Part shown: piece by piece, positions 1 through 64,000 of the stretch
How positions within the stretch are numbered: the stretch's first letter is position 1
Layout of the letters: the number at the start of each line of letters is the position of its first letter
Assembly (NCBI GenBank): GCA_031428975.1
Contig: JANOYR010000062.1
Location: 11,368-75,367, forward strand
DNA length: 64,000 nt
Reading direction: 5' to 3'
From: Polaromonas sp.
GTDB lineage: Bacteria; Pseudomonadota; Gammaproteobacteria; Burkholderiales; Burkholderiaceae_C
The notes under the pieces: generated by a model
What the model was told of the DNA's origin: nothing
What the model saw: only the letters and a program-made list of their open reading frames with translations
Database searches by the model: none
Made by a program: the position numbers and the translations under genes

Positions 1-488
1 GGCTCATCAAGCAGCAGCAAGCGCGGGTTCAACACCAAAGCCCGCCCCACAGCGAGCATTTGCTGCTCACCGCCTGAGAGTTGCGTACCCAAATTGGCTT
101 TGCGCTCTGCAAGGCGTGGAAACATGGCATACACCCTGTCCGGTGTCCACGGCTGTGCGCCCGCCCTGCCCGCCCGCTCTACCGCCGTTAAATTCTCATG
201 CACAGTGAGTGATTTAAAAATATTGCGCTCTTGTGGCACCCAGCCAATGCCTGCTGCCGCTCGCTGGTGTGCAGGCAGGGCGTGCAAAAGCACTCCGCCT
301 AGGCGGATGCTACCGCCGTGCTGGCGCGTGGCACCTGCTAGCGTGTTAAGAAGGGTGGTTTTACCTGTCCCGTTGCGCCCTAAAAGCGCCAATGTTTCGC
401 CTTCGGCCAATGAAAACGAGACATCAGTGACCACCACGGCCTCGCCGTAGCCCGCACTCAAACGGTCAACACTTAAAAAATTAGACAT
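1..488 (-). CDS. ABC transporter ATP-binding protein, LivF-like (HAAT family); C-terminal end lies outside the window
   Basis: Minus-strand translation from ATG 488-486 reads MSNFLSVDRLSAGYGEAVVVTDVSF..LLGRNGTGKTT (Walker A)..LSGGEQQMLAVGRAL..LLLLDEP (signature, Walker B). It is still open at position 1. The start overlaps the stop of the upstream LivG-like gene by 8 nt. It is absent from the ORF track because the window edge truncates it. Confidence 0.85.
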   Translation of the reverse strand, partial: MSNFLSVDRLSAGYGEAVVVTDVSFSLAEGETLALLGRNGTGKTTLLNTLAGATRQHGGSIRLGGVLLHALPAHQRAAAGIGWVPQERNIFKSLTVHENLTAVERAGRAGAQPWTPDRVYAMFPRLAERKANLGTQLSGGEQQMLAVGRALVLNPRLLLLDE

Positions 489-1272
489 GGGCGGCCTCCA
501 ACTGGCTATGCGCATCGCCATGCGTGTCATCTTGCCCCAAATACACGGCACGTACCTGTGGGTCATTGGCAATTTGCTGCGGATCGCCCTCAGTGAGCAC
601 TGCGCCATTGACCAACACCGTCATGCGGGTAGCAAAGCTAAAGACTAAGTCCATGTCGTGCTCAATGAGCAGCACCGACACGTCCGCTGGCAGCGCCGCC
701 ACCGTTTGCAAAAGCTCCTCGCGCTCACCTGCTGGCACGCCGGCCACGGGCTCGTCAAGCAGCAACACACGCGGCTCGCAGGCCAATGCAATGGCAATCT
801 CTAGCAAGCGGCGCTTGCCATATGCCAACTGTTCAGTGCGCTGGTTCGCCACGTCAGTTAATCGAAATTGCTCTAGCAATTGCTCAGCACGCATTGCTAC
901 ATTTTTGTTAGCACCTAATGACCGCCACACGCTGACATTGCCACTATTTCGTTGAGAGATAACCATAGCCAGTGTTTCTAGCGGGGTCATGGTGTTAAAT
1001 AGCTGGTTGATTTGAAATGTGCGCACCATGCCGCGCTGCACCCGCTTGTGGGGCGCTAGGCGGCTGATGTCTTGCCCCAAAAGGGCAATGCTGCCGCTGG
1101 TAGGCTCAAGCACACCGGTCATCAGGTTGATGAGCGTGGTTTTGCCAGCGCCGTTGGGACCGATCAAGGCGTGGCGTGCGCCCTGCTTGAGCTCTAGGCT
1201 CACGTTGTCGGTGGCGGTGATGCCCCCAAATTTTTTCACCAAGTTGGTGCAGCTTAAAACGGTATCGGTCAT
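481..1272 (-). CDS. ABC transporter ATP-binding protein, LivG-like
   Basis: 263-aa ORF with ATG start. Walker A GPNGAGKTT, LAYGKRRLLEIAIAL signature region and LLLDEP Walker B. A 4-nt overlap links it to the upstream permease gene. Confidence 0.9.
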   Translation of the reverse strand: MTDTVLSCTNLVKKFGGITATDNVSLELKQGARHALIGPNGAGKTTLINLMTGVLEPTSGSIALLGQDISRLAPHKRVQRGMVRTFQINQLFNTMTPLETLAMVISQRNSGNVSVWRSLGANKNVAMRAEQLLEQFRLTDVANQRTEQLAYGKRRLLEIAIALACEPRVLLLDEPVAGVPAGEREELLQTVAALPADVSVLLIEHDMDLVFSFATRMTVLVNGAVLTEGDPQQIANDPQVRAVYLGQDDTHGDAHSQLEAAHV

Positions 1273-2246
1273 TTGGCCGCCCCCGTATTCCGTGGCTTAA
1301 ACCATGTCCAAGGCCGCATAAAGCGCTCGCGCCCGACCAAGACCAAAACCACTAAAAATAAGCCAATCCAAAAAGTCCAATACTGCGGCGTGATGGCCGA
1401 AACAGTGTCGTGCAGGAGCTTGAACACCACCGCACCCGCAATGCCGCCATAGAGCCAACCCACGCCGCCAATGACCAACATCAACAACACATCGGCAGAG
1501 CGGTCGATGGCAAACACATCCAACGAGGCGAAACCCGTGGTTTGCGCCATGAGCGCACCCGCTGCACCCGCTATGGATGCCGCGATGGTGTAAACCACGG
1601 CCAATCGCGCTGGCACGGGCACGCCAATGGACATGGCACGCAGGCGGTTGTCTCGTACCGCCTTGAGCGTGGCGCCAAAGGGCGAATGCACCAAACGCCG
1701 CGCCACGTAAAAAAGCAGCAGCAGCACCGACAATGAATACCAAGCGGCTGTTCGTCCCTGTAGGTCGAACTCAAATTTTCTAAGCACAGCAGCCATCACC
1801 ACGCCTTGCAAACCATCAGCACCGCCCGTGAGCCAGTCGAGTTTGTTGGCCAGCTCAAACAAAATCAGACCCACACCAAGCGTGACCATCAGGCGCGTCA
1901 AATCACTGCCCCGCATAATGGTAAGGCTGCATACCGCTCCTAAAAGCGTAGTAGCCAGCATAGCCACCAAAAGCCCTACAAGCGGATCGGGCATGATATG
2001 TTTGGCAAACAAAGCCGCTGTGTAAGCCCCAAAACCCAAAAATGCCGCATGGCCCAGCGTGACGATTCCGGTGTAACCCAAGACCAAGTCTAGGGACACT
2101 GCAAACAACGCCACAATGGCGATTTCGTTGACGATCAGAGCGTGTTTAGGTAAAACCAAAGGCACGGCAAATGCTAGCAACCAAACCGCAATTTCCAGTG
2201 GCTTAATGCGGCTTGCAGCCAGCAAAGTAGTGTGTGCATTGCTCAT
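1269..2246 (-). CDS. ABC transporter permease, LivM-like
   Basis: 325-aa strongly hydrophobic ORF with ATG start. 4-nt overlaps on both sides place it in the LIV-type operon. Confidence 0.88.
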   Translation of the reverse strand: MSNAHTTLLAASRIKPLEIAVWLLAFAVPLVLPKHALIVNEIAIVALFAVSLDLVLGYTGIVTLGHAAFLGFGAYTAALFAKHIMPDPLVGLLVAMLATTLLGAVCSLTIMRGSDLTRLMVTLGVGLILFELANKLDWLTGGADGLQGVVMAAVLRKFEFDLQGRTAAWYSLSVLLLLFYVARRLVHSPFGATLKAVRDNRLRAMSIGVPVPARLAVVYTIAASIAGAAGALMAQTTGFASLDVFAIDRSADVLLMLVIGGVGWLYGGIAGAVVFKLLHDTVSAITPQYWTFWIGLFLVVLVLVGRERFMRPWTWFKPRNTGAAK

Positions 2247-3109
2247 TTGGAGCCTCCACGGCTAAATAAGCCTTGTGGTCGCCAAATCAAAATGGCGATC
2301 ATCAGCGAATAAACGATAAAAGCACCCAGCTTGGGCACATAGTATTTGCCCGCTACGTCGGCTATGCCCAGCAGCAGCGCGGCGAGCAGTGGGCCTGTGA
2401 GTGAAGTGGTACCGCCCACGGCCACAACGATCAAAAAATACACCATAAACTTGAACGGAAAACTCGGGTCAAGCCCCAACACTTCAGCGCCCATGGCACC
2501 GCCCAAACCCGCAAGGCCAGAGCCCACGGCAAAAGTCAGCGAAAAAACCACGTTGACATTGATGCCCATGCCCGCCGCCACGCGCGGGTCGTCCACACTC
2601 GCGCGAAGGCGGCTACCAAAGCGGGTGCGCGAAAGAATAAGTTGCAACACCACCGCCAAAGCCGCGCACACCGCAATGATAAACAAGCGGTAATGCCCCA
2701 TGCCCAAAGCACCGTCAAACAGCTCAGTGCGGCCACGCAGCCAGTCGGGCAACTGCATGATTTGTTGGGTCGAACCCATAAAATAATCAGTCGCCGCCAC
2801 TGACATGAAGACCATGCCGATGGTAAGCAGCACTTGGTCTAGGTGCGGTTTGCCATACATTGGGCGGTAAACCGTGCGCTCTAGCACCACGCCTGCTAGC
2901 GCTGGCACGATAAAAGCCAGTGGCAAGCAAATTAAAAATGGCACGCCAAATTTTTGCATCAACACCACGGTGACATAGCCACCGAGCATGGCAAAAGCAC
3001 CGTGGGCTAGGTTGATGAAGTTCATCAAGCCCATGGTGATGCACAGGCCAACGGCCAATATAAAAAGCAGCATACCGTAGGCTATGCCGTCAAAAAGAAT
3101 GGTAAGCAT
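2243..3109 (-). CDS. ABC transporter permease, LivH-like
   Basis: 288-aa hydrophobic ORF with a LivH-like N-terminus (MLTILFDGIAYGMLLFILAVGL) and ATG start. Confidence 0.88.
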   Translation of the reverse strand: MLTILFDGIAYGMLLFILAVGLCITMGLMNFINLAHGAFAMLGGYVTVVLMQKFGVPFLICLPLAFIVPALAGVVLERTVYRPMYGKPHLDQVLLTIGMVFMSVAATDYFMGSTQQIMQLPDWLRGRTELFDGALGMGHYRLFIIAVCAALAVVLQLILSRTRFGSRLRASVDDPRVAAGMGINVNVVFSLTFAVGSGLAGLGGAMGAEVLGLDPSFPFKFMVYFLIVVAVGGTTSLTGPLLAALLLGIADVAGKYYVPKLGAFIVYSLMIAILIWRPQGLFSRGGSK

Positions 3110-3127
3110 GGTGGTGTAAACCTTGAG

Positions 3128-3147
3128 GCCTCGGTGTGGGCCGAGGC
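3128..3147 (-). promoter_or_regulatory. GC-rich intercistronic hairpin between binding-protein gene and first permease gene
   Basis: GCCTCGG (3128-3134) and CCGAGGC (3141-3147) form a 7-bp stem with a 6-nt loop. It lies in the 48-nt gap between the stop at 3158 and the livH-like ATG at 3109. No U-tract follows on the minus strand, so it is more likely an mRNA stability or partial-stop element than a full terminator. Confidence 0.4.
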
Positions 3148-3157
3148 TTGGGTGGTT

Positions 3158-4327
3158 TTATTTGGCTTTTCCGGGGTCTTTGACGTCGGTGATGGTTGAA
3201 AACTCAACGTTGTGCAGCTCAGCGCCCACTTTTTCAACTTTGCGGATGTAAATGTTGTGCACCACATCGCGGGTTTGCGCGTCGATGAACATGGGGCCGC
3301 GCGGGCTTTCAAAAATTTGGCCCTTCATCGCTGCCAGCAGTTCATCGCCGCGGCCGCCCTTGGTTTTTTTGGCGGCTTCATAAATCACGCGCATACCGTC
3401 GTAGCCACCCACGGCCATGAAATTGGGGCGTAAGCCAGCATTGGCTTTGCTAAAGGCTTCCACAAACTTTTTGTTGAGTGCTGAGTTGTGGTTGGCAGAA
3501 TAGTGGTGTGAGGTCACTACGCCCATCGCAGCGTCGCCCATGCCATTCAAGATGTCGTCATCGGTGATATCACCGGTACCAATGAGTTTGATTCCGGCTT
3601 TGTCCAAGCCCCGCTCGGTAAATTGCTTCATGAGTGCAGCGCCCGCCCCCGATGGCACAAAAGCAAACACTGCGTCTGGCTTCGCATCGCGCACTTTTTG
3701 TAAAAAAGGCGCAAAGTCTGGGTTGCGCACTGGAACGCGCAGGCTCTCTGGCACAGTACCGCCATTGAATATCAGGCGGTCTTTAAAATACTTTTCTGCA
3801 TCAATGCCTGGGCCGTAATCTGCCACCAAAGTCACCACTTTTTTGATGCCGTTTTTGGGAACCCAGTCGGCCATGGCAACCGCTGCTTGGGGCAGCGTGA
3901 AGCTGGTGCGCACAATGTATTCAGACGCTTGCGTGATGCTGGAGGTGGCCGCGGCCATGACCACTTGGGGGGTTTTGCTTTGCGTGGCAATCGGCGCAGT
4001 GGCCAAAGCCAAAGGCGTGAGGCCAAAGCCCGCCAACACATTGACTTTGTCATTGACCACCAGCTCTTGCGCAATGCGCTTGGTTTGGTCTGGCGCACTG
4101 GCATCGTCTTTGAGGATGATCTCGACTTTTTTGCCGCCGACTGTTGCGCCGTTTTGCGCCACATACAGTTTGACCGCTGCGTCAATTTGCTTGCCAGTGG
4201 AGGCAAACGGGCCGGTCATGGGCAAAATCAGGCCGATTTTGAAAGTGTTGTCTTGTGCCCAAGCGGACGGGGCCAGCAAGATACCTGCTGCAAGCGCAGC
4301 GCTAGTGAGGGGTAAAAGTTTGAACAT
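3158..4327 (-). CDS. ABC transporter periplasmic substrate-binding protein (LivJ/K-fold), paralog 1
   Basis: 389-aa ORF with a signal peptide (MFKLLPLTSAALAAGILLAPSAWA), then FKIGLILPMTGPFASTG, typical of family-4 LIV-type binding proteins. Confidence 0.9.
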   Translation of the reverse strand: MFKLLPLTSAALAAGILLAPSAWAQDNTFKIGLILPMTGPFASTGKQIDAAVKLYVAQNGATVGGKKVEIILKDDASAPDQTKRIAQELVVNDKVNVLAGFGLTPLALATAPIATQSKTPQVVMAAATSSITQASEYIVRTSFTLPQAAVAMADWVPKNGIKKVVTLVADYGPGIDAEKYFKDRLIFNGGTVPESLRVPVRNPDFAPFLQKVRDAKPDAVFAFVPSGAGAALMKQFTERGLDKAGIKLIGTGDITDDDILNGMGDAAMGVVTSHHYSANHNSALNKKFVEAFSKANAGLRPNFMAVGGYDGMRVIYEAAKKTKGGRGDELLAAMKGQIFESPRGPMFIDAQTRDVVHNIYIRKVEKVGAELHNVEFSTITDVKDPGKAK

Positions 4328-4356
4328 AGTGTGCAGATAGAGGTTTAAGGAAGTGG

Positions 4357-5523
4357 TTAACGCGGGTCTTTGACGTCTTTTAAAACGTCGAACTCCATGT
4401 TGTAGAGCTGGCCATTGACCCGCTCTACGCGGCGGATGTAGACATTTTGCACAATATCGCGAGTCTGGGCATCGATGTAAATGGGACCACGCGGGCTTTC
4501 AAAAACCTGCCCTTTCATGGCTGCGACCAATGACTCCCCTGCGCCCTGCCCCTTGGTAGCCTTGATCGCTTCGTAGATCACGCGCATTCCATCGTAGGCA
4601 GAAACGCCGAAAAAGTTAGGGCGAATACCCTTACTTTGTTGCATATACGCTGCGACAAACTTTTTGTTCATGGGCGAGTTGTGCGAGGCCGAGTAGGGGT
4701 GCGAGGTAACCAAGCCCAACGCCACATCGCCCATGTCATTCAGAATTTCGTCATCGGCCACGCTGCCCTCGCCAATCAAGCGGATGCCCGCTTTGTCTAG
4801 CCCGCGCTCGGCAAATTGCTTGAGCAACACCGAGCCCGCGCCAGCTGGCACAAACACAAACAGCGCATCGGGTTTGAGGTCGCGCACTTTTTGCAGAAAC
4901 GGCGCGTAATCTGGGTTGCGCAGCGGCACACGCAGCTCGGCCAGCATCTGCCCGCCATTGAGCAAAAAGCGCTCACGGAAGGTTTTTTCAGCATCAATGC
5001 CAGGGCCGTAATCGGTGACCAAGCTCACCACTTTTTTGATGCCGTTTTTAGGGGCCCATTCCGCTACCCCTAGTGTCACTTGAGGCAGTGTCATGCTGGT
5101 ACGCACAATATACGGCGATGCGCTGGTCACAATGGAGGTGGCTGCAGCCATGACCACCATGGGGGTTTTAGACTGGGTGGCGATTGGCGCGGTAGCCAAG
5201 GCCAAAGGGGTGAGGCCAAAGCCAGCTAAAACGTCGATTTTTTCGTTGGCTACCAGCTCTTGGGCCAAACGGCGGGTGATGTCGGGCGTGCCCGCGTCGT
5301 CCTTGAGAATCACCTCCACGGTGCGGCCAGCTACTTTGTCGCCCATTTGCGCCATGTACAAGCGCACGCCGTTTTCAATTTGCCGTCCGGTGGAGGCGAA
5401 TGGCCCGGTCATGGGCAGCAACAGGCCAATTTTGAAGGGCTTGGCCTGAGCCAATGCGCCGCCAGCTTGCATTGCCAGCGCAGCGGCCGACACACTGAGA
5501 AAAGTCCGTTTACTTGCGTCCAT
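4357..5523 (-). CDS. ABC transporter periplasmic substrate-binding protein (LivJ/K-fold), paralog 2
   Basis: 388-aa ORF with a signal peptide, then FKIGLLLPMTGPFASTG. It is collinear with paralog 1 and roughly two-thirds identical by eye (e.g. LAGFGLTPLALATAPIATQSKTP is shared exactly). Confidence 0.9.
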   Translation of the reverse strand: MDASKRTFLSVSAAALAMQAGGALAQAKPFKIGLLLPMTGPFASTGRQIENGVRLYMAQMGDKVAGRTVEVILKDDAGTPDITRRLAQELVANEKIDVLAGFGLTPLALATAPIATQSKTPMVVMAAATSIVTSASPYIVRTSMTLPQVTLGVAEWAPKNGIKKVVSLVTDYGPGIDAEKTFRERFLLNGGQMLAELRVPLRNPDYAPFLQKVRDLKPDALFVFVPAGAGSVLLKQFAERGLDKAGIRLIGEGSVADDEILNDMGDVALGLVTSHPYSASHNSPMNKKFVAAYMQQSKGIRPNFFGVSAYDGMRVIYEAIKATKGQGAGESLVAAMKGQVFESPRGPIYIDAQTRDIVQNVYIRRVERVNGQLYNMEFDVLKDVKDPR

Positions 5524-5554
5524 GTTGGTCTCCTATGGGGGTTAAAAATACAAT

Positions 5555-6544
5555 TTACACAATTTCTGGCCGGTAAGCCGACTCTAGCGTGATGGTACCC
5601 ACCGCGCGGGATACGCACACGCAGATACGACGATTGTCCTTCTTTTCGTGTTCAGACAAAAATACATCGCGGTGGTCAATTTCGCCGTCAATCGACAGCA
5701 CATCCATCACACACAGGCCGCATTCGCCACGCCTGCAATCGTGAATGGCGGGTACGCCCGCGAGCTCTAGTTCGTCTAAAAGACTGGAACTGGTAGGCAC
5801 GGTAATGTCAATGCCATGGCGCGGCACGCGCAGCGTGAATGGCCGTGTGGGCAAACGCCCACTGCTGCCAAAGGTTTCAAAACGCAAATCTGCCACGGGG
5901 CGCTGGGCATCGGCCCACGCACGCTTGATGGCTTCGAGCATCGGCACTGGGCCGCAGGTGTACAGGTAAGCGCCTTGCGGCAAAGCCGCAATTTCGGCCG
6001 CATAGTCCACGTTTTGGCCTTCAGATGCCACAAAAGTTTGCAGATCAGTTCCTAAACATTCGCGCAAAACGGGCAAAAAGCCCAATTCGTCCGCTGTGCG
6101 TGCGCCGTACAACATGCGCAGCCGAGCCCCCGTCTTGTCCGCATGGGTTTTTAGACGCTGGGCCATGAGCAGCAGTGGCGTGATGCCAATACCGCCCGCC
6201 GCTATCAAATACGCAGGTGCTGCAAAATCCAAAGGAAAATGGTTGAGCGGGGCAGAGACCTCCAAACGGTCGCCAACGGCCAAACGCCACATCGCCATAG
6301 AACCACCACGCCCGTCTGGCAAATGCTTCACAGCAAACCGGTAAGTGACACCGTCGGGCTCGCCTAACAGCGAATACGAACGGGTTTGGGGTTTACCGTT
6401 GACTAAAATTTGCATTTGCAGGTGTGCGCCTGGGGCGTAACTGCCCGCCCCACCCACAGGTACTACGCAAAACTCGCGCACTGTGGGTGTGACACTGCGA
6501 ATAGACACCAGCTTGGCAGATACCCAATCTAGCACTGCTTTCAT
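5555..6544 (-). CDS. PDR/VanB-type oxidoreductase (FNR-like flavin/NAD module plus C-terminal plant-type 2Fe-2S)
   Basis: 329-aa ORF. RSYSL flavin-binding motif, AAGGIGITPLL NAD-binding motif, and C-terminal CRRGECGLC..C cysteine cluster. Confidence 0.85.
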   Translation of the reverse strand: MKAVLDWVSAKLVSIRSVTPTVREFCVVPVGGAGSYAPGAHLQMQILVNGKPQTRSYSLLGEPDGVTYRFAVKHLPDGRGGSMAMWRLAVGDRLEVSAPLNHFPLDFAAPAYLIAAGGIGITPLLLMAQRLKTHADKTGARLRMLYGARTADELGFLPVLRECLGTDLQTFVASEGQNVDYAAEIAALPQGAYLYTCGPVPMLEAIKRAWADAQRPVADLRFETFGSSGRLPTRPFTLRVPRHGIDITVPTSSSLLDELELAGVPAIHDCRRGECGLCVMDVLSIDGEIDHRDVFLSEHEKKDNRRICVCVSRAVGTITLESAYRPEIV

Positions 6545-6592
6545 GCCGCAACTCCTTGCAATCGGTATTGCAGGTTTATTTTTTGAAGTATT

Positions 6593-6630
6593 TTGACCAA
6601 TGTCACCGTCATATGGTCATAGTTTGCTAT
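6593..6630 (-). repeat. 38-nt repeat family, copy A
   Basis: Minus strand reads ATAGCAAACTATGACCATATGACGGTGACATTGGTCAA, 36/38 identical to copy B. It begins 21 nt after the stop of the GntR gene (6652) on the same strand. Confidence 0.92.
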
Positions 6631-6651
6631 ATATTTCATAGTATTTTAGGC

Positions 6652-7446
6652 TCACGCTCTGCGCCGTATCAAACGCACACCGGGCAGTTGTGCGGCATTG
6701 GGGTTCTTAATGGCTTGGCTAAGATTCCTTTTTGCATGGCGCGAATGCTCGCGCATCAGCGCCTCCGCACGCGAGCCTTCGCGCAGCGCAATGGCATCGA
6801 GCACCTGCGCATGCTGGTCTTGCGCCACCACCAGCATGTCGCGTGCGGCAGGTGAATTGGCCTGCACCACGACAAATGCCGAGGCCGAAGCAAACGGCAA
6901 ACTCACCACCCGCTCCAGCAAGCGGGTAATGGTGTCGCTGCCTGCCATTTCCGCCAAAAGCGCATGAAAACGCTCATTGAGCGTGACATATTGCGAAAAT
7001 GCATCGTCGTCAAGGGCGCTGGGCACGAGCAAGGCATCCACTTGTGCGAGCAACTCCCGCGCCTCAGCCATCAGCACTGGCGGTGCGCCGCGCTCGGCAG
7101 CCAAGCGTGCGAGCAAACCTTCTAGCGTGCCGCGCAATTCTATGGAATCAGCGACGTCTCGTTCACTGAGAATTTTGACCGCATAGCCGCCGTTTGGCAG
7201 CGCCTCAATCAAACCCTCTTGCTCCAAACGCATCAGTGCGGCGCGGATGGGGGTGCGCGAAATGCCCAACTTGTCGACAATCGTCAGCTCGGCAATGCGC
7301 GTGCCGCCTGCCAGTTCGCCACTGAAAATCATCTCGCGCAGCCGCAGTTGCGCCTTGATGGACTGCGACAGCGCAACCGGGCCGCCTAAGTCTGCTGCCT
7401 CGCTTGCAACGCCAGTGGCGGCAGACAAAACTGGTTTTAATGCCAT
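6652..7446 (-). CDS. GntR-family transcriptional regulator (FCD-type C-terminal domain)
   Basis: 264-aa ORF. Winged-helix region (LAGGTRIAELTIVDKLGISRTPIRAALMRLEQEGLI) followed by a helical effector domain. Confidence 0.88.
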   Translation of the reverse strand: MALKPVLSAATGVASEAADLGGPVALSQSIKAQLRLREMIFSGELAGGTRIAELTIVDKLGISRTPIRAALMRLEQEGLIEALPNGGYAVKILSERDVADSIELRGTLEGLLARLAAERGAPPVLMAEARELLAQVDALLVPSALDDDAFSQYVTLNERFHALLAEMAGSDTITRLLERVVSLPFASASAFVVVQANSPAARDMLVVAQDQHAQVLDAIALREGSRAEALMREHSRHAKRNLSQAIKNPNAAQLPGVRLIRRRA

Positions 7447-7452
7447 ACAAAC

Positions 7453-8571
7453 TCAAGCAGCAGAAAGAATGGGAATAACCGCTGGTTTGCCAACACCGGG
7501 CTTTTCTCGGGCGACCAAGCCATCAATCAAACGGCGTGCCCACATGGAGCCAGCGTCGATGTTGAGGTTGTAAAAAATCTTGTCGGGGTGCTCGTCCATG
7601 GCAATTTGCTGGGCTTCCAACACATGCTCGTCTTCTCTAAAAATACTGGCCACCCCCTCTCGTAGCTGGTGCGTGAGACGCTGTTCCCCCAATTGGTAGT
7701 TTCGGGCAAAGGCCCAAAAGTAATGGCATGTGCCGTCGGTTTCTGGGGTAACGGTGTTGAGTACAAAACCATTCACACCCTTGCTGCGCTGGCTTTGCCG
7801 TGCATCGCCTTGGTTTCCGCCCGGTGGTATGGCGCCCGTGCCGGTTTGGGCCACGCCCACGTCGATGGTGACCGTGCAAGGCGCTTCAAATTTGATGATC
7901 TGCCAACGGTCCACAGGCCCTTCATAGCCGAGGCTGTTTTTGATTTGCCCTGCCCAAAACGGCGGTGCTTCAATATTCTCCATCCAGCGGGTCACTGTGG
8001 CCGTGCGGTCGCCATGCGTGGCCACAAAAGGGGCTTCGGCCACCGCTTGTTGGCCAATGCTAGAGCCATGCACAAAGGTTTCATGGGTCAAATCCATCAA
8101 ATTGTCGACCACCAAGCGGTAATCGCAGGCTACAGTAATCAATTTCCCGTCGCCCGCCCAGTCGGGGTCATCGTTCCAATGCAGGTCGGGCACTAGCGCA
8201 GGATCTGCCTTGGCGGGGTCACCGGGCCAGACCCATACAAAACGGTGCTTTTCCACTACTGGAAAACTGCGCACACATGCCGAAGGATTGAGTGTTTCTT
8301 GGCTGGGCATATGGGTGCAGCGCCCTTGCGCGTTGTATACCAAACCGTGGTATCCGCAGACCACAGAATCGCCCTCAAGCCTGCCCATAGAAAGCGGCAG
8401 CAAACGGTGCCAGCAGGCATCTTCTAGCACCGCCACTTGGCCCTGCGAGCTGCGGTACATCACCAGTTTTTGGTTGCAAATCGTGCGCGCCAGTAGCGCA
8501 CTTTTAACCTCTACATCGTACGCAGCGGCGTACCAAGCATTGAGTGGAAAATGGGATTTTTCGGTTTTCAT
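7453..8571 (-). CDS. Rieske non-heme iron oxygenase, VanA (vanillate O-demethylase oxygenase) family
   Basis: 372-aa ORF. Rieske motif CWHRLLPLSMG..CGYHGLVYN. DNLMDLTHETFVHGSSIG mononuclear-iron region. The layout closely parallels Pseudomonas VanA as I remember it (NAWY.., FVWVWPGD, CDYRL..DNLMDLTHE). Confidence 0.88.
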   Translation of the reverse strand: MKTEKSHFPLNAWYAAAYDVEVKSALLARTICNQKLVMYRSSQGQVAVLEDACWHRLLPLSMGRLEGDSVVCGYHGLVYNAQGRCTHMPSQETLNPSACVRSFPVVEKHRFVWVWPGDPAKADPALVPDLHWNDDPDWAGDGKLITVACDYRLVVDNLMDLTHETFVHGSSIGQQAVAEAPFVATHGDRTATVTRWMENIEAPPFWAGQIKNSLGYEGPVDRWQIIKFEAPCTVTIDVGVAQTGTGAIPPGGNQGDARQSQRSKGVNGFVLNTVTPETDGTCHYFWAFARNYQLGEQRLTHQLREGVASIFREDEHVLEAQQIAMDEHPDKIFYNLNIDAGSMWARRLIDGLVAREKPGVGKPAVIPILSAA

Positions 8572-8581
8572 GGATTCGCAT

Positions 8582-8589
8582 TGTATACA
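8582..8589. promoter_or_regulatory. TGTATACA palindrome in the divergent vanA-like / metE-like promoter region (candidate GntR operator)
   Basis: A perfect 8-bp palindrome within cattGTATACataa, 11 nt upstream of the vanA-like ATG. GT..AC-centred palindromes are typical GntR-family operators. Confidence 0.3.
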
Positions 8590-8610
8590 TAAATCCCATA
8601 AACACTCTAG

Positions 8611-8623
8611 ATAACAGGGTTAT
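8611..8623. promoter_or_regulatory. ATAAC-AGG-GTTAT inverted repeat (candidate operator); AGATAACAGG repeated at 8677-8686
   Basis: A perfect 5-3-5 inverted repeat. The 10-mer AGATAACAGG occurs twice, 67 nt apart, in the same 148-nt divergent intergenic region. Confidence 0.3.
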
Positions 8624-8719
8624 TGAGGCTAAATTGCCACTTTATGTATTCATGGCGCAGTTTTTTAATGCACTAAGATAACAGGCAATATTTAACCACC
8701 CCACCCTCAGGAGACTTGT

Positions 8720-9844
8720 ATGACCATGACCCACGCCCCCCTGCCCGCACGGTTTGACCACGTGGGCAGCTTTTTGCGCCCCGAATACCTTATTAAAGCC
8801 CGCGCTGACAAAGCCAGCGGCGCGATCACGCCAGAGCAACTGCGCTTGGTCGAAGACAGGGCGATTACAGAAATCGTGCAGTTCCAAGAGTCTGTGGGCC
8901 TCAAATCCATCACCGACGGGGAGTTTCGCCGCACTTACTTTCACCTCGACTTTTTGGAGCAGCTCGGTGGCGTGAAGGTGGGCGAAGCCACCCTGTCGAT
9001 AGACGCACACGGCAAAGAGCACCTTGTGCCCCCCGCCATTTACGTGACCGACAAGGTCACTCATGTCAAAGACATTCAAAAAGCTGATTTTGTCTACCTT
9101 AAAAGCCAAATCGCTGCTGGCAGCACCGCCAAAGTGACGATTCCGTCGCCCACGATGCTGCATTTTCGCGGGGGCCGCGCAGGCATCGACCGCAAGGCCT
9201 ACCCTGATTTAGAGGCCGGTTTTTATGACGATGTGGCCAAAGCCTATGGCGACGAACTGTGCGCGCTCAGTGCAGCGGGTTGCAACTATGTGCAACTCGA
9301 CGACACCAATTTGGCCTATTTGTGCGACCCGATCATGCGCGAAGCGGCCAAATCCCGTGGCGACGACCCCAACGAACTGCCACACCGCTACGCCGCATTT
9401 ATCAACAAAGTAGTAGCACACAAACCAGCAGGCATGACCCTGGCCATGCATTTGTGCCGTGGCAATTTTAAAAGCACCTTTGCCGCCAGCGGCGACTACG
9501 AGCCCGTGGCTGAAGCCTTGCTCTCTGAGATGAACATCGACGCTTACTTTTTAGAATACGACGATGACCGCAGCGGCGACTTCCGCCCCCTGCGCTTTTT
9601 GCCCAAAGGCAAAACAGCCGTGCTGGGCTTGGTGACCACCAAAGTGGGCCAAATGGAGTCTAAAGACAGCCTCAAGCGCCGCATCGACGAAGCCGCCAAA
9701 TACGTGCCCCTCGACCAATTGGCGCTGTCACCACAATGCGGCTTTAGCTCTACCGTGCACGGCAACAACATTGCGGTGGAAGACCAACGCAACAAGCTGC
9801 GTTTGGTCATTGAGACGGCCAATGAGGTTTGGGGTTCGGCCTAA
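8720..9844 (+). CDS. Cobalamin-independent methionine synthase (MetE) C-terminal-domain-like protein (YxjG/YxjH type)
   Basis: 374-aa ORF. AGGAG-type RBS (caggagac) 6 nt upstream of the ATG. FDHVGSFLRP..ITDGEFRR..HLCRGN..LSPQCGF motifs of the single-domain MetE-like family. Confidence 0.8.
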   Translation: MTMTHAPLPARFDHVGSFLRPEYLIKARADKASGAITPEQLRLVEDRAITEIVQFQESVGLKSITDGEFRRTYFHLDFLEQLGGVKVGEATLSIDAHGKEHLVPPAIYVTDKVTHVKDIQKADFVYLKSQIAAGSTAKVTIPSPTMLHFRGGRAGIDRKAYPDLEAGFYDDVAKAYGDELCALSAAGCNYVQLDDTNLAYLCDPIMREAAKSRGDDPNELPHRYAAFINKVVAHKPAGMTLAMHLCRGNFKSTFAASGDYEPVAEALLSEMNIDAYFLEYDDDRSGDFRPLRFLPKGKTAVLGLVTTKVGQMESKDSLKRRIDEAAKYVPLDQLALSPQCGFSSTVHGNNIAVEDQRNKLRLVIETANEVWGSA

Positions 9845-9851
9845 GCTGGCT

Positions 9852-9900
9852 TGTCACCGTTATATTTTTAATAGCACACTATGACCATATGACGGTGACA
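9852..9900 (+). other. 13-bp hairpin formed by repeat copy B and a partial inverted copy
   Basis: TGTCACCGTTATA (9852-9864) pairs with TATGACGGTGACA (9888-9900): 12 Watson-Crick pairs plus one G-U. The loop is 23 nt. It lies between the convergent metE-like and FadR-like genes. Confidence 0.6.
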
Positions 9901-9908
9901 TTGGCCAA
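9871..9908 (+). repeat. 38-nt repeat family, copy B (used as reference)
   Basis: ATAGCACACTATGACCATATGACGGTGACATTGGCCAA. It begins 26 nt after the metE-like stop (9844) on the same strand. Confidence 0.92.
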
Positions 9909-9919
9909 TTTTATTAAAA

Positions 9920-10678
9920 TTATTTTTTCTCAGTAGCAAGCGCCTCTTGCGCTTTGCGCATACGCTCTCGGCTGTTGGTGAGGTGGATGCGCATGGCCGC
10001 CCGGGCCGACTCGGCATCTTGGCGGGCAATAGCGGCATAAATCTCCTCGTGCTCACGGTTGACCCGTTGCAGGTATTGGGCGAGGTGGTCCACCACAATT
10101 TTGTAGGCATTGATGCGGGTGCGCGGAATAATGGTGGTGCCCAGATGGCCCATGATGTCTGAAAAATACCGATTTCCAGTGGCCTGCGCAATCAACAAAT
10201 GGAACTGAAAATCGGGCGAAACGGTATCGCCTGCTTGCCCTACATTGGCTTCAAATGCGTCCAAAGCCGTGCGCATGGCAGCCAATTGCTCGGCGCTGCG
10301 GCGCACTGCGGCCAAACCTGCAGACTCGGTTTCCAAGCTAATACGCAGCTCTAGCACCGCCAGCACATCCAAACTGGTAGAAAACTCGTCGGGTTTGAGC
10401 CGGAACTGGGCGCCGTCGGGCGCTGAAATCACAAAAGTGCCAATGCCATGGTGTGTTTCCACCAAGCCCGAGGCCTGCAAACGCGACAACGCCTCGCGCA
10501 CCACCGAGCGCCCCACACCGTGCTCCGCCATGATGGCCAGCTCGCCGGGCAGTTTGTCGCCCGGTTTGATGCGCCCACTGCGAATGGCCTCGCCCAGCAG
10601 CTGCACCAAGGTTTGCGCCTTTGAGCCGCTGCGCACGGCTTCTTGATTTAAGGGTTTTGGAGTGCTTGACATGGGCAT
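9920..10678 (-). CDS. GntR/FadR-family transcriptional regulator
   Basis: 252-aa ORF. HTH region (GDKLPGELAIMAEHGVGRSVVREALSRLQASGLV) plus an FCD-like helical domain. Confidence 0.88.
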   Translation of the reverse strand: MPMSSTPKPLNQEAVRSGSKAQTLVQLLGEAIRSGRIKPGDKLPGELAIMAEHGVGRSVVREALSRLQASGLVETHHGIGTFVISAPDGAQFRLKPDEFSTSLDVLAVLELRISLETESAGLAAVRRSAEQLAAMRTALDAFEANVGQAGDTVSPDFQFHLLIAQATGNRYFSDIMGHLGTTIIPRTRINAYKIVVDHLAQYLQRVNREHEEIYAAIARQDAESARAAMRIHLTNSRERMRKAQEALATEKK

Positions 10679-10705
10679 TGTCTGTGTATCATAATCGCAG
10701 CCTAG

Positions 10706-10716
10706 ATGTCTGACAA
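10706..10716. promoter_or_regulatory. FadR-type operator-like box ATGTCTGACAA
   Basis: Matches the GntR/FadR half-palindrome pattern TnGTnnnACnA in 10 of 11 defined or spaced positions. It lies between the divergent FadR-like gene and the uronate dehydrogenase gene. Confidence 0.35.
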
Positions 10717-10749
10717 CCTATTTTTTCAATTTTGATTTTTTCCGCTTGT

Positions 10750-11586
10750 ATGCCTGCTACGCCAACCACACGCCCTTTTAATCGCCTGCTATTGACTGGA
10801 GCAGCCGGAGGCTTGGGGCAAATTTTGCGGTCTAGCCTTGTGCCATTTGCGCAGACACTTAGGTTGTCTGACATCATGACTTTATCTGCCGGGCAAGCGC
10901 ATGAAGAAACCCTCGTTTGCGATTTGGCCGACAAAGCGGCCGTTGACGAGATGGTGCGCGGTGTCGATGCCATCGTGCACATGGGCGGCGTGTCGGTAGA
11001 GCGGCCATTTGAAGAGATTTTGGGACCCAATATTGTGGGTGTTTTTAACCTGTATGAGGCGGCGCGCAGGCATGGAGTCAAGCGGATTGTGTTTGCCAGC
11101 TCCAACCATGTGATTGGTTTTCACAAGCAAGGCGAGGTTTTAGACACCGACTGTGCCAAACGCCCTGATGGTAACTACGGCCTGTCCAAATCCTATGGGG
11201 AAGATCTGTCGCGCTTTTATTTTGACCGCTACGGCATTGAAACCGTGTGCATCCGCATCGGCTCGTCATTTCCAGAGCCCAAAGATGCACGCATGCTCAT
11301 TACTTGGCTCAGTTATGCGGATTTAACCGAGCTTATCCGCTGCGCCTTGTTTGCGCCCAACGTAGGCCACACCATTGTCTATGGCATGAGCAATAACCGC
11401 GATACATGGTGGAACAATGCGGCTGCCGCGCACTTGGGATTTGTTGCCAAAGACAGTTCAGAAGCTTTTCGCGCCCAAGCAGAGGCGCAGCCGCGCCCAG
11501 CGGCTGGCGACCCTGCGGGCCAATTCCAAGGCGGCGGCTTTGTCACCCGTGGGCCTTTTGAAACTTTGGCAGCCGTATCCGCATGA
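10750..11586 (+). CDS. udh: Uronate dehydrogenase-like NAD-dependent epimerase/dehydratase-fold enzyme
   Basis: First ATG in the frame is at 10750; the ORF-track start at 10732 is upstream of it. LLLTGAAGGLG Rossmann motif. HMGGVSVERPFEEILGPNIVGVFNLYEAAR..IVFASSNH..PDGNYGLSK track the Agrobacterium/Pseudomonas Udh sequence as I recall it. Confidence 0.78.
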   Translation: MPATPTTRPFNRLLLTGAAGGLGQILRSSLVPFAQTLRLSDIMTLSAGQAHEETLVCDLADKAAVDEMVRGVDAIVHMGGVSVERPFEEILGPNIVGVFNLYEAARRHGVKRIVFASSNHVIGFHKQGEVLDTDCAKRPDGNYGLSKSYGEDLSRFYFDRYGIETVCIRIGSSFPEPKDARMLITWLSYADLTELIRCALFAPNVGHTIVYGMSNNRDTWWNNAAAAHLGFVAKDSSEAFRAQAEAQPRPAAGDPAGQFQGGGFVTRGPFETLAAVSA

Positions 11587-12470
11587 GCACCGCTGAACTC
11601 ATTGTCGATGCACGCAACGGCGTAGGCGAGAGCCCGGTTTGGAATGCCGCCGAGCGGGCTTTGTACTGGGTGGATATTCCCGCTAAAAAACTGCAGCGCT
11701 GGGACATGCAAACGGGTGCAGTGCGCAGCTGGACTGCCCCAGAAATGCTCGCTTGCATAGCTCCCCACAGCGCAGGCGGATTCATCGCTGGCATGGAAAC
11801 TGGCATATTCCACATCCGCATCGGTGCAGGGGATGCGCTCGCATTTACGTTGCTGCAAAGCACGCCCCACAGCGCACAAGGCATGCGCTGGAACGATGGC
11901 CGCTGCGACCGGCAAGGCCGTTTTTTAGCGGGTTCTATGGTGATGGATATGGGCAAGTGCAGCAATGCTGGTATCATAGTTAGCTATACAAAGAGTAGTG
12001 GCACTTGCACTATAAGAAGCCAACTCATTACCCCCAACGGCATGGCTTTTAGCCCTGATGGGCGCACGCTTTACACCAGCGATTCCCACCCCAGCGTGCA
12101 AACCGTTTGGGCTTCTGACTACGACACCGAAACTGGCACGCCGTCCAACCAGCGTGTCTTTGTCGACATGCATGCCCTGCCCGGCAGACCCGATGGTGCA
12201 GCCGTTGACACCGACGGTTGCTACTGGATCTGCGGCAACGACGCAGGCTTGATCCACCGATTTACGCCGCAAGGTATTCTCGACCAATCCTTAGCCGTCC
12301 CCGTCAAAAAGCCCGCCATGTGCGCTTTTGGCGGCGACGACATGCGTACGCTTTTTGTCACCTCGATTCGCCCAGAGAGCATTGATTTATCTGACCAGCC
12401 GCTTGCGGGCGGTGTATTTGCACTGCGCCTCGGCGTGCGGGGTCTGTCAGAGCCCGTTTTTCTCGCTTGA
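11583..12470 (+). CDS. SMP-30/gluconolactonase/LRE-family lactonase
   Basis: 295-aa ORF. Its ATG overlaps the udh stop (ATGA). [31 protein letters not shown] beta-propeller lactonase motifs. Confidence 0.85.
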
Positions 12471-12496
12471 TTTTTTTAACCCCTAGGAGACTTTCC

Positions 12497-13462
12497 ATGA
12501 AAATTCAATACACCTTCATTGCCGCAGCAGTCGCCTGCATCACACTGGGCGCACAAGCCACCGAGTTCCGCTCGGCAGATACCCACAACGCTGACGACTA
12601 CCCCACGGTGGCCGCGGTGAAATACATGAGCCAACTGCTAGAGCAAAAAAGCGGCGGCAAACACAAGATCAAAGTATTCAACAAACAAGCCTTGGGCAGC
12701 GAAAAAGAAACCGTTGACCAAGTGAAAATTGGCGCACTGGATTTCACCCGCGTCAACGTGGGCCCCATGAACGGCATTTGCCCGCTCACCCAAGTGCCCA
12801 CCATGCCATTTTTGTTCAACTCGATCGCCCATATGCGCAAGTCGCTGGATGGCCCAGTAGGGGAAGAGATTTTGAAAAGCTGCGAGTCAGTGGGCTTTGT
12901 AGGTTTGGCGTTTTATGACAGCGGCGCACGCTCGATTTATGCCAAAAAAGCCATCAAAACGGTAGCGGATGCCAAAGGCTTGAAAATTCGTGTCCAGCAG
13001 TCTGACCTGTGGGTCGCGTTGATTAGCGCTATGGGCGCAAATGCCACCCCCATGCCTTATGGCGAAGTGTTGATGGGCCTCAAAACCGGTTTGATTGATG
13101 CGGCAGAAAACAACATTCCCTCGTTTGACACCGCCAAACACTACGAATCAGTGAAGATTTATTCCAAAACTGAGCATTCGATGGCACCCGAAATTTTGGT
13201 CATGTCCAAAGTGATTTACGACAAGCTGCCCAAGGCTGAGCAAGACATGATCCGCGCTGCGGCCAAAGAGTCGGTGGCCTTCCAGCGCCAAAAGTGGGAC
13301 GAGCAAGAAGCCAAATCGCTGGCAGTGGTCAAGGCTGGCGGCGCAGAGATTGTGGACGTTGACAAAAAATCCTTCCAAGCGGTGATGACTCCGGTGTATG
13401 ACAAATTCATGGTCACCCCCGACATGAAGCGCTTGGTGAAGTCCGTGCAAGACACGAAATGA
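12497..13462 (+). CDS. TRAP transporter solute receptor (DctP family)
   Basis: ATG at 12497 is preceded by taggaga; the ORF-track start at 12467 is a TTG. Signal peptide [21 protein letters not shown], then a DctP-like body. Confidence 0.88.
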
Positions 13463-13514
13463 TGCATCCCACGCGCATGCTGGCTTGCCTAGCGCCGCCC
13501 CTTAGGGGGGCGCT

Positions 13515-14012
13515 ATGAGTGCCGCATTCACGAAACTGTGCGCCAATTTGTCCAAGTTTTGCTTGGTATTGGCCGTTATCGGGCTCATTGGCTTGATTTT
13601 ATGTGTGCAGTGGCAAGTGTTTGGTCGCTATGTGCTCAATGACACGCCCACTTGGGCAGAGGCGTTTGCCTTGTTGCTTGTGCTTTTTGTCACGGCTTTT
13701 GGTGTTGCAGTGGGCGTGCGCGATGCAGGCCATATTGGCCTGGAATCCATGGTTTCGCTGCTGCCTGAGGCTTGGCGAAAAAAAATCGAAGTGCTGATTC
13801 ACTTGCTGGTGGGCAGCTTTGGCGCTTTGATGGTCTTTGGTGGCTGGCAATGGATGGTGGCCAAATGGGGCGAAAAAAAACCCATGTTGCCTGTGCCTGA
13901 CGGCATCGACTACCTGCCCGTGGTGATTGCGGGCGTGCTAATTGTGCTGTTTTCAATTGAACATATTGTGGCGCTCATACAGGGCAAAGTCGTGGAGCCA
14001 GCATGGAACTAG
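13515..14012 (+). CDS. TRAP transporter small permease (DctQ family)
   Basis: 165-aa ORF with four hydrophobic segments, between the DctP-type and DctM-type genes. It overlaps the next gene by 10 nt. Confidence 0.85.
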   Translation: MSAAFTKLCANLSKFCLVLAVIGLIGLILCVQWQVFGRYVLNDTPTWAEAFALLLVLFVTAFGVAVGVRDAGHIGLESMVSLLPEAWRKKIEVLIHLLVGSFGALMVFGGWQWMVAKWGEKKPMLPVPDGIDYLPVVIAGVLIVLFSIEHIVALIQGKVVEPAWN

Positions 14013-15295
14013 CAGTATTGGGGTTTAGTTTTACGGTGCTGCTGCTGATTGGCGTTCCCGTGGCATTTGCCATTGGTTTGTCGTCGGTGGCTACCATCAT
14101 TGCAGCGGGTTTGCCCATTGCTGTGGTGTTCCAAAAAATGGTAGGCGGCATGCAAGTGTTTAGCTTTTTGGCGATCCCATTTTTTGTGTTCGCTGGCGAA
14201 TTGATGCTGTATGGCGGCATTGCCGACCGCATCGTGAAGTTTGCCAACAGCTTGGTCGGCCATGTGCGCGGTGGACTGGGCATGAGCAATGTGCTGGGTT
14301 GCACGATATTTGGCGGCATTGCCGGATCCCCTTTGGCCGATGTGTCGGCCATCGGCTCGGTGATGATTCCATTGATGAAAAAAGAAGGCTACGACGCGGA
14401 CTACGCAGTCAACGTGACCACCCATGCGTCTTTAGTGGGCGCTATCATGCCCACCTCCCATAATTTGATTATTTTTACCTTGGCCACCTCAGGCATTGCA
14501 TCGGTGAGTGCCATGAGCCTGATGCTGGCAGGCATTGTGCCCGCGCTGATTTTGACCCTGTGCAACTTAGCGGCGGCCTACTGGGTGGCGCTTAAGCGCA
14601 ATTACCCTGTGCGCCCAGGCGGTTTTGCAGGATGGCCTGCGGTGCTTACGGCCTTTTTGGCCTCTGTACCCGGGCTATTGGTGGTGGTGATTATTTTGGC
14701 GGGTATTTTGTCAGGTGCGTTCACCGCTACGGAGTCGGCATCCATTGCCGTAGCTTGGGCTTTGGGCGTGACCATTTTTGTCTACCGCACCCTCACTTGG
14801 ACTAATTTTCTAAAGGCCTGCGCCAAAGCCTGCAAAACCACTGGAGTGGTGCTGTTGCTGATCGGTATTTCGAATGCATTTGGCTATTTCATGGCGTTGT
14901 ATGAAGTACCCCAAATCACGGGCGCGTTGATGACCTCTGTGTCCAAAGAGCCATGGGTGATTTTCTTCATGATCAATGTGCTGCTGTTTGTCTTGGGCAC
15001 TTTTTTAGACATGGCAGCCACTATATTGATTTGCACACCGATTTTTCTGCCAATTGCCATGCAGTTTGGCATGGATCCTGTGCAGTTCGGCATCATCATG
15101 CTGATTAATTGCGCACTGGGGCTCAACACGCCACCAGTGGGCACAGTGCAGTTCGTGGGCTGTGCCATTGGCGGCATCACGGTGGGGCAAGTCATGCGCA
15201 CCATCGCGCCTTTTTATGGCGCATTGGGCATGTGTTTGCTGCTGGTCACCTATGTGCCTGCATTCTCGCTTTGGCTGCCCAATTTATTCAAATAG
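14003..15295 (+). CDS. TRAP transporter large permease (DctM family)
   Basis: 430-aa polytopic membrane ORF of typical DctM size and pattern. Confidence 0.88.
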   Translation: MELAVLGFSFTVLLLIGVPVAFAIGLSSVATIIAAGLPIAVVFQKMVGGMQVFSFLAIPFFVFAGELMLYGGIADRIVKFANSLVGHVRGGLGMSNVLGCTIFGGIAGSPLADVSAIGSVMIPLMKKEGYDADYAVNVTTHASLVGAIMPTSHNLIIFTLATSGIASVSAMSLMLAGIVPALILTLCNLAAAYWVALKRNYPVRPGGFAGWPAVLTAFLASVPGLLVVVIILAGILSGAFTATESASIAVAWALGVTIFVYRTLTWTNFLKACAKACKTTGVVLLLIGISNAFGYFMALYEVPQITGALMTSVSKEPWVIFFMINVLLFVLGTFLDMAATILICTPIFLPIAMQFGMDPVQFGIIMLINCALGLNTPPVGTVQFVGCAIGGITVGQVMRTIAPFYGALGMCLLLVTYVPAFSLWLPNLFK

Positions 15296-15349
15296 CCCAC
15301 TTTTCCTAAATCTAGGCCCATACAGGCCATTCTTGTTGTAATTTTTGAT

Positions 15350-16270
15350 ATGAAAACCACTCCCGTCAGCCCTGCGGACTTAGCCAGCTCAGTATTGGCA
15401 GTACCGCCCTTGGCACGCCACGCAGATTTAACGCTGAACCACGCCGCCAACCAAGCGCAAATCGACCACTTGCAAGCCGGTGGTGTGCGCACCCTCATGT
15501 ATGGCGGCAATGCCAATTTTTACAACATAGGCGTTAGCGAGTACCCCAGCATTTTGGACATGCTAGAAAAATTTGCCGCCCATGACACCTGGCTGATCCC
15601 CTCGGTGGGCAGCGATTTTGGCAAAGCTTTTGACCAAATCAGCATCTTGCGCGAGCGCAACTTTCCTACCGCCATGGTGCTGCCGCAAAGCGTGATTTCT
15701 ACCAAGGCAGGCATTGCCACCGGTATCCGAAAATTGGCCGAGCACTTGGGCAAACCCGTGATTGTTTACATCAAAAGCGACGATTATTTGTCGCCCAAAA
15801 CCGTGGCGGCGCTGGATGCCGATGGTTGTGTAGCCGCCGTTAAATACGGTACTATCCGCGAGGATTACACCCAAGATGCCTACGGCAAAGCCCTGGTGCA
15901 AGCGATTAACCCCAACAAAATTATCAGCGGCATAGGCGAGCGCCCCGCCATTATTCATTTGCGTGATTTGGGTTTGCAAGGCTTCACCTCAGGCTCGGTT
16001 TGTGTTGCACCGCGCGGCTCTATGGCGATTTTGAAAGCCATACAAGCGAAAGACTATGCCCGCGCTGCCCAATTGCGACTCGCTTACATGCCGCTCGAAG
16101 ATGCCCGCGATGCCATCAACCCTATACGCACGCTACACGAAGCAGTGACGTTAGCTGGCATTGCCGACATGGGGCCCATGCTGCCTATGCTGTCCAATAT
16201 AGAAGCGCAGCACCATGCACGGGTGCGCTTGGCGGCGCTAGACTTGTTAGCCTTTGATCGGGCTTTGTAA
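15350..16270 (+). CDS. Dihydrodipicolinate synthase/N-acetylneuraminate lyase-family protein (keto-deoxy sugar-acid dehydratase candidate)
   Basis: 306-aa ORF with DHDPS-family layout. Context with the IlvD/Edd dehydratase and KGSA dehydrogenase suggests a KdgD/L-KDA-dehydratase-type role. That role is inference. Confidence 0.7.
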   Translation: MKTTPVSPADLASSVLAVPPLARHADLTLNHAANQAQIDHLQAGGVRTLMYGGNANFYNIGVSEYPSILDMLEKFAAHDTWLIPSVGSDFGKAFDQISILRERNFPTAMVLPQSVISTKAGIATGIRKLAEHLGKPVIVYIKSDDYLSPKTVAALDADGCVAAVKYGTIREDYTQDAYGKALVQAINPNKIISGIGERPAIIHLRDLGLQGFTSGSVCVAPRGSMAILKAIQAKDYARAAQLRLAYMPLEDARDAINPIRTLHEAVTLAGIADMGPMLPMLSNIEAQHHARVRLAALDLLAFDRAL

Positions 16271-16286
16271 TGTAAATACCGAACTG

Positions 16287-16396
16287 CCGGACGCAGAGGA
16301 CGACTCGACAATGACATCGGATGTATTTTATGCAAACTATGTATTTTTGGTATCCTTTTGCGTCTTCTGCGTAAGCTTCGCGTCCTCTGCGTCCGG
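16287..16396. repeat. 110-bp element bounded by perfect 16-bp terminal inverted repeats
   Basis: CCGGACGCAGAGGACG (16287-16302) is the exact reverse complement of CGTCCTCTGCGTCCGG (16381-16396). The interior is AT-rich with TGTATTTT twice. A third degenerate arm copy, GCGTCTTCTGCGT, is at 16360-16372. Confidence 0.85.
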
Positions 16397-16441
16397 TCAA
16401 GTCCGCTTTCAAAAACTCAATCCAGCAACCATCTAACAATT

Positions 16442-18187
16442 ATGAAAAAGAAACCCGAAGAACTCAGAAGCCACCGTTGGTATGGCGTGCAAGACTTGCG
16501 CAGCTTTGGCCACCGCTCGCGCACCGCGCAAATGGGCTACCACCGCTCCGACTACGCGGGCAAACCGGTGATCGCCATCATCAACACTTGGAGCGACATC
16601 AACCCTTGCCACACCCACTTTAAGCAGCGGGTAGAAGAGGTCAAGCGCGGTATTTGGCAGGCGGGTGGCTTCCCTGTGGAAATGCCTGCTATCAGCCTGA
16701 GCGAGCCGATGCAAAAGCCCACCACCATGCTCTACCGCAACCTGCTGGCCATGGAAACCGAAGAGCTGCTGCGCTCCTACCCCGCCGACGGCTGCGTGCT
16801 CATGGGGGGCTGCGACAAAACCACGCCTGCGCTCATCATGGGTGCAATCAGCATGAACCTGCCCGCTATCTTTATGCCCGCTGGCCCTATGCTCAGTGGC
16901 GATTACAAGGGTGGCGTGATTGGCAGCGGGTCTGACACTTGGAAATACTGGGCCGAGCTGCGTGCGGGCAATATCACCCAGCAAGACTGGCAAGAGGTAG
17001 AAGACGGCATTGCCCGTAGCCCCGGCCATTGCATGACCATGGGCACAGCCAGCACCCTCACCAGTGCGGCCGAGGCAATGGGCCTTACCCTGCCCGGCGC
17101 AGCCAGCATCCCCGCGCCCGACTCGCGCCATGCACAAATGGCCACCCTCACCGGCAAACGCATTGTCGACATGGTGTGGGAAGACATCAAGCCCTCTGAT
17201 ATTTTGACCAAAGCGTCGTTTGACAACGCCGTGACCACCGTGCTGGCGCTTGGCGGCAGCACCAACTCTATCGTGCACTTGGTGGCCATGGCACGGCGTG
17301 CGGGCATTGATTTAAATATTGACCAATTTGACGAACTGGCCCGCAAAACACCCGTGATTGCCAACTTGCGCCCCAGTGGCCAGTTTTTAATGGAAGACTT
17401 TTATTACGCCGGCGGCCTGCGTGCCCTGCTCACCCAGCTGGGTGATGTGTCCAGCGGCGGCCTGCTCGATGGATCCACCAAAACCATCATGGGCACCACC
17501 CTGGGCGAGAACATTACAGGCGCTAAGGTTTACAACGCCGATGTGATTCGCCCCATGACCAACCCGCTGGTCGCCAAAGACGGCTTAGCCGTTCTCTATG
17601 GCAACATCGCACCGGGAGGCGCTGTGATTAAGCCTGCAGCTATGGAAAAGCGTTTTTACAAACACAGCGGCAAGGCCGTGGTGTTCAAAGACTACAACGA
17701 CATGAATGCCCGTATCGACGCACCCGACCTAGATGTCAACGCCGACAGCGTGATCATTTTGCAAAGCGCAGGGCCGCAAGGCGCACCGGGCATGCCCGAA
17801 TGGGGGCAATTGCCCATCCCGCAAAAGCTGCTCAAAGAAGGCGTGCGCGACATGCTGCGCATCTCCGATGCACGCATGAGCGGCACCAGCTACGGCGCAT
17901 GCGTCTTGCACGTCACGCCCGAGAGCCACGTGGGCGGGCCACTGGCCTTGGTGCAAACGGGAGACGTGATCTCGCTGGACATTGAAGCGCGCAGCATCAG
18001 TATGGCCGTGAGCGACGAGGAACTGGCCAAGCGCCGAAGTGCATGGATTCCCCCCATCCCCAAGTTCAGCCGTGGCTACGGAGCGCTCTACCTGAAGCAT
18101 ATTCAGCAGGCTGACAAAGGCTGCGATTTTGATTTTTTAGAAACCGAGAAAATTTCGGCAGCTACCGACGATCCAGAAATTCATTAA
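16442..18187 (+). CDS. IlvD/Edd-family sugar-acid dehydratase
   Basis: ATG at 16442; the ORF-track start at 16358 is a TTG inside the inverted-repeat element. [55 protein letters not shown] are IlvD/Edd hallmarks of the arabinonate/xylonate-dehydratase type. Confidence 0.88.
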
Positions 18188-18240
18188 CTCTGCTTGACTG
18201 CTATTTGGCCGTTGCTTGTGCACCAATTGACTTGCTTTAC

Positions 18241-18260
18241 TTGATACATTGATACATCAA
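18241..18260. promoter_or_regulatory. Tandem TTGATACA TTGATACA with TTGAT-AC-ATCAA palindrome directly upstream of a Bug gene RBS
   Basis: TTGATACATTGATACATCAA. The last 12 nt form a 5-2-5 palindrome. It ends 11 nt before the ATG at 18272. Confidence 0.3.
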
Positions 18261-18271
18261 AAGGAAACAAC

Positions 18272-19258
18272 ATGAACAACCGTCGAATATTTTTAGAAGC
18301 CGTCTCAGCTAGCACAATCGGCTTGGTAGCTATGCAATCAAGAGCGCAGCCTAAAAATATCGCATGGCCAAGTCAGCCTCTGCGCATCATCGTTCCGTTT
18401 GCTGCGGGCGGCACATCGGATGTGATCGCGCGGTTGATATCGAAGCCTTTGTCGGATGTGCTGGGAGTGAGCGTGGTGATTGATAACCGCACGGGTGCAG
18501 GTGGCAATGTGGGCGCTGCAGCCGTAGCCAATGCCACCGACCAGCATACCGTGCTGCTCTCTGATTTGGGCTCGATGGCGATCAGCCCACTGATCAGCAA
18601 AGACCTACCCTTTAAACCTGAAGACCTTCAAGGTGTCAGCATGCTGGCTTACTCGCCACATTTATTGGCGGTACATCCTTCGGTGCAAGCCAATACCCTC
18701 AAAGAGTTGGTGGCGTTGTCCCAGCGTGCGCCACTGAATGTGGCATCGTCTGGCTCGGGCACGCCCAACCATTTGGGGGTGGTCGATATTGCTTTGATCA
18801 CCGGACTTAAGTGGCAACATGTGCCCTATCGCGGAGGCGCACAGTCGCTCAACGACACCGTAGCGGGCACCACGCAGGTAGTGCTTAACGGCATGGTGGC
18901 AACTTTGCCGCAAGTGACCTCGGGCAGACTTAAAGTAATCGGCGTGTCCAAGCGCAGCCGCATGGCCTTGATAAGCCATGTGCCTACGCTAGCCGAACAA
19001 GGCGCAACCGGCTATGAGTCGGGCACTTACCAAGGCGTGTTGGCCGCCTTTAGCATGCCAAAAGCGGCGGTAGATCGCCTCAATTCTGCTCTCATTGCGG
19101 TAGTACGTGCCCCCGAAATACGCGCCCGACTCGTCGAGCTAGGCGCAGAGGTGATGACCTCTAGCCCCAGTGAAACGGGCGCATTTATTGCCACTGACAG
19201 AAAGCGCTGGGCGGGCGTGATTGATCGCGCAGGCAAACAAATTGAGGGTACTAAATAG
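18272..19258 (+). CDS. Bug-family (TctC-like) tripartite tricarboxylate transporter solute receptor
   Basis: 328-aa ORF. Signal peptide, then WPSQPLRIIVPFAAGGTSDVIAR, the canonical Bug N-terminal motif. Confidence 0.9.
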   Translation: MNNRRIFLEAVSASTIGLVAMQSRAQPKNIAWPSQPLRIIVPFAAGGTSDVIARLISKPLSDVLGVSVVIDNRTGAGGNVGAAAVANATDQHTVLLSDLGSMAISPLISKDLPFKPEDLQGVSMLAYSPHLLAVHPSVQANTLKELVALSQRAPLNVASSGSGTPNHLGVVDIALITGLKWQHVPYRGGAQSLNDTVAGTTQVVLNGMVATLPQVTSGRLKVIGVSKRSRMALISHVPTLAEQGATGYESGTYQGVLAAFSMPKAAVDRLNSALIAVVRAPEIRARLVELGAEVMTSSPSETGAFIATDRKRWAGVIDRAGKQIEGTK

Positions 19259-20313
19259 TGCCGTATTTTGGCATCAGCCAACTGGAGGTATTTGCACAAG
19301 CGCTGCTGAGTGCCGCAGGCATGGAATCTAGCAAAGCCCAGACCGTAGCACGCCTCTTGGTGCGTACCGATGCAATGGGTCGGCGCACCCACGGCTTGGC
19401 CATGGTACCGCTGTATTTGGCCGACATCGTCAAAGGCAGTATGCAATGCACAGGTGAGCCGGTGGTCGTCAAAGATAACGGGTTCAATGCCGTCTGGGAT
19501 GGCGGCTACTTGCCTGGTTTGTGGCTGGTGAACCAAGCCATTGAAACAGCTATCCCCCGCGCACAAGCGCATGGCATCGCCGTCATCGCCATACGCCGAA
19601 GCCACCATATTGGCTGCTTGGCGGCACTGGTTAAACAAGCGGCAGACCAAGGTTTGATCGCCATGATTGCCAACTCAGATCCTGCGGGGCAGCGCGTTGC
19701 CCCTTTTGGCGGTAAACAGGCGCTTCTCACACCTAACCCCATAGCTATGGGTTACCCCACCACGGGTAACCCCGTGCTTGTGGACATTTGTGCATCGATC
19801 ACTACCACCTCTATGACACGCCAAACCTATGCCGCAGGCAAGCAGTTTGCGCACCCTTGGTTACTCGATGCCCAAGGTGTGCCCACACGCGACCCCGCCG
19901 TGCTTGAGCACACGCAGCCGCGCGGCTCACTCCAGCTTATGGGCGGGCAGGAGTACGGCCACAAAGGCTTTGGCCTTTCGTTGATGATCGAGGCACTCTC
20001 ACAAGGCCTGTCAGGTCACGGCCGCCTAGATGTACCCAAAGGCTGGGGCGGCAATGTGTTTGTGCAAGTGATTGATCCCGAGTTGTTTGCTGGCGGCGAG
20101 GTTTTTGCCCAACAAATGGGGCATTTATCTGACCTGTGCCGCAGCAACCCAGCAATTGACCCGGAGCAACCTGTGCGTATGCCCGGCGACCAAGCGGCTG
20201 CGGGCCTTCGCAAAGCACTGCAAAATGGTATTGCGTTCGAAGCGCATGCATGGAATCCGCTGTGTGATTGGGCGAATAAGTTGAACGTTGCCGTTCCCTT
20301 GCCGCTGCAGTGA
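19258..20313 (+). CDS. Ldh_2-family (malate/L-lactate/ureidoglycolate dehydrogenase type 2) oxidoreductase
   Basis: 351-aa ORF. GTG start overlaps the Bug stop; an in-frame ATG 21 codons later is an alternative. RRSHHIGCL..GHKGFGLSLMIE motifs. Confidence 0.8.
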   Translation: MPYFGISQLEVFAQALLSAAGMESSKAQTVARLLVRTDAMGRRTHGLAMVPLYLADIVKGSMQCTGEPVVVKDNGFNAVWDGGYLPGLWLVNQAIETAIPRAQAHGIAVIAIRRSHHIGCLAALVKQAADQGLIAMIANSDPAGQRVAPFGGKQALLTPNPIAMGYPTTGNPVLVDICASITTTSMTRQTYAAGKQFAHPWLLDAQGVPTRDPAVLEHTQPRGSLQLMGGQEYGHKGFGLSLMIEALSQGLSGHGRLDVPKGWGGNVFVQVIDPELFAGGEVFAQQMGHLSDLCRSNPAIDPEQPVRMPGDQAAAGLRKALQNGIAFEAHAWNPLCDWANKLNVAVPLPLQ

Positions 20314-20384
20314 ACGCTACATGGGCATAGCGGCCAGCTGCTACAGCCCTGTGCGAGAATAAGACAAACCTAAAGGCTTTTCCC

Positions 20385-21122
20385 TTGCTTGCGCCCACAA
20401 CCCACCCAGTCCATGGCAATCCGCCACATGCAGATCGCCTGCGCTTGTCAGACAATGTGTATGACCAACTGCTGGGTGACATCATTGCCGCAAAAATCAG
20501 CGTGGGGGAACGTTTACCCGCCGAAACCCTACTGGCGCAGCGATTTGCAGTCTCTCGTCCAGTCGTCCGCGAAGCACTTTTGCGGCTGCAAAACGACGGT
20601 GTGGTGGTCTCGCGCCAAGGCTCTGGCAGTTATGTGCAGCGCAGCCCCTCGCCACGCGCAGGCGAGCTTACCCGACAGGTGAGCTTGCATGAAGCATTGC
20701 AAAGCTTTGAAATACGCCTGAATTTAGAAGAGTTGTCCGCGCGCTTAGCCGCACGACATCGCACCGACGCACAGCTCAAAGATATCATCGACAAAGCGCA
20801 GCACTTTGCGGCAGTATTTGGTCAAAGCGGCGCTGCCATGGAAGCAGATTATGCATTTCACCGCAGTATTGCCAGCGCCTCAGGGAATGTGCTTTTAGCG
20901 GAAACACTGGATCAGCTGTCTGACCGTTTCAAAAGCGGCATGCACATCACACTGAGCCTGACACGCGCCGCATCGGCAAGTCGCCGAGAACGCGTGCTCG
21001 ATGAACACGAGCGCATTGTGCGGGCTATACGCGTCAGCGATGCAGACAGCGCTGCTATTGCCATGCGCTACCATATCGACCAAGCACGCAACCGTTTACT
21101 TGACGGGCAATTAGACCGCTAG
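20385..21122 (+). CDS. GntR/FadR-family transcriptional regulator
   Basis: 245-aa ORF. ERLPAETLLAQRFAVSRPVVREALLRLQNDGVV HTH plus an FCD-like domain. The frame has no ATG before the HTH (TTG at 20385), so the exact start is uncertain. Confidence 0.8.
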   Translation: MLAPTTHPVHGNPPHADRLRLSDNVYDQLLGDIIAAKISVGERLPAETLLAQRFAVSRPVVREALLRLQNDGVVVSRQGSGSYVQRSPSPRAGELTRQVSLHEALQSFEIRLNLEELSARLAARHRTDAQLKDIIDKAQHFAAVFGQSGAAMEADYAFHRSIASASGNVLLAETLDQLSDRFKSGMHITLSLTRAASASRRERVLDEHERIVRAIRVSDADSAAIAMRYHIDQARNRLLDGQLDR

Positions 21123-21161
21123 GTGAGCGTATCGCAGGTGCTCGAATTTTTCGCCTTCAAC

Positions 21162-21181
21162 TTGTCAAACAAATTTGACAA
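21162..21181. promoter_or_regulatory. FadR-type operator: TTGTCAAA-caaa-TTTGACAA (contains TTGTCAAACAA)
   Basis: A perfect 8-bp inverted repeat with a 4-nt spacer. TTGTCAAACAA fits TnGTnnnACnA exactly. It is downstream of the GntR gene and upstream of the lactonase gene. Confidence 0.5.
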
Positions 21182-21220
21182 ATTTTAGGAATTTGTTTTA
21201 CAAATTATTGATTTATGCTA

Positions 21221-21237
21221 AACTTGTCAAACAAGTT
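21221..21237. promoter_or_regulatory. FadR-type operator: AACTTGT-CAA-ACAAGTT (second TTGTCAAACAA box)
   Basis: A perfect 7-3-7 palindrome holding the same 11-mer, TTGTCAAACAA. It lies 38 nt upstream of the ATG at 21275. Confidence 0.5.
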
Positions 21238-21274
21238 GAAATTTATCAACTTGAAAAATCGAAAGAGACTTGAC

Positions 21275-22393
21275 ATGACACCCTCCCAGCCCTCCAGCTC
21301 TCGCCGCACCCTTTTACGCTCAGCCGCTGCCACTGGCTTTAGCGCTATGGCTTACTCCGTAGGTGCGCAATCCTTTGATTTCAAACCCAATCAGCGCTAC
21401 CCTGATCCATCGGTTTTCATCCTAGACCCGAGCTTTGCCAAATACCGCTTTTATAGCAGCACAGTGGAGCAACTTGGCTCTGGTATGCGCTGGGCCGAGG
21501 GTCCCGCGTATTTTCCTGGTGAAGCGGGTAAGGCCGGGTATTTGCTGTGCAGCGACATTCCCAACAACCGCTTGATGAAATTTGACGAGGGCACTAATAA
21601 GCTCACGGTCCACAAAGACAATGTCAACTATGCCAACGGCAATACCCGCGACCGCCAAGGTCGTCTGATCTCGTGCGAGCACTCGATCACCCGACGCGTG
21701 GTGCGCACCGAAAAAGACGGCAAAATGACGGTTCTGGCAGACAGCTTTGAAGGCAAACGCCTCAATGCGCCCAACGACATTGTGGTCAAATCGGACGAGA
21801 GTATCTGGTTTACCGACCCCTTGTTTGGCATCAATGGTGAATGGGAGGGCAGCCGCGCCAAGCCCGAGCAGGCCACCACTAATGTTTACCGAATTGACAA
21901 AGGCGGCAAAATCACCGCAGTGATTACCGACATTTTCAACCCCAATGGACTGGCGTTCTCACCTGACGAGAAAAAGCTTTATGTCGTGGAATGGAAGGGG
22001 ACGCCCAACCGCAGTATCTGGAGCTTTGATGTGGCAGCTGACGGTAGCTGCGCCAACAAAGTAAAACTGATTGATGCGGACGGTCCAGGCGCATTCGACG
22101 GTTTTCGCGTTGACCGCGATGGCAACCTGTGGTGCGGCTGGGGCTACAACGGCTCATTTCAACCAACTGCCACCGATATTGGTGGTGGCATGAAAGCCCA
22201 CCTGCAAAACGCAAAAACCGAAGACTACGATGGCGTGAAGGTCTTCAATGCGACGGGTAAACCCATTGGCTTTATCCGCCTGCCAGAGCGCTGCTCCAAT
22301 CTTGAGTTTGGTGGCTCCAAACGCAACCGCCTGTACATGACCAGTTCGCATTCGCTGTACGCCTTGTACGTCGAATCGCATGGCGCAGTGTAG
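21275..22393 (+). CDS. SMP-30/gluconolactonase/LRE-family lactonase with twin-arginine signal peptide
   Basis: I prefer the ATG at 21275, because the ATG at 21215 would start inside the operator palindrome. MTPSQPSSSRRTLLRSAAATGFSAMAYSVGA is Tat-like. It also has the WAEGPAY, NDIVV and PNGLAFSPDE motifs. Confidence 0.82.
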   Translation: MTPSQPSSSRRTLLRSAAATGFSAMAYSVGAQSFDFKPNQRYPDPSVFILDPSFAKYRFYSSTVEQLGSGMRWAEGPAYFPGEAGKAGYLLCSDIPNNRLMKFDEGTNKLTVHKDNVNYANGNTRDRQGRLISCEHSITRRVVRTEKDGKMTVLADSFEGKRLNAPNDIVVKSDESIWFTDPLFGINGEWEGSRAKPEQATTNVYRIDKGGKITAVITDIFNPNGLAFSPDEKKLYVVEWKGTPNRSIWSFDVAADGSCANKVKLIDADGPGAFDGFRVDRDGNLWCGWGYNGSFQPTATDIGGGMKAHLQNAKTEDYDGVKVFNATGKPIGFIRLPERCSNLEFGGSKRNRLYMTSSHSLYALYVESHGAV

Positions 22394-22405
22394 GACAAGG
22401 ATCCC

Positions 22406-23878
22406 ATGGCCTATTTACAGTCTTATTTAGCCCGTACAGGTGAGGCACTTGGTGCCCCGCTTTTAGCTAGCAGCGCCGACTTTGTCAAAGCAAGCGTGTT
22501 AGCAGCCGAATCGGCGTTTTCATGCTGGCAGAACAGCAGCGGACTAGTGCGCGCGGTTTTGCTGCGTGGCTTGGCCAGTGCGCTAGAGCAAGACCGAACT
22601 GGCCTAGTCGAATTGGCTGACCTAGAAACTGCGCTGGGCGCAACGCGGCTCAACGGAGAGCTCGACCGCACGGCGTTTCAACTGCGCAGATTTGCCGACT
22701 TGGCCGAGCATGGCGCTGCGTTTGATGTGCTGAGCGAGCCTGCTGTTGCAGGTGCGCCCCCTGTGGGTCACCCTGCCATGGTGCGCCTGTGGATGCCACT
22801 AGGGCCCGTGGCCATGTTTTCTGCCAGCAATTTCCCTTTTGCTTTCTCTGTGCTGGGCGGAGACACCGCTTCTGCTCTAGCCGCAGGTTGCAGTGTGGTG
22901 GTGAAGGCGCATTCTGCCCACCTGCTTTTATCGATCCGCGTCTTTGCACTGGCACAAGAAGTACTACGCGTCCAAGAGCTGCCCGCTGGTCTGCTAGGCA
23001 TGGTGCAAGGCAGTGGTGCAGATGTGGGAGTGCGGCTGCTGGCGCACCCTGCAATAGCTGCTGGGGCTTTCACTGGGTCTACGCGGGGTGGCGCCGCCCT
23101 GCAAGCCGTAGCCAATGCGCGGCCACGTCCTATTCCGTTTTATGGTGAGTTGGGGTCAATTAACCCTTTGGTCGCCTTGCCATCTATCTTGGCGGCCAAA
23201 GGGGCTGAGTTAGCCACTGTGCTGGCAGGCTCAATGTGCGCTGGATGCGGCCAATTTTGCACCAGCCCAGGCTTAATCGTGTTGATGCAAGACCCGGCCA
23301 GCGGTGCATTTGTGGAACACCTCAGCCGTGCTTTGGCCGCACAGGCTCCGCATGCCATGCTGACCGCTGGCATGCGCACCGCTTTTGATGCAGGCACTGC
23401 CCATATGCTAGAGCAAGGCGCTGTAGCACTGTTGCACGAGGCAGGAAGCCAAGAGGCGCCCAAGCCCTTTTTAGCGCAGGTGGGTGCACAGCAGTTCATA
23501 GCCCAACCTGCGCTGCGTGAGGAAGTATTTGGTCCGGCAGCCTTGGTCGTGTGGGCTAGCGGCCTCCAAGAGGTGCTAGAAGTACTCAACGCAGTAGGCG
23601 GTAGCCTCACGGTCACGCTATGGGGCGCTGACCAAGACACCGCCGACACCCGGGCACTGGTGCGCGGTGCGATGTCGATTGCTGGACGCGTGCTATTTGC
23701 TGGCGTGCCTACTGGCGTAGCAGTCACTGCGGCTCAGCAGCACGGTGGCCCATGGCCAGCATCTACCCAGCCCATGACCACATCGGTGGGCAACGCTGCA
23801 CTAGAGCGCTTTTTACGCCCAGTCGCCCTTCAAGATGCGCCCGATTGGCTATTGGCACGTAGCGGCCAGCCCTGCTAA
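22406..23878 (+). CDS. NAD(P)-dependent aldehyde dehydrogenase, alpha-ketoglutarate-semialdehyde dehydrogenase-like
   Basis: 490-aa ORF. SNFPFAFS..VVVKAHSAH..FTGSTRGG..ELGSINP..CGQFCTSPG match the KGSADH branch of the ALDH superfamily. Confidence 0.82.
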   Translation: MAYLQSYLARTGEALGAPLLASSADFVKASVLAAESAFSCWQNSSGLVRAVLLRGLASALEQDRTGLVELADLETALGATRLNGELDRTAFQLRRFADLAEHGAAFDVLSEPAVAGAPPVGHPAMVRLWMPLGPVAMFSASNFPFAFSVLGGDTASALAAGCSVVVKAHSAHLLLSIRVFALAQEVLRVQELPAGLLGMVQGSGADVGVRLLAHPAIAAGAFTGSTRGGAALQAVANARPRPIPFYGELGSINPLVALPSILAAKGAELATVLAGSMCAGCGQFCTSPGLIVLMQDPASGAFVEHLSRALAAQAPHAMLTAGMRTAFDAGTAHMLEQGAVALLHEAGSQEAPKPFLAQVGAQQFIAQPALREEVFGPAALVVWASGLQEVLEVLNAVGGSLTVTLWGADQDTADTRALVRGAMSIAGRVLFAGVPTGVAVTAAQQHGGPWPASTQPMTTSVGNAALERFLRPVALQDAPDWLLARSGQPC

Positions 23879-23913
23879 GATTTAACAACACCGATCACTA
23901 CTACAAGGAAACC

Positions 23914-24642
23914 ATGGCACTGAACCCGATTACCCGCGACAAGCTCAAAACCGTCAGCACCGCCACCCTGTGCACCGCACTGTTCAAGCGCGGGCTGCGC
24001 AACCAATTCATTCAAGACGTGCGGCCAGTGAACACCGACCTGACGGCCAAGCAACCCAATATGGTGGGCGAGGCTTTTACGCTGCGCTATATTCCCGCGC
24101 GTGAGGATTTGAACCCGATTGCCGTTTTTCAAGACCGCAGCCACCCCCAGCGCGTGGCCGTGGAGCAGTGCCCCCCGGGTGCGGTGATGGTGTTTGACAG
24201 CCGCAAAGACGCGCGTGCCGCCTCGGCGGGCTCTATATTGATCTCGCGCTTGATGGTGCGCGGCTGCGCGGGCGTGGTGACCGATGGTGGCTTTCGTGAT
24301 TCGCCCGAAATAGCGGCCATGCCCTTCCCCGCCTACCATGCGCGGCCCTCTGCCCCCACCAACCTCACGCTGCACCAAGCGCTGGACATCAATGTACCCA
24401 TTGGCTGTGGTGACGTAGCAGTGTGGCCCGGCGACGTGGTGGTGGGCGACAAAGAAGGTGTATTCATTATTCCCGCGCACGTAGCCGACGAGATTGCCGC
24501 TGAGGCGGTGGAGATGACGGCATTTGAAGACTTTGTGCTTGAAAAAGTATTAGAAGGGCGCGGCATTTTGGGGCTTTATCCCCCCACCGAGCAGCAATCC
24601 AAAGACGATTTTGCAGCTTGGCGCATAGCCAAAGGACGTTGA
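23914..24642 (+). CDS. RraA-like protein (HMG/CHA pyruvate-aldolase family)
   Basis: 242-aa ORF. RBS aaggaaacc. STATLCTALFKRG..GAVMVFD..VVTDGGFRD..GDVVVGDKEGV are typical of the long RraA/aldolase family. Confidence 0.75.
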   Translation: MALNPITRDKLKTVSTATLCTALFKRGLRNQFIQDVRPVNTDLTAKQPNMVGEAFTLRYIPAREDLNPIAVFQDRSHPQRVAVEQCPPGAVMVFDSRKDARAASAGSILISRLMVRGCAGVVTDGGFRDSPEIAAMPFPAYHARPSAPTNLTLHQALDINVPIGCGDVAVWPGDVVVGDKEGVFIIPAHVADEIAAEAVEMTAFEDFVLEKVLEGRGILGLYPPTEQQSKDDFAAWRIAKGR

Positions 24643-24705
24643 TGGCGGCAGCCGCCAAGTTCAATGCATGTTCCATCGAATTTTTTAACATTTAAGAGTA
24701 TTTTT

Positions 24706-25728
24706 ATGAAAAAATTAGCCAATGTCACCGCCATACTGTCATATACTGCTATATTAAGCATAGCGCCTAGTATAGTTTTTGCGCAATCCGATTACCCTAG
24801 CAAAGCGGTCAAAATCATTGTGCCATTTCCAGCGGGCGGCACCAGCGACGTGATGGCACGCATGGTGGCTGATGCGCTGACCAAGCAGCTCAAACAACCC
24901 TTTGTCGTTGAAAACGTAGGCGGCGCAGGAGGCACCATTGGCACCGAGCGCGGCGCTAAAGCCACGCCCGATGGCTACACCATCATCCAAACCGGTGTGG
25001 GCCAAAGTGCAGTAGCGCATGGGTTAGACCCCAACCTGAAATACAACTCAGTCACCGATTTTGTGCACCTGAGCCAAATCAATTCAGGGCCTAATGTCTT
25101 GGTGGTACACCCTGACCAACCATTTAAAACCCTCAAAGAACTGGTGGACTACGGCAAAGCCAACCCCGGCAAGCTCAACTACGGCTATACCCATGCCGCC
25201 TCTGGCCACATGGCCATGGAGTTGCTCAAGCAAACCGTGAGCACCTGCGTGACGGGAGCCAAAGGCGTGAAAGATTGCAAAGGCCTATATATGGTGGGTA
25301 TCCCTTATCGCGGCGGCGGCCCGATGATGACCGACATCTTGGGTGGCCAAATCCCCTTAATGTTCATCAACCAAGACACCGCCCTGCCCCATGTACGCGC
25401 TGGCAAACTGCGCCCTTTGGCGGTAACCAGCTTGCAGCGCAATGCCTTGTACCCCGATGTACCCACCATCAGCGAATCGGGCTACCCTGGGTTCTCTGCC
25501 GTGAGCTGGTCTGGATTGTCAGTGCCCAAGGGAACTCCTAAAGCCATAGCAGACAAGCTAGAAGCAGAAATCGCCACAGCCATGCAAAGCCCAGCCATTA
25601 AGCAGCGCATGGACTCCATCGGTTTTGTCATTGCACCCCAAGGTTCTGTGGCCTACAGCGCCTTTGTGAAGTCTGAGATGGAGCGCTGGACTCAGGTGAT
25701 CAAGACGGCTGGGATTAAGGCGCAGTGA
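24706..25728 (+). CDS. Bug-family (TctC-like) solute receptor
   Basis: ATG at 24706. Signal peptide MKKLANVTAILSYTAILSIAPSIVFA, then YPSKAVKIIVPFPAGGTSDVMAR. The signal-peptide codons coincide with repeat copy H. Confidence 0.9.
   Translation: MKKLANVTAILSYTAILSIAPSIVFAQSDYPSKAVKIIVPFPAGGTSDVMARMVADALTKQLKQPFVVENVGGAGGTIGTERGAKATPDGYTIIQTGVGQSAVAHGLDPNLKYNSVTDFVHLSQINSGPNVLVVHPDQPFKTLKELVDYGKANPGKLNYGYTHAASGHMAMELLKQTVSTCVTGAKGVKDCKGLYMVGIPYRGGGPMMTDILGGQIPLMFINQDTALPHVRAGKLRPLAVTSLQRNALYPDVPTISESGYPGFSAVSWSGLSVPKGTPKAIADKLEAEIATAMQSPAIKQRMDSIGFVIAPQGSVAYSAFVKSEMERWTQVIKTAGIKAQ
24715..24752 (-). repeat. 38-nt repeat family, copy H (degenerate, inside the Bug signal-peptide codons, antisense to the gene)
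   Basis: Minus strand reads ATAGCAGTATATGACAGTATGGCGGTGACATTGGCTAA, 31/38 identical to copy B. Confidence 0.75.
25681..25728 (+). repeat. 48-nt direct repeat, left copy (last 15 codons plus stop of the intact Bug gene)
   Basis: gagcgctggactcaggtgatcaagacggctgggattaaggcgcagtga matches 39776-39823 at 44 of 48 positions. Confidence 0.9.
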
Positions 25729-25740
25729 AACCGCAAATGC

Positions 25741-26508
25741 TCAAACTTTTGACCAGACGCTGATACCGTCTAGCAGCAGCGCCAATCCTTCCTCAAACGC
25801 TGCGATTGCGCTTAACTGCGCGAAGGCGTCTGCAACATAGTGCACAGCAGGAAACAAATCGACTGGCGTTTCTAGTAGTTTTGTCCGAATAAAGGCTGCG
25901 TGGTCTGACGGTAGCTGGTGACGGGCTTGCGCAGCGCTGCTAGAAACCACATGCTGCATTAGCAAGTGGTATGCCATGGCGACGCGTTCAGGCGATAGCC
26001 CTGTACTCTGCAAAAGCCGTGCCATTTGCTCAAATAGGGCAAGGCTGTAATTGATTTCCCCCTCGGCAACGATCTGGAAAAGGCGAAATCTGTTGTGCTC
26101 GACCAAATACGTTGCTACACCGCTGTAGCGCTGATTGAGTGCAAAAATCGTGCGTGACATGGCTTCGATTTGCGTGCGCCAGTCGCCGTTGGGCACGCCT
26201 AGCTGCTCAGCCCTAGCCTTGGCAAATAAATTGACCACACCAGAGATCAAACTGTCGCGGTCTTTGATGTAGTAATAAATCAATGCAGGCGTGACCTTTA
26301 AGTCATTGGCAAGCACGCTAAATGAGAGATCGGCGAGTGAATAAACGCGCGTCAGGTCAAACGCATGCTCCAAAATCGAAAGCCTAGAAAGGCTCTGCTG
26401 GGCACTGCCCACACCTACTTGCATCAAGATGCGTCCGCTTGTGGGGCGCCCAGGGCGGCGCACGGAGGATGTGGGGCTTATACCAGCCTTGGGTTTTGCA
26501 GATTTCAT
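25741..26508 (-). CDS. TetR-family transcriptional regulator
   Basis: ATG at 26508; the ORF-track start at 26520 is a GTG. N-terminal HTH region (ILEHAFDLTRVYSLADLSFSVLANDLKVTPALIYYYIKDRDSLI). Confidence 0.85.
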   Translation of the reverse strand: MKSAKPKAGISPTSSVRRPGRPTSGRILMQVGVGSAQQSLSRLSILEHAFDLTRVYSLADLSFSVLANDLKVTPALIYYYIKDRDSLISGVVNLFAKARAEQLGVPNGDWRTQIEAMSRTIFALNQRYSGVATYLVEHNRFRLFQIVAEGEINYSLALFEQMARLLQSTGLSPERVAMAYHLLMQHVVSSSAAQARHQLPSDHAAFIRTKLLETPVDLFPAVHYVADAFAQLSAIAAFEEGLALLLDGISVWSKV

Positions 26509-26634
26509 TTGATTTATCACAACAGTATTTTACAGTTACAGAAGACTTATTAACTATCCATTAATTTGTAATTGACAATCTCAAGAAAGGATGGCAATAT
26601 CGATATTAATTCTAAATTAATTAAATAGCATGCT

Positions 26635-27915
26635 ATGACATTATCAACAAAAAACGAGGCATCATCTTCACTGCAAGCTACCGCAGGCATGCGCGGCGTT
26701 CACTGGAACGAGCAGCGAATGGCGCGGCCGTACCGCCTTACGCTGCACCAACTGCGCACGGCTGACGGCCAACAAACAACGGGCTACCTTTACAGCCAAA
26801 CTGGCAATGAAAAAAGTGTGGTCTGCATCATGCACCCTCGCGAGTTGGGAGTGACGCACTATCTAGTGCCCGATATTTTGGACGCGGGCTACGCCTGCTG
26901 GATACAAGGTGCTCGCTCGGTAGGCAACGACCTGCGACTAGAGCACGAAACCGCCCTGTTTGATGTGGCCACTGGTATGACGCACTTGCACGCAGCTGGC
27001 TTTAGCGATGTTGTGCTACTGGGCAACTCAGGTGGTGCGGCTTTGTACGGTTTGTATACCCAACAGGCTGGACTATCACCTGAGCGCCGTATTGCTACCA
27101 CCCCCGCTGGCAGACCAACGAAACTGGATAATCTTGCCATGCCACTGCCCAGTCGCTTGGTATTCTTATCGCCCCATCCGGGGCCTGGCGCACTGCTGAT
27201 GGCTTGCATTGATGCATCCGCCGACAGCGAAACCGATCCGTTTTCCACAGTTGCGTCATTAAATCCGTTTTCTAAAGAAAATGGGTATGATGTCAGCGTC
27301 AAACAGTCAAAGTATGCTACTTATTTTGTAGCAAATTACCGCTTAGCGCAGCGCGAGCGAGTGGCTCGGATCGACGCTTTTGCCCATAGTTTGTTAGAGC
27401 GCAAAGCCAATGCTCGCAAGGCGCTTAAAAATGCAGCACCAGATCAAGCGTCCAACGAAAAGAATCAAATTGAAGCCGCCTTCGCACCGATTTTTCAGGT
27501 TTGGCGCACCGACGCAGACCTGCGCAGCTGGGATACCAGCATAGACTCATCTGACCGCAAAACTGGCTCACTATGGGGCAACGACCCGATTGCATCTAAC
27601 TACGGCAGCGTGGCATTTGGTCGTGTAGTTACACCCGAATCGTGGCTATCGACCTGGTCGGGATTATCGTCCAACGCAAGTTTTGAAAAATTTGGCATGG
27701 GTTTGGAGCAGCCCACACTGGTGGTGGAATACAGCGGCGACCAAGCGGTTTTTCCCGCTGATTTAGACTACATCTACGCCAGCATTGGCAGCAGCCTTAA
27801 AACCCGCCACCGCGTACGGGGCAACCACCACGGCCATCCGCTGGCCGCTGGTGAGGAGTCAGGCCAAGTCGCGGCTGGGCGAATGATAGGCCAATGGCTC
27901 AAGGAGTCAGCATGA
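26635..27915 (+). CDS. Alpha/beta-hydrolase-fold protein of unknown specificity
   Basis: 426-aa ORF. Nucleophile elbow LGNSGGA (G-x-S-x-G) and C-terminal GDQ..RGNHHG, candidate Asp/His residues. Its stop overlaps the ligase ATG (ATGA). Confidence 0.7.
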   Translation: MTLSTKNEASSSLQATAGMRGVHWNEQRMARPYRLTLHQLRTADGQQTTGYLYSQTGNEKSVVCIMHPRELGVTHYLVPDILDAGYACWIQGARSVGNDLRLEHETALFDVATGMTHLHAAGFSDVVLLGNSGGAALYGLYTQQAGLSPERRIATTPAGRPTKLDNLAMPLPSRLVFLSPHPGPGALLMACIDASADSETDPFSTVASLNPFSKENGYDVSVKQSKYATYFVANYRLAQRERVARIDAFAHSLLERKANARKALKNAAPDQASNEKNQIEAAFAPIFQVWRTDADLRSWDTSIDSSDRKTGSLWGNDPIASNYGSVAFGRVVTPESWLSTWSGLSSNASFEKFGMGLEQPTLVVEYSGDQAVFPADLDYIYASIGSSLKTRHRVRGNHHGHPLAAGEESGQVAAGRMIGQWLKESA

Positions 27916-29573
27916 ACAGCATGAGGCCCATTGGCGTGCGCCAGCCCATAGCAGGCGTGGTGTACCCCCCCGCTGACCGCTTAGCGCACTATATCAAACA
28001 AGGTGCCTTGGGAGTTCAAAGCCTCACCCAAGCGTTCACGACCGCATTTGCTGAGCATGGCAGCAGGGTCGCCATCAGCGGGCCAGAAGGCAATATGACC
28101 TATGCCCAGCTAAATGTGACTACTAGCCGCGTTGCTGCGGGTTTGATTGGTCTTGGCCTCAAGCCGCTGGATCGGGTCATTTTTCAGATGAGCAATTGTG
28201 CCGAGGTGTTGATTTGTTTCATAGCTTGCCTAAAGGCTGGCTTGATCCCCGTATGTACCCTGGCCCCTCACCGCGAACGTGAGATCGGCTATTTAGCTAA
28301 GCATGCCCAAGCCGTAGCCCATATCGTGCGTGGCGACGATCCACGCTTTGATGAAATCGCCTTCGCGCAGAAGATGCAACCACAAGCACCTACTCTACGC
28401 CACATCATTCAAACCCGTGGTGTACCTCAAGCAGGCACAGTTCAATTATCGAATTTAATAGCAAACAATGACCATTTGACAGTGACATTGCCCAAAATAG
28501 AGATGGATCCGTTCCAAGTAGCCGTATTTCAACTCTCAGGCGGAACATCTGGCGTACCCAAGATCATTCCACGGTTTCACAACGACTATGTGTGCCACAT
28601 GCAGGCAGTGTCCAAAGCCTGCGGCTTCACGGCGGATGACCGCATTTTTAACCCCCTGCCCATGATGCACAACCTGAATATGGGCTGTTTCTATGGCCCT
28701 GCACTGCTGTGCGGGGCCACGGTGTGCGTCACGCCAGACATGCAAAACACATCATTGGTGCGTATTTTTAAGGAACAAAAACCCACTTGGGTAATGCTCA
28801 CTGACCCGATCATCGCCAAGCTGCAAGTTGAAATTGATGCAGGCGAAATCAGTTTTACAGACCTGCGCGGTATTGTTGGCCCCAACAGCGCCCCGAAGAT
28901 GCGCGCGCTGACAGGCGCAGCCGCTTTCCATATATTTGGCATGACCGAAGGCGTCATCGCCTATACCCAGCCCCAGCATCCGCAGGCTGCGCTAGACCAG
29001 ACAGTGGGACAACCCGTGCACAGCCTCGATGAGATTCGCATAGTAAAAAGCGGGAGTGATCCGCACAATGGCCAGCTAGCAGCAGAAGGCGAAATGGGTG
29101 ATGCACAGTTTCGCGGCCCGTACACCATCCATGGCTACTATGCAGCACCAGAGCGCCAAGCGGAGTCGTTCACCAGCGACGGATGGTACTGCTCAGGCGA
29201 CTTAATGAGTTGGCGTGATATTGACGGCCAGCGTTATTACAGTTTCCAAGGCCGCACCAAAGACGTGGTGGACCGAGGCGGCGAGAAAATCAGTGCCGAA
29301 GAAGTAGAGTGGGCTTGTAATGCGCACCCAGCAGTGGCCGCCGCTGGCGTCATACCCATGCGCGATGCGGTGCTGGGTGAAAAAGTGTGTGTGTTCGTGG
29401 TGCTGAAAAACGGCTTTACGTCACTTTCTGTAGAGCAACTGGGCAACCATTTGCAAGAGTGGGGAATGGCCAAATTCAAATGGCCTGAACGCGTGGAATG
29501 CATTGCCCAAATGCCACTGACGCAATCGGGCAAGATGTCCAAACCAGATTTGCGGGCGTTGATTGAAGCCTAA
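27912..29573 (+). CDS. Aryl-acid adenylating enzyme / CoA ligase, EntE-DhbE-like (ANL superfamily)
   Basis: ATG at 27912 with aaggag RBS. FQLSGGTSGVPKIIPRFH (A3 motif), GMTEG, YYSFQGRTKDVVDRGGEKI (A8) and SGKMSK (A10). The N-terminal half parallels EntE as I recall it. Confidence 0.85.
   Translation: MNSMRPIGVRQPIAGVVYPPADRLAHYIKQGALGVQSLTQAFTTAFAEHGSRVAISGPEGNMTYAQLNVTTSRVAAGLIGLGLKPLDRVIFQMSNCAEVLICFIACLKAGLIPVCTLAPHREREIGYLAKHAQAVAHIVRGDDPRFDEIAFAQKMQPQAPTLRHIIQTRGVPQAGTVQLSNLIANNDHLTVTLPKIEMDPFQVAVFQLSGGTSGVPKIIPRFHNDYVCHMQAVSKACGFTADDRIFNPLPMMHNLNMGCFYGPALLCGATVCVTPDMQNTSLVRIFKEQKPTWVMLTDPIIAKLQVEIDAGEISFTDLRGIVGPNSAPKMRALTGAAAFHIFGMTEGVIAYTQPQHPQAALDQTVGQPVHSLDEIRIVKSGSDPHNGQLAAEGEMGDAQFRGPYTIHGYYAAPERQAESFTSDGWYCSGDLMSWRDIDGQRYYSFQGRTKDVVDRGGEKISAEEVEWACNAHPAVAAAGVIPMRDAVLGEKVCVFVVLKNGFTSLSVEQLGNHLQEWGMAKFKWPERVECIAQMPLTQSGKMSKPDLRALIEA
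28458..28495 (+). repeat. 38-nt repeat family, copy I (in frame inside the ligase gene)
   Basis: ATAGCAAACAATGACCATTTGACAGTGACATTGCCCAA, 33/38 identical to copy B. It is translated as IANNDHLTVTLP just upstream of the A3 motif. Confidence 0.85.
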
Positions 29574-29641
29574 AGCCCTAAGCCTATAAATCGCACTGGG
29601 ACTGCACACAGCGCACCAGAAAATATAAAGGAATTAATGCC

Positions 29642-30238
29642 ATGACTAAAACCACATTAAACGGCGTGCACCATTCCGCCCGCCCCACATGGAAACTCGA
29701 AGAAACTGTTACTTTTTACCGTGACAAAATGGGTTTGCCACTCGTTCACGCCATATCTGCCAAAGGCTGGGGGCCTGATAACCATGCCGATTTTTTGCAT
29801 TTCTTTTTTGACAGTGGCGGTGGCAGTACTATTGCATTTTTTTATTACATAGGCACGCAGCAACCCGACTGGGCTAAACCGCGTGAACATTATCAATACG
29901 TCGCCACGCATACGGCTTGGCAAGTCAACACGCGCGAGGAGCTGCTGGCTTGGCGCAGCAAAATAGAAGCTGCCGGCATTGAGTTTCAGTTCCAAATTGA
30001 ACACGAAGTCATCGAATCGATTTACTTCAAAGACCCCAACGGCTACCCCATGGAAATCGCTTGGCAGATGCGGCCATTTTCAAAGCTTGACCACCATGAT
30101 GCAAAGCGCACCCTGCAAGCGGCCATTGCCGCCGAACACGCTGGCAAGCAGGGCATTGCAGCCTTCACCTCTATCGAGCCGGTGTGGTTGCGCAAAGCGC
30201 AAGAAATTGCAGCAGATTTTGACAAAGCGGGGATTTGA
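29642..30238 (+). CDS. VOC (glyoxalase/bleomycin-resistance/extradiol-dioxygenase) superfamily protein, single domain plus C-terminal tail
   Basis: 198-aa ORF. NGVHHSARPT..TVTFYRDKMGL..HTAWQV..YFKDPNGYPMEI fit a VOC beta-alpha-beta-beta-beta module with His/Glu metal-ligand candidates. Confidence 0.7.
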   Translation: MTKTTLNGVHHSARPTWKLEETVTFYRDKMGLPLVHAISAKGWGPDNHADFLHFFFDSGGGSTIAFFYYIGTQQPDWAKPREHYQYVATHTAWQVNTREELLAWRSKIEAAGIEFQFQIEHEVIESIYFKDPNGYPMEIAWQMRPFSKLDHHDAKRTLQAAIAAEHAGKQGIAAFTSIEPVWLRKAQEIAADFDKAGI

Positions 30239-30242
30239 AAAA

Positions 30243-30515
30243 ATGGCTACCTTATTTGTCTTGGATGTTCCAGAATTTAGCGCAATCGTTCGCCATTGCC
30301 AAACTGATGCAAGCTTTCAAGTAAGTGTCCCCAAGCTTGGGTATTGGCGTATTGTGCGGGCAGGCGAGATCACCCTATACCGGAAAGAGCTAGGTTTCAA
30401 GCACGCCGTTTGGTACGGGGTGGCCACAGGCGGCTTGCTGGGTCACATCACGCAGTTTGACCAACAAGCTTTGGTCATTTCTGACACACCAGCAGGAGCA
30501 ATACATGAAGATTGA
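30243..30515 (+). CDS. Small hypothetical protein (90 aa), no recognisable domain
   Basis: An internal ATG at 30243 in ORF 29979-30515, 5 nt after the VOC stop. It overlaps the monooxygenase start by 11 nt. Tight operon packing is the only support. Confidence 0.45.
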   Translation: MATLFVLDVPEFSAIVRHCQTDASFQVSVPKLGYWRIVRAGEITLYRKELGFKHAVWYGVATGGLLGHITQFDQQALVISDTPAGAIHED

Positions 30516-31680
30516 CGTGATTGGCGCAGGGCCAGCTGGGCTCTATTTGTCGATGCTGGTCAAAAAGCGGCAACCAAACTGGAGCGTGACTGTATACGAA
30601 CAAAACGCCCCCAATGCCAGCTTTGGTTTTGGCGTGGTGGTAGCAGATGCAGGTTTGGCGCGGCTGCGCCAAGTAGATGCAGCCAGCCACGATGCATTGG
30701 TGTCCAATATGCGTTTTACCAACACACAAACCATAGTGCAAAAGGAGCAGGCAATTGACTTGCGGCAAGACAGCCCCAGTGGTGGTGCAATCAAGCGCTT
30801 GGATTTGCTGCGCGTACTAGGCGATGCTGCACTGGCTGCAGGGGTTAGCGTACATTACGGCCAGCGCATCAATGATTTTGCCGCATTGGATGCTGACTTG
30901 TTAGTAGGCGCAGACGGTGTCAATTCTGCTTTGCGCAATGCCAACGAGGCAGCTTTTGGCACGACACGCAGCCTGCTGACCAACCACTTTGCTTGGTTTG
31001 GCACATCACGCGTATTTGACAACCCTGCCTTGGTATTTCGCCGCTTTGAACACGCTGGACATGTAGGCTATGCTGTGGCGCATTACTACCCCTACTGTGA
31101 CAACATGAGCACTTTTGTAGCTGAATGCGACCACGGCACGTGGCTGCGCATGGGGTTAGAAACCGCATCTGATTGGCAGCGCCAAGCCCTCTTTGAGGTT
31201 GTATTCGCTCCCGAGCTGGCCGGTCACACTCTGCAAGCTAACAACAATACCCTGAACACCGTTTGGCGGCAGTTTCCAGTGGTGCGAAATGTCCAGTGGA
31301 CATCTGGCAACCAAGTTTTATTGGGAGATGCGCAGTCTAGCGCCCATTTTTCAATTGGCTCAGGCACGCGCATCGCCATGGAAGATGCAGCTGCGCTGGC
31401 CCAAGCCCTGCTGACACATAGCAAAAGTGTGCAAGATGCGTTAACTAGTTTTGTACAAACACGCAAACCTTTCAAAGACCGCCTAATTGCTGCATCACAG
31501 CTATCCTATGAATGGTATGAATGCATGGAACGACACATGGAAGCACTTTCCCCGCATGCCTTTGTGCACAGTTACATGACGCGCACTGGCAGGGTGGACA
31601 ATGCAAAATTAGCATTGCAATTCCCAGAATTCATGGCGCAATGGGCATATGAGCAACGCATTAAAATACTCACCATTTGA
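30505..31680 (+). CDS. FAD-dependent monooxygenase resembling the hydroxylase module of aryl-CoA (2-aminobenzoyl-CoA / salicylyl-CoA type) monooxygenases
   Basis: ATG at 30505 with aggag RBS. MKIDVIGAGPAGLYLSMLVKKRQPNWSVTVYEQN..FGFGVV, then GADGVNS and LLGDAQSSAHFSIGSGTRIAMEDAAAL. The specific family assignment is from memory of the N-terminal pattern. Confidence 0.75.
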   Translation: MKIDVIGAGPAGLYLSMLVKKRQPNWSVTVYEQNAPNASFGFGVVVADAGLARLRQVDAASHDALVSNMRFTNTQTIVQKEQAIDLRQDSPSGGAIKRLDLLRVLGDAALAAGVSVHYGQRINDFAALDADLLVGADGVNSALRNANEAAFGTTRSLLTNHFAWFGTSRVFDNPALVFRRFEHAGHVGYAVAHYYPYCDNMSTFVAECDHGTWLRMGLETASDWQRQALFEVVFAPELAGHTLQANNNTLNTVWRQFPVVRNVQWTSGNQVLLGDAQSSAHFSIGSGTRIAMEDAAALAQALLTHSKSVQDALTSFVQTRKPFKDRLIAASQLSYEWYECMERHMEALSPHAFVHSYMTRTGRVDNAKLALQFPEFMAQWAYEQRIKILTI

Positions 31681-31717
31681 TAGCAAGCATTGACCATATT
31701 ACGGTGACATTGTATGA
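31680..31717 (+). repeat. 38-nt repeat family, copy C
   Basis: ATAGCAAGCATTGACCATATTACGGTGACATTGTATGA, 29/38 identical to copy B. It spans the whole spacer from the monooxygenase stop (TGA ends 31680) to the thioesterase ATG (31714). Confidence 0.88.
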
Positions 31718-32211
31718 ATATCTCTCAAAATCTTGCTATCGTAGAGCAAGTCATCAGTGTGCAGCCATTTGTGGTGCGTCGCCGCGTGATTTGGGGTGAG
31801 ACAGATGCCGCTGGAGTGGTCTACACCAACCGCTACATGGACTATACGGCTTCGGCCAATATGCTGTTTATGGCGCATGCTTTGGGTGAAGGACAAGGTT
31901 TAACGCTTACCCAAGCCAAGCAACGCCACGGCATTGGCACGCCATGTAAAGCGCTAAGCGCCGTATTCTACGCACCACTGCGCTGTGACGAACTCTTTGA
32001 CATGCGGGTACAGGTCAGCCGCATTGGCAACACCACGTTTGAGCTACAGGTTATAGCTACGGATTTGCAAGACAAACCGCTCTTTGAAGGCCGTAACACT
32101 ATTATCACTATCGGCCATTCAGACGGCAATGCCACACGGGCTGCTGTTCCCGTGCCAAACGCGGTACGTCAAGCGCTGCAAGCCTATGTACGCACACCAC
32201 CGATTGCATGA
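31714..32211 (+). CDS. Hotdog-fold acyl-CoA thioesterase (4HBT/YbgC type)
   Basis: 165-aa ORF. VIWGETDAAGVVYTNRY is the 4HBT-type catalytic Asp region. Confidence 0.8.
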   Translation: MNISQNLAIVEQVISVQPFVVRRRVIWGETDAAGVVYTNRYMDYTASANMLFMAHALGEGQGLTLTQAKQRHGIGTPCKALSAVFYAPLRCDELFDMRVQVSRIGNTTFELQVIATDLQDKPLFEGRNTIITIGHSDGNATRAAVPVPNAVRQALQAYVRTPPIA

Positions 32212-32224
32212 AAATATCCGTAAG

Positions 32225-33037
32225 CTATATGCTCAACAAAGCACCATCGACCACAATATCTGCGCCGTTGACCAAACGCGATTCGTTGGATGCTAAAAAT
32301 ACTACCGCATAGGCAACATCGTCGGGCTCCCCCAAACATTGAAAAGGGTGCAAATCCTTCAAAGCTTGCACCGCCCTGTCTGCGCCTACATGCTTTGCTG
32401 CCGCATTCTCACTAAGCGGAGTTCTGATATAGCAAGGATGGATAGCATTAATGCGGATGTTATAGCTTTTTTTAGCACACATCACGGCCGCTTGCTTGGT
32501 GAGACTGCGTACACCGCCCTTGCTTGCGCCGTACGCCGAACCTCCCGGCGTTCCCACGTAGGCGGCCACAGAGCCAATATTGATAATTGAACCACCACCC
32601 GAATCCTTCATCAAAGCTACCGCTTCACGCATGCCTAAGAACGTACCATCTAAATTAACGTCCATGATGCGTCTCCAGTCTTCAAAGCTAGTCAGCTCAA
32701 ACGATGGTGGGGGCGGTAGCGCGATGCCTGCATTGTTGACCAACACATCTATTTTTCCAAAACGTTTGACAGTCTGGGCTAGCACGTCGCGCCAACTGGT
32801 TTCTAGTCGCACATCAAGTTGAAAAAATGCAGCAGGAATACCTTGATCATGCAATATTTTTAATGCCGCATCTGCGTGCGCGAATCCGACATCGCTTAAA
32901 ACTACGGCAGCGCCATCTTGCCCTAATCGCAGTGCAATCGCAGCGCCTATGCCACCTAAAGCTCCAGTAATCAAGACAACTTTACCTTGGACGCGCCCTA
33001 TGCGTGACACGCTAGGATGCATATTTTTATCCATCAT
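32225..33037 (-). CDS. Short-chain dehydrogenase/reductase (SDR)
   Basis: 270-aa ORF. VLITGALGGIGAAIA, NNAG and YGASKGG motifs. Confidence 0.88.
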   Translation of the reverse strand: MMDKNMHPSVSRIGRVQGKVVLITGALGGIGAAIALRLGQDGAAVVLSDVGFAHADAALKILHDQGIPAAFFQLDVRLETSWRDVLAQTVKRFGKIDVLVNNAGIALPPPPSFELTSFEDWRRIMDVNLDGTFLGMREAVALMKDSGGGSIINIGSVAAYVGTPGGSAYGASKGGVRSLTKQAAVMCAKKSYNIRINAIHPCYIRTPLSENAAAKHVGADRAVQALKDLHPFQCLGEPDDVAYAVVFLASNESRLVNGADIVVDGALLSI

Positions 33038-34011
33038 TATTGTGGTTCAAGACCGACCTTTTTAATGACTGCGGCCCAACGCTCCACCTCGCTTTTGAGA
33101 AAAGCCGTAGAGTCGACTTGACTTTTTGGTGCGGGGAAAAGGCTGATATCGCGCATTTTGCCGACAATTTCGGGCAAAACCAGTACCCCATTCATATCCT
33201 TGTTGATCTTGGACGCCAAATCCGCAGGCATACCCTTAGGTCCCAACAATGAAAACCAACCAACTGCTACATAGTTGGGCACGACATCTTTAACCAACGG
33301 AATATCCTCCAAGCCTGGCAAACGCACCGCAGTGGTGACGGCTATAGGCTTGATACGCCCAGCTTTTACCAAAGGCAATAGTGGCGCAATGCCGTCCACA
33401 TAATAGTGCAAATCACCTTTTACTAACGCTGCAATAGCTTGCGCGGGTTGGTTAAATGGCACATGTTGCAAACTGACCCCTGTACCCTCCGCAATACTAT
33501 GCCCAACTAGAAATGGCAGCGTCGCCTGTTCGGGGCTACCAAAAGGAGTTGCGCCAGGTTTTGCTTTTGCTGCTTTGATCATGTCTGGCAAATTTTTAGC
33601 GCCAAGGTCGTTGTTCGCCACAATCATCATGGGTGAATCAGCCACAATGCCCAGAGTAGTGAAGTCATTGACAGGGTCATACTTCGCTGCTTTAAGAATT
33701 TTAGGGGTAACCAGCACCGCACCAGCATGGGCGAACATGAATGTGTGGGTATCAGCCGAGTCTTTCACAAAATTCATGGCGATCATGCCACCTGCACCCG
33801 GGCGATTGTCAATTACTACTGGTTGCCCCCATAATGCTGAAAGGCGTTCACCCACCATGCGCGCTGCAACATCTGGCACGGTACCTGCTGGTGCCCCTAA
33901 GACCAGTTTAATGGGTTTACTGGGCCAGCTCGATTGAGCACATGCAATGCCGATGCTGCTCGTAGCAACTGCTGCTACGATGATGGTTTTAAAAAATTGG
34001 CTGCGTTTCAT
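33037..34011 (-). CDS. Bug-family (TctC-like) solute receptor
   Basis: ATG at 34011 with aaggag RBS; the ORF-track start at 34062 lies inside the upstream gene. MKRSQFFKTIIVAAVATSSIGIACA signal peptide, then WPSKPIKLVLGAPAGTVPDVAAR. Confidence 0.88.
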   Translation of the reverse strand: MKRSQFFKTIIVAAVATSSIGIACAQSSWPSKPIKLVLGAPAGTVPDVAARMVGERLSALWGQPVVIDNRPGAGGMIAMNFVKDSADTHTFMFAHAGAVLVTPKILKAAKYDPVNDFTTLGIVADSPMMIVANNDLGAKNLPDMIKAAKAKPGATPFGSPEQATLPFLVGHSIAEGTGVSLQHVPFNQPAQAIAALVKGDLHYYVDGIAPLLPLVKAGRIKPIAVTTAVRLPGLEDIPLVKDVVPNYVAVGWFSLLGPKGMPADLASKINKDMNGVLVLPEIVGKMRDISLFPAPKSQVDSTAFLKSEVERWAAVIKKVGLEPQ

Positions 34012-34048
34012 AGTGAAGTCTCCTTGGTGGTTTACAGTTAAAAAGAAA

Positions 34049-34975
34049 TTAAAGTTTGACACTCATTTGGCCTTTTAGTCCTAGCATGGCGCGTGCCTCG
34101 TTGGGAGTGGCTATTTCTAAACCCAGTGACTCCAAAATGCTTCGGATGAGTTTGACTTGATCAGCGTTGCTTGTGGCTAACTCGCCGCGTCCAAGGTACA
34201 GCGAGTCTTCTAGCCCTACACGCACATTACCCCCCATCAACGCGGCTTGGGTAATCAGTGGCATTTGCCTGCGTCCCGCACCCAACACAGACCATAAGTA
34301 GTTATCGCCAAATAACTTGTCTGCAATACGCTTCATGTGCGTAAGATTCTCTGCGTCACCTCCAATTCCGCCCAGCACACCCAGCACGAATTGAATAAAT
34401 GGATTTTTGACATACCCACGTTTAACAAAATGCTCTAGCGTGTATAAGTGACCCACGTCGTAACACTCAAATTCAAAACGAGTACCTAAGGGCTTAGCTA
34501 CTCGCTCAAAGAGTTGCTCAATATCACCAAAAGTATTGCGGAAAAAACCATTGCGCGAGCCTTCCAAAAATTTGGGCTCCCATGGATATTTCCAATCGGT
34601 CATTTTTTCTGCGGCAGGAAAAAAACCAAAATTCATAGTGCCCATGTTGCATGAAGCCATTTCAGGCGCAATATCTAATGCGGCTTCAAGTCTCTGATCC
34701 ATGGTCATGGTGGCAGCCCCACCAGTCGTAATATTGATAACTGCATCAGTTTTCGCGTGGACAGGTGCAAGTGCCTCACGGTATAGCGCTGGTTCAAATG
34801 CTGGGCTTCCGTCTTCTGGATTGCGCACATGCAGATGTAAAACTGCAGCACCAGCCTGAGCGGCTGCAATCGACTCCCTCGCGATCTGTTCTGGTGTAAT
34901 AGGTAGATATGGTGACATGCTTGGCGTATGTATAGAACCAGTAATAGCGCAAGTGATGATGACTTTATGCGCCAT
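34049..34975 (-). CDS. Beta-keto acid cleavage enzyme (BKACE / 3-keto-5-aminohexanoate cleavage enzyme family, DUF849)
   Basis: 308-aa ORF. MAHKVIITCAITGSIHTPSMSPYLPITPEQIA..AGAAVLHLHVRNPEDG is the characteristic BKACE N-terminus. Confidence 0.82.
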   Translation of the reverse strand: MAHKVIITCAITGSIHTPSMSPYLPITPEQIARESIAAAQAGAAVLHLHVRNPEDGSPAFEPALYREALAPVHAKTDAVINITTGGAATMTMDQRLEAALDIAPEMASCNMGTMNFGFFPAAEKMTDWKYPWEPKFLEGSRNGFFRNTFGDIEQLFERVAKPLGTRFEFECYDVGHLYTLEHFVKRGYVKNPFIQFVLGVLGGIGGDAENLTHMKRIADKLFGDNYLWSVLGAGRRQMPLITQAALMGGNVRVGLEDSLYLGRGELATSNADQVKLIRSILESLGLEIATPNEARAMLGLKGQMSVKL

Positions 34976-34977
34976 AT

Positions 34978-35856
34978 CTATACTCCCAGCACTGGCTCAG
35001 CAACCACACGGTTTTCTATATGCCCTATTCCAGTTATTTCTGCACGTATCACATCCCCAATTTTTAAAAACTGTGGGGGCTTCATCGCTACGCCCACACC
35101 AGAAGGCGTGCCAGTGGCGATCAAATCACCTGGCTCTAGCGTGAATGCAGTGCTTAAATGTTCGATTTGCTGCCAAATGTTGTACACCATGCAGCTTGTA
35201 GACTCCGCTTGGCGTAATTGTCCATTTACCAGCAGCCGCATAGCTAAGCTGTGGGGATCTGGTACTTCGTCTGCTGTGACTATCCAAGGACCAATCGGAC
35301 CCGTGGTGTTGAACGACTTACCCATGGTCATAGTCGGTGAACGCATCTGCCAGTCACGCACAGTTACATCGTTAGCCACCATATATCCTGCCACTACGCT
35401 CGGTGCATCATCCGCTTTGACATGGCGGCAACGTTTTCCTATAACGACACACAGTTCTACTTCGTAATCAAGCTTGTTGGACGCTATAGGCAGATGCACA
35501 TCACCGTATGGCGAGTTGATACACGAAACCTGTTTGTTAAACCATACTTGTGTTTCTGGCACATTAATTCCAGCCGCTACTGCCTCAGCCACATGCTTTG
35601 CATAGTTCATGCCAATAGCCAAATACTTGGACGGATTGGGCACTGGTGCTAACAATTGCACATCGGCCAAAGGAATGGTGACGCTACTTGCTGCCACCAG
35701 AGCGCTGGTTCGCTGCATAGCCTGCGTACCAGACTGTAAAAGCGCCAGCATCGTATTTGGCAAACTTGCGTCCGATGCTGGCAAATCAATGACCTGTGAA
35801 GCAACTAATTTACCGATACTGACGCGGCCATGGTGTGAGAATGTACAAAGTTTCAT
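34978..35856 (-). CDS. Fumarylacetoacetate hydrolase (FAH)-family hydratase/decarboxylase/hydrolase
   Basis: 292-aa ORF. DYEVELCVVIGK..GKSFNTTGPIGPW..EPGDLIATGTPSGVG motifs. Confidence 0.85.
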   Translation of the reverse strand: MKLCTFSHHGRVSIGKLVASQVIDLPASDASLPNTMLALLQSGTQAMQRTSALVAASSVTIPLADVQLLAPVPNPSKYLAIGMNYAKHVAEAVAAGINVPETQVWFNKQVSCINSPYGDVHLPIASNKLDYEVELCVVIGKRCRHVKADDAPSVVAGYMVANDVTVRDWQMRSPTMTMGKSFNTTGPIGPWIVTADEVPDPHSLAMRLLVNGQLRQAESTSCMVYNIWQQIEHLSTAFTLEPGDLIATGTPSGVGVAMKPPQFLKIGDVIRAEITGIGHIENRVVAEPVLGV

Positions 35857-35862
35857 AGTGAT

Positions 35863-36807
35863 TTATTCAAAAAATTCAGGCGTAACTGGAGGAGCCCACT
35901 GCGAGAGGCCAGCAGGAGACAGCGGCATGTGGGTGCGAATATGATTTTGGTTGACCAAGTCTCCATCCGTCCAATGCTCAATTTTGTTGCCAAACGGGTC
36001 ACGCCAATAATCAAAGAGCTGGCTGCCCTGCACATGTCGGCCAACACCCCAACTGTGTTTCCAGCCCGTGGCTTTGAGGTGCGCATTACCAGTCATCAAA
36101 TCGTCTAGATCTGTCACCTCAAAAGCCACATGGTCAAAGCGTGGCGCCTCAATACCGCCAGGAGGCGAGCCAAACGCCAAGGTGTGGTGGTCAGTGAACG
36201 TATCCCCTAGTCCACAATGCAAAAAAGCGAATGTGGTGTGCGTAGGGTCTTCCATGTGGTACGAGTCAGATATTTCAAAACCTAGCACTTGGTGATAAAA
36301 ATCAAACATGGGTTGAAAATGTGGCACAAGTAAAACCAAATGCCCCAGACGCTGGATCTGCGATGGTGCTGTATTCACACGCAAGGAGGCACCTAAGCGC
36401 CGCCGAGAATCTGCGACATTGCACGCCAAAGATGGGCGACTTTCCAACAAAGGCAAGGTTTGCTGCCCATGAATTACCTCAACAGCAAAACCCGCCGGGT
36501 CACTGAAGCACACTTTCTCACCACCACCGGGTGCATCGCAAGTTTGTACTTTTTTTCCCAAATGACGCGCTAAGGTGTGCAAATCTTGCGCACTTTGGGC
36601 GCGCAAACCAAAGCCCAATGGGGCTGCCTGCGCAGTGCGCTGCGTAATATGTACATGGTGTGCACTGCCATGGGCTCGCATGTACAAATACTCTGCATTG
36701 CGTACGACGCAGCTCAGGCCAAAGTCTGTTAAAAATCGCTCCATCTGTTCTAAATCGGGTGCGCCATAACGTACATATGCAATATCTTGAATGGTGATGA
36801 CGGGCAT
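35863..36807 (-). CDS. Two-domain VOC-superfamily extradiol ring-cleavage dioxygenase
   Basis: 314-aa ORF. RLGHLVLLVP..FLHCG..DHHTLAF..FDHVAFEV..GVGRHVQGSQLFDYWRDPFGNKIEH fit type I extradiol dioxygenases. Confidence 0.8.
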   Translation of the reverse strand: MPVITIQDIAYVRYGAPDLEQMERFLTDFGLSCVVRNAEYLYMRAHGSAHHVHITQRTAQAAPLGFGLRAQSAQDLHTLARHLGKKVQTCDAPGGGEKVCFSDPAGFAVEVIHGQQTLPLLESRPSLACNVADSRRRLGASLRVNTAPSQIQRLGHLVLLVPHFQPMFDFYHQVLGFEISDSYHMEDPTHTTFAFLHCGLGDTFTDHHTLAFGSPPGGIEAPRFDHVAFEVTDLDDLMTGNAHLKATGWKHSWGVGRHVQGSQLFDYWRDPFGNKIEHWTDGDLVNQNHIRTHMPLSPAGLSQWAPPVTPEFFE

Positions 36808-38496
36808 TTATGAGCTCTCCAAACAGTAAGCGACACATTGTGCGAGAATTTTTTCAGCGTTGGCAACTGCACTACCGCGCCATGCAATGTGGTGGTCCGG
36901 GCGAATCAGCACGCAGTCTGCGCCATACAGCGCGTGAGCCGCTTCATTTTCAACGCGCAAGACCACAAGTGGCAAATTGCAATCAAGTGCGAAGGCACTC
37001 CACTGCGCAGTATCGGCATCTGTGAAACACAGCAGGGTAAAGTCACGACCAAATAAATCAAGCAAAGAACCGTTGATAGTCGCAACATGCGGCGCACGAG
37101 AGCCAGCGTAAGCGCTAGGAAAATAGGCATTGGGATCATCAGGAGGAGGATCAGCAATCTCTTTGGCTACGATGCGACTTACATAGCGCAGGCCAAGCTG
37201 TAATCCGGGAATATTGAATTCTTTGTCCCCATGGGTTAGTAGCGCTTGTTGCATCACCTTGCGTGCTGCTCCGCCTAACGAATCGCTAGCTTCCAAAGCC
37301 TCTGGCATCTGCATGCCCCCAATGCTTTGCGCCATACTTCGTGCAAAGCGTGTGTTTCGCACTGCAACTGGGTGGCGCTCAGCATGGTAGGTCTCTAGCA
37401 AAGTTGCGTCGCCCCAGCCTTGGCATATTGCAGCTAGCTTCCAGCCCAAATTCACAGTATCGTCAACGCTGGTGTTGTAGCCCATTCCACCAGTGGGCGT
37501 GAAAAGGTGCGCCGCGTCACCCGCAATCAGCAATCGACCATTTTTAAACTGCTGCGCAACCAGCATAAACCCCGCAGTCCAAGGACTTAGGCTGATAACT
37601 TCATACGCAAAAGGAGGATGCGATGTGCCCGCCAAATCCTGTAGCACAGCAGCGATATTGACTTCGCCTGGGCCCTGCCCAGGTTTGAGCTGAATTCCTA
37701 TAGCAAACTCATCTAGTCCATTTATCGCCACTAATACGCCACGCTGCTGCGCATTCATGATCCAAGTCATCCATGCTGGATTTTTGAGTGGGCCAGTAGT
37801 CAAGCGTTCATATAAATCTGGCGACCGGAAATGGATACTAAGCATTTGACCACCAAAAAATGCCTGCTGCTCTGCACTCGCACCTTCGTATTGCACACCC
37901 ATGGCTTTGCGCACTAGGCTGCGCGGGCCATCGCAGCCTACCAAGTATTTAGCATTGACTGATACCGTTTTTTGAGTGGCGAGCTCTTTTGCCTGTAGGC
38001 TAGCACTTTCCAAATTTTGATTGACTTCGTTTACTTGCCAACCATAGTGTGTGGACACGCATGGGTATTTCGCAACTTCTTCGCGTAGTATTTTTTCCAC
38101 CAGCATTTGTTGCACACGGTGCGGCAGTTCGGGCGTGGGCCAAGCAGCCTCCGTGTAGTCACCAAAACTCACTCCACTGGCCACATCAGCCCGTGAGGGG
38201 ATGCGAAAACGTGCAATTTCATGACCTAAAAGACGCGTGCAGTACAAGACATCTTGTGGATGATCCGGCGTGAGACCAGCTGCTCGCACGCGATGTGCAA
38301 AACCACGTCGTCGAAAATGCTCCATTGTGCGTGCAGATGTGGCATTGGCTTTAGGGGCAGTCGGCGCATCTAACCCCGCATCGAATAGCACGCAAGGAAC
38401 GCTTCTGCAACCGAGCTCTATTGCCAACATCAGGCCCGCAGGACCTGCGCCAACGATGGCAACTTGTGTATTTAAAACTGAAGCAGTGTTTTGCAT
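36808..38496 (-). CDS. FAD-dependent aromatic hydroxylase (PheA/TfdB/MhpA-type, with C-terminal thioredoxin-like domain)
   Basis: 562-aa ORF. VAIVGAGPAGLMLAIELG, CDGPRSLVR and IAGDAAHLFTPTGGMGYNTSVDD motifs. Confidence 0.85.
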   Translation of the reverse strand: MQNTASVLNTQVAIVGAGPAGLMLAIELGCRSVPCVLFDAGLDAPTAPKANATSARTMEHFRRRGFAHRVRAAGLTPDHPQDVLYCTRLLGHEIARFRIPSRADVASGVSFGDYTEAAWPTPELPHRVQQMLVEKILREEVAKYPCVSTHYGWQVNEVNQNLESASLQAKELATQKTVSVNAKYLVGCDGPRSLVRKAMGVQYEGASAEQQAFFGGQMLSIHFRSPDLYERLTTGPLKNPAWMTWIMNAQQRGVLVAINGLDEFAIGIQLKPGQGPGEVNIAAVLQDLAGTSHPPFAYEVISLSPWTAGFMLVAQQFKNGRLLIAGDAAHLFTPTGGMGYNTSVDDTVNLGWKLAAICQGWGDATLLETYHAERHPVAVRNTRFARSMAQSIGGMQMPEALEASDSLGGAARKVMQQALLTHGDKEFNIPGLQLGLRYVSRIVAKEIADPPPDDPNAYFPSAYAGSRAPHVATINGSLLDLFGRDFTLLCFTDADTAQWSAFALDCNLPLVVLRVENEAAHALYGADCVLIRPDHHIAWRGSAVANAEKILAQCVAYCLESS

Positions 38497-38590
38497 GTGC
38501 GGATGCTAAAACATATAAAGTGATATAAAAAGATGGCAGAATAGTTTTATTGATACTTTTTTGTATTCACTAAACGGACAATCACTTTTC

Positions 38591-39496
38591 ATGCATCCCA
38601 ACATCAAATTACACCATTTACGAGACTTTGTAGCGATTGCCCAGTACAGCAGCGTGCGTGGGGCAGCGCGGGCTTTGGGCATGGCACAACCAGCCATGAC
38701 GCGTAGTTTGCGAGAACTGGAGAAAGAGCTGCAAACACCACTGGTAGAGCGCCACGCGAAGGGTGTCATTCTTACTGAAGCGGGCAACAGGCTTCTGGTG
38801 CGAGCGCAGGGCGTGATGCAGGAGGTACGCCGTGCCGGTGAGGAAATCAGGCAATTAGGTGGATCGGGCGCAGGCACTGTGAGTGTCGGTTTATCCAGCG
38901 CAGCTATGTTAGGCTTATTGCCGCAAGCACTAGCGGCATTTCGTGCCCATTTTCCACTTGCAAAACTGCGCATTGTGGAGGGTGTGTACCCCACCATTGA
39001 ATCACGTCTACTCAATGGGCAACTGGATTTTTTTGTAGGCCCTTCGCCCGAACGGCGCGACAAATCGTTGAGCCAAGAGCTGATATTCACCAATGAACGC
39101 GTGGTGGTCGGACGTAAAGGTCACCCATTGCATGCAGCTAACAGTCTTGCGCAACTCACGCAAGTAGATTGGGTACTCACTGGCTTGCGTGAAAGAGAAG
39201 CACAAGAATATGAGGAGCTATTTGCTACCTATGATTTGCCTGCACCTAAAACCAGTATGCGCATCGAATCTACATTGGGACTTTTAAGTGTATTGGCATC
39301 CACAGATGCTTTAGTGCTCCTGCCAAGGCAATGGACGGACAGCTCAATGTTTAAAGCCCTGCTGATCGCCATCCCTGTACAAGAAAAGCTGCTGGCACCT
39401 GATATTGTGTTGATCTACCGAGCCAGCGTACCGTTGACACCTGTAGCAGAGAAATTGGCAACTTTACTGCAGCGTCAGGCGGGAACTCAATCTTAA
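38591..39496 (+). CDS. LysR-family transcriptional regulator
   Basis: ATG at 38591, giving the canonical MHPNIKLHHLRDFVAIAQYSSVRGAARALGMAQPAMTRSLRELE HTH. It is divergent from the hydroxylase operon. Confidence 0.88.
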   Translation: MHPNIKLHHLRDFVAIAQYSSVRGAARALGMAQPAMTRSLRELEKELQTPLVERHAKGVILTEAGNRLLVRAQGVMQEVRRAGEEIRQLGGSGAGTVSVGLSSAAMLGLLPQALAAFRAHFPLAKLRIVEGVYPTIESRLLNGQLDFFVGPSPERRDKSLSQELIFTNERVVVGRKGHPLHAANSLAQLTQVDWVLTGLREREAQEYEELFATYDLPAPKTSMRIESTLGLLSVLASTDALVLLPRQWTDSSMFKALLIAIPVQEKLLAPDIVLIYRASVPLTPVAEKLATLLQRQAGTQS

Positions 39497-39605
39497 CCAG
39501 TATTTACGTATGGCGGATTCAAGTACGAAGTGCGCAAAATGTAAACAGGTAGGCTCCAAAGGAATAGGATGCTCTCTTTTTTGACCAGCCAGTCTGAAAG
39601 CGCAC

Positions 39606-39782
39606 ATGACCTACAACCAATTGAGTCCAAATGAACGATATCAAATTTCTGCCCTGTTAACCGCAGGATGCAGCAAAACCGCCACTTCCCAACAACTCAA
39701 ACGCCACCGCAGCACCATTGATCGAAAGATCGCCCGCACTGGGGATGCCCAGTCTACGAACCCGAAGCTGCCCACGAGCGTT
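39606..39782 (+). mobile_element. IS30-family transposase gene stump (N-terminal HTH only, frameshifted and truncated)
   Basis: MTYNQLSPNERYQISALLTAGCSKTATSQQLKRHRSTIDRKIAR fits the IS30 N-terminal pattern (L..ERYQI..L...G.S...IA..L.RH.STI.REI.RN). A -1 shift near 39738 restores ..WGCPVYEPEAAHER, similar to the ..GYRPKQAH.. continuation. No catalytic DDE region follows. Confidence 0.7.
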
Positions 39783-39823
39783 GGACTCAGGTGATCAAGA
39801 CGGCTGGGAGTAAGGCGCAGTAG
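39776..39823 (+). pseudogene. 48-nt direct repeat, right copy: orphan 3-prime remnant of a Bug-family gene
   Basis: gagcgttggactcaggtgatcaagacggctgggagtaaggcgcagtag, 44/48 identical to 25681-25728. It would encode ERWTQVIKTAGSKAQ-stop, versus ERWTQVIKTAGIKAQ-stop in the intact gene. Confidence 0.85.
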
Positions 39824-39845
39824 GGTCTCTTGGTTGACATTTTGT

Positions 39846-41612
39846 TCAGCGTTTACCTATTTCGGAAGCTGGAAACACCCTTCCGCCCAGCACGGTGCCC
39901 CAAACTGGTATGTCCCGAATCGCGGCAGGCTTGACATCATGCGGATCTTGTTCTAACACAGTAAAGTCAGCCAGTTTGCCTGGCTCAATGCTGCCGACCT
40001 TATTGTCTAGGCCCAGCACGTACGCTGCATCAATGGTGATCATGCGCAGGGCTTGCTGCAAGTCTATGCGTTCGCCTGTTCCCAGCGTTTTAGCACCCGA
40101 CTGCCCCACGCGCGTCATGCCCAAAGTCACCCCCAACAAAGGCTTTGGAGGTGCTACTGGGTAATCTGAATGGAAAGTGGTTGGCACGCCCTCGCGAACC
40201 AAGCTGCCTACGGGGGACAGGTTTTCAGCGCGGTCTTTGCCCACAAGGTTGGGATACATCTCGCCTCGCAACCATACGTAGTACAGATTCACATTAGCAC
40301 TAGCACCCAGAGCCTTCATTGCACGGATCTGGTCGTAGCGGGCCATGCCTACATGCTCAAATGTGAAGCGGTGGTCGGTGCGCGGTGTCTTAGCCAATAA
40401 CTTGCGCAGTGTGCCAATCGTCACGTCTTGTGCTTCTACGCCGATGGAGTGCACAAATATTTGCTGCCCATCTTTCCACCAAGGCTCGATCAACGCTTCG
40501 AGCTTATCCGGTTGCGTAATCCATAGGCCAGCACTGCCATCGACATAACCCGGACCGCCCGGTTTAAAGGTCAGACCGTTGAAGCTGTCGTCTGTAAAAA
40601 ACTTGATCCCACGGTACATCAGGCGGTCGGTGCTTTTAGCCTGTAGGGCTCGCACAGCATCGAGAGCTTTTTCGGGCGTGCCGTACTTCGCCAAAAAGCT
40701 ATGCATGGCCGGAATGGCCATCAGGCGTTGTGGTGTCTCGGGGTTGTTGAACATTGCGTTGAGCAGCCCCGCCTCAGCATCAATGCTGAAGATACCCATA
40801 GAGTGGTCGGTCGTGGTGGTAATGCCATTGCGGCGATTCAGGTCGATCAGCCAGCGCATCAAGCGTGAGGCTTCCGCCGGCGCTAGTTTGCTGGCCAGTA
40901 GCGGCAAAATGACATAACTTGCAGCGGGCACACCCAAGAACTGGCCGTTAAGCTCGCCTTTGTCGTCACGGCCCACGCCACTGATTTTGAGGTCGGATGG
41001 AATTTTGCGCATGGCAATCAGTGCACTGTTCACATAGCCATGGTGTTGGGAGGCATCCCACACCAGTACTGGTCGGATGGCAGAGATTTTGTCCAGATCT
41101 TGGCGCGTCAAATGACGCCCCATGGCGGGAACATCCCAACCCCAGATCAGGATGGGCGTGGCTGGATCTTTCATTTCGGATTCAAAGCGACGCATACGCT
41201 CAAAAGCCTCAGCCTCGCTTTTCACACCCTTGATGTCCGGCCCATAAGCTTGCGGGGTGTCAAGTGCGGCAATAGCTGGCAGATTTGCAGTAATAGCGCC
41301 CAGCAGCGGGTGAGAATGCGCCTCAATAAAGCCCGGAAACACCGTTTTATCGGCAAAACGTGTATCCACCGTAGTTGGAATCTTGCGCGTCCAAGGTAAG
41401 AGGTCATCCAACGAATCTCCCAGCGAGACAATACGGTCACCGCAAACAGCTACGGCGCGGGCTTGCGGGTGGCCAGGGTTCATGGTGTAGAACTTCTTAG
41501 CGGTAAAAACTGTGAGTTTGGCGCACGCTGGCGCCGCTTCTTCATGAGCTTGCGCACTCAGTGCTGTAAAAGCTAGCAGTGCGCAGGCGATAGGTTTGAG
41601 GTGGAATTTCAT
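39846..41612 (-). CDS. Secreted metal-dependent amidohydrolase (Amidohydro_3 / YtcJ-like)
   Basis: ATG at 41612 gives signal peptide MKFHLKPIACALLAFTALSAQA; the ORF-track start at 41657 is a TTG. GFIEAHSHP metal-binding motif, and C-terminal GSIEPGKLADF typical of the family. Confidence 0.8.
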   Translation of the reverse strand: MKFHLKPIACALLAFTALSAQAHEEAAPACAKLTVFTAKKFYTMNPGHPQARAVAVCGDRIVSLGDSLDDLLPWTRKIPTTVDTRFADKTVFPGFIEAHSHPLLGAITANLPAIAALDTPQAYGPDIKGVKSEAEAFERMRRFESEMKDPATPILIWGWDVPAMGRHLTRQDLDKISAIRPVLVWDASQHHGYVNSALIAMRKIPSDLKISGVGRDDKGELNGQFLGVPAASYVILPLLASKLAPAEASRLMRWLIDLNRRNGITTTTDHSMGIFSIDAEAGLLNAMFNNPETPQRLMAIPAMHSFLAKYGTPEKALDAVRALQAKSTDRLMYRGIKFFTDDSFNGLTFKPGGPGYVDGSAGLWITQPDKLEALIEPWWKDGQQIFVHSIGVEAQDVTIGTLRKLLAKTPRTDHRFTFEHVGMARYDQIRAMKALGASANVNLYYVWLRGEMYPNLVGKDRAENLSPVGSLVREGVPTTFHSDYPVAPPKPLLGVTLGMTRVGQSGAKTLGTGERIDLQQALRMITIDAAYVLGLDNKVGSIEPGKLADFTVLEQDPHDVKPAAIRDIPVWGTVLGGRVFPASEIGKR

Positions 41613-41697
41613 AAGCTGGGTCTCGGGTAGTTGTGCATTGAAGTTTCGCGCCTTCAAATGACAGCGTCCAATGCATTATTAGGTTACCATTTATGCA

Positions 41698-42642
41698 ATG
41701 AATACATCAATTGACCTCAAACGACTGAACCATTTGGTTTTATTGGCCGAAGAACTGAACTTCTCGCGTGCCGCTGAACGTGCTTTTTTGTCACAAACTG
41801 CCTTCAGCCGCAGCATCCAGACCTTGGAGTCTGAATTTGGCATGCGCTTGTTTGACCGAGGTACCCGCTCCGTACAGCCCACCACCGTTGGGTTGCATTT
41901 AATTGCGCGGGCAAGAGAGCTGTTGACACGCGCCCGCGACCTAGCGCAAGAGGTGGATTATCTGGCCCACGCAGAGGGTGGTGTCTTGAGTTTTGGCGCG
42001 AGTTTGTTCGCCGTAGACAGCGTATTGCCTGGCGTGCTGCACCAGCTCATGCAAGGCCGACCCGGGTTGCGACTCAATGTGGAGGTAAGCCAGTGGGAGA
42101 TTTTGCAGCAGCATCTGGAAAATGAGCACATTGAATTCTTCATCGCTTATGCAAGCCACTTGGCACAAAATCCCAGTTTTACGGTTATCCCTTTAGCGCC
42201 ACAACCCGCGTCTGTGTACTGCCGCGCTGAGCATCCAATACTCGCAACCCCCGGTCAGGGCCCTCACCCAGCCGATGTGCCCCACTATCCATGGGCAGCA
42301 GTGCAAATGGACAAGGCCATTGAACTTCAGTTGAAGACTTTGTTCAGTATGGCGGCACACCAAGAGTTGCCGCTGACTCTCCGATGTGACAACCAAGCTT
42401 TGTTGCGCGAAGCCACCTTGACCAGCGATACACTGCTGTTTACTTGGTGCAGCTGGCTCAGAGCAGATCTTGAAAGCGGTGTGTTGGTGGATTTAGGTCA
42501 ACGGCTTCGCCCCAAGCTCCCAGCTCAAGCCCGGCAGCTTGGTTGTGCCATCGTGCATTTGGCAGGTCGCACGCTATCACCAATTGCACAGCGAATGATC
42601 CATTTGGTTTTGCAAAGCAACCCAATGCTCTCACAGCGTTAG
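41698..42642 (+). CDS. LysR-family transcriptional regulator
   Basis: 314-aa ORF. LKRLNHLVLLAEELNFSRAAERAFLSQTAFSRSIQTLE HTH. Confidence 0.88.
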   Translation: MNTSIDLKRLNHLVLLAEELNFSRAAERAFLSQTAFSRSIQTLESEFGMRLFDRGTRSVQPTTVGLHLIARARELLTRARDLAQEVDYLAHAEGGVLSFGASLFAVDSVLPGVLHQLMQGRPGLRLNVEVSQWEILQQHLENEHIEFFIAYASHLAQNPSFTVIPLAPQPASVYCRAEHPILATPGQGPHPADVPHYPWAAVQMDKAIELQLKTLFSMAAHQELPLTLRCDNQALLREATLTSDTLLFTWCSWLRADLESGVLVDLGQRLRPKLPAQARQLGCAIVHLAGRTLSPIAQRMIHLVLQSNPMLSQR

Positions 42643-42682
42643 TTTCCCTTTACTTGACGAATGAAAAATACAGCGCCCGCCA

Positions 42683-43942
42683 CTAATTCGTCGGCTGGGG
42701 CACCGCGTCCAACGCAAACCCCGCCACCTGCTTGTAGCCCTCTGACATAGCACGTAGCTCGGCTTGGCTGATTAAATCGTCGATATGCCGAAACGGCTTG
42801 TCGCCGGAGAGCTCGTCTACTTTAATGTTGATGAAGTCTGGCGGTGTGCTGCGGTTGGTTTGCACAATGCGGGAGGTCACTTCGCGCCGCGCTTGCTCGT
42901 AGCTGTGCAGGGCATCCAATGGGTCTGGCTGGGTGGCGAGCTCTTGTGCAAGGGTGCGGGCATCAATCAAAGCCTGCGCTGAGCCATTTGAGCCGCGTGG
43001 GTACATGGGGTGGGCGGCGTCGCCCATCAGGGTAATACGGCCAAACGTCCATTGGGCGATCGGGTCTTTGTCCACCATGGGGTATTGCAAAATTTGATCG
43101 GCATTGCGAATCAGCGCAGGCACATCGAGCCAGTCAAACTGCCAATCTTTGAAGATGCCAATGAAGTCCTCCACCTTGCCGCCGGTGTTCCAGTCGTTCA
43201 TGTCGCTGTTGCTGCCTTCAATCTCGGCCATCCAATTGACCAGCTGCATGCCATGGCCGTCGATATTGTCCACAATCGGGTAGATCACCATCTTGCCTGT
43301 TTTGATGGAGCCCACACGCATATAGCTTTTGCCAGTGAGTATGGGCTTGTGCCGCGTCACACCGCGCCAAGTGTTGATGCCTGCAAAAGCCAGTTTTTCT
43401 TGTGGGTAATAGTGTTTGCGAATGGCCGAATGGATGCCGTCGCAGGCAATCACAATATCGGCCTGCACACTGGGCAGAGCCGCTGCGTCGCTGCCTTGCT
43501 CAAAATGCACGGTGGCAGCAAAGGCGGTTTGCTCCACGCCCACGCAGCGGTGGTTGGTGTGGACACGGTGAGCGCCCAAGCGGGCCACGGCTGCGTCAAA
43601 GAGTATTTTGTGCAGCTTGCCGCGGTGAATGCCCACCTCGGGCATGGGGTAGCCCGCATGGCGGCCGCGCGGCTCGCTGTAAATACGTTGGCCAAAGCGG
43701 TTAAAAAACACGCTTTCTAAGTTTTCAATGCCCGCTGCTTCTAGCTCTGCCTGCAAGCCCAGCGCTGCCAGCTCGCGCATGCCATGGGGCAAAAGCGTAA
43801 TGCCCACGCCCAGCTCGCGCACTTGGGGCACGCTTTCATAGACATCGCAGGCCATGCCCAGCTGGTGCAAATGCAGGGCAAAGCCCAAGCCTGCAATGCC
43901 GCCGCCTACGACCGCAATTGTCAAATCTTTCTTTGCAGCCAT
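42683..43942 (-). CDS. FAD-dependent monooxygenase (class A flavoprotein hydroxylase, PhzS / 3-hydroxybenzoate-6-hydroxylase-like)
   Basis: 419-aa ORF. IAVVGGGIAGLGFAL, ACDGIHSAIR and LMGDAAHPMYPRGSNGSAQALIDA motifs. Confidence 0.82.
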   Translation of the reverse strand: MAAKKDLTIAVVGGGIAGLGFALHLHQLGMACDVYESVPQVRELGVGITLLPHGMRELAALGLQAELEAAGIENLESVFFNRFGQRIYSEPRGRHAGYPMPEVGIHRGKLHKILFDAAVARLGAHRVHTNHRCVGVEQTAFAATVHFEQGSDAAALPSVQADIVIACDGIHSAIRKHYYPQEKLAFAGINTWRGVTRHKPILTGKSYMRVGSIKTGKMVIYPIVDNIDGHGMQLVNWMAEIEGSNSDMNDWNTGGKVEDFIGIFKDWQFDWLDVPALIRNADQILQYPMVDKDPIAQWTFGRITLMGDAAHPMYPRGSNGSAQALIDARTLAQELATQPDPLDALHSYEQARREVTSRIVQTNRSTPPDFINIKVDELSGDKPFRHIDDLISQAELRAMSEGYKQVAGFALDAVPQPTN

Positions 43943-43951
43943 TGCTTGTGT

Positions 43952-44917
43952 TTACTCCGCGCTGATGCCATTGCGCTTGATCACAGCGCCCCAGCGGGGG
44001 TAGTCTTTGGTCACCAATTGGTTCAACTCATCGGTGCTAGAAGTAGCCACGTCCATTCCTGCGCGTTTAAAAAGCTCGGTGACTTCGGGTAATTTCAAAA
44101 TTGCCGCAATCTCCGTGTTTAAGCGGTTCACAACGGGGGCTGGCGTTTTGCTAGGGGTAAAAAACGCATACCACAAATCGACTTCTACGCCCTTAATGCC
44201 CATCTCTTCAAAGGTGGCGGTATTGGGCGAGACGGGGTGGCGCTTGGGGCTGCCCACGGCCAATGCATTGAGCCTGCCCGCATTGACAAAGCCTTGGGCA
44301 ATATGCACTGGCAAAAAGCCTACATTGAGCTCGCCCGAGAGCAAATCTTGCGTGTAGCCTGCCGTACCGCGGTAAGGCACATGCAGCATGAAAAGCTCAG
44401 TTTGCGCCTTGAACAACTCCATGGCCATGTGGTGGGGCGTGCCCACGCCGGGCGACCCAAAGCTAATGGCGCCGGGCTTGGCCTTGGCCATGGTGGTCAG
44501 GTCTTTGATAGATTTGATGCCCGTTTTAGGGTTGCTCACCAGCATGAGCGTGCCCCACGCAGCCAGCGACACGCCAGAGAAGTCGCGTGTCGGGTTAAAC
44601 GCCACATTTTTGTACAGTTGCGAGGCCATCAGCATGGTGTTGGCACCCATGAGCACGGTGTATCCGTCGGCGGCAGATTTGGCTACTGCATCCGCCCCTA
44701 TGTTGCCGCTGGCGCCCGGCTGGTTTGTCACCACCACGGGTTGGCCCAGGCGCTCAGCCAAGCGCGGGGCTACGGTGCGGGCTATGGTGTCCATGCCGGT
44801 GCCGGGGGTGAAGGGCACAATAATTTTGATGGTCTGCGCCGGCCAGGTTTGGGCAGTGGCGGGCAACGCGGTTAGCGCGCTAAACACCACAGCTGCAGAG
44901 AGTAAAAGACGTTTCAT
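43952..44917 (-). CDS. Bug-family (TctC-like) solute receptor
   Basis: 321-aa ORF. Signal peptide, then WPAQTIKIIVPFTPGTGMDTIAR. Confidence 0.9.
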   Translation of the reverse strand: MKRLLLSAAVVFSALTALPATAQTWPAQTIKIIVPFTPGTGMDTIARTVAPRLAERLGQPVVVTNQPGASGNIGADAVAKSAADGYTVLMGANTMLMASQLYKNVAFNPTRDFSGVSLAAWGTLMLVSNPKTGIKSIKDLTTMAKAKPGAISFGSPGVGTPHHMAMELFKAQTELFMLHVPYRGTAGYTQDLLSGELNVGFLPVHIAQGFVNAGRLNALAVGSPKRHPVSPNTATFEEMGIKGVEVDLWYAFFTPSKTPAPVVNRLNTEIAAILKLPEVTELFKRAGMDVATSSTDELNQLVTKDYPRWGAVIKRNGISAE

Positions 44918-44934
44918 GCAGTGCTCCTAAATAG

Positions 44935-45981
44935 TCAAATCGAAGTGATATTAAACACCCGTTGGGCATTGGTTTGGAAGAATTTCAATTTGTGCTCAGC
45001 GCTCATGGCCATCTTGTCCATGGCCAGCACCTCGTCGGCCAAATACTGGTAGGGGTAGTCCATGGCGTACATCACGCGGTCTACGCCCAACACTTCTTGG
45101 CTGAATTTAATGGCAGGCTCCCACGCCACACCACTGTTGGTGATGGTGAAGTTCTCACGCAGGTAGTCGCTTGGCTTCTTTTGCAGGGGTTTCACGCTCT
45201 CGTAGCGTTGCGAGCGAACGGTGGCTTGGTGCATATAGTCAAGGCGGTAGCTCCAAAAAGGCAGTGCCTCGCCCATATGGCCAATAATCATTTGCAGCTT
45301 GGGAAAGCGGTCAAACACGCCTGCGGTGATGATGCGCAGCGCATGCAGCCCCGTCTCTACCCCAAAGCCATATATCGCACCGTCTAGTCCGCACTCATGA
45401 AAAGGCGTAAACATGTTGCGTGGCAGCGAGTTGGGGTGCAAATAAATCGGTACATTGTGGGATTCGGCGGCGGCAAATATGTCCCAAAACTTGCTGTCCG
45501 ACAAATATTCACCTTGGGTGTGCGAATTGATAATCACCGAGTGCATGCCCAGTTGGTTCACGCCGCGCTCAATTTCTTTGGCTGCGGCTTGTGGGTCTTG
45601 CGGAGCCACGGCAATCATGCCGGTAAAGCGCTTGGGGTGGCGGCGCACGGCCTGTGCCAGCTGGTCATTGGCCAAGCGCGCAAACGACACGGCGGTGTCT
45701 TTGTCCATCACCTGCACGCCCGGCGCTGTGAGCGCAATCACTTGGTGGTCAATACCGGCCTCGTCCATGTGCTGCAAGCGCACATCGCCCAAGTCAGTCA
45801 GACAGCGCATGATGTGCTGGGCACGGGCGCTGGGGCTGCTCATATAAAAACCCATCAAGCCTTTGAAGCCAGGGTCGCAATCGTCTTTGGCCAAAATTTT
45901 GCGGTAAATATCCAGCATTTCAGGTGGTGCAAAGGCCTCTTCGGTGGCGATACGCAGGTAGGGGGCTTTTTGAATGCGCAT
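44935..45981 (-). CDS. Amidohydrolase_2-family non-oxidative aromatic-acid decarboxylase (LigW / ACMSD type)
   Basis: 348-aa ORF. IATEEAF..LANDQLAQAVRRHPKRFTGMIAVAPQDPQAAAKEIERGV..IINSHT..IIGHMGEALPFWSYRLDYMH..MDYPYQ track LigW (5-carboxyvanillate decarboxylase) as I recall it. Confidence 0.8.
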   Translation of the reverse strand: MRIQKAPYLRIATEEAFAPPEMLDIYRKILAKDDCDPGFKGLMGFYMSSPSARAQHIMRCLTDLGDVRLQHMDEAGIDHQVIALTAPGVQVMDKDTAVSFARLANDQLAQAVRRHPKRFTGMIAVAPQDPQAAAKEIERGVNQLGMHSVIINSHTQGEYLSDSKFWDIFAAAESHNVPIYLHPNSLPRNMFTPFHECGLDGAIYGFGVETGLHALRIITAGVFDRFPKLQMIIGHMGEALPFWSYRLDYMHQATVRSQRYESVKPLQKKPSDYLRENFTITNSGVAWEPAIKFSQEVLGVDRVMYAMDYPYQYLADEVLAMDKMAMSAEHKLKFFQTNAQRVFNITSI

Positions 45982-46085
45982 GTGTATTGACTGGTAGGTA
46001 TTGTGGGCATCTGATTCTAATTAATCACAAAAAAGAGCACAATACCTTATATCGCTAGAACAGTTAACGTATTTCGAGCTAAATC

Positions 46086-46985
46086 ATGGATGTATTGGCC
46101 AATTTAAAAGCCTTTTTAGCAAGCGCCGACACAGGCAGCTTTTCGCAAGCAGCGCGTCGCTCTGCGGTGGTGCCATCGGTGGTGGCCAAACGCATTGACC
46201 AACTAGAGTGGCGTATTCAAGCCAAACTTTTCACGCGCAGCACGCGCAAACTCACGCTCACGGATGTGGGCGAGCGCTATTTGCCCATTGTGCGCACGTT
46301 GGTGCAGCAACTTGACGACACCTTGGCGGGCATGAACAGCGCCAGTGGCGACATTGAAGGGCATATTAAGATCAAAATTCCCTCCACGCTGGGCACCTTG
46401 TATCTGAGTGATTTGCTGCGGCAGTTTTTACTGGAGCAGCCACGCATCAGCATGGAGGTGGTGCTGGCCGACCGATCTGTCAACCCGTCGGAAGAAGGCT
46501 TTGACATGGCCTTAGGTGCGCTGCCCGAGCTTTATGGCGGAGTCAAAGACTTTGCCTTGTGCCCCATAGAAAGGCAATTGTGTGCAGCGCCAGCGTATTT
46601 GGCAGCACGCGGCACACCGCGCGAGCTCAGCGAGCTGGTGGGGCACGACTGCTTGGTTTTTGCTACCTCAGGGGCACGCTGGGAGTTTCAAAGCAAGCAG
46701 GGTATCGTCGGCGTGGACGTGCGCCCAAAACTCAAAACCAATGACGGCGCAGCACTTTACCGCGCCACGACCGAGGGGCTAGGCATAGCGGTGTTGGCAC
46801 ACTACTTAGCGCAACCTGCGCTTGCAACCGGCGCATTGGTGCAAGTATTGCCCCAATTGCACATCCCCGATATTTGGCTCAAGGCCTTGGTTCCGGCAAA
46901 CCGCATCGATGTGCCTAGGATCCATATTTTGCTGCAATGGTTGACACTGCGACTCACGGCAATTGCGCCGTTGACTTTAAAATAA
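46086..46985 (+). CDS. LysR-family transcriptional regulator
   Basis: 299-aa ORF. LANLKAFLASADTGSFSQAARRSAVVPSVVAKRIDQLE HTH. It is divergent from the decarboxylase operon. Confidence 0.88.
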   Translation: MDVLANLKAFLASADTGSFSQAARRSAVVPSVVAKRIDQLEWRIQAKLFTRSTRKLTLTDVGERYLPIVRTLVQQLDDTLAGMNSASGDIEGHIKIKIPSTLGTLYLSDLLRQFLLEQPRISMEVVLADRSVNPSEEGFDMALGALPELYGGVKDFALCPIERQLCAAPAYLAARGTPRELSELVGHDCLVFATSGARWEFQSKQGIVGVDVRPKLKTNDGAALYRATTEGLGIAVLAHYLAQPALATGALVQVLPQLHIPDIWLKALVPANRIDVPRIHILLQWLTLRLTAIAPLTLK

Positions 46986-46990
46986 ACGCC

Positions 46991-47569
46991 ATGCATATCC
47001 ACCAACTATCTCTGAGCTATGTGCAAGAGCACGACCGCCTGCTGCTGCGCGTCAACACCACCGACGCCCAAGAGCTGCGCCTGTGGTTTACCCGTCGCCT
47101 GTGCATTGGATTTACGCCTTTGTTCAAAAAAATAGTGGCCGACATGGCCGTCAAAAAAAACCCCTCAAACGACCAAGCACCCTCTGCGCAGCTTGACCCT
47201 TTGGCGCAAAAAGCCATTGCACAATTTAACGCCGAAGCCAGTTTGCAGGGGGCAGACTTTAAAACTCCGTACAAAACAGAGGCGGCCAATCTGCCTCTTG
47301 GTAGCGAACCACTGTTGGTCACCGAAATTCGCATGACAGCACAGCCCAACGGACAATTACAAATCCACTTCAGCGAAAAAATCCCTAACCGCGCCACTCC
47401 GCGTAGTTTTCAAATCGCCTTAGAGCCTAAGCTCACCCACGGTTTGCTCAAGCTACTAGACCAAGCCCTGGCCAACTCGCAATGGGGTTTGGTGGAGGCT
47501 ACGGATGCGCCCTTGCCAGGCGAAGAAGCGGCTGCAGCCACGATGGCTAAGCCGAGGTATTTGAACTAG
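46991..47569 (+). CDS. Hypothetical protein (192 aa), no recognisable domain
   Basis: ATG at 46991, 6 nt after the LysR stop. The long open frame has core-like GC. Its 3-prime end overlaps the convergent moaE end by 23 nt. Confidence 0.55.
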   Translation: MHIHQLSLSYVQEHDRLLLRVNTTDAQELRLWFTRRLCIGFTPLFKKIVADMAVKKNPSNDQAPSAQLDPLAQKAIAQFNAEASLQGADFKTPYKTEAANLPLGSEPLLVTEIRMTAQPNGQLQIHFSEKIPNRATPRSFQIALEPKLTHGLLKLLDQALANSQWGLVEATDAPLPGEEAAAATMAKPRYLN

Positions 47570-48107
47570 CGCCAGCGTTGCCAGACACCAGACCCCACTT
47601 ACGCATCGCACTGTCGTCACTCTCGCGCGCATCCACCCAGTGCGCACCCGCTGCGGTTTGCTCTTTTTTCCAAAACGGTGCTTGGGTTTTGAGGTAATCC
47701 ATCAAAAACTCGCAGGCTTGGTAGCTTTGCCCACGGTGCGCCGAGCTGACGGCCACCATGACAATTTGGTCTAGCGCCTGCAGCAGCCCCACGCGGTGTA
47801 CCACCCTTGCCCCCACGATGTCAAAACGCGCATGCGCCGCGTCAATCATGGCCTCTATCGACCGCTCCGTCATGCCCGGGTAATGCTCCAGCTCCATCGC
47901 GCTGATATCGTCCGCAGCCGATGACAAAGCGCCATCCACAGCTCCAGACACCGCATGCTTGCTGCGCACCACCCCAATAAAGCTACACACCGCCCCCACC
48001 CGCCCGTCTTGTGCGTGCAAAGCCGCAATCTCAGCGCTCGCGTCAAAATTTTCGGTTTGGATGCGGACTCGCGGGATTCTCAAAGCATTGGGCTTCATAT
48101 TTGACAT
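47547..48107 (-). CDS. moaE: Molybdopterin synthase catalytic subunit
   Basis: 186-aa ORF immediately downstream of moaD. GAVCSFIGVVR..MELEHYPGM..SSAHRG..FWKKE MoaE motifs. Confidence 0.88.
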   Translation of the reverse strand: MSNMKPNALRIPRVRIQTENFDASAEIAALHAQDGRVGAVCSFIGVVRSKHAVSGAVDGALSSAADDISAMELEHYPGMTERSIEAMIDAAHARFDIVGARVVHRVGLLQALDQIVMVAVSSAHRGQSYQACEFLMDYLKTQAPFWKKEQTAAGAHWVDARESDDSAMRKWGLVSGNAGASSNTSA

Positions 48108-48108
48108 G

Positions 48109-48357
48109 CTACCCGCCCGTCACAGGCGGAAAAAACGCCACCTCAGCACCCTCTAGCAACGCAACCGATTCCTCACCCATTTGCTGGTTCAGCGCTATGC
48201 GCACCGCTTTGCCTGTGCCCAGCACGTCAGCAAATGCGCCACCTCGGGCTATCAGCTCGCGGCGCAGCGCACCTAATGTGTGGGCAGAGGTATGGACGGT
48301 TTCGCCGCCGCCTAGGGCTTCACGGATAGAAGCGAAGTATTTGATGGTGATTTGCAT
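48109..48357 (-). CDS. moaD: Molybdopterin synthase sulfur-carrier subunit
   Basis: ATG at 48357 gives MQITIKYFASIREALG...FFPPVTGG with the C-terminal Gly-Gly. The ORF-track start at 48405 overlaps moeA. Confidence 0.88.
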   Translation of the reverse strand: MQITIKYFASIREALGGGETVHTSAHTLGALRRELIARGGAFADVLGTGKAVRIALNQQMGEESVALLEGAEVAFFPPVTGG

Positions 48358-48367
48358 AGTGTTGGGG

Positions 48368-49594
48368 CTAGTGCAGTTCCGACAGAGGAATAAAGCGCAC
48401 GACATCGCCGTGGGCGATGGTGGTGTGGGCGGGGTTGTCGACCAAGCCGTCGGCCCATGCCATGGAGGTGAGCACGCCTGAGCTTTGGTTGGGGTAGAGC
48501 TCTACGCCGCTAGCAGCGTTGCGCCGTGCGCGTAAGAATTCTCGGCGTTTATCGGCCATTGTCAGCGTGAAATGGGCAGGAAGCGCTATGGATGGTATAG
48601 CGACTACTTGCTGCCCCAAGAGTGCGCCAATGAATGGACGCACCAGTAGCAAAAAGGTGGCATAGCTAGACACGGGGTTGCCGGGCAGGCCTATAAAGTG
48701 GCTGCTGCCCACTTTGCCGTAGGCAAATGGCTTGCCAGGCTTCATGGAAATGGCCCACAAATCGAGCGAGCCGAGCGACTGCACCGCGGGTTTCACATGG
48801 TCTTCTTCGCCCACACTCACTCCCCCGCTGGTCAGGATTAAATCGTGCTGCTGCGCGGCTGCTTGCAGTGCGTCAATGGTGGCCTGGCGCTGGTCGGGCA
48901 CGATGCCCATGTCGGTGACGGCGCAGCCCAAGCGCTTGAGCAAGGCACGCAAAAAGAAACGGTTGGAGTTGTAAATGGCGCCGGGCTTCATTGCGCTGGG
49001 CGCTACTGCGCCAGGCATCACCAATTCGTCTCCGGTAGAAAAAAGCGCCACGCGCACAGGCGCTTGCACCAGCACCTGCGCCAAGCCCACGCTGGCCAGT
49101 AGCCCCAGCGAGGCGGGATTAAGCAGCTGCCCTTTTGATAGCACCACAGCGCCTAGGCTAATGTCTTCGCCCGCCTTTCGAATCCACTGGCCAGCGCGCG
49201 GCGTGGCATTGATTTGCACCCTGCCCTCACCCATATCAACTGCGTCTTCTTGCATCACCACGGCGTTTGCGCCCTCGGGCACAGGCGCACCAGTGAATAT
49301 GCGCGCTGTTTGGCCTGCGTGCAGCGCATGGCCAAAATGGCCAGCGGCAATGCGCTGGGTCACTTGCAGCAGCGTGCCTGATTGGGACACGTCAAACGTG
49401 CGCAGGGCGTAGCCGTCCATGGCACTGTTGTCAAAGCCGGGCACATGCAGCTCGGACACCACATCTTGCGCTAACACGCGGCCATCCGCTTCAAATGTGC
49501 TGACTTGTTCGGAGCGGCCCTGTGGCAGGGCGTGGCTAAGTAACTCAGCCAGTGCATCGTCTAAGCTGCGCAATGGGGTAAAAACTTTGCTCAT
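48368..49594 (-). CDS. moeA: Molybdopterin molybdenumtransferase
   Basis: 408-aa ORF. PGFDNSAMDGYA..TGDEL..SGGVSVGEEDH..KPGKP..GLPGNPVS MoeA motifs. Confidence 0.9.
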   Translation of the reverse strand: MSKVFTPLRSLDDALAELLSHALPQGRSEQVSTFEADGRVLAQDVVSELHVPGFDNSAMDGYALRTFDVSQSGTLLQVTQRIAAGHFGHALHAGQTARIFTGAPVPEGANAVVMQEDAVDMGEGRVQINATPRAGQWIRKAGEDISLGAVVLSKGQLLNPASLGLLASVGLAQVLVQAPVRVALFSTGDELVMPGAVAPSAMKPGAIYNSNRFFLRALLKRLGCAVTDMGIVPDQRQATIDALQAAAQQHDLILTSGGVSVGEEDHVKPAVQSLGSLDLWAISMKPGKPFAYGKVGSSHFIGLPGNPVSSYATFLLLVRPFIGALLGQQVVAIPSIALPAHFTLTMADKRREFLRARRNAASGVELYPNQSSGVLTSMAWADGLVDNPAHTTIAHGDVVRFIPLSELH

Positions 49595-50124
49595 GCGTAT
49601 TGCTCCGCCACATACTCAAACCGTGCTGCATTGGCAATCAGCCAATCGGCCACAGCGTTAACATCATTGAGGTCAAACACGGGGCGCAGGGTGCCAGAGG
49701 GCAATTGCTCGGGCGAATCCGTGGCAATGGCCACCACAAAGTCGTCGGCCTCGTAGCGAACTTGTTTGCCTGCACTGGCTCGCCAAACTTCAATTTTGTG
49801 CAAGTCGGAGTCTTTAAAGCCCTCTACCAGCACCCAGTCTACTCCTTCGTACAAATTGGCGATCATCTGGTGCACGGTCATCACGGCTGGTTTTTCAAAC
49901 TCGCGTATCAAGGCCAAGCGCTGGTTGGATGCCACCACCACTTCAAAAGCGCCCGCTTCGCGGTGTCGGTAGGTGTCTTTGCCCACATGGTCAATGTCAA
50001 ACTTATGGTGCGCATGTTTCACCACCGACACCCTAAGGCCGTGCAGTTTGAGCGCAGGAATAAGCTTTTCCACCAGTGTGGTTTTGCCCGAGCCAGAATA
50101 GCCCGCAAATCCTATGACTTTCAT
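49591..50124 (-). CDS. mobB: Molybdopterin-guanine dinucleotide biosynthesis adaptor protein
   Basis: 177-aa ORF. MKVIGFAGYSGSGKTTLVEKLI P-loop and VVKHAHH motif. Confidence 0.85.
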   Translation of the reverse strand: MKVIGFAGYSGSGKTTLVEKLIPALKLHGLRVSVVKHAHHKFDIDHVGKDTYRHREAGAFEVVVASNQRLALIREFEKPAVMTVHQMIANLYEGVDWVLVEGFKDSDLHKIEVWRASAGKQVRYEADDFVVAIATDSPEQLPSGTLRPVFDLNDVNAVADWLIANAARFEYVAEQYA

Positions 50125-51554
50125 AATTCAGTGCACACACTGGCAATGTAGGCTTTGATAGCCAGCGGGTCTTTGCCCATGTTTTTCACGCGCTTGGGCA
50201 GTGCCTCAATGCCTTCAAACTTGGCAGGGCGACTGGGCTCGCGGCCAAGCGCTTCTACGATGGTGGCAGCAAATTTAATCGGCAAGGCAGTTTCTAGCAC
50301 CAGCATGGGCAGACGCACCTCAGGATGCGCCGCTACATATTCGCGCGCCACTTTAATGCCATCTGCAGTATGGGTGTCTACCATTTGGCCAAACTGCTCA
50401 TAGGTGGCCTTGATGGTGGCTAAGCGGTTGGTGTGTGTGCTTTTTCCGCTTGCAAAGCCATAGCGCGAGGCAGCCTGCACAAATGCTACATCGCCACTTA
50501 AATCAAACTGCCCTGTGGCATTGATTTGGTCATGGAACAGCGCTTTGCAGCGTGCGCCGTCGCGGCCTACCAAGTCAAAAATGAAGCGCTCAAAATTGCT
50601 GGCCTTGGAAATATCCATCGACGGGCTGGAGGTTTCGTGCGTATCGGCACTGCCGCGCACTCGGTACACGCCGGTTTTAAAGAACTCATCGAGCACATCG
50701 TTTTCGTTGGTGGCCACCACCAGTTTGTCAATCGGCAAACCCATCATGCGTGCTACGTGGCCCGCGCATACATTGCCAAAATTGCCGCTGGGCACGCAAA
50801 AACTAACGGTGTCGGTATTTTGCGATGTGGATTGAAAATAGCCTGCAAAATAGTACACCACCTGCGCCATTAATCGTGCCCAGTTGATGGAATTGACTGT
50901 GCCGATTTTGTAGCGCTTTTTAAACGCCAAGTCATTGCTCACCGCTTTGACCATGTCTTGGCAGTCGTCGAACACACCGTCTACCGCAATGTTATGGATG
51001 TTGTCGTCCATCAAGCTGAACATCTGTGCCTGCTGAAAAGGGCTCATGCGGCCTGCAGGCGATGTCATGAACACCCGCACACCGCGTTTGCCACGCATGG
51101 CGTATTCGGCGGCGCTGCCCGTGTCGCCACTGGTGGCGCCAAAAATATTGAGGCTTTCACCACGTCGGGCTAACTCGTATTCAAACAAATTCCCCAAGAG
51201 TTGCATGGCCATGTCTTTGAATGCCAGCGTAGGGCCGTTGGACAGCGCTTCTAATGTGATAGTGTCATCGAGCTTGGTGAGCGGCACTACAGCAGCTGTG
51301 CCATACACTTCTTGGGTATAGGTTTTGCGGCACAAAGCACGCAAATCATCAGCGGGAATGTCGTCAATGTAGAGCGACAAAATCTCAGAGGCCAAATCAG
51401 CGTAAGGCAAATTGCGCCAAGCATTGAGCTGCGCAGCCGTGACCTGTGGATAATACTCAGGCAAATACAAACCGCCATCGGGCGCGAGCCCCTCAAGCAA
51501 GATGTCACAAAACTGTTTGCGGTTCGCATGGCCGCGGGTGGAGAGGTACTTCAT
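50121..51554 (-). CDS. thrC: Threonine synthase (long form)
   Basis: 477-aa ORF. MKYLSTRG.., PTLAFKDMAMQ (PLP lysine) and GATSGDTGSAA motifs. Confidence 0.92.
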   Translation of the reverse strand: MKYLSTRGHANRKQFCDILLEGLAPDGGLYLPEYYPQVTAAQLNAWRNLPYADLASEILSLYIDDIPADDLRALCRKTYTQEVYGTAAVVPLTKLDDTITLEALSNGPTLAFKDMAMQLLGNLFEYELARRGESLNIFGATSGDTGSAAEYAMRGKRGVRVFMTSPAGRMSPFQQAQMFSLMDDNIHNIAVDGVFDDCQDMVKAVSNDLAFKKRYKIGTVNSINWARLMAQVVYYFAGYFQSTSQNTDTVSFCVPSGNFGNVCAGHVARMMGLPIDKLVVATNENDVLDEFFKTGVYRVRGSADTHETSSPSMDISKASNFERFIFDLVGRDGARCKALFHDQINATGQFDLSGDVAFVQAASRYGFASGKSTHTNRLATIKATYEQFGQMVDTHTADGIKVAREYVAAHPEVRLPMLVLETALPIKFAATIVEALGREPSRPAKFEGIEALPKRVKNMGKDPLAIKAYIASVCTEL

Positions 51555-51579
51555 AAATCAGAAAAACTAAAAGAGTTAA

Positions 51580-51987
51580 TTACGGGGCGATAAGAGAAAC
51601 AGTGGGGAAATAGGTCGCAAAACGGCTGCGGTCGCGCGTGAGGACGCTCCAGCCATGCGCCATGGCCTGCGCTCCAATGAAAAAATCGGGCAGCACGTGC
51701 TCAGACTTACCACGGTTAGCACGGTAGACCATGTGGGCGCGCGAAGCCAGCCAAGCACACTGCGGCGAAAGCGCGTGCAATTGCAGCGCAAAATCTTGCG
51801 TAAACTGCTCCACGTCCGACGCTGTTGTGAATGATTTGGCGATTTCTGCATGGATGATGGCATTGGTGGCCAGCGCGCCATTTTTGCCAGCGATGGCCAA
51901 TTGCGTTTCTGACCAAGTGCCCCATGCGCTGTCGTTTTCTAAAATATCAATCAGCACGCAGCTGTCCACCAAGGTAACCGTGCTCAT
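51580..51987 (-). CDS. vapC: PIN-domain toxin (VapC type)
   Basis: 135-aa ORF. TLVDSCVLIDIL (first acidic residue), HAEI, and DFFIGAQA..TRD acidic residues. A 4-nt ATGA overlap joins it to the upstream antitoxin gene. Confidence 0.82.
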   Translation of the reverse strand: MSTVTLVDSCVLIDILENDSAWGTWSETQLAIAGKNGALATNAIIHAEIAKSFTTASDVEQFTQDFALQLHALSPQCAWLASRAHMVYRANRGKSEHVLPDFFIGAQAMAHGWSVLTRDRSRFATYFPTVSLIAP

Positions 51988-52232
51988 TCGCGGTTCCAGT
52001 CGTCACCGCGCGTTTCTCGCATGATCTCGTCGGTGGGTAGTTTGCGAATACCCACACCACGCCATTTGTCAAAAGGGCTCTCAGTCTTAGCCGTTTGCGC
52101 GCTGGGGAAAACCAGCACCTTGCCGCCCGGCTGCGCAATATAGTCCACCTCCTGCCCACGTGCCACACCCATATGCTCGCGCATAGCTTTAGGAATGGTG
52201 ACTTGGCCTTTAACTGTGAGTGCGTAGCCCAT
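51984..52232 (-). CDS. vapB: AbrB/SpoVT-fold antitoxin (VapB type)
   Basis: 82-aa ORF. MGYALTVKGQVTIPKAMREHMG swapped-hairpin motif, gaggaa RBS, and a palindromic operator upstream. Confidence 0.8.
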   Translation of the reverse strand: MGYALTVKGQVTIPKAMREHMGVARGQEVDYIAQPGGKVLVFPSAQTAKTESPFDKWRGVGIRKLPTDEIMRETRGDDWNRE

Positions 52233-52270
52233 ACAATGTTCCTCGTGCCCAGCGCTTAGCCGCTGTAAAA

Positions 52271-52299
52271 ATAAGTAATACCTTCATTGTATTACTTAT
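52271..52299. promoter_or_regulatory. Perfect 11-bp inverted repeat (ATAAGTAATAC-7 nt-GTATTACTTAT): probable VapB operator overlapping the vapBC promoter
   Basis: Located 39-67 nt upstream of the vapB ATG. On the minus strand, TTGATA-16 nt-TATTAC promoter-like hexamers overlap the repeat arms. Confidence 0.6.
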
Positions 52300-52334
52300 C
52301 AATTGGAAGCACACTTGATGACATTGCAAAGACC

Positions 52335-53864
52335 ATGCCCTCAGCCATGGATAATCAAGCCATGCCAACGCCGCACACCACCACCACCCCGATTGGCGCT
52401 ACGCAGTTTTTGCGACTCTTGTATTGCACGCCGTTTTTCATGATGATTGCGCTGATTTTTGTCGAATCGGCGCTGGCCGCCAGCGTCACGTATTTTGTGA
52501 TCCAAGCAGGTAAAGACATTGCCAACAACGCCTTTCGGGTCATGGATTTTGTGTGGATACTGCTGGCGCAAAGCATGAGCTATGTGCTACATGGCGTGAG
52601 CTGGATTTATGGCGAACGCGCAGGCTTTAGCGCCTTTGCGCGGTATATGGCTGTTTTTAGCAAAGACAACCGCCACCAAACCAGCCTGCTCACCGACAAA
52701 GCCGTGCGCGAGCAAGTGGAGCCCTACCTCACCAACGAGACTTTTCACCTGCTTTTTGAGCTCATGTATGAGCTCGAGAGTGGCCTGCAATTGTTCTTTG
52801 GCTTGCTGCTGTCGGCATTGGTGATTGGCAACGAGATTGATGGCGCATTTCCTGTGGCTTATGGCATTATTTTTCTGTGTGTCATGCTGCTGCAGTTTTC
52901 GGTGCGCAATCCCGTCACGCGCCTGTATTTGGCCAACCAGCACATGACCAACCGCTTGACGGCGCAAACCTACACCGCGTGGGACAACATTTACAGCGGC
53001 AACCTCTACAACTACCGCTTGTGGAGCAAGCGATTCAAGGCGCGGGTGCGCGATGCATTGCGGGCGCAGATCAATGCGATTTTGCTGCGCGAGGGGCTTA
53101 GTTCTGTAAGCGGTATATTTGGGTTGGTTGTGATTTTTGCCACCATGGCTTGGGTGGTGGCGCAAGACAGCGGCAACCTGCCCATGCTGGTAGCCATAGC
53201 CGCCACCCTGCCCAAACAAATTGAGATGACGCACGAAATCCATTCACTGGCACTGGGCTGGAACGACCTGATAGCCCTTTGGACACGCGCCACTGGCGTG
53301 GTCAATAACATGCACCCCAGCGCAGAGGAAGACCCGAAAGAACGCATTCAACACGACAAGCTGCAACTGCGCGAAGGCGCAACCAGCGTGGCATGTGAAA
53401 GCCTGCGCGACGCACTGGCGATTGCCCTTTTGCACCCCACAGGTCGTATCAATGTGCGCGGCGAAAACGGCGCTGGCAAATCCACCCTGCTTTTGTCACT
53501 CAAAGCCGAGCTCAAAGGCCTAGCCTATTATTGGCCCACCGCAGACCGCTTGGCATTTGCTTTTTCGGCCAAAGACGAGGCTACGCGAATCGAGGCGCAC
53601 GATGCGGATGAAGAAGATGGCGCGTCTTCTGATGCGGACGCTTTGACTGCCACAAACTCCGCGCGTAAAAAAGGCTTTTCTTCTGGCGAAACGCAAATCC
53701 GCGCCCTGCAAGAAATCGTTGCCCACACCCGCGCCAAGGTGTATTTGCTTGACGAATGGGATGCCAATTTAGATGCCGCCAATCGGGCGCGGGCATGGGC
53801 GTTGATCGACCAGTTGTCAGCCCGGGCTAGGGTGATTGAGATATCGCATCGGGATGTAGTTTGA
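52335..53864 (+). CDS. Atypical ABC half-transporter-like protein (N-terminal membrane domain plus shortened ATPase domain)
   Basis: The first ATG is at 52335 (the ORF-track start at 52287 is a TTG inside the vapB operator); ATGs at 52347 and 52359 are alternatives. About 330 aa of hydrophobic N-terminus, then GENGAGKST (Walker A), FSSGETQ (signature-like), VYLLDEWDANLD (Walker B) and ISHR (H-loop). Confidence 0.7.
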   Translation: MPSAMDNQAMPTPHTTTTPIGATQFLRLLYCTPFFMMIALIFVESALAASVTYFVIQAGKDIANNAFRVMDFVWILLAQSMSYVLHGVSWIYGERAGFSAFARYMAVFSKDNRHQTSLLTDKAVREQVEPYLTNETFHLLFELMYELESGLQLFFGLLLSALVIGNEIDGAFPVAYGIIFLCVMLLQFSVRNPVTRLYLANQHMTNRLTAQTYTAWDNIYSGNLYNYRLWSKRFKARVRDALRAQINAILLREGLSSVSGIFGLVVIFATMAWVVAQDSGNLPMLVAIAATLPKQIEMTHEIHSLALGWNDLIALWTRATGVVNNMHPSAEEDPKERIQHDKLQLREGATSVACESLRDALAIALLHPTGRINVRGENGAGKSTLLLSLKAELKGLAYYWPTADRLAFAFSAKDEATRIEAHDADEEDGASSDADALTATNSARKKGFSSGETQIRALQEIVAHTRAKVYLLDEWDANLDAANRARAWALIDQLSARARVIEISHRDVV

Positions 53865-53884
53865 GGTTGATTTTTTATACAGAA

Positions 53885-53922
53885 ATCGACTACGTCACCG
53901 TCAAATGGTCATAGTGTGCTAC
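53885..53922 (-). repeat. 38-nt repeat family, copy D
   Basis: Minus strand reads GTAGCACACTATGACCATTTGACGGTGACGTAGTCGAT, 31/38 identical to copy B. It begins 14 nt after the LysR stop (53937) on the same strand. Confidence 0.88.
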
Positions 53923-53936
53923 TAAATTAGTTGAAA

Positions 53937-54926
53937 CTACATGACAGATTTACTGACTTTTACTGCTTGTGATTGAAAGCTTTTTGCCTGCTGAATCGCC
54001 CTGACAAAATCCATGAAATGCTGGCTTGAAAGCGATGGGGGCCTCAACCGATCGATAAAAAAAGACAACTCGTAGGGCAAGCGTGCAGAAAATTCAACCA
54101 AGCAAACATTCGACGGGCAATACTCTGTCGATGGGTATGAATGCAGCAATGAAATGCCCACACCCAACCCCACAAAATGCATGGCAGATGCTGAGGTCGC
54201 GGTTTCCATCACGATGTTTGGCTGGCTTTTAGCTTTTGCAAATAGACGATCCAAGGTTGGGCGCATGGCATTGCGCTTGGCCAATAGCACCAGTGGCTGT
54301 GCATGCAGATCTTGGGGAAATACCAGCGCTTGATTCGCTAATGGATGGCTTTTAGGCACAGCACACACCAAATGGCCAGAGCGAAACGGTAGCCGGGTTA
54401 AACCCGAAGTCAAACCAATCACGTCAGCCACACCAAGATCGGCCCGCTGATCGGCAACAAGCTCCAGCACTTCGGGCGTTGTAGTGATTTCCAAAGATAT
54501 GCTGATTTGAGGACATTTTTGCAAGAACTGAGCGATACAGTTTTCTAAGAACCCTTGCGCTAAGGTCGGCGACGTTGCAATGCGCAGCACGCTAGATACG
54601 AGCTGCTCGCTGCTCTGATCACGTACAGCCCGCAAAGCCTGCAAAATAGGCACTAATTTTTCGTGCATGGCCAGTGCTTGGGCTGTCGGTGTCAAACCAC
54701 CGCCTTGGTGCTGAAACAATGCAGTGCCCAACCGGCTCTCTAACTGGCCGATGCAACGGCTCACCGACGGTTGCGACACACCCAAACGCAATGCCGCTGT
54801 GGTTGTTTTACGCTCTTCTACGACAGCCACCAATGTTTCTAGATCACGCAAGCTTGCCCACTGCGTCAAACTGGCTAAGGATTGGCTCTGATTCGGTGGA
54901 ATTTGTTGCTTGGTTGGATAGGGCAT
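53937..54926 (-). CDS. LysR-family transcriptional regulator
   Basis: ATG at 54926; the ORF-track start at 54950 is a TTG. LRDLETLVAVVEERKTTTAALRLGVSQPSVSRCIGQLE HTH after an unusually long ~25-aa N-terminal lead. Confidence 0.82.
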   Translation of the reverse strand: MPYPTKQQIPPNQSQSLASLTQWASLRDLETLVAVVEERKTTTAALRLGVSQPSVSRCIGQLESRLGTALFQHQGGGLTPTAQALAMHEKLVPILQALRAVRDQSSEQLVSSVLRIATSPTLAQGFLENCIAQFLQKCPQISISLEITTTPEVLELVADQRADLGVADVIGLTSGLTRLPFRSGHLVCAVPKSHPLANQALVFPQDLHAQPLVLLAKRNAMRPTLDRLFAKAKSQPNIVMETATSASAMHFVGLGVGISLLHSYPSTEYCPSNVCLVEFSARLPYELSFFIDRLRPPSLSSQHFMDFVRAIQQAKSFQSQAVKVSKSVM

Positions 54927-55043
54927 AGCTAGCACTAAACGGTATGTCAAAAGTGCATTCTATTAGGGAAATGCATAGGTTGTATGCTTTTTATTAATCG
55001 TACAGTCTCCTCCGTACACCCTTACTTTGCAACGGAGAATCAC

Positions 55044-56030
55044 ATGCAAGCAGTCAACCATTCGCGCCGCAGCACGCTCTTTTTAGCCTTAGCTGGCCTA
55101 CTAAGCCCCACAGTTGCCAAAGCGCAAAATTACCCATCTAAGCCCCTCACAATCATCGTGCCTTGGTCGGCAGGGGGCAGCGCTGATTTTGCTAGTCGGC
55201 TGCTTGCTGTAGAGCTGGGCAAACAGCTTGGTCAAAGTGTTTCTATAGAGAACGTGAGCGGTGGCGGCGGCCTTATTGGCATGAACAAAGCCGCCAATGC
55301 TGCTCCAGACGGCCATACTTTGTATTGGGGCGGTACTGAAATGTATGTCCCGCCTATGGTCAATCCCAATATCAAGCACGACTGGAAACTGCTTTTTAAA
55401 CCCATCGGTCGCGTTCTGGACAACTCAATGCTGCTCGTCACCCGCGCAAATTCAGCCTTTTCAACTATGGAGGAAATGCTGGCAGTTGCTAGAAAAAATC
55501 CAGGCAAGTTAACGTATGCCACACCTGGAATTTCCACTGGGCAGCATTTTTTAGGGGAAATGCTGCGTGACAAAGCGCGCATTGCCATCGTTCATATCCC
55601 TTACCGAGGTGGTGCACAAATTGTGACTGACTTGCTGGGAGGGCAAGTCGACATGGCAGTGTTGATTGGTGTCACGGCTATGCCCCATTTAAAGAGCGGG
55701 AAATTAAAAGCGCTGGCCATTGCAGACACCACGCGCAACCCCTCATTTCCCAGCGTTCCTACCTTCAATGAAATCAAAGGCTTGACAGGTTTGGTGTTGA
55801 ATGCCTCAGCCGCTTTGTATGTGCCACTGAACACTCCGCAAGCAACTGTAGACAAAATTGAAGCGGCATTGCGCACCAGCCTTCTTAACCCAGACATTCA
55901 AAAGAAAATCGCAGATGCAGCCGCTGTATTGCGTTACACACCAGCAAAAGACATGACCAAGTTTGCCAATGACGATGCTGCCAAATACAAACGTATCGTC
56001 GATATTGCAAAAATTGTGGTGACAGAATGA
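55044..56030 (+). CDS. Bug-family (TctC-like) solute receptor
   Basis: ATG at 55044 with ggaga RBS. Tat-like or signal N-terminus MQAVNHSRRSTLFLALAGLLSPTVAKA, then YPSKPLTIIVPWSAGGSADFASR. Confidence 0.88.
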   Translation: MQAVNHSRRSTLFLALAGLLSPTVAKAQNYPSKPLTIIVPWSAGGSADFASRLLAVELGKQLGQSVSIENVSGGGGLIGMNKAANAAPDGHTLYWGGTEMYVPPMVNPNIKHDWKLLFKPIGRVLDNSMLLVTRANSAFSTMEEMLAVARKNPGKLTYATPGISTGQHFLGEMLRDKARIAIVHIPYRGGAQIVTDLLGGQVDMAVLIGVTAMPHLKSGKLKALAIADTTRNPSFPSVPTFNEIKGLTGLVLNASAALYVPLNTPQATVDKIEAALRTSLLNPDIQKKIADAAAVLRYTPAKDMTKFANDDAAKYKRIVDIAKIVVTE

Positions 56031-57385
56031 TGCGCAGCGATTTAAGCGGTGTGGGCTTGTTTGGCTCGATTTTTTTCAAGCGCTGGCTCAATCCGCAAGC
56101 GCTGGCGATGTGGAACGATACCGCGACGCTAACGAGCTGGATCGAGGTTGAGCTGGCGTTAGCGAGAGCACAAGCCGATTGTGGGCTGATTCCGAAACAG
56201 GTAAGTGAGCAAATGGCGGCAACTTTTTCAGTGGCTCGCATTGACACAGTCGAACTGCAAAAAGGCATGGATACCACCATGCATCCTTTTGTGCCTTTGC
56301 TGCACCAACTTGAAAAACTTTGTGGCGACGAAGCGGCCAGTTACTTGCATTGGGGTGCTACAACACAAAATATTTTTGACACGGCAACTGCGTTGCGCCT
56401 CAAACGCACACACACACTGATGGCGCAACTTTTGAATGACGCTATTGCGCAAACTGCCGTATTGGCCATTGAATACCGCGATACTCCACAGGCAGGGCGT
56501 ACGCATGGGCAGCATGCTCTGCCCATTACCTTTGGATTTAAGCTGGCTGCTTGGCGATCAGAGTTGCGTCGAATGCGTGATCGCTTGTGTGGTGCATCTC
56601 TAAGCGCCTTTATGGTCTCTATGGGCGGTGCAGTGGGCTGCTATTCAGCTATGGGAGGCAAAGGACGTGAAGTGCAATTGCGCATGGCCGTTTTACTGGA
56701 TTTGTCGAACCATGAAATTCCAGTGCGCAGCGCCGGCGACGGGCCACTGCATTACATGGGTTTGCTGGCTATGCTGGCCACAACGGTAGAAAAAATTGCT
56801 GAAGAATTTATTTTTTTTCAGCGCACCGAAATTGCCGAAGCAGGCGAAAAATTCCATGATGGCAAAATCGGCAGCTCGACTATGGCGCAAAAGCGCAATC
56901 CACAACAAGCGCAAGATCTGTGCGTATTGGCGCGTAGCCTTCGCGGACGTATGCAGCTGCTGCAAGATGCCGCTGTTCGCTCGAATGAAGGCGACTCTAC
57001 TGCGAGTAGCTTGGCAGATATCGCCATAGCGGAGATGGCCGTGTTGGGCGTTTCAATGCTGGATCGCTTGCTCAGCTTATTGCGGATGGCCAGCGTAGAC
57101 CCTATCGCCATGCAGCGCAATTTAGACGTATCAGGCGGGCTCATCATGTCTGAAGCCGTGATGATGGCTTTGGCTAAAAAAGTAGGCCGCCATGCGGCGC
57201 ATCGCATACTCTACGATGTGGCGCAGTCAGTGCAGGAAGCAAAAGGAAGTTTTGAAAAACTACTCAATCTTCAGCCCGAAGTCAACACTGTGTTGTCAGC
57301 ACAAGATATTGCGAATTTATTGAATCCAGAGAATTACTTAGGAGAATCCGCTTTGTGCGTGAATGAAGAGGTTATAAAAAAATGA
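56027..57385 (+). CDS. Fumarate-lyase-superfamily enzyme (adenylosuccinate lyase / 3-carboxy-cis,cis-muconate cycloisomerase-like)
   Basis: 452-aa ORF. Its ATG overlaps the Bug stop (ATGA). It carries the superfamily signature GSSTMAQKRNP. Confidence 0.8.
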   Translation: MMRSDLSGVGLFGSIFFKRWLNPQALAMWNDTATLTSWIEVELALARAQADCGLIPKQVSEQMAATFSVARIDTVELQKGMDTTMHPFVPLLHQLEKLCGDEAASYLHWGATTQNIFDTATALRLKRTHTLMAQLLNDAIAQTAVLAIEYRDTPQAGRTHGQHALPITFGFKLAAWRSELRRMRDRLCGASLSAFMVSMGGAVGCYSAMGGKGREVQLRMAVLLDLSNHEIPVRSAGDGPLHYMGLLAMLATTVEKIAEEFIFFQRTEIAEAGEKFHDGKIGSSTMAQKRNPQQAQDLCVLARSLRGRMQLLQDAAVRSNEGDSTASSLADIAIAEMAVLGVSMLDRLLSLLRMASVDPIAMQRNLDVSGGLIMSEAVMMALAKKVGRHAAHRILYDVAQSVQEAKGSFEKLLNLQPEVNTVLSAQDIANLLNPENYLGESALCVNEEVIKK

Positions 57386-58134
57386 CTTCAACATCCGCTA
57401 TTTACCCCTCGCTGGTTGGACAGCATATACTGATTACAGGTGGCGCTACAGGCATCGGAGCCGCCATGGTACAAGCCTTTATGCAGCAGCAATCTCGCGT
57501 TAGTTTTTTAGACATTAACGGCGCTGCAGGTATCCAATTGTCGCAAGCTAATGGGGCAACATTCCACCATTGTGATTTAACTGACACCAACCAACTCAAG
57601 CAGGTGATTGCGTCTTGCGAGGCAAAATTTGGCACGGTGAATGTGCTTGTTAATAATGCAGCAAGCGATGACCGACATGGTATCGCCTCGGTTACGCGCA
57701 GTTATTTTGACCAACAGATTGCGGTCAATCTTTCGCACCAGTTTTTCGCTATTCAATCTGTTATCGAAGGCATGAAACGCGCCAAGCATGGCAGCATCGT
57801 CAATATGGGCAGCATCACCTCAGTCTTGGGCATGACGGGCCTGCCCGTTTATGCAGCAGCCAAGGGCGCAACCGTTGGGATGACGCGTGCACTGGCCAAA
57901 GAGCTTGGCACTTACGGCATCCGAGTCAATTGCGTGATTCCCGGCTGGGTAAAAACGCCGCGACAAGAGCAATTGTGGATTACCCCAGAAGCAACCACCA
58001 CCATGATGCAAGCGCAGGCACTCAAAGAGTGGATTATGCCCTTGGACATCGCCAATATGGTGCTATTTCTAGCCAGCGACCAAGCACGTATGTGCACCGC
58101 GCAATGCTACACAGTTGACGCTGGGTGGACATGA
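57382..58134 (+). CDS. Short-chain dehydrogenase/reductase (SDR)
   Basis: 250-aa ORF. Its ATG overlaps the lyase stop (ATGA). ITGGATGIGAA, NNAA and YAAAKGA motifs. Confidence 0.88.
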   Translation: MTSTSAIYPSLVGQHILITGGATGIGAAMVQAFMQQQSRVSFLDINGAAGIQLSQANGATFHHCDLTDTNQLKQVIASCEAKFGTVNVLVNNAASDDRHGIASVTRSYFDQQIAVNLSHQFFAIQSVIEGMKRAKHGSIVNMGSITSVLGMTGLPVYAAAKGATVGMTRALAKELGTYGIRVNCVIPGWVKTPRQEQLWITPEATTTMMQAQALKEWIMPLDIANMVLFLASDQARMCTAQCYTVDAGWT

Positions 58135-58146
58135 TTTTTATAAATT

Positions 58147-58184
58147 AACCGTAATGTCACCGTCATATGGTCATTCAGCGCTAT
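58147..58184 (-). repeat. 38-nt repeat family, copy E
   Basis: Minus strand reads ATAGCGCTGAATGACCATATGACGGTGACATTACGGTT, 28/38 identical to copy B, with core positions 11-32 identical. It begins 11 nt after the hom stop (58196). Confidence 0.88.
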
Positions 58185-58195
58185 CAAAAAGTGAC

Positions 58196-59530
58196 TTACG
58201 CCAATTCTTCCTTGCGAATCCGCACAATCGGCGCTAGTACGCTGTGCAGCGCCTGCATTTGCGCCATGGCGGCATCCATCACCGCTTCTTTGCAGTCGTG
58301 AGTCAAGATGATGAGGTCGGTAAACGCCGCGCCTTCGCCGCCTACTTCGTCGGCTTCGCGCTGCAGCACCGCGTCGATGCTGATGCCTGCGTTGGCCACA
58401 ATGCCCGTGACTTGGGCGAGTACGCCCGCCTCGTCGGCTAGGCGCAAACGCAGGTAATAGCTGGTCACCACATCGGCCATGGGCAACACGCGCACATCGC
58501 TCATGGCATTATGCTGAAACGCCAAATACGGCACACGGTGTGCTGCGTCTGCGCTGGCTAGTCGCGCTATGTCAACCAAGTCTGCTATCACAGCGCTAGC
58601 AGTCGGTTCAGATCCTGCGCCTTTGCCGTAATACAGCGTGGTGCCCACGGCATCGCCTTGCACCATCACGGCATTCATAGCGCCTTCTACATTCGCAATC
58701 AGGCGTTTAGCTGGCACTAGGGTGGGATGCACACGCAGTTCAATCCCAGTGTCTACCCGTTTAGAGATGCCCAAAAGCTTGATGCGGTAGCCCAATTGTT
58801 CAGCGTATTTGATGTCTTGAGCGGCAAGTTTGGTAATGCCTTCTACATAGGCTTTGTCAAACTGCACAGGAGTGCCAAAAGCAATGGCGCTCATGATGCT
58901 GGCTTTGTGCGCTGCGTCCACGCCTTCGATGTCAAAGGTCGGGTCGGCCTCGGCATAGCCCAGTTTTTGCGCTTCTTTGAGCACGGTGGCAAAGTCTAGG
59001 CCTTTGCTGCGCATCTCTGACAAAATGAAATTGGTGGTGCCGTTGATGATGCCCGCCACCCACTGGATGCGGTTAGCCGTGAGGCCTTCGCGCAGGCTCT
59101 TGATGATCGGTATGCCGCCAGCCACTGCGGCTTCAAACATCACCATCACGCCCAAACCACCACGCGCTTCTTGCGCGGCTTTGAAAATCTCAGTGCCATG
59201 CACCGCCAGCAACGCTTTGTTGGCTGTGACCACGTGTTTGCCAGCGGCTATGGCCTCTAGCACCAGCGCCTTGGCAATGCCGTAGCCGCCAATGAGCTCA
59301 ATGACCACGTCAATTTCAGGGTTGGCAATGATGGCCCGCGCATCGGCCACCACCTGGGCGGTGTCGCCCACCACCGCTTTGGCACGGGCGGTGTCAAGGT
59401 CGGCCACGGTATGGATGCGAATGCCGCAGCCTGCGCGGCGTGCTATCTCGTCTTGGTTGCGCTGCAACACGTTGAACACGCCGCTGCCGACGGTGCCGAT
59501 GCCTAAAAGGCCTACTTGGATACTTTTCAT
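58196..59530 (-). CDS. hom: Homoserine dehydrogenase
   Basis: 444-aa ORF. VGLLGIGTVGSG, TANKALL and a C-terminal ACT domain. Confidence 0.92.
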   Translation of the reverse strand: MKSIQVGLLGIGTVGSGVFNVLQRNQDEIARRAGCGIRIHTVADLDTARAKAVVGDTAQVVADARAIIANPEIDVVIELIGGYGIAKALVLEAIAAGKHVVTANKALLAVHGTEIFKAAQEARGGLGVMVMFEAAVAGGIPIIKSLREGLTANRIQWVAGIINGTTNFILSEMRSKGLDFATVLKEAQKLGYAEADPTFDIEGVDAAHKASIMSAIAFGTPVQFDKAYVEGITKLAAQDIKYAEQLGYRIKLLGISKRVDTGIELRVHPTLVPAKRLIANVEGAMNAVMVQGDAVGTTLYYGKGAGSEPTASAVIADLVDIARLASADAAHRVPYLAFQHNAMSDVRVLPMADVVTSYYLRLRLADEAGVLAQVTGIVANAGISIDAVLQREADEVGGEGAAFTDLIILTHDCKEAVMDAAMAQMQALHSVLAPIVRIRKEELA

Positions 59531-59548
59531 GGTGGATTTAAAGAAAAT

Positions 59549-59586
59549 TATGCGAATGTCACGGTCATATGGTCAAAGCTTGCTAT
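59549..59586 (-). repeat. 38-nt repeat family, copy F (overlaps the alaA stop codon)
   Basis: Minus strand reads ATAGCAAGCTTTGACCATATGACCGTGACATTCGCATA, 31/38 identical to copy B. Repeat positions 12-14 (TGA) are the alaA stop. The repeat ends 19 nt upstream of the hom ATG. Confidence 0.9.
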
Positions 59587-60799
59587 TATTTCTGTAGCTT
59601 TCAAGAAACTTGGCAATGCGGTTAATCGCCTCGCGCAGGTCGTCTTCATGCGGCAAAAACACAATGCGAAAGTGGTCTGGCGCAGGCCAGTTAAAGCCCG
59701 TGCCCTGCACCAGCATGACGCGTGTGGCTTTGAGCAGCTCTAGGAAAAATAGGCGGTCGTCTTTGATCGGGTATACTGCGGGGTCGAGCTTAGGAAACAT
59801 GTACAGCGCCGCCTGCGGCTTGACACAGCTCACCCCGGGTATGGCGGTAATCAGCTCGTAGGCCAAATCGCGCTGGCGGCGCAAGCGCCCGCCTTCGCAG
59901 ACCAAATCGTTGATGCTTTGGTAGCCGCCCAGCGCGGTTTGAATCGCCCATTGACCCGGCACATTGGAGCACAGCTTCATGTTGCTGAGCATATTCAGGC
60001 CTTCAATGTAGTCACGCGCCACTGACTTGTCGCCCGAGACCACCATCCAACCTGCGCGGTAGCCGCAGGAGCGGTAACTTTTGCTCAGGGAATTGAAAGT
60101 AAGCGTGAGCACATCGGTCGACATGCTGGCAATCGCCGTGTGTTTCACGCCGTCATAGAGCACCTTGTCGTACACCTCGTCGGCCAAAATCACCAAGCCG
60201 TGTTCACGGGCAATGGCAATAATGCCGCGCAGCAGTTCGTTGCTGTACAAAACGCCTGTAGGGTTGTTGGGGTTAATCACCACAATGCCCTTGGTGCGGG
60301 GCGTTATTTTGGCGCGGATGTCGTCTAAGTTGGGCATCCAGCCATTGGCCTCGTCGCACACATAGTGCACCGGAGTGCCGCCAGACAGGCTGGTAGCCGC
60401 CGTCCACAGCGGGTAGTCGGGCATGGGCAGCAATAGCTCGTCGCCATTGTCCAGCAAGGCATTGGTGGCAGAAGTAATCAAGTCGCTTGCCCCATTGCCA
60501 AGGTAAATATCCTCCAGCGTCACACCTGCAATGCCCTGCTTTTGGGTCTCGTGCATCACCGCTTTGCGGGCCGCAAATATGCCTTTGCTATCCGAGTAGC
60601 CCGCAGAATTGGGCAGGTTGCGGATCATGTCTTGCTGGATTTCCTCGGGCGCGTCAAAACCAAACACCGCGAGGTTGCCCAAATTGAGTTTGATGATCTT
60701 TTGGCCTTCGTCTTCCATTTTTTTCGCGGCATCCATGATCGGACCGCGAATGTCATAAAGCACGTTGGCGAGCTTGGCGGATTTTTGTATGGTTTTCAT
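59573..60799 (-). CDS. alaA: PLP-dependent aminotransferase, AlaA (glutamate-pyruvate aminotransferase) type
   Basis: 408-aa ORF. It is collinear with E. coli AlaA as I recall it (KSAKLANVLYDIRGP.., NLGN..FGFDAP, INPNNPTG, SLSKSYRSCGYRAGW, PDHFRIV). Confidence 0.88.
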   Translation of the reverse strand: MKTIQKSAKLANVLYDIRGPIMDAAKKMEDEGQKIIKLNLGNLAVFGFDAPEEIQQDMIRNLPNSAGYSDSKGIFAARKAVMHETQKQGIAGVTLEDIYLGNGASDLITSATNALLDNGDELLLPMPDYPLWTAATSLSGGTPVHYVCDEANGWMPNLDDIRAKITPRTKGIVVINPNNPTGVLYSNELLRGIIAIAREHGLVILADEVYDKVLYDGVKHTAIASMSTDVLTLTFNSLSKSYRSCGYRAGWMVVSGDKSVARDYIEGLNMLSNMKLCSNVPGQWAIQTALGGYQSINDLVCEGGRLRRQRDLAYELITAIPGVSCVKPQAALYMFPKLDPAVYPIKDDRLFFLELLKATRVMLVQGTGFNWPAPDHFRIVFLPHEDDLREAINRIAKFLESYRNNSKL

Positions 60800-60865
60800 A
60801 AAACCTCAGATGAACCTTGCTAGATGCGGAAAACCTATAATTTGACCACACTTCCACCCCATTTT

Positions 60866-60878
60866 TGTGCACTGCACA
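60866..60878. promoter_or_regulatory. TGTGCA-C-TGCACA palindrome in the alaA / DUF498 divergent region
   Basis: A perfect 6-1-6 palindrome, 12 nt upstream of the DUF498 ATG. Function unknown. Confidence 0.25.
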
Positions 60879-60889
60879 CAAGGCCATTG

Positions 60890-61282
60890 ATGAAACTTCA
60901 GCCCGATAAATCCGACACCACCATCATCAATGGCTACGGCGCAGGCTGGGTCAGCATTGGCAGCGTGGTGGCGGGTGTGCCCAGCCTAGAAAAAGTGAGT
61001 GCCAGCGTGGTCATAGGCTCGCGCGGCGAGCGACTGGACTGGGCGGGTGTGGGGTTTGATGCCTTAACTGCTGCGCATTTTGAGGCTTTGGCATCTCTTA
61101 AGCCTGAATTGGTGGTCTTTGGAAGTGGCACCAAGCTACGTTTCTCTCACCCCAGCTTACAGCGTGCCCTGATGGCCGCGCACATTGGGCTTGAAACCAT
61201 GGACACGCTGGCTGCCTGCCGTACTTACAACATTTTGGCCGGTGAAGGACGGCATGTGGTAGCCGTTCTGCTGCTTAGCTAG
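60890..61282 (+). CDS. Mth938-like (DUF498) domain protein
   Basis: ATG at 60890. MKLQPDKSDTTIINGYGAGWV..VVFGSG..TYNILAGEGRHV pattern of the Mth938/NDUFAF3-like family. Confidence 0.75.
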   Translation: MKLQPDKSDTTIINGYGAGWVSIGSVVAGVPSLEKVSASVVIGSRGERLDWAGVGFDALTAAHFEALASLKPELVVFGSGTKLRFSHPSLQRALMAAHIGLETMDTLAACRTYNILAGEGRHVVAVLLLS

Positions 61283-61380
61283 GGCTTTAGTTTCCCCGAA
61301 ACTGACAATTTTGGGTTAAAATACGAGGTTGTTCTCGGGGCAACACAACCCCGCACCTTCATACCGACAGAGAGTAGCAC

Positions 61381-61857
61381 ATGGCAGTTGTAGTCAACAA
61401 ATCCCTCCCCGAGTTTGAAGCCAACGCTACCAGCGGTATCAAAGTCAGCAATATCTCGCATCTGGGTAAAGTCATGGTGCTGTATTTTTACCCCAAAGAC
61501 AATACCCCCGGTTGCACCACCGAAGCCATGCAGTTTCGGGACAAATACAAAGATTTTGTTAAAGCCGGTGCCACCGTGTTTGGCGTAAGCCGCGACAACA
61601 TGAAGTCGCATGACGAATTCAAACTCAAACTAGAGTTACCTTTTGAGTTGATTGCCGACACGGAGGAAAAAATGTGCCACGGATTTGGCGTGGTTAAAAA
61701 TAAAATCATGTACGGCAAAAAAGTCAAGGGTATCGAGCGCAGCACCTTTTTAATTGGCGTGGACGGCATCTTGAAAGAAGAATGGCGCGGCCTCAAAGTC
61801 CCAGGCCATGTAGAAGAAGTGCTCAAAGCCGTCAAGGCGCTTAAAAAAGCCGCCTAA
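61381..61857 (+). CDS. bcp: Thiol peroxidase / peroxiredoxin Bcp
   Basis: 158-aa ORF. FYPKDNTPGCTTEA active-site motif. Confidence 0.9.
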   Translation: MAVVVNKSLPEFEANATSGIKVSNISHLGKVMVLYFYPKDNTPGCTTEAMQFRDKYKDFVKAGATVFGVSRDNMKSHDEFKLKLELPFELIADTEEKMCHGFGVVKNKIMYGKKVKGIERSTFLIGVDGILKEEWRGLKVPGHVEEVLKAVKALKKAA

Positions 61858-61977
61858 ATACACCGCATGTTCGCAGTGTTGATTCATTAATTTGACACAA
61901 TAAACGGTCAAAAGCCTGCATAATGAAGGCATGGTATCCATGCAACCAGTACCGACTCCTGATACAACTTGTCCGCG

Positions 61978-62012
61978 AAGCCGCCCTTTTTTGAGGCGGC
62001 TTTTTTGTTTTT
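61978..62012 (+). terminator. Rho-independent terminator
   Basis: AAGCCGCC (61978-61985) pairs with GGCGGCTT (61995-62002) across a 9-nt loop, followed by TTTTTTGTTTTT. It lies 120 nt after the bcp stop and 30 nt before the phoH2 ATG. Confidence 0.85.
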
Positions 62013-62041
62013 AAAACAAATCATCTGAAAGAGCCTCCCCC

Positions 62042-63847
62042 ATGCCACTGCCCACCGCTCCCTCTGCCCGCGCCAGCTTTCTAAGTACCCAAGACTATGG
62101 CACACCAGCCAAAGAGTCCACCAAACCAATGGTCAAATCGAGCGCCAGAAAACTGCGAGCAGATGATTTTGAGAGCGAGCAGTCTGTTCGGGCACTGCCC
62201 GTCTCAAAAATAAACAACACTACCCCCGCTTCTGATAAAACTGAGCCTCGTCAGCGTGTTAATAACACTTCTCGCTATAGCAATAATAGCAATTCATCGC
62301 CCAGCGCCCTCACCCAAGCACCGTTGGTCAGCCATGAAACAGCCCATCCTGTGATGGCTTTGCTACACGAACAACAAGCAGCGGTTCAAACTACCGCCCA
62401 ATCGCCAGCACCTGCCAAGCAGAAAAATACCAAGCCAACAGGACCGACCAAACTTTTTGTTCTCGACACCAATGTGCTCATGCACGACCCCATGAGCCTG
62501 TTTCGGTTTGAAGAACATGATATTTTCTTGCCCATGATAGTGCTGGAGGAACTCGATGGCCACAAAAAAGGCATGACCGAGGTAGCACGTAACGCGCGCC
62601 AAGTCAGCCGCACGCTGGACGCGCTGGCAGCAGTGCAAGGGGCAGACATGGCACAGGGGCTCAAACTGGATGCCACAGGCCACCGCGGTGTCAACGGGCG
62701 GCTGTTTTTCCAAACCCAGCCGCTTAATTACACCCTGCCGATTTCTCTGCCCCAAGGCAAGGCGGACAACCAAATTTTGGGGGTAGTGGGTGCGTTGGGC
62801 GAAATGCATAAGCCGCGCGAGGTGGTCTTGGTGTCAAAAGACATCAACATGCGCGTGAAAGCCCGTGCACTGGGCCTGCCCACCGACGACTACCAAAACG
62901 ACAAAACACTAGAAGACGGCGACTTGTTGTACACGGGCTCTTTGGCTTTGCCCCACCATTTTTGGGAGACACATGGCAAAGCAGTAGAAAGCTGGCAACA
63001 AAATGGCAATACGTTTTACCGCGTTGAAGGCCCGTTGGTGGCCAATTTCCTCATCAACCAATTCGTGTTTTTAGAGTCCCCCGGTGAGCCTGCGCTGTAT
63101 GCGCGGGTGACAGAAATCCGTGGACGCAGCGCCGTGCTGCGCACCCTCAAAGACTACAACCACAACAAAAATGCCGTCTGGGGCGTGACCACGCGCAACC
63201 GCGAGCAAAATTTTGCCATGAACATCCTGATGGATCCTGAGGTGGATTTGGTCACTCTAGCGGGCACTGCTGGCAGTGGCAAAACACTTATGGCGCTGGC
63301 CGCAGGCCTGACCCAAGTGCTCGATGACCGCCGCTACACCGAGATCATCATGACCCGCGCGACCGTGAGCGTGGGCGAAGACATTGGCTTTTTACCTGGT
63401 ACTGAGGAGGAAAAAATGGGGCCTTGGATGGGAGCACTCGACGACAATTTAGAATTTTTGACCAAAAACGACAGCAGCGGCCACGGCGCAAGCGGTACAG
63501 GCGAATGGGGCCGTGCTGCCACCAACGAGCTGGTGCGCTCCAAAATCAAGATCAAAAGCATGAACTTCATGCGTGGGCGCACTTTTTTGAACAAATACGT
63601 CATCATCGACGAAGCGCAAAATTTAACGCCCAAACAGATGAAAACCCTCATCACCCGCGCTGGGCCTGGCACCAAAATTGTGTGCATGGGCAATTTGGCC
63701 CAAATTGACACACCGTACCTGACCGAAGGTTCATCAGGCATGACCTTCGCGGTAGACAAGTTCAAAGGCTGGCCACACGGCGGGCATATTACCTTGGCGC
63801 GTGGCGAGCGGTCTAGGCTTGCAGATTTTGCCAGTGAAGTGCTTTGA
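62042..63847 (+). CDS. PIN-PhoH fusion protein (PhoH2 / YlaK-like RNA helicase-RNase candidate)
   Basis: 601-aa ORF. PIN region LFVLDTNVLMHDP..LEELD..SKDINMRVKA. PhoH ATPase region AGTAGSGKT (Walker A) and IIDEAQN (Walker B). The first ~135 aa are low complexity, so the true start could be an internal ATG. Confidence 0.85.
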   Translation: MPLPTAPSARASFLSTQDYGTPAKESTKPMVKSSARKLRADDFESEQSVRALPVSKINNTTPASDKTEPRQRVNNTSRYSNNSNSSPSALTQAPLVSHETAHPVMALLHEQQAAVQTTAQSPAPAKQKNTKPTGPTKLFVLDTNVLMHDPMSLFRFEEHDIFLPMIVLEELDGHKKGMTEVARNARQVSRTLDALAAVQGADMAQGLKLDATGHRGVNGRLFFQTQPLNYTLPISLPQGKADNQILGVVGALGEMHKPREVVLVSKDINMRVKARALGLPTDDYQNDKTLEDGDLLYTGSLALPHHFWETHGKAVESWQQNGNTFYRVEGPLVANFLINQFVFLESPGEPALYARVTEIRGRSAVLRTLKDYNHNKNAVWGVTTRNREQNFAMNILMDPEVDLVTLAGTAGSGKTLMALAAGLTQVLDDRRYTEIIMTRATVSVGEDIGFLPGTEEEKMGPWMGALDDNLEFLTKNDSSGHGASGTGEWGRAATNELVRSKIKIKSMNFMRGRTFLNKYVIIDEAQNLTPKQMKTLITRAGPGTKIVCMGNLAQIDTPYLTEGSSGMTFAVDKFKGWPHGGHITLARGERSRLADFASEVL

Positions 63848-63859
63848 GTTCCTGATTTG

Positions 63860-63897
63860 ATAGCACGCTGTGACTATTTGACGGTGACATTGGGCTG
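63860..63897 (+). repeat. 38-nt repeat family, copy G
   Basis: ATAGCACGCTGTGACTATTTGACGGTGACATTGGGCTG, 31/38 identical to copy B. It begins 12 nt after the phoH2 stop (63847). Confidence 0.88.
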
Positions 63898-64000
63898 AAA
63901 TCTCTTGAATTCTGTACTTTTTTATCTTGATGATGTCTTGCTGCTCTTGAAACTTGGTGGGCATGGTCGATTGCGGATGTGGCTATGACTCCGCTCATCG

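Follow-up and report, generated by a model that had tools for sequence, protein, structure and literature searches.

Does a short direct repeat of a gene end, placed on either side of low-GC catabolic genes, mark the two edges of an integrated island, or can it arise in another way? The question is raised by BugA (24706-25728, plus strand), an intact gene for a Bug/TctC-family periplasmic solute-binding protein (PF03401 at 7e-67) located in a 64-kb window, by which the whole stretch of DNA that was analyzed is meant. The final 15 codons and the stop codon of BugA (25681-25728, plus strand) recur on the same strand at 39776-39823, and a first-pass annotation had taken the two copies for attL/attR-like boundaries of a 14-kb island. 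The evidence assembled here suggests that the 48-base repeat was probably left as a scar by recombination within a larger block of acquired aromatic-degradation genes, a patchwork of 17 kb.

The repeated gene end and the broken transposase beside it

The two copies are identical at 44 of 48 positions (46/46 minus 2 when the alignment is restricted to 25681-25726), with a BLAST E-value of 6e-16 in a search within the window. The downstream copy comprises 15 codons and a stop codon and has no gene body, homology to BugA being absent upstream of 39776; it represents only the last 15 codons of a PF03401 protein and is not a gene. The encoded peptide ends in ERWTQVIKTAGSKAQ and that of intact BugA in ERWTQVIKTAGIKAQ, each directly before the stop, and the fragment differs from BugA by an I to S replacement and an altered stop codon. 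Five Bug genes are found in the window, and the 44/48 match of the fragment to BugA compares with 10-28/48 for the four other paralogues. The fragment also has the codons ACT CAG in common with BugA of this genome, whereas relatives carry ACG CGG or ACG CAA at this place. ACT CAG comprises two lineage-specific synonymous or near-synonymous variants that differ from those of the relatives at 96-98% identity, hence their presence in the fragment points to an origin within the lineage.

Directly adjoining the fragment is the 5' stump of an IS30-family transposase gene (39606-39775, plus strand), which spans about 57 codons, is frameshifted near 39745 and is cut off at 39775. The likeness to the IS30 family lies in the N-terminal HTH_38 domain of the transposase (2e-9), the only domain in the stump; in tblastn, annotated IS30-family transposases are matched at 44-52%, and the nearest protein representatives are 64-66% identical. 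In contrast to a member of the family, the stump is frameshifted and no DDE domain follows it; it is no active element but a passive scar. Neither terminal inverted repeats nor a target duplication of the IS30 could be identified, and the segment 39497-39605 has no inverted partner within the window, the right end of the IS30 having been deleted. A distant blastn search of the stump DNA against plasmids gave no match, and a full-length copy of this IS30 was not recovered in the protein-representative search, which returned mostly fragments. Homology to BugA starts abruptly where the IS30 reading frame is cut. As IS-mediated events end at the termini of the IS and not within the transposase gene, a start of BugA homology inside the IS30 gene indicates an illegitimate joint or a deletion joint.

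Mobility machinery is missing more widely: the 64-kb window holds no integrase, excisionase, tRNA, further transposase or transfer gene, and neither a tyrosine nor a serine recombinase was detected when each of its 58 ORFs of 150 aa or longer was scanned against Pfam. The structural description given in the first-pass annotation therefore stands, namely the 48-nt repeat, the second copy lacking an upstream gene body, its direct fusion to an IS30 transposase stump and the statement that no integrase remains, which holds across the whole window.

Boundaries and make-up of the acquired block

Contigs from five relatives (82-98% nucleotide identity) join the stop of BugA (25729) directly to 42701, the 3' end of a convergent gene for an FAD-dependent monooxygenase (42683-43942, minus strand; 419 aa, with orthologues of 416-421 aa). 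The blastn break points are 25729/42701 in L014 and L107, the two contigs at 96-98% nucleotide identity, and 25726/42704 in L011-L013, which are at 82-88%. Since the empty sites join 25729 to 42701, the repeat pair is not the boundary of the inserted DNA, and the real insert amounts to about 17 kb (25730-42700; about 16,971 bp missing from the five contigs). This insert is wedged exactly between the stop codons of BugA and the FAD monooxygenase, both of which are core genes, and also takes in an amidohydrolase gene and a second LysR gene (LysR2), with the right-hand repeat lying 2.9 kb inside it and not at its edge. The 14-kb boundaries proposed earlier have to be given up accordingly, and the empty site predicted with them, in which the Bug gene would run directly into the amidohydrolase gene at 39846, was not found.

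BugA is the final gene of a conserved synteny block, the upstream order RraA-BugA being kept in L011-L014, L107, and L108, and orthologues of the FAD monooxygenase are directly convergent with BugA in relatives. BugA orthologues comprise 340-aa proteins at 98-100% identity and a 338-aa form at 89%. Over its full length to the stop codon, the complete gene shares 96% identity with the orthologues of L014 and L107. Profiles of mismatches along it, drawn against L014, L107, and L011, revealed a single mosaic patch of about 100 nt (approximately 25006-25105, 20 differences) and no clear switch between donor and recipient sequence near the BugA 3' end. On the other side, the right junction rewrote the final codons of the FAD monooxygenase, which ends in ...DAVPQPTN here and in ...DAVKA in L014, each followed by a stop. 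A third Bug fragment was considered at this junction because the 8-nt motif CGGCTGGG just before 42701 recurs in the Bug 3' end, and was rejected as chance: the 58-nt junction aligned to the last 200 nt of BugA no better than shuffles did, with a local alignment at p about 0.06 that moreover involved not CGGCTGGG but a different motif, a 9-mer.

With respect to composition, the first-pass annotation had given 45-52% GC inside the repeats and 58-68% in the flanking genes. A difference does exist, but these figures overstate it, as the GC content is 51.0% between the repeats, 55.5% to the left and 54.0% to the right, and windows of 1 kb range from 47 to 54% inside and from 50 to 61% outside. Inside and outside are separated better by GC3, which per gene is 0.505 inside (n = 13 genes) and 0.625 outside (n = 43; Mann-Whitney p = 9e-7). 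The interval between the repeats is thereby supported as accessory DNA, being distinct in composition and missing from close relatives. It is not homogeneous, however, as its left operon has a GC3 of 0.52-0.58 and its right operon one of 0.43-0.49. Three modules that differ in GC3 (0.55 in module A, 0.47 in module B and 0.58 in module C, compared with 0.625 in the core) make up the insert, which is a mosaic and not a single element. The gene content that had been listed for the 14,047 bp between the copies, namely a TetR gene, an aryl-CoA cassette, a hydroxylase/dioxygenase operon and a LysR gene, was confirmed.

The left end of module A is formed by a TetR-family regulator gene (25741-26424, minus strand; PF02909; 227 aa as called from L001), the stop of which lies 12 nt past that of BugA and the best non-self homologue of which is 53% identical. 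The module A cassette itself (26635-32211, plus strand) encodes a conserved 426-aa protein, an aryl-CoA ligase, a glyoxalase-fold protein, an ORF of roughly 90 aa, an FAD monooxygenase similar to the N-terminal domain of salicylyl-CoA 5-hydroxylase, and finally a thioesterase of the 4HBT type. Two other contigs (L105 and L106) hold the cassette with the TetR gene at 43-69% amino acid identity in another context. Module A shares with salicylyl-CoA/gentisyl-CoA clusters the CoA ligase for aryl acids, the salicylyl-CoA 5-hydroxylase-like FAD monooxygenase and the thioesterase, and we take it to be comparable to Sdg-like clusters for CoA-dependent hydroxylation of aromatic acids; the match to NCBIfam NF006101 is partial, with scores far under the equivalog cut-offs (291 vs 1078 bits). 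It differs from these clusters in adding the conserved 426-aa protein, which belongs to no family and could interest researchers working on aromatic catabolism.

The operon of module B (32225-38496, minus strand) encodes a group-A FAD aromatic hydroxylase (562 aa), an extradiol dioxygenase, an FAH-family hydrolase, a BKACE protein, a Bug solute-binding protein and an SDR, and its LysR-family regulator gene (38561-39496, plus strand) is divergent from it. The BKACE protein scores above the NCBIfam cut-off for 3,5-dioxohexanoate:acetyl-CoA acetone transferase (493 vs 430 bits); a metagenome scan with it returned 80 loci, of which the best was 74% identical, and synteny did not extend past FAH-BKACE. 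The cargo is thus without near relatives in the databases, at 53% for the best TetR and 74% for the best BKACE, whereas for the flanking BugA there are relatives at 98-99%. Modules B and C are separated by the IS30 5' stump and the 48-nt BugA fragment alone. Module C consists of a gene for an Amidohydro_3 (YtcJ-like) amidohydrolase (39846-41612, minus strand; GC3 0.59; best homologues 88-89% identical) and the divergent LysR2 regulator gene (41698-42642, plus strand). The LysR/amidohydrolase pair is kept in L002, L004, L007-L009, L096-L103, and probably in L095, where the gene is truncated; the surroundings differ every time, and a Bug gene never follows downstream. A genome scan with the amidohydrolase yielded nine loci with the pair in varied contexts and likewise no downstream Bug gene, as was the case in the contigs of the closest homologues, and the two genes of module C recur as a unit in 10 or more unrelated contexts.

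A probable displacement of the BugA 3' end

The reading that we favor, with a probability of roughly 0.6, is that a homologous left joint combined with an illegitimate right joint, or with a later deletion, displaced the resident 3' end of BugA. The fragment would then be the old 3' end of BugA itself, and module C would at an earlier stage have stood directly after BugA. DNA arriving from a closely related strain would have brought in an entire BugA allele with modules A and B and the IS30 behind it, and would have recombined homologously within or upstream of BugA. Its other end would have been joined illegitimately, IS30 codon 57 or so to BugA codon 325 or so, possibly via a GAGCG microhomology: opposite the ...YEPEAAHER of the stump, which is followed across the joint by W, the nearest IS30 relative has ...YEAAVAQERAL, so that the parental IS may have held GAGCG at the joint, as judged from a protein of 66% identity in place of the parental IS30 DNA, which was not recovered. 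Alternatively, a single-crossover (Campbell-type) integration may have duplicated the BugA region, with a subsequent deletion from the IS30 into the second BugA copy giving the same product. By either route, the resident 3' end would have moved 14 kb to the right together with all that follows it, and the displaced fragment would have decayed afterwards, acquiring the I to S replacement and the altered stop codon. Only general and illegitimate recombination would be involved, and neither a site-specific recombinase nor an att site.

The pattern resembles sequential displacement or homology-facilitated illegitimate recombination (HFIR). Both HFIR and single-crossover integration have been described (PMC3240628), and the end product alone does not separate HFIR from a Campbell integration plus deletion. 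As expected for HFIR, an intact homologous anchor, the complete BugA, stands beside the new DNA, and a resident 3' end, the BugA-specific 48-nt fragment, is kept downstream of the cargo. Simpler intermediate arrangements in other strains were not found: the databases searched held neither BugA followed by the amidohydrolase pair nor BugA followed by modules A and B with a full IS30, and the contigs retrieved contained no BugA-amidohydrolase or BugA-island-monooxygenase arrangement, only fully empty sites. Displaced 3' ends are left by the same class of mechanism at T6SS effector arrays and Rhs loci (PMC5361080). The locus resembles the effector-immunity arrays of V. cholerae and the orphaned 3' ends of Rhs/CDI loci in that a conserved upstream gene provides the homology for anchoring, new cargo arrives together with a complete gene end, and the resident 3' end is kept and shifted together with the downstream genes (PMC5361080). 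No dedicated recombinase takes part in such sequential displacement or HFIR, and none is present here. The other joint is made there without homology or through a few bases of microhomology; here, homology is absent upstream of 39776 and the GAGCG microhomology is a possibility. In contrast to those loci, the anchor is a gene for a periplasmic solute-binding protein and the cargo consists of catabolic operons rather than toxin-immunity pairs; there is one displaced 3' end and hence no array, the illegitimate joint falls within the transposase gene of an IS30, and intermediates were not observed.

An alternative that we regard as unlikely retains the att reading in nested form, with module C already downstream of BugA when an integrase-type element that bore a copy of the BugA 3' end inserted site-specifically into the gene; the two copies would be attL and attR, and the integrase and the right end of the element would have been lost in the deletion that truncated the IS30. 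Integration into gene 3' ends with regeneration of the gene is a known design, seen in islands at tRNA, tmRNA and guaA-type sites, and the locus is like these in its direct repeats of a gene 3' end, in a gene regenerated through its stop codon and in a low-GC3 cargo of different composition that is missing from relatives. It differs from them in that the integrase is absent, together with any recombinase, excisionase or transfer gene in 64 kb, and in that the second repeat lies off the boundary of the DNA that relatives lack. On its left, the attR-like copy begins at the internal IS30 break, hence the length of 48 nt reflects an illegitimate joint or deletion endpoint and not an att core. Furthermore, the copies differ at 4 of 48 positions and the cargo is itself a two-part mosaic. 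Plasmids, metagenomes and the protein collection yielded no second instance of the island or of such an att, and megablast of 25000-40500 against plasmids gave no match. Nothing specifically favors an att-type event nested in an older insertion, and the attL/attR interpretation of the first-pass annotation, with its right repeat internal to the insert, was not upheld.

About as unlikely is that the amidohydrolase/LysR pair was imported with 48 nt of its donor's downstream BugA orthologue, so that the fragment never belonged to the BugA of this chromosome. Module C is mobile and accessory, with a best homologue at 89% as against the 99% relatives of BugA, and the fragment is convergent with the amidohydrolase gene across a gap of only 22 nt from its stop. 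However, a Bug gene does not lie downstream in any of roughly 20 homologous amidohydrolase loci, and nucleotide homology to those loci ends at the amidohydrolase stop codon. The ACT CAG codons of the fragment are moreover those of this genome's BugA and not those of other orthologues, and an import of this kind leaves the direct fusion to an internally broken IS30 unexplained.

Very improbable, in our estimate, is that the stop region of BugA is a recurrent site of directed insertion, at which an unrecognized process stacks cassettes one by one and regenerates the 3' end, leaving behind a further copy of it on each occasion; the recombinase would have been lost or would be encoded elsewhere, and the fragment would be a surviving att-like site. 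Least credible of all is an assembly artifact (a chimeric contig at the repeats) or a chance or paralogue-level similarity of Bug C-terminal motifs: Bug genes are multi-copy and the IS30 appears to be so in the sample, because breaks occur at 39615 and 39688 in the Logan contigs of run SRR20217179, but these independent contigs reproduce both joints at 99.99-100% identity (L001, window 25157-39615, the BugA-TetR junction; L109, 39688-42922, the IS30 stump, Bug fragment, amidohydrolase and right junction), and the 44/48 match with its E-value lies far from the paralogues.

Accumulation of catabolic genes between convergent core genes

A direct repeat of a gene end beside low-GC cargo is insufficient for calling an att-flanked island; comparison with relatives shifted the boundary by 2.9 kb and altered the proposed mechanism. 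The arrangement is one of ordinary bacterial genome flux and holds no surprise for specialists. In the favored reading, it would neatly illustrate, in a natural setting, the way in which genomes of the Burkholderiales type accumulate catabolic operons between convergent core genes by general and illegitimate recombination, with an IS serving as a breakpoint only, and the cargo assembled in this way couples a cassette for CoA-dependent hydroxylation of aromatic acids to a ring-cleavage/BKACE operon.

A 17-kb insert between two convergent genes

A search with the intact Bug/TctC solute-binding protein gene at 24706-25728 of the forward strand (BugA; PF03401 at 7e-67) recovered orthologues at 99%, 98%, and 89% identity, and in five of five contigs from relatives BugA is followed by a directly convergent core FAD-monooxygenase gene (42683-43942 in the window) and then by another Bug gene (43952-44917). 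Three of these contigs, with 82-88% nucleotide identity to the window (L011, L012, and L013), join 25726 to 42704, and the two at 96-98% (L014 and L107), which come from samples ERZ28654292 and ERZ28654503, join 25729 to 42701, hence the DNA that is missing there is 25730-42700, or ~17 kb. The first-pass annotation had proposed a 14-kb island bounded by att-like 48-nt repeats, and an empty site in which the Bug gene is followed by the amidohydrolase gene. Such a site was found nowhere, the relatives joining BugA to the FAD-monooxygenase gene instead, and the 14-kb limits do not hold, since the missing DNA also takes in the amidohydrolase gene (39846-41612) and a second LysR gene (41698-42642), and the right-hand repeat copy (39776-39823) sits 2.9 kb within the insert, not at its edge. 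What survives of the island reading is an accessory and compositionally distinct interval; judged from the sequence, the 14,047 bp between the repeat copies belong to a patchwork of 17 kb that separates two convergent core genes.

The right junction falls within the 3' end of the monooxygenase gene (42683-42700), and the insertion has therefore altered the tail of a core protein, which ends ...DAVPQPTN* in the window and ...DAVKA* in L014; the monooxygenase gene of L011-L013 overlaps BugA by 14 nt. Eight nucleotides at the right junction, CGGCTGGG, also occur in the Bug 3' end, a match that was not significant. Two Logan contigs of run SRR20217179 show the same structure, one (L001) matching 25157-39615 at 99.99% identity and the other (L109) matching 39688-42922 at 100% and running from the IS30/Bug joint through the BugA fragment and the amidohydrolase and second LysR genes to the right junction, which makes a contig chimera unlikely. 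Other than one transposase stump, no transposase, integrase, excisionase, transfer gene or tRNA was found in the 64 kb, in agreement with the first-pass annotation that no integrase remains, and nothing in the insert points to self-mobility. Housekeeping genes to its right (moaE, moeA, thrC, and hom) indicate that the region is chromosomal.

In L011-L013 an ILVD/EDD dehydratase gene (end at 18186) is directly followed by an RraA-like gene (start at 23911), whereas the window has 5.7 kb between them (18187-23910), with a Bug gene and genes for an Ldh_2 dehydrogenase, a GntR regulator, an SGL lactonase and an aldehyde dehydrogenase, and a further relative's contig (L108) has a GntR gene only. 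This is a second indel that sets the window apart from its relatives, and the neighbourhood as a whole is a cassette patchwork. A block at 53937-58134, which encodes a LysR regulator, a Bug protein, a Lyase_1/ADSL_C lyase and an SDR and which the relatives' contigs stop short of, has a low GC3 of 0.50-0.54 versus 0.63 in the core and may be a further acquired cassette.

Cargo and composition of the insert

The genes that the first-pass annotation had listed between the repeat copies are all present there and fall into two modules. Module A (25741-32211) consists of a TetR gene and a cassette encoding a 426-aa protein, an aryl-CoA ligase, a glyoxalase-fold protein, a small ORF, an FAD monooxygenase that resembles the N-terminal domain of salicylyl-CoA 5-hydroxylase, and a thioesterase; this cassette recurs in another context in two further contigs (L105 and L106) at 43-69% amino acid identity. 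The 426-aa protein (26635-27915) matches no Pfam or NCBIfam family, has 68% identity to its counterpart in the same cassette of L105/L106, and is an uncharacterised partner of this CoA-dependent aromatic hydroxylation cassette; its gene overlaps the start of the ligase gene, suggesting translational coupling. Module B (32225-39496) encodes an aromatic hydroxylase, an extradiol dioxygenase, an FAH-family hydrolase, a BKACE protein, a Bug protein, an SDR and a LysR regulator. The BKACE protein (34049-34975) scores 493 bits against the NCBIfam equivalog for 3,5-dioxohexanoate:acetyl-CoA acetone transferase (cut-off 430), a hint that the ring-cleavage pathway encoded here finishes with a triketide or beta-diketo acid intermediate and does not follow a classical meta-cleavage route.

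Module C (39846-42642) is the amidohydrolase/LysR pair. At ~20 loci with amidohydrolase homologues (45-89% amino acid identity, mostly >70%) the pair forms a two-gene unit in many unrelated contexts, nucleotide homology ends at the limits of the two genes, and a Bug gene lies downstream of the amidohydrolase in none. The insert is a mosaic of these three modules. Because modules A and B consist of genes without close relatives (best TetR match 53%, best BKACE match 74%), whereas the flanking core genes have relatives at 96-98% nucleotide identity, the insert is accessory and was probably acquired.

The contrast of 45-52% against 58-68% GC reported earlier is smaller when computed in full (51.0% between the copies, 55.5% to the left and 54.0% to the right), while the distinct composition itself is borne out by GC3: the 13 genes inside have 0.505 and the 43 outside 0.625 (Mann-Whitney p = 9e-7). 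Between the copies GC3 is 0.52-0.58 in the left operon and 0.43-0.49 in the right operon, and in module C it is 0.57-0.59.

The BugA fragment and its joint to IS30

The repeat is real and derives from BugA. Copy 1 (25681-25728) comprises the final 15 codons and stop codon of BugA, and copy 2 (39776-39823) is identical at 44/48 positions, as first described (BLAST E = 6e-16 within the window), and translates as ERWTQVIKTAGSKAQ* with no gene body upstream. Since the fragment has only 10-28/48 positions in common with each of the four other Bug genes of the window, the likeness is more than ordinary paralogue conservation. At two fragment positions BugA differs from its 96-98% relatives, and the fragment agrees with this genome at both: the codons are ACT CAG in BugA and the fragment, ACG CGG in L014 and L107, and ACG CAA in L011-L013. 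The fragment's own changes (a synonymous CGC>CGT, an Ile-to-Ser ATT>AGT, and an altered stop codon) fit the decay of a non-coding relic, hence the fragment most likely derives from the BugA of this lineage.

Within BugA, a ~100-nt stretch (25006-25105) has 20 differences from L014 and L107, which share one sequence over those positions, compared with 0-6 per 100 nt in the remainder of the gene; this suggests a short tract of recombination or gene conversion. Beyond this mosaic patch, the mismatch profile holds no informative switch from donor to recipient near the BugA 3' end. A 25-nt inverted repeat (25206-25230 and 44408-44432, 96% complementary) reflects unusually high local identity between BugA and the otherwise diverged paralogue at 43952-44917.

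Directly left of copy 2 lies the 5' stump of an IS30-family transposase gene (39606-39775, first ~57 codons), as the first-pass annotation had it; the stump matches HTH_38 at 2e-9, annotated IS30-family transposases at 44-52% identity (tblastn) and its closest cluster representatives at 64-66%, is frameshifted near 39745 and is cut at 39775. BugA homology begins exactly at this break in the reading frame, and IS-mediated rearrangements end at IS termini and not within the transposase gene, so that the joint is one of illegitimate recombination or deletion. The closest relative reads ...YEAAVAQERAL and the stump, after the frameshift, ...YEPEAAHER|W; the parental IS30 may have carried GAGCG at the joint, in common with GAG CGC of BugA; a parental IS reading on as ...GCCCACGAGCG... 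would fit such a microhomology joint. Searches recovered no full-length copy of this IS30. Logan contigs of SRR20217179 end at 39615 and 39688, flanking the start of the stump (~39586-39717), which suggests that this region is multi-copy in the sample and that full-length copies are therefore probably present elsewhere in the genome.

Proposed recombination at BugA

Descent of the fragment from the lineage's own BugA means that at some earlier stage BugA would have been directly convergent with module C. Donor DNA from a closely related strain, in which a complete BugA allele was followed by modules A and B and by the IS30, could then have recombined homologously within or upstream of BugA, while an illegitimate joint formed between its far end and a point in the resident BugA 48 nt short of the stop codon, with the resident 3' end left displaced downstream of new cargo. 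This corresponds to homology-facilitated illegitimate recombination as defined in PMC3240628, where single crossovers are also discussed. Alternatively, integration by a single crossover would have given two copies of the BugA region, and a deletion would then have run from within the IS30 to within the second BugA copy. The two routes yield the same end product and are not separable from it; as one family of explanations they are favoured, at a probability of roughly 0.6. No intermediate arrangements of a stepwise build-up were found in the relatives or at the homologous loci.

An integrase-driven island nested in the insert would preserve the original idea of att-like ends, yet it requires an intermediate that was not seen, a lost integrase and a deletion ending by chance at the att edge, and a second instance was found nowhere; we consider it unlikely. 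Arrival of the fragment as hitch-hiking donor DNA with module C is similarly improbable, as the fragment carries lineage-specific BugA variants and no homologous amidohydrolase has a Bug gene beside it. An artefact or chance match is very improbable given the E-value, the low paralogue identities and the two Logan contigs that reproduce the structure.

The second repeat copy is most likely a recombination scar. PMC5361080 proposes the same outcome, a 3' end displaced behind cargo, both for arrays of T6SS effector-immunity genes and for orphan 3' ends of Rhs, and the locus adds one more case to a known kind of genome flux.

Follow-up and report, generated by a model that had tools for sequence, protein, structure and literature searches.

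Known routes from salicylate to its 5-hydroxylated product via CoA thioesters are encoded by the ceh and sdg genes. In the CehGHI route of Rhizobium sp. X9 (cehG/H/I are also annotated on Agrobacterium tumefaciens pAt1), salicylate is converted to gentisate via salicylyl-CoA by a ligase, a stand-alone flavin hydroxylase and a hotdog thioesterase, and the ceh cluster continues with FAH, MaiA and a cupin gentisate dioxygenase (GDO). The sdg system of Streptomyces includes the ligase SdgA and the bifunctional salicylyl-CoA 5-hydroxylase/oxidoreductase SdgC (PRK08255); for example, the sdg-type locus of Streptomyces sp. N50 encodes a 789-aa fused hydroxylase, a ligase, a thioesterase and FAH. SdgA is reportedly of the AMP-ligase (EntE-like) type.

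Within the 64-kb window (the whole stretch of DNA that was analysed), we identified an operon that we read, with a probability of about 0.55, as an almost self-sufficient set of genes for degrading a benzoate of the salicylate-like type (2-hydroxy- or 2-substituted). The locus comprises the following features:

25741-26520, minus strand: TetR-family regulator, divergent from the operon (TetR_C_1 match at 1e-09)
26521-26634, between the divergent genes: AT-rich intergenic region, presumably with promoters and operator
26635-27915, plus strand: alpha/beta-hydrolase-fold protein of 426 aa, unclassified family; proposed to hydrolyse a maleylpyruvate-type ring-fission product
27912-29573, plus strand: EntE/DhbE-type aryl-acid adenylating enzyme (AMP-binding and AMP-binding_C domains); proposed salicylate-type aryl-CoA ligase
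29642-30238, plus strand: VOC-fold metalloenzyme of 198 aa (Glyoxalase, PF00903); proposed catalytic part of a hydroquinone-type (gentisate) ring-cleaving dioxygenase
30243-30515, plus strand: 90-aa protein corresponding to a C-terminal VOC-protein module that is encoded separately here (289-aa VOC proteins align to it at their C-termini)
30505-31680, plus strand: stand-alone group-A flavin monooxygenase with AGGAG in front; proposed aryl-CoA (salicylyl-CoA) 5-hydroxylase
31714-32211, plus strand: YbgC/4HBT-class hotdog thioesterase (4HBT_2 at 7e-12); proposed hydroxyaryl-CoA (gentisyl-CoA) thioesterase

Every ORF listed in the preliminary description was found in its place, including the divergent TetR gene above the plus-strand operon and the 426-aa hydrolase with its GNSGG motif and ATGA-coupled ligase. 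The hydrolase stop and the ligase ATG overlap by 4 nt, with the ligase start in gcATGAac and AAGGAG ahead of it, and the monooxygenase gene overlaps the 90-aa ORF by 11 nt. The true start of the TetR gene is probably located downstream of its first GTG. The regulator would repress the operon until its effector appears; consensus promoter scans and inverted-repeat searches of region 26521-26634 gave nothing above background. Among species-representative genomes we found 376 related loci and fetched 80 of them, most of which have a TetR homologue (33–47% identity) beside the operon. Essentially all of these 80 loci share the gene set of the window operon; the arrangement is far from chance. The operon is widespread and conserved rather than rare, occurring across the Beta-, Gamma- and Alphaproteobacteria and the Actinobacteria; Rhodococcus, Streptomyces, Tistrella and Pseudosulfitobacter retain the gene set in a different order. 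The literature searched yielded no published description of this operon type, which is apparently undescribed so far.

The combination of ligase, flavin monooxygenase and hotdog thioesterase fits CoA-dependent aryl-acid hydroxylation, the logic suggested in the preliminary description, and sequence comparisons support this assignment. The expected likeness of the monooxygenase to salicylyl-CoA monooxygenases was borne out: its residues 1-380 correspond to positions 1-380 of the 768-position PRK08255 model (E 1e-86), and a full-length comparison with CehH, an annotated salicylyl-CoA hydroxylase, gives 38% identity (E 5e-85). It also matches VioD (3c4a) at 5e-40. The lack of a fused reductase had been listed as a departure from the known scheme, but CehH is likewise a stand-alone protein of 380 aa. 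The best PDB relatives of the ligase are the salicylate-AMP ligase 5wm2 (3e-86), DhbE, PchD and EntE, and the enzyme falls within the salicylate/DHB adenylating clade. Its motif HNLNMGC has a Cys at the position of DhbE Ser240; this residue is kept in orthologues and is also found in the salicylate-activating CahJ and PchD. The thioesterase shows weak matches to the structures of YbgC and 4-hydroxybenzoyl-CoA thioesterase.

For the ring-cleavage step, the best PDB match of the VOC protein is 9u42, 'homogentisate 1,2-dioxygenase from Acinetobacter' (phmmer 8e-14, Foldseek 1.3e-10, 26% identity), the depositor's title of this entry being the sole experimental anchor for the function. Across a nine-sequence alignment, the four motifs xHxA, xHxFF, xHxA and xHxxxxSIY each contain one invariant His; the last motif also has an invariant Glu, and its SIY Tyr is present in every sequence. 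The resulting His/His/Glu and His/His/Tyr pattern resembles that of extradiol dioxygenases such as BphC. Genomic context points in the same direction. A. baumannii has a gene with 96% identity to 9u42 in a fahA-maiA-VOC-IclR-hppD cluster, at the place where hmgA would be expected, and in Sphaerotilus and Paraburkholderia a VOC gene of the 9u42 type is located upstream of fahA. The ring-cleaving role that had been raised as a possibility for the VOC protein thus gains support. The 90-aa ORF is not the orphan it had been taken for, as it aligns to the C-terminal third of 289-aa VOC proteins from Cupriavidus and Paraburkholderia. The two parts form one fusion of about 289 aa in 42 of the 80 loci and are split in 24; they are also split in the two closest relatives of the window (L005 and L007). 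In the AF2 model of the fused protein P0280 (pLDDT 88), the extra module has a beta-alpha-beta-beta-beta arrangement; the 90-aa protein has no Pfam match, and hhalign detected no sequence relation between the module and the VOC domain.

The alpha/beta hydrolase has no match in Pfam or NCBIfam. Its AF2 model (pLDDT 82.8) shows an alpha/beta-hydrolase fold, and the GNSGG serine (S132), D369 and H398/H399 are invariant across 21 homologues. Foldseek retrieved only generic alpha/beta hydrolases, with esterases, lipases and thioesterases as the best matches and no known C-C hydrolases among them, which counts against a role in cleaving a ring-fission product. Distant homologues with 26–33% identity and a conserved triad have no ligase nearby. 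Homologues directly follow small VOC genes in C. necator N-1, Variovorax PBL-E5, Diaphorobacter and Bosea, these VOC proteins being 29–40% identical to that of the window; in R. oxybenzonivorans and R. opacus, homologues immediately follow hmgA and a cupin dioxygenase gene, respectively. This slot after a ring-cleaving dioxygenase is the usual place of fahA (fumarylacetoacetase).

In 58 of the 80 loci, the last gene of the operon, directly after the thioesterase gene and on the same strand, encodes a homologue of maleate cis-trans isomerase, which matches 4fq7 with 230 bits (E 3e-67) and keeps both catalytic Cys motifs. From the genes present, their homologies and conserved catalytic residues, and the ways in which neighbourhoods are conserved or vary, we infer a six-step scheme with its substrate, its regiochemistry and each of its catalytic steps. 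The EntE-type ligase would form the aryl-CoA thioester, the CehH-like monooxygenase would hydroxylate it para to the 2-substituent to give gentisyl-CoA (5-hydroxyaryl-CoA), and the thioesterase would release the free hydroquinone-type acid (gentisate). The VOC protein with its detached 90-aa module, acting as a non-cupin hydroquinone-type dioxygenase, would then open the ring to yield maleylpyruvate. The alpha/beta hydrolase would split this product into maleate and pyruvate, with no thiol-dependent isomerase involved; in most related operons, the maleate isomerase would finally give fumarate. If this is true, the operon couples a known CoA-dependent hydroxylation with ring opening by an unusual enzyme and with a hydrolase of a new type. 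A complementary distribution speaks for this reading: ceh- and sdg-type clusters carry cupin GDO, FAH or MaiA, whereas S. chartreusis alone has an adjacent cupin GDO among the 80 genome loci and 10 other operon-carrying loci. Against the full route, the 64-kb window contains no maleate isomerase gene, and the module would be redundant in S. chartreusis, where all genes of the classical gentisate pathway lie beside it.

The place of the hydrolase in this scheme can be disputed in two ways. The preliminary description considered it an acyl-transfer partner of the ligase or a second thioesterase, i.e., an enzyme that moves the acyl group from aryl-AMP to CoA or serves in proofreading. Gene overlaps in the window and its two closest relatives (4 nt each), in a Streptomyces locus (4 nt) and in M. 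avium (28 nt) could reflect such a functional link. No carrier protein is encoded nearby to supply the thiol that EntE-type enzymes usually require, and a thioesterase (DcsB) and an acyl-CoA hydrolase (MpaH') appear among the Foldseek matches. However, the coupling is not conserved: gaps of 15–50 nt separate the two genes in Cupriavidus and Paraburkholderia, a TctC transporter gene of about 1 kb intervenes in 24 of the 80 loci, and in Rhodococcus and Tistrella the hydrolase adjoins the VOC and small-protein genes instead of the ligase. Given the intervening TctC genes and the ligase-free homologues that follow dioxygenases, the hydrolase has no specific link to the ligase and is probably not its partner, and we regard this role as quite unlikely. 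SdgA, a related ligase, is also said to have made salicylyl-CoA by itself. An upstream esterase or amidase that hydrolyses a conjugate (e.g., a salicylate ester) to give the aryl acid before CoA activation would agree with the position of the hydrolase as the first gene, with chlorogenate and cinnamoyl esterases and monoglyceride lipases among its structural neighbours, and with a sulfatase nearby in the closest relatives. It is an equally improbable assignment, since carboxylate transporters (MFS, TctC, TRAP) in related loci suggest uptake of the free acid, the recurrent dioxygenase-hydrolase pairs would be left unexplained, and the ring-fission product would lack a hydrolase despite the maleate isomerase of related operons.

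Other objections concern the chemistry of the route as a whole. The same architecture could serve another substrate, a 2-hydroxyphenylacetate- or phenylacetate-type acid converted to homogentisate, or anthranilate converted to 5-hydroxyanthranilate. The sequence does not reveal the substrate, the characterised relative of the VOC protein is named a homogentisate dioxygenase, and 2-aminobenzoyl-CoA monooxygenase belongs to the same family as the operon monooxygenase. We nevertheless consider this unlikely: the ligase clade activates ring-attached carboxylates with an ortho-hydroxyl, its Cys is typical of salicylate-specific members, the closest annotated hydroxylase relatives act on salicylyl-CoA, and the VOC protein is only 29–40% identical to homogentisate-type VOC proteins and has an extra module. 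Alternatively, the VOC protein might not be a dioxygenase but might isomerise or epimerise a product of the monooxygenase that is bound to CoA and possibly dearomatised, in place of the missing reductase domain. Methylmalonyl-CoA epimerases superpose on its model at TM 0.59–0.66 (on target), above the TM-scores of 9u42, and the 2-aminobenzoyl-CoA monooxygenase/reductase does form non-aromatic intermediates. Yet the epimerases share only 15–18% identity, well below the similarity to 9u42, the conserved His, Glu and Tyr positions recall extradiol enzymes, and a maleate isomerase in the operon implies ring cleavage, which makes an isomerase very improbable. Finally, the top NCBIfam model of the ligase, DHB-AMP ligase, and its siderophore-type structural relatives might indicate a biosynthetic aryl-capping system with the carrier protein encoded elsewhere. 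This is extremely unlikely, as the score of 360 bits is half of the equivalog cutoff (723 bits), no carrier-protein (PP-binding) or NRPS genes occur among the neighbours scanned or in related loci, and TetR, carboxylate transporters, thioesterase and maleate isomerase form a catabolic context.

Among the known systems, CehGHI shares with the operon a ligase, a stand-alone flavin hydroxylase and a hotdog thioesterase, but CehG is of the benzoate-CoA-ligase type and only 25% identical to the operon ligase, CehI shows no similarity to the operon thioesterase, and the ceh cluster has no VOC protein, small protein, hydrolase or maleate isomerase. The hydroxylase corresponds to the N-terminal half of the sdg-type enzyme and lacks its Old-Yellow-Enzyme-like reductase half, whereas the N50 locus has no hydrolase, VOC or small protein of the operon kind; both cluster types carry cupin GDO, FAH or MaiA. 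Although EntE, DhbE and PchD are the closest relatives of the ligase in sequence and structure, its context implies CoA as the acceptor. The maleate cis-trans isomerases of Pseudomonas putida S16 (Iso, 4fq7) and Nocardia farcinica (2xec) are the known counterparts of the last gene in related operons. The 182-aa 9u42 protein shares the fold and the conserved His/Glu/Tyr positions of the operon VOC protein and, like it, occupies the ring-cleavage slot of a hydroquinone-acid pathway; the latter differs in its extra module of about 90 aa, fused or split, its CoA-dependent upper pathway and its likely substrate, gentisate instead of homogentisate. Similarly, the hydrolase would perform the same type of reaction as the FAH-family hydrolases HbzF, NagK and FahA from the same position directly after a ring-cleaving dioxygenase, but with a predicted activity built on an unrelated alpha/beta fold with a Ser-Asp-His triad.

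The operon at 26635-32211 has the gene content, coordinates and tight plus-strand packing beside a divergent TetR gene that the preliminary description had given it, and our ORF calls and domain scans agree with the labels of its genes.

Genes of the operon and its divergent regulator (positions in the window)
25741-26520, minus strand: TetR gene
26635-27915, plus strand: alpha/beta hydrolase, matched by no Pfam or NCBIfam model
27912-29573, plus strand: ligase, with a DHB-AMP ligase as closest model, at half the curated cutoff
29642-30238, plus strand: VOC protein, 198 aa
30243-30515, plus strand: 90-aa ORF, matched by no Pfam or NCBIfam model
30505-31680, plus strand: monooxygenase, matching positions 1-380 of the 768-position model PRK08255 (bifunctional salicylyl-CoA 5-hydroxylase/oxidoreductase) at 1e-86
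31714-32211, plus strand: thioesterase of the 4HBT_2/YbgC hotdog class

The stop codon of the hydrolase gene and the start codon of the ligase gene overlap in the sequence ATGA, preceded by AAGGAG, and the 90-aa ORF overlaps the start of the monooxygenase gene by 11 nt. Scans for promoters, terminators and inverted repeats remained at background level. The operon is common, not singular. Among the candidates scored there were more than 2,800 homologues of the hydrolase, with 852 cluster representatives at 50% identity, and a scan that took a single genome for each species yielded 376 loci, 80 of which were fetched. In Cupriavidus metallidurans CH34 the operon lies on the chromid at ~311.8-317 kb. 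The gene order hydrolase-ligase-VOC(+small)-monooxygenase-thioesterase with a nearby TetR gene is almost invariant in the fetched loci, whose hosts include Cupriavidus, Paraburkholderia, Caballeronia, Variovorax, Polaromonas, Achromobacter, Bordetella and Pseudomonas; Rhodococcus, Streptomyces, Tistrella and Pseudosulfitobacter possess the same gene set in a shuffled order. The Mycobacterium avium plasmid pP7a carries part of the set (hydrolase, ligase and thioesterase), and on the opposite strand, facing this trio, lies a monooxygenase homologue (659 aa, L092:1989-3968) with an HbpS-like haem-degrading domain fused at its C-terminus; this fusion partner differs from the reductase of SdgC.

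The upper half of the encoded pathway is, as predicted from sequence, the already known CoA-dependent 5-hydroxylation of salicylate of the Sdg/Ceh type. The CoA-dependent hydroxylation of an aryl acid that had been proposed for this operon holds up, as the monooxygenase is homologous both to the N-terminal half of PRK08255 and to the annotated CehH of the ceh cluster (38% identity over the full length, E 5e-85). The missing reductase domain had been listed as a departure from the known scheme; however, CehH (380 aa) is likewise a stand-alone protein, and therefore this feature is not new. The ligase is an AMP-binding enzyme of the EntE/DhbE/PchD/CahJ clade. Where DhbE has Ser240 it carries a Cys, as do the salicylate-specific CahJ and PchD, and at the DhbE Val position it has a bulky Ile; almost all orthologues retain the salicylate-type Cys. 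As a lead, these two positions are said, in work attributed to May et al. 2002, to discriminate salicylate from 2,3-dihydroxybenzoate. A siderophore-type ligase with a carrier partner encoded elsewhere, the alternative raised in the preliminary description, was also checked. The ligase scores below both equivalog cutoffs (360 vs 723 bits for TIGR02275 and 320 vs 783 bits for PRK10946), and neither PP-binding nor condensation domains of an aryl carrier protein or NRPS were found in the 38 window ORFs scanned or in the called genes of the related loci.

The small gene between the VOC and monooxygenase genes is not the orphan that it had been taken for. The VOC protein and the 90-aa ORF together align end to end with the 289-aa VOC proteins of Cupriavidus and Paraburkholderia, the ORF corresponding to the C-terminal part. 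Both length classes are common, the VOC protein being fused in 42 of the 80 loci and split in 24. The same split, with 4-nt overlaps, occurs in the closest relatives of the operon, L005 and L007 (metagenome contigs with hydrolases 68-73% identical), and because these relatives and the 24 loci share it, the split is taken as a natural gene fission. The coupled start and stop codons there also speak against a frameshift or sequencing error at the junction, which lies near GGGG and AAAAAA runs. Since fused forms exist, the small protein probably works with the VOC protein; a carrier protein is an unlikely alternative, given that the 90-aa protein has no PP-binding match and is fused to VOC elsewhere. 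In the AF2 model of a fused homologue (pLDDT 88, pTM 0.85), the C-terminal part has a beta-alpha-beta-beta-beta arrangement. A comparison of the module with the VOC domain by hhalign gave no sequence relation (probability 0.5%), and thus its VOC-like topology is read from the AF2 secondary structure alone.

The VOC protein had been suggested as a possible ring-cleaving enzyme, and this idea holds up. By sequence (8e-14) as well as by Foldseek, the solved protein closest to it is PDB entry 9u42, which bears the depositor's title 'homogentisate 1,2-dioxygenase from Acinetobacter'. In the A. baumannii cluster fahA-maiA-VOC-IclR-hppD, the expected hmgA slot is taken by a VOC gene with 96% identity to the 9u42 fragment, and in Sphaerotilus and Paraburkholderia largidicola a 9u42-type VOC gene is followed by fahA. 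Alignments with 9u42 and the small VOC proteins, together with AF2 and Foldseek, revealed the VOC fold with conserved metal-binding residues (His, His, Glu) and second-sphere residues (His, His, Tyr). When the operon VOC is compared with the small VOC proteins, four motifs each retain an invariant His, the final Glu does not vary, and the SIY motif keeps its Tyr; the spacing resembles that of extradiol dioxygenases, judged by the residues of BphC. The VOC protein is therefore a predicted dioxygenase acting on gentisate or homogentisate, a prediction with two anchors, the title of 9u42 and the hmgA-slot position; of these the PDB title is the sole experimental one, a weak point of the route proposed below.

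Further VOC genes were observed in other contexts. In the closest relatives (L005:12455-16589), genes for TctC, a sulfatase and a maleate isomerase homologue come after the operon, together with those for a second pair of VOC (199 aa) and small (82 aa) proteins, so that the split dioxygenase would be duplicated there. On the megaplasmid of Ralstonia solanacearum (L106:4998-9542), a small VOC gene whose product is 40% identical to 9u42 comes first in a cluster with tryptophan 2,3-dioxygenase, FAD monooxygenase and aminotransferase genes, adjoined by a classical hmgA-fahA pair. This VOC is present in 99 Ralstonia records.

A clue to the end product comes from the gene that follows the thioesterase on the same strand in 58 of the 80 loci, annotated as 'Amdase/Asp-Glu racemase'. 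Against the maleate cis-trans isomerase 4fq7 the encoded protein reaches 230 bits (E 3e-67), with both catalytic Cys motifs retained, whereas its match to arylmalonate decarboxylase amounts to only ~25 bits. An operon that ends in a maleate isomerase should produce maleate, and this would in turn imply that the ring of a hydroquinone-type acid is cleaved and the maleyl product then hydrolysed. In the window itself, a maleate cis-trans isomerase gene is absent from the whole 64 kb, no gentisate dioxygenase (GDO) was found, and the sole FAH is part of another, convergent cluster. Near the operons of the related loci, classical gentisate genes are absent except in S. chartreusis, where a GDO gene is adjacent. 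The possession of both the VOC/hydrolase lower-pathway set and the classical one by this species is a weak point of the route proposed below.

In the alpha/beta hydrolase, S132, D369 and H398 are invariant, with the G-x-S-x-G elbow, Asp and His in canonical order, and its AF2 model has an alpha/beta fold with Foldseek probability 1.0 to many alpha/beta hydrolases. The matches are generic (TM <= 0.47, 10-16% identity) and give no functional pointer. A phmmer search of the window hydrolase against the PDB returned no match; with regard to BphD/MhpC membership, it had no Abhydrolase_1-type match, and no MCP hydrolase appeared among the top 50 Foldseek matches. Distant family members weakly match Hydrolase_4 and Abhydrolase_6. 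In homologues that share 26-33% identity, the Ser/Asp/His triad is retained along with many other invariant positions.

The overlap with the ligase gene had led to the idea that the hydrolase is a partner of the ligase, and the two genes do often adjoin, which counts against the route proposed below. However, a TctC gene interrupts them in 24 of the 80 loci, the hydrolase gene of Rhodococcus and Tistrella lies beside the VOC and small-protein genes instead, and the deeper hydrolase family shows no association with a ligase; the idea therefore loses force. In C. necator N-1, Variovorax PBL-E5, Diaphorobacter and Bosea, a distant hydrolase gene lies directly downstream of a small VOC gene, in Rhodococcus oxybenzonivorans downstream of hmgA, and in R. 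opacus PD630 downstream of a cupin gene, and a ligase gene is absent from all these loci. Two further VOC-hydrolase pairs were read from coordinates in Variovorax SRS16 and Bosea sp. 685. Comparison of the order TctC-VOC-hydrolase-FAD oxidoreductase-DUF2783 in Variovorax PBL-E5 with FAD oxidoreductase-DUF2783-TctC-VOC-fahA in Sphaerotilus indicates that the hydrolase occupies the place of fumarylacetoacetase. From this gene context alone, we propose that the hydrolase is a C-C hydrolase; its structural neighbours are esterases, lipases and thioesterases, not C-C hydrolases, which is another weak point of the route. In Variovorax (L099:3294-7917) and Sphaerotilus (L105:3076-7865), the FAD oxidoreductase (~550-565 aa) and DUF2783 protein genes adjoin the small VOC gene, and we take their products to resemble the two-component 3-hydroxyphenylacetate 6-hydroxylase MhaAB, which yields homogentisate.

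Homology and gene context, from which every catalytic role in the operon is predicted, suggest the following route. The ligase would convert a salicylate-like acid to aryl-CoA, the monooxygenase would form 5-hydroxyaryl-CoA, and the thioesterase would release gentisate. The VOC and small proteins would then cleave gentisate to maleylpyruvate, which the hydrolase would split into maleate and pyruvate; an isomerase, whose gene would lie elsewhere in the organism of the window or be lacking altogether, would convert maleate to fumarate. The most far-reaching interpretation, to which we give slightly less than even odds (about 0.45), is that the Pfam-less hydrolase defines a new family of ring-fission-product (maleylpyruvate/maleylacetoacetate) hydrolases, which would form with small VOC-type dioxygenases and maleate isomerase an alternative, thiol-independent lower pathway for gentisate and homogentisate, widespread in Proteobacteria and Actinobacteria and wired here to CoA-dependent salicylate hydroxylation.

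Further clusters lie in the window. Convergent to the operon, a second aromatic-type cluster on the minus strand (32225-39496) encodes an SDR, a TctC receptor, a BKACE enzyme, an FAH-family hydrolase, a two-domain VOC protein and a 562-aa FAD ring hydroxylase (Rng_hyd_C), with a divergent LysR gene; the BKACE enzyme exceeds the NCBIfam equivalog cutoff (493 vs 430 bits) for '3,5-dioxohexanoate:acetyl-CoA acetone transferase'. A third, small cluster at 42683-46985 has genes for an FAD monooxygenase (419 aa), a TctC receptor, a LysR regulator and a protein of Amidohydro_2, the family of non-oxidative hydroxybenzoate decarboxylases. The plus-strand run at 12467-24642 (TRAP transporter genes, a DHDPS-like protein, ILVD/EDD dehydratase, TctC, Ldh_2, GntR, SMP-30 lactonase, aldehyde dehydrogenase and RraA-like aldolase) has the look of a cluster for sugar acids or for an aromatic lower pathway. 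Within the 64 kb, TctC/Bug receptors are encoded at least five times, in keeping with a Burkholderiales origin.

The breakdown of salicylate and gentisate belongs to the textbook biochemistry of aromatic compounds, and rhizosphere bacteria remove salicylic acid, a plant defence signal. A full-text literature search returned no description of the operon, nor of its lower-half enzyme families in connection with gentisate. If the proposed route is right, an unrecognised pathway from salicylate to fumarate and pyruvate that needs neither glutathione nor mycothiol is in use in hundreds of species of Burkholderiales, Pseudomonas, Actinobacteria and Alphaproteobacteria, and a family without a Pfam model, with more than 2,800 proteins, gains a function. 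Genome-based prediction of salicylate degradation would improve, and new parts would become available for maleate and gentisate bioproduction. The operon introduces no new principle. It yields a well-defined prediction of function that can be tested, both for a large hydrolase family still unclassified and for a gentisate dioxygenase of the VOC type that has an accessory module.

Set beside the known systems, the window ligase is only 25% identical to CehG, and the window thioesterase shows no similarity to CehI; being of a different hotdog class, it is at most a functional analogue. New for a salicylate route would be the VOC-type dioxygenase with its accessory module, the unclassified alpha/beta-hydrolase family and the maleate isomerase. 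On an Agrobacterium tumefaciens plasmid, the annotated cehG, cehH and cehI genes are followed by those for FAH, maiA and a cupin dioxygenase. The Streptomyces sp. N50 locus, without hydrolase, VOC and small genes, combines ligase, thioesterase and FAH genes with that of a 789-aa fused hydroxylase of the SdgC type, following the NCBIfam naming.
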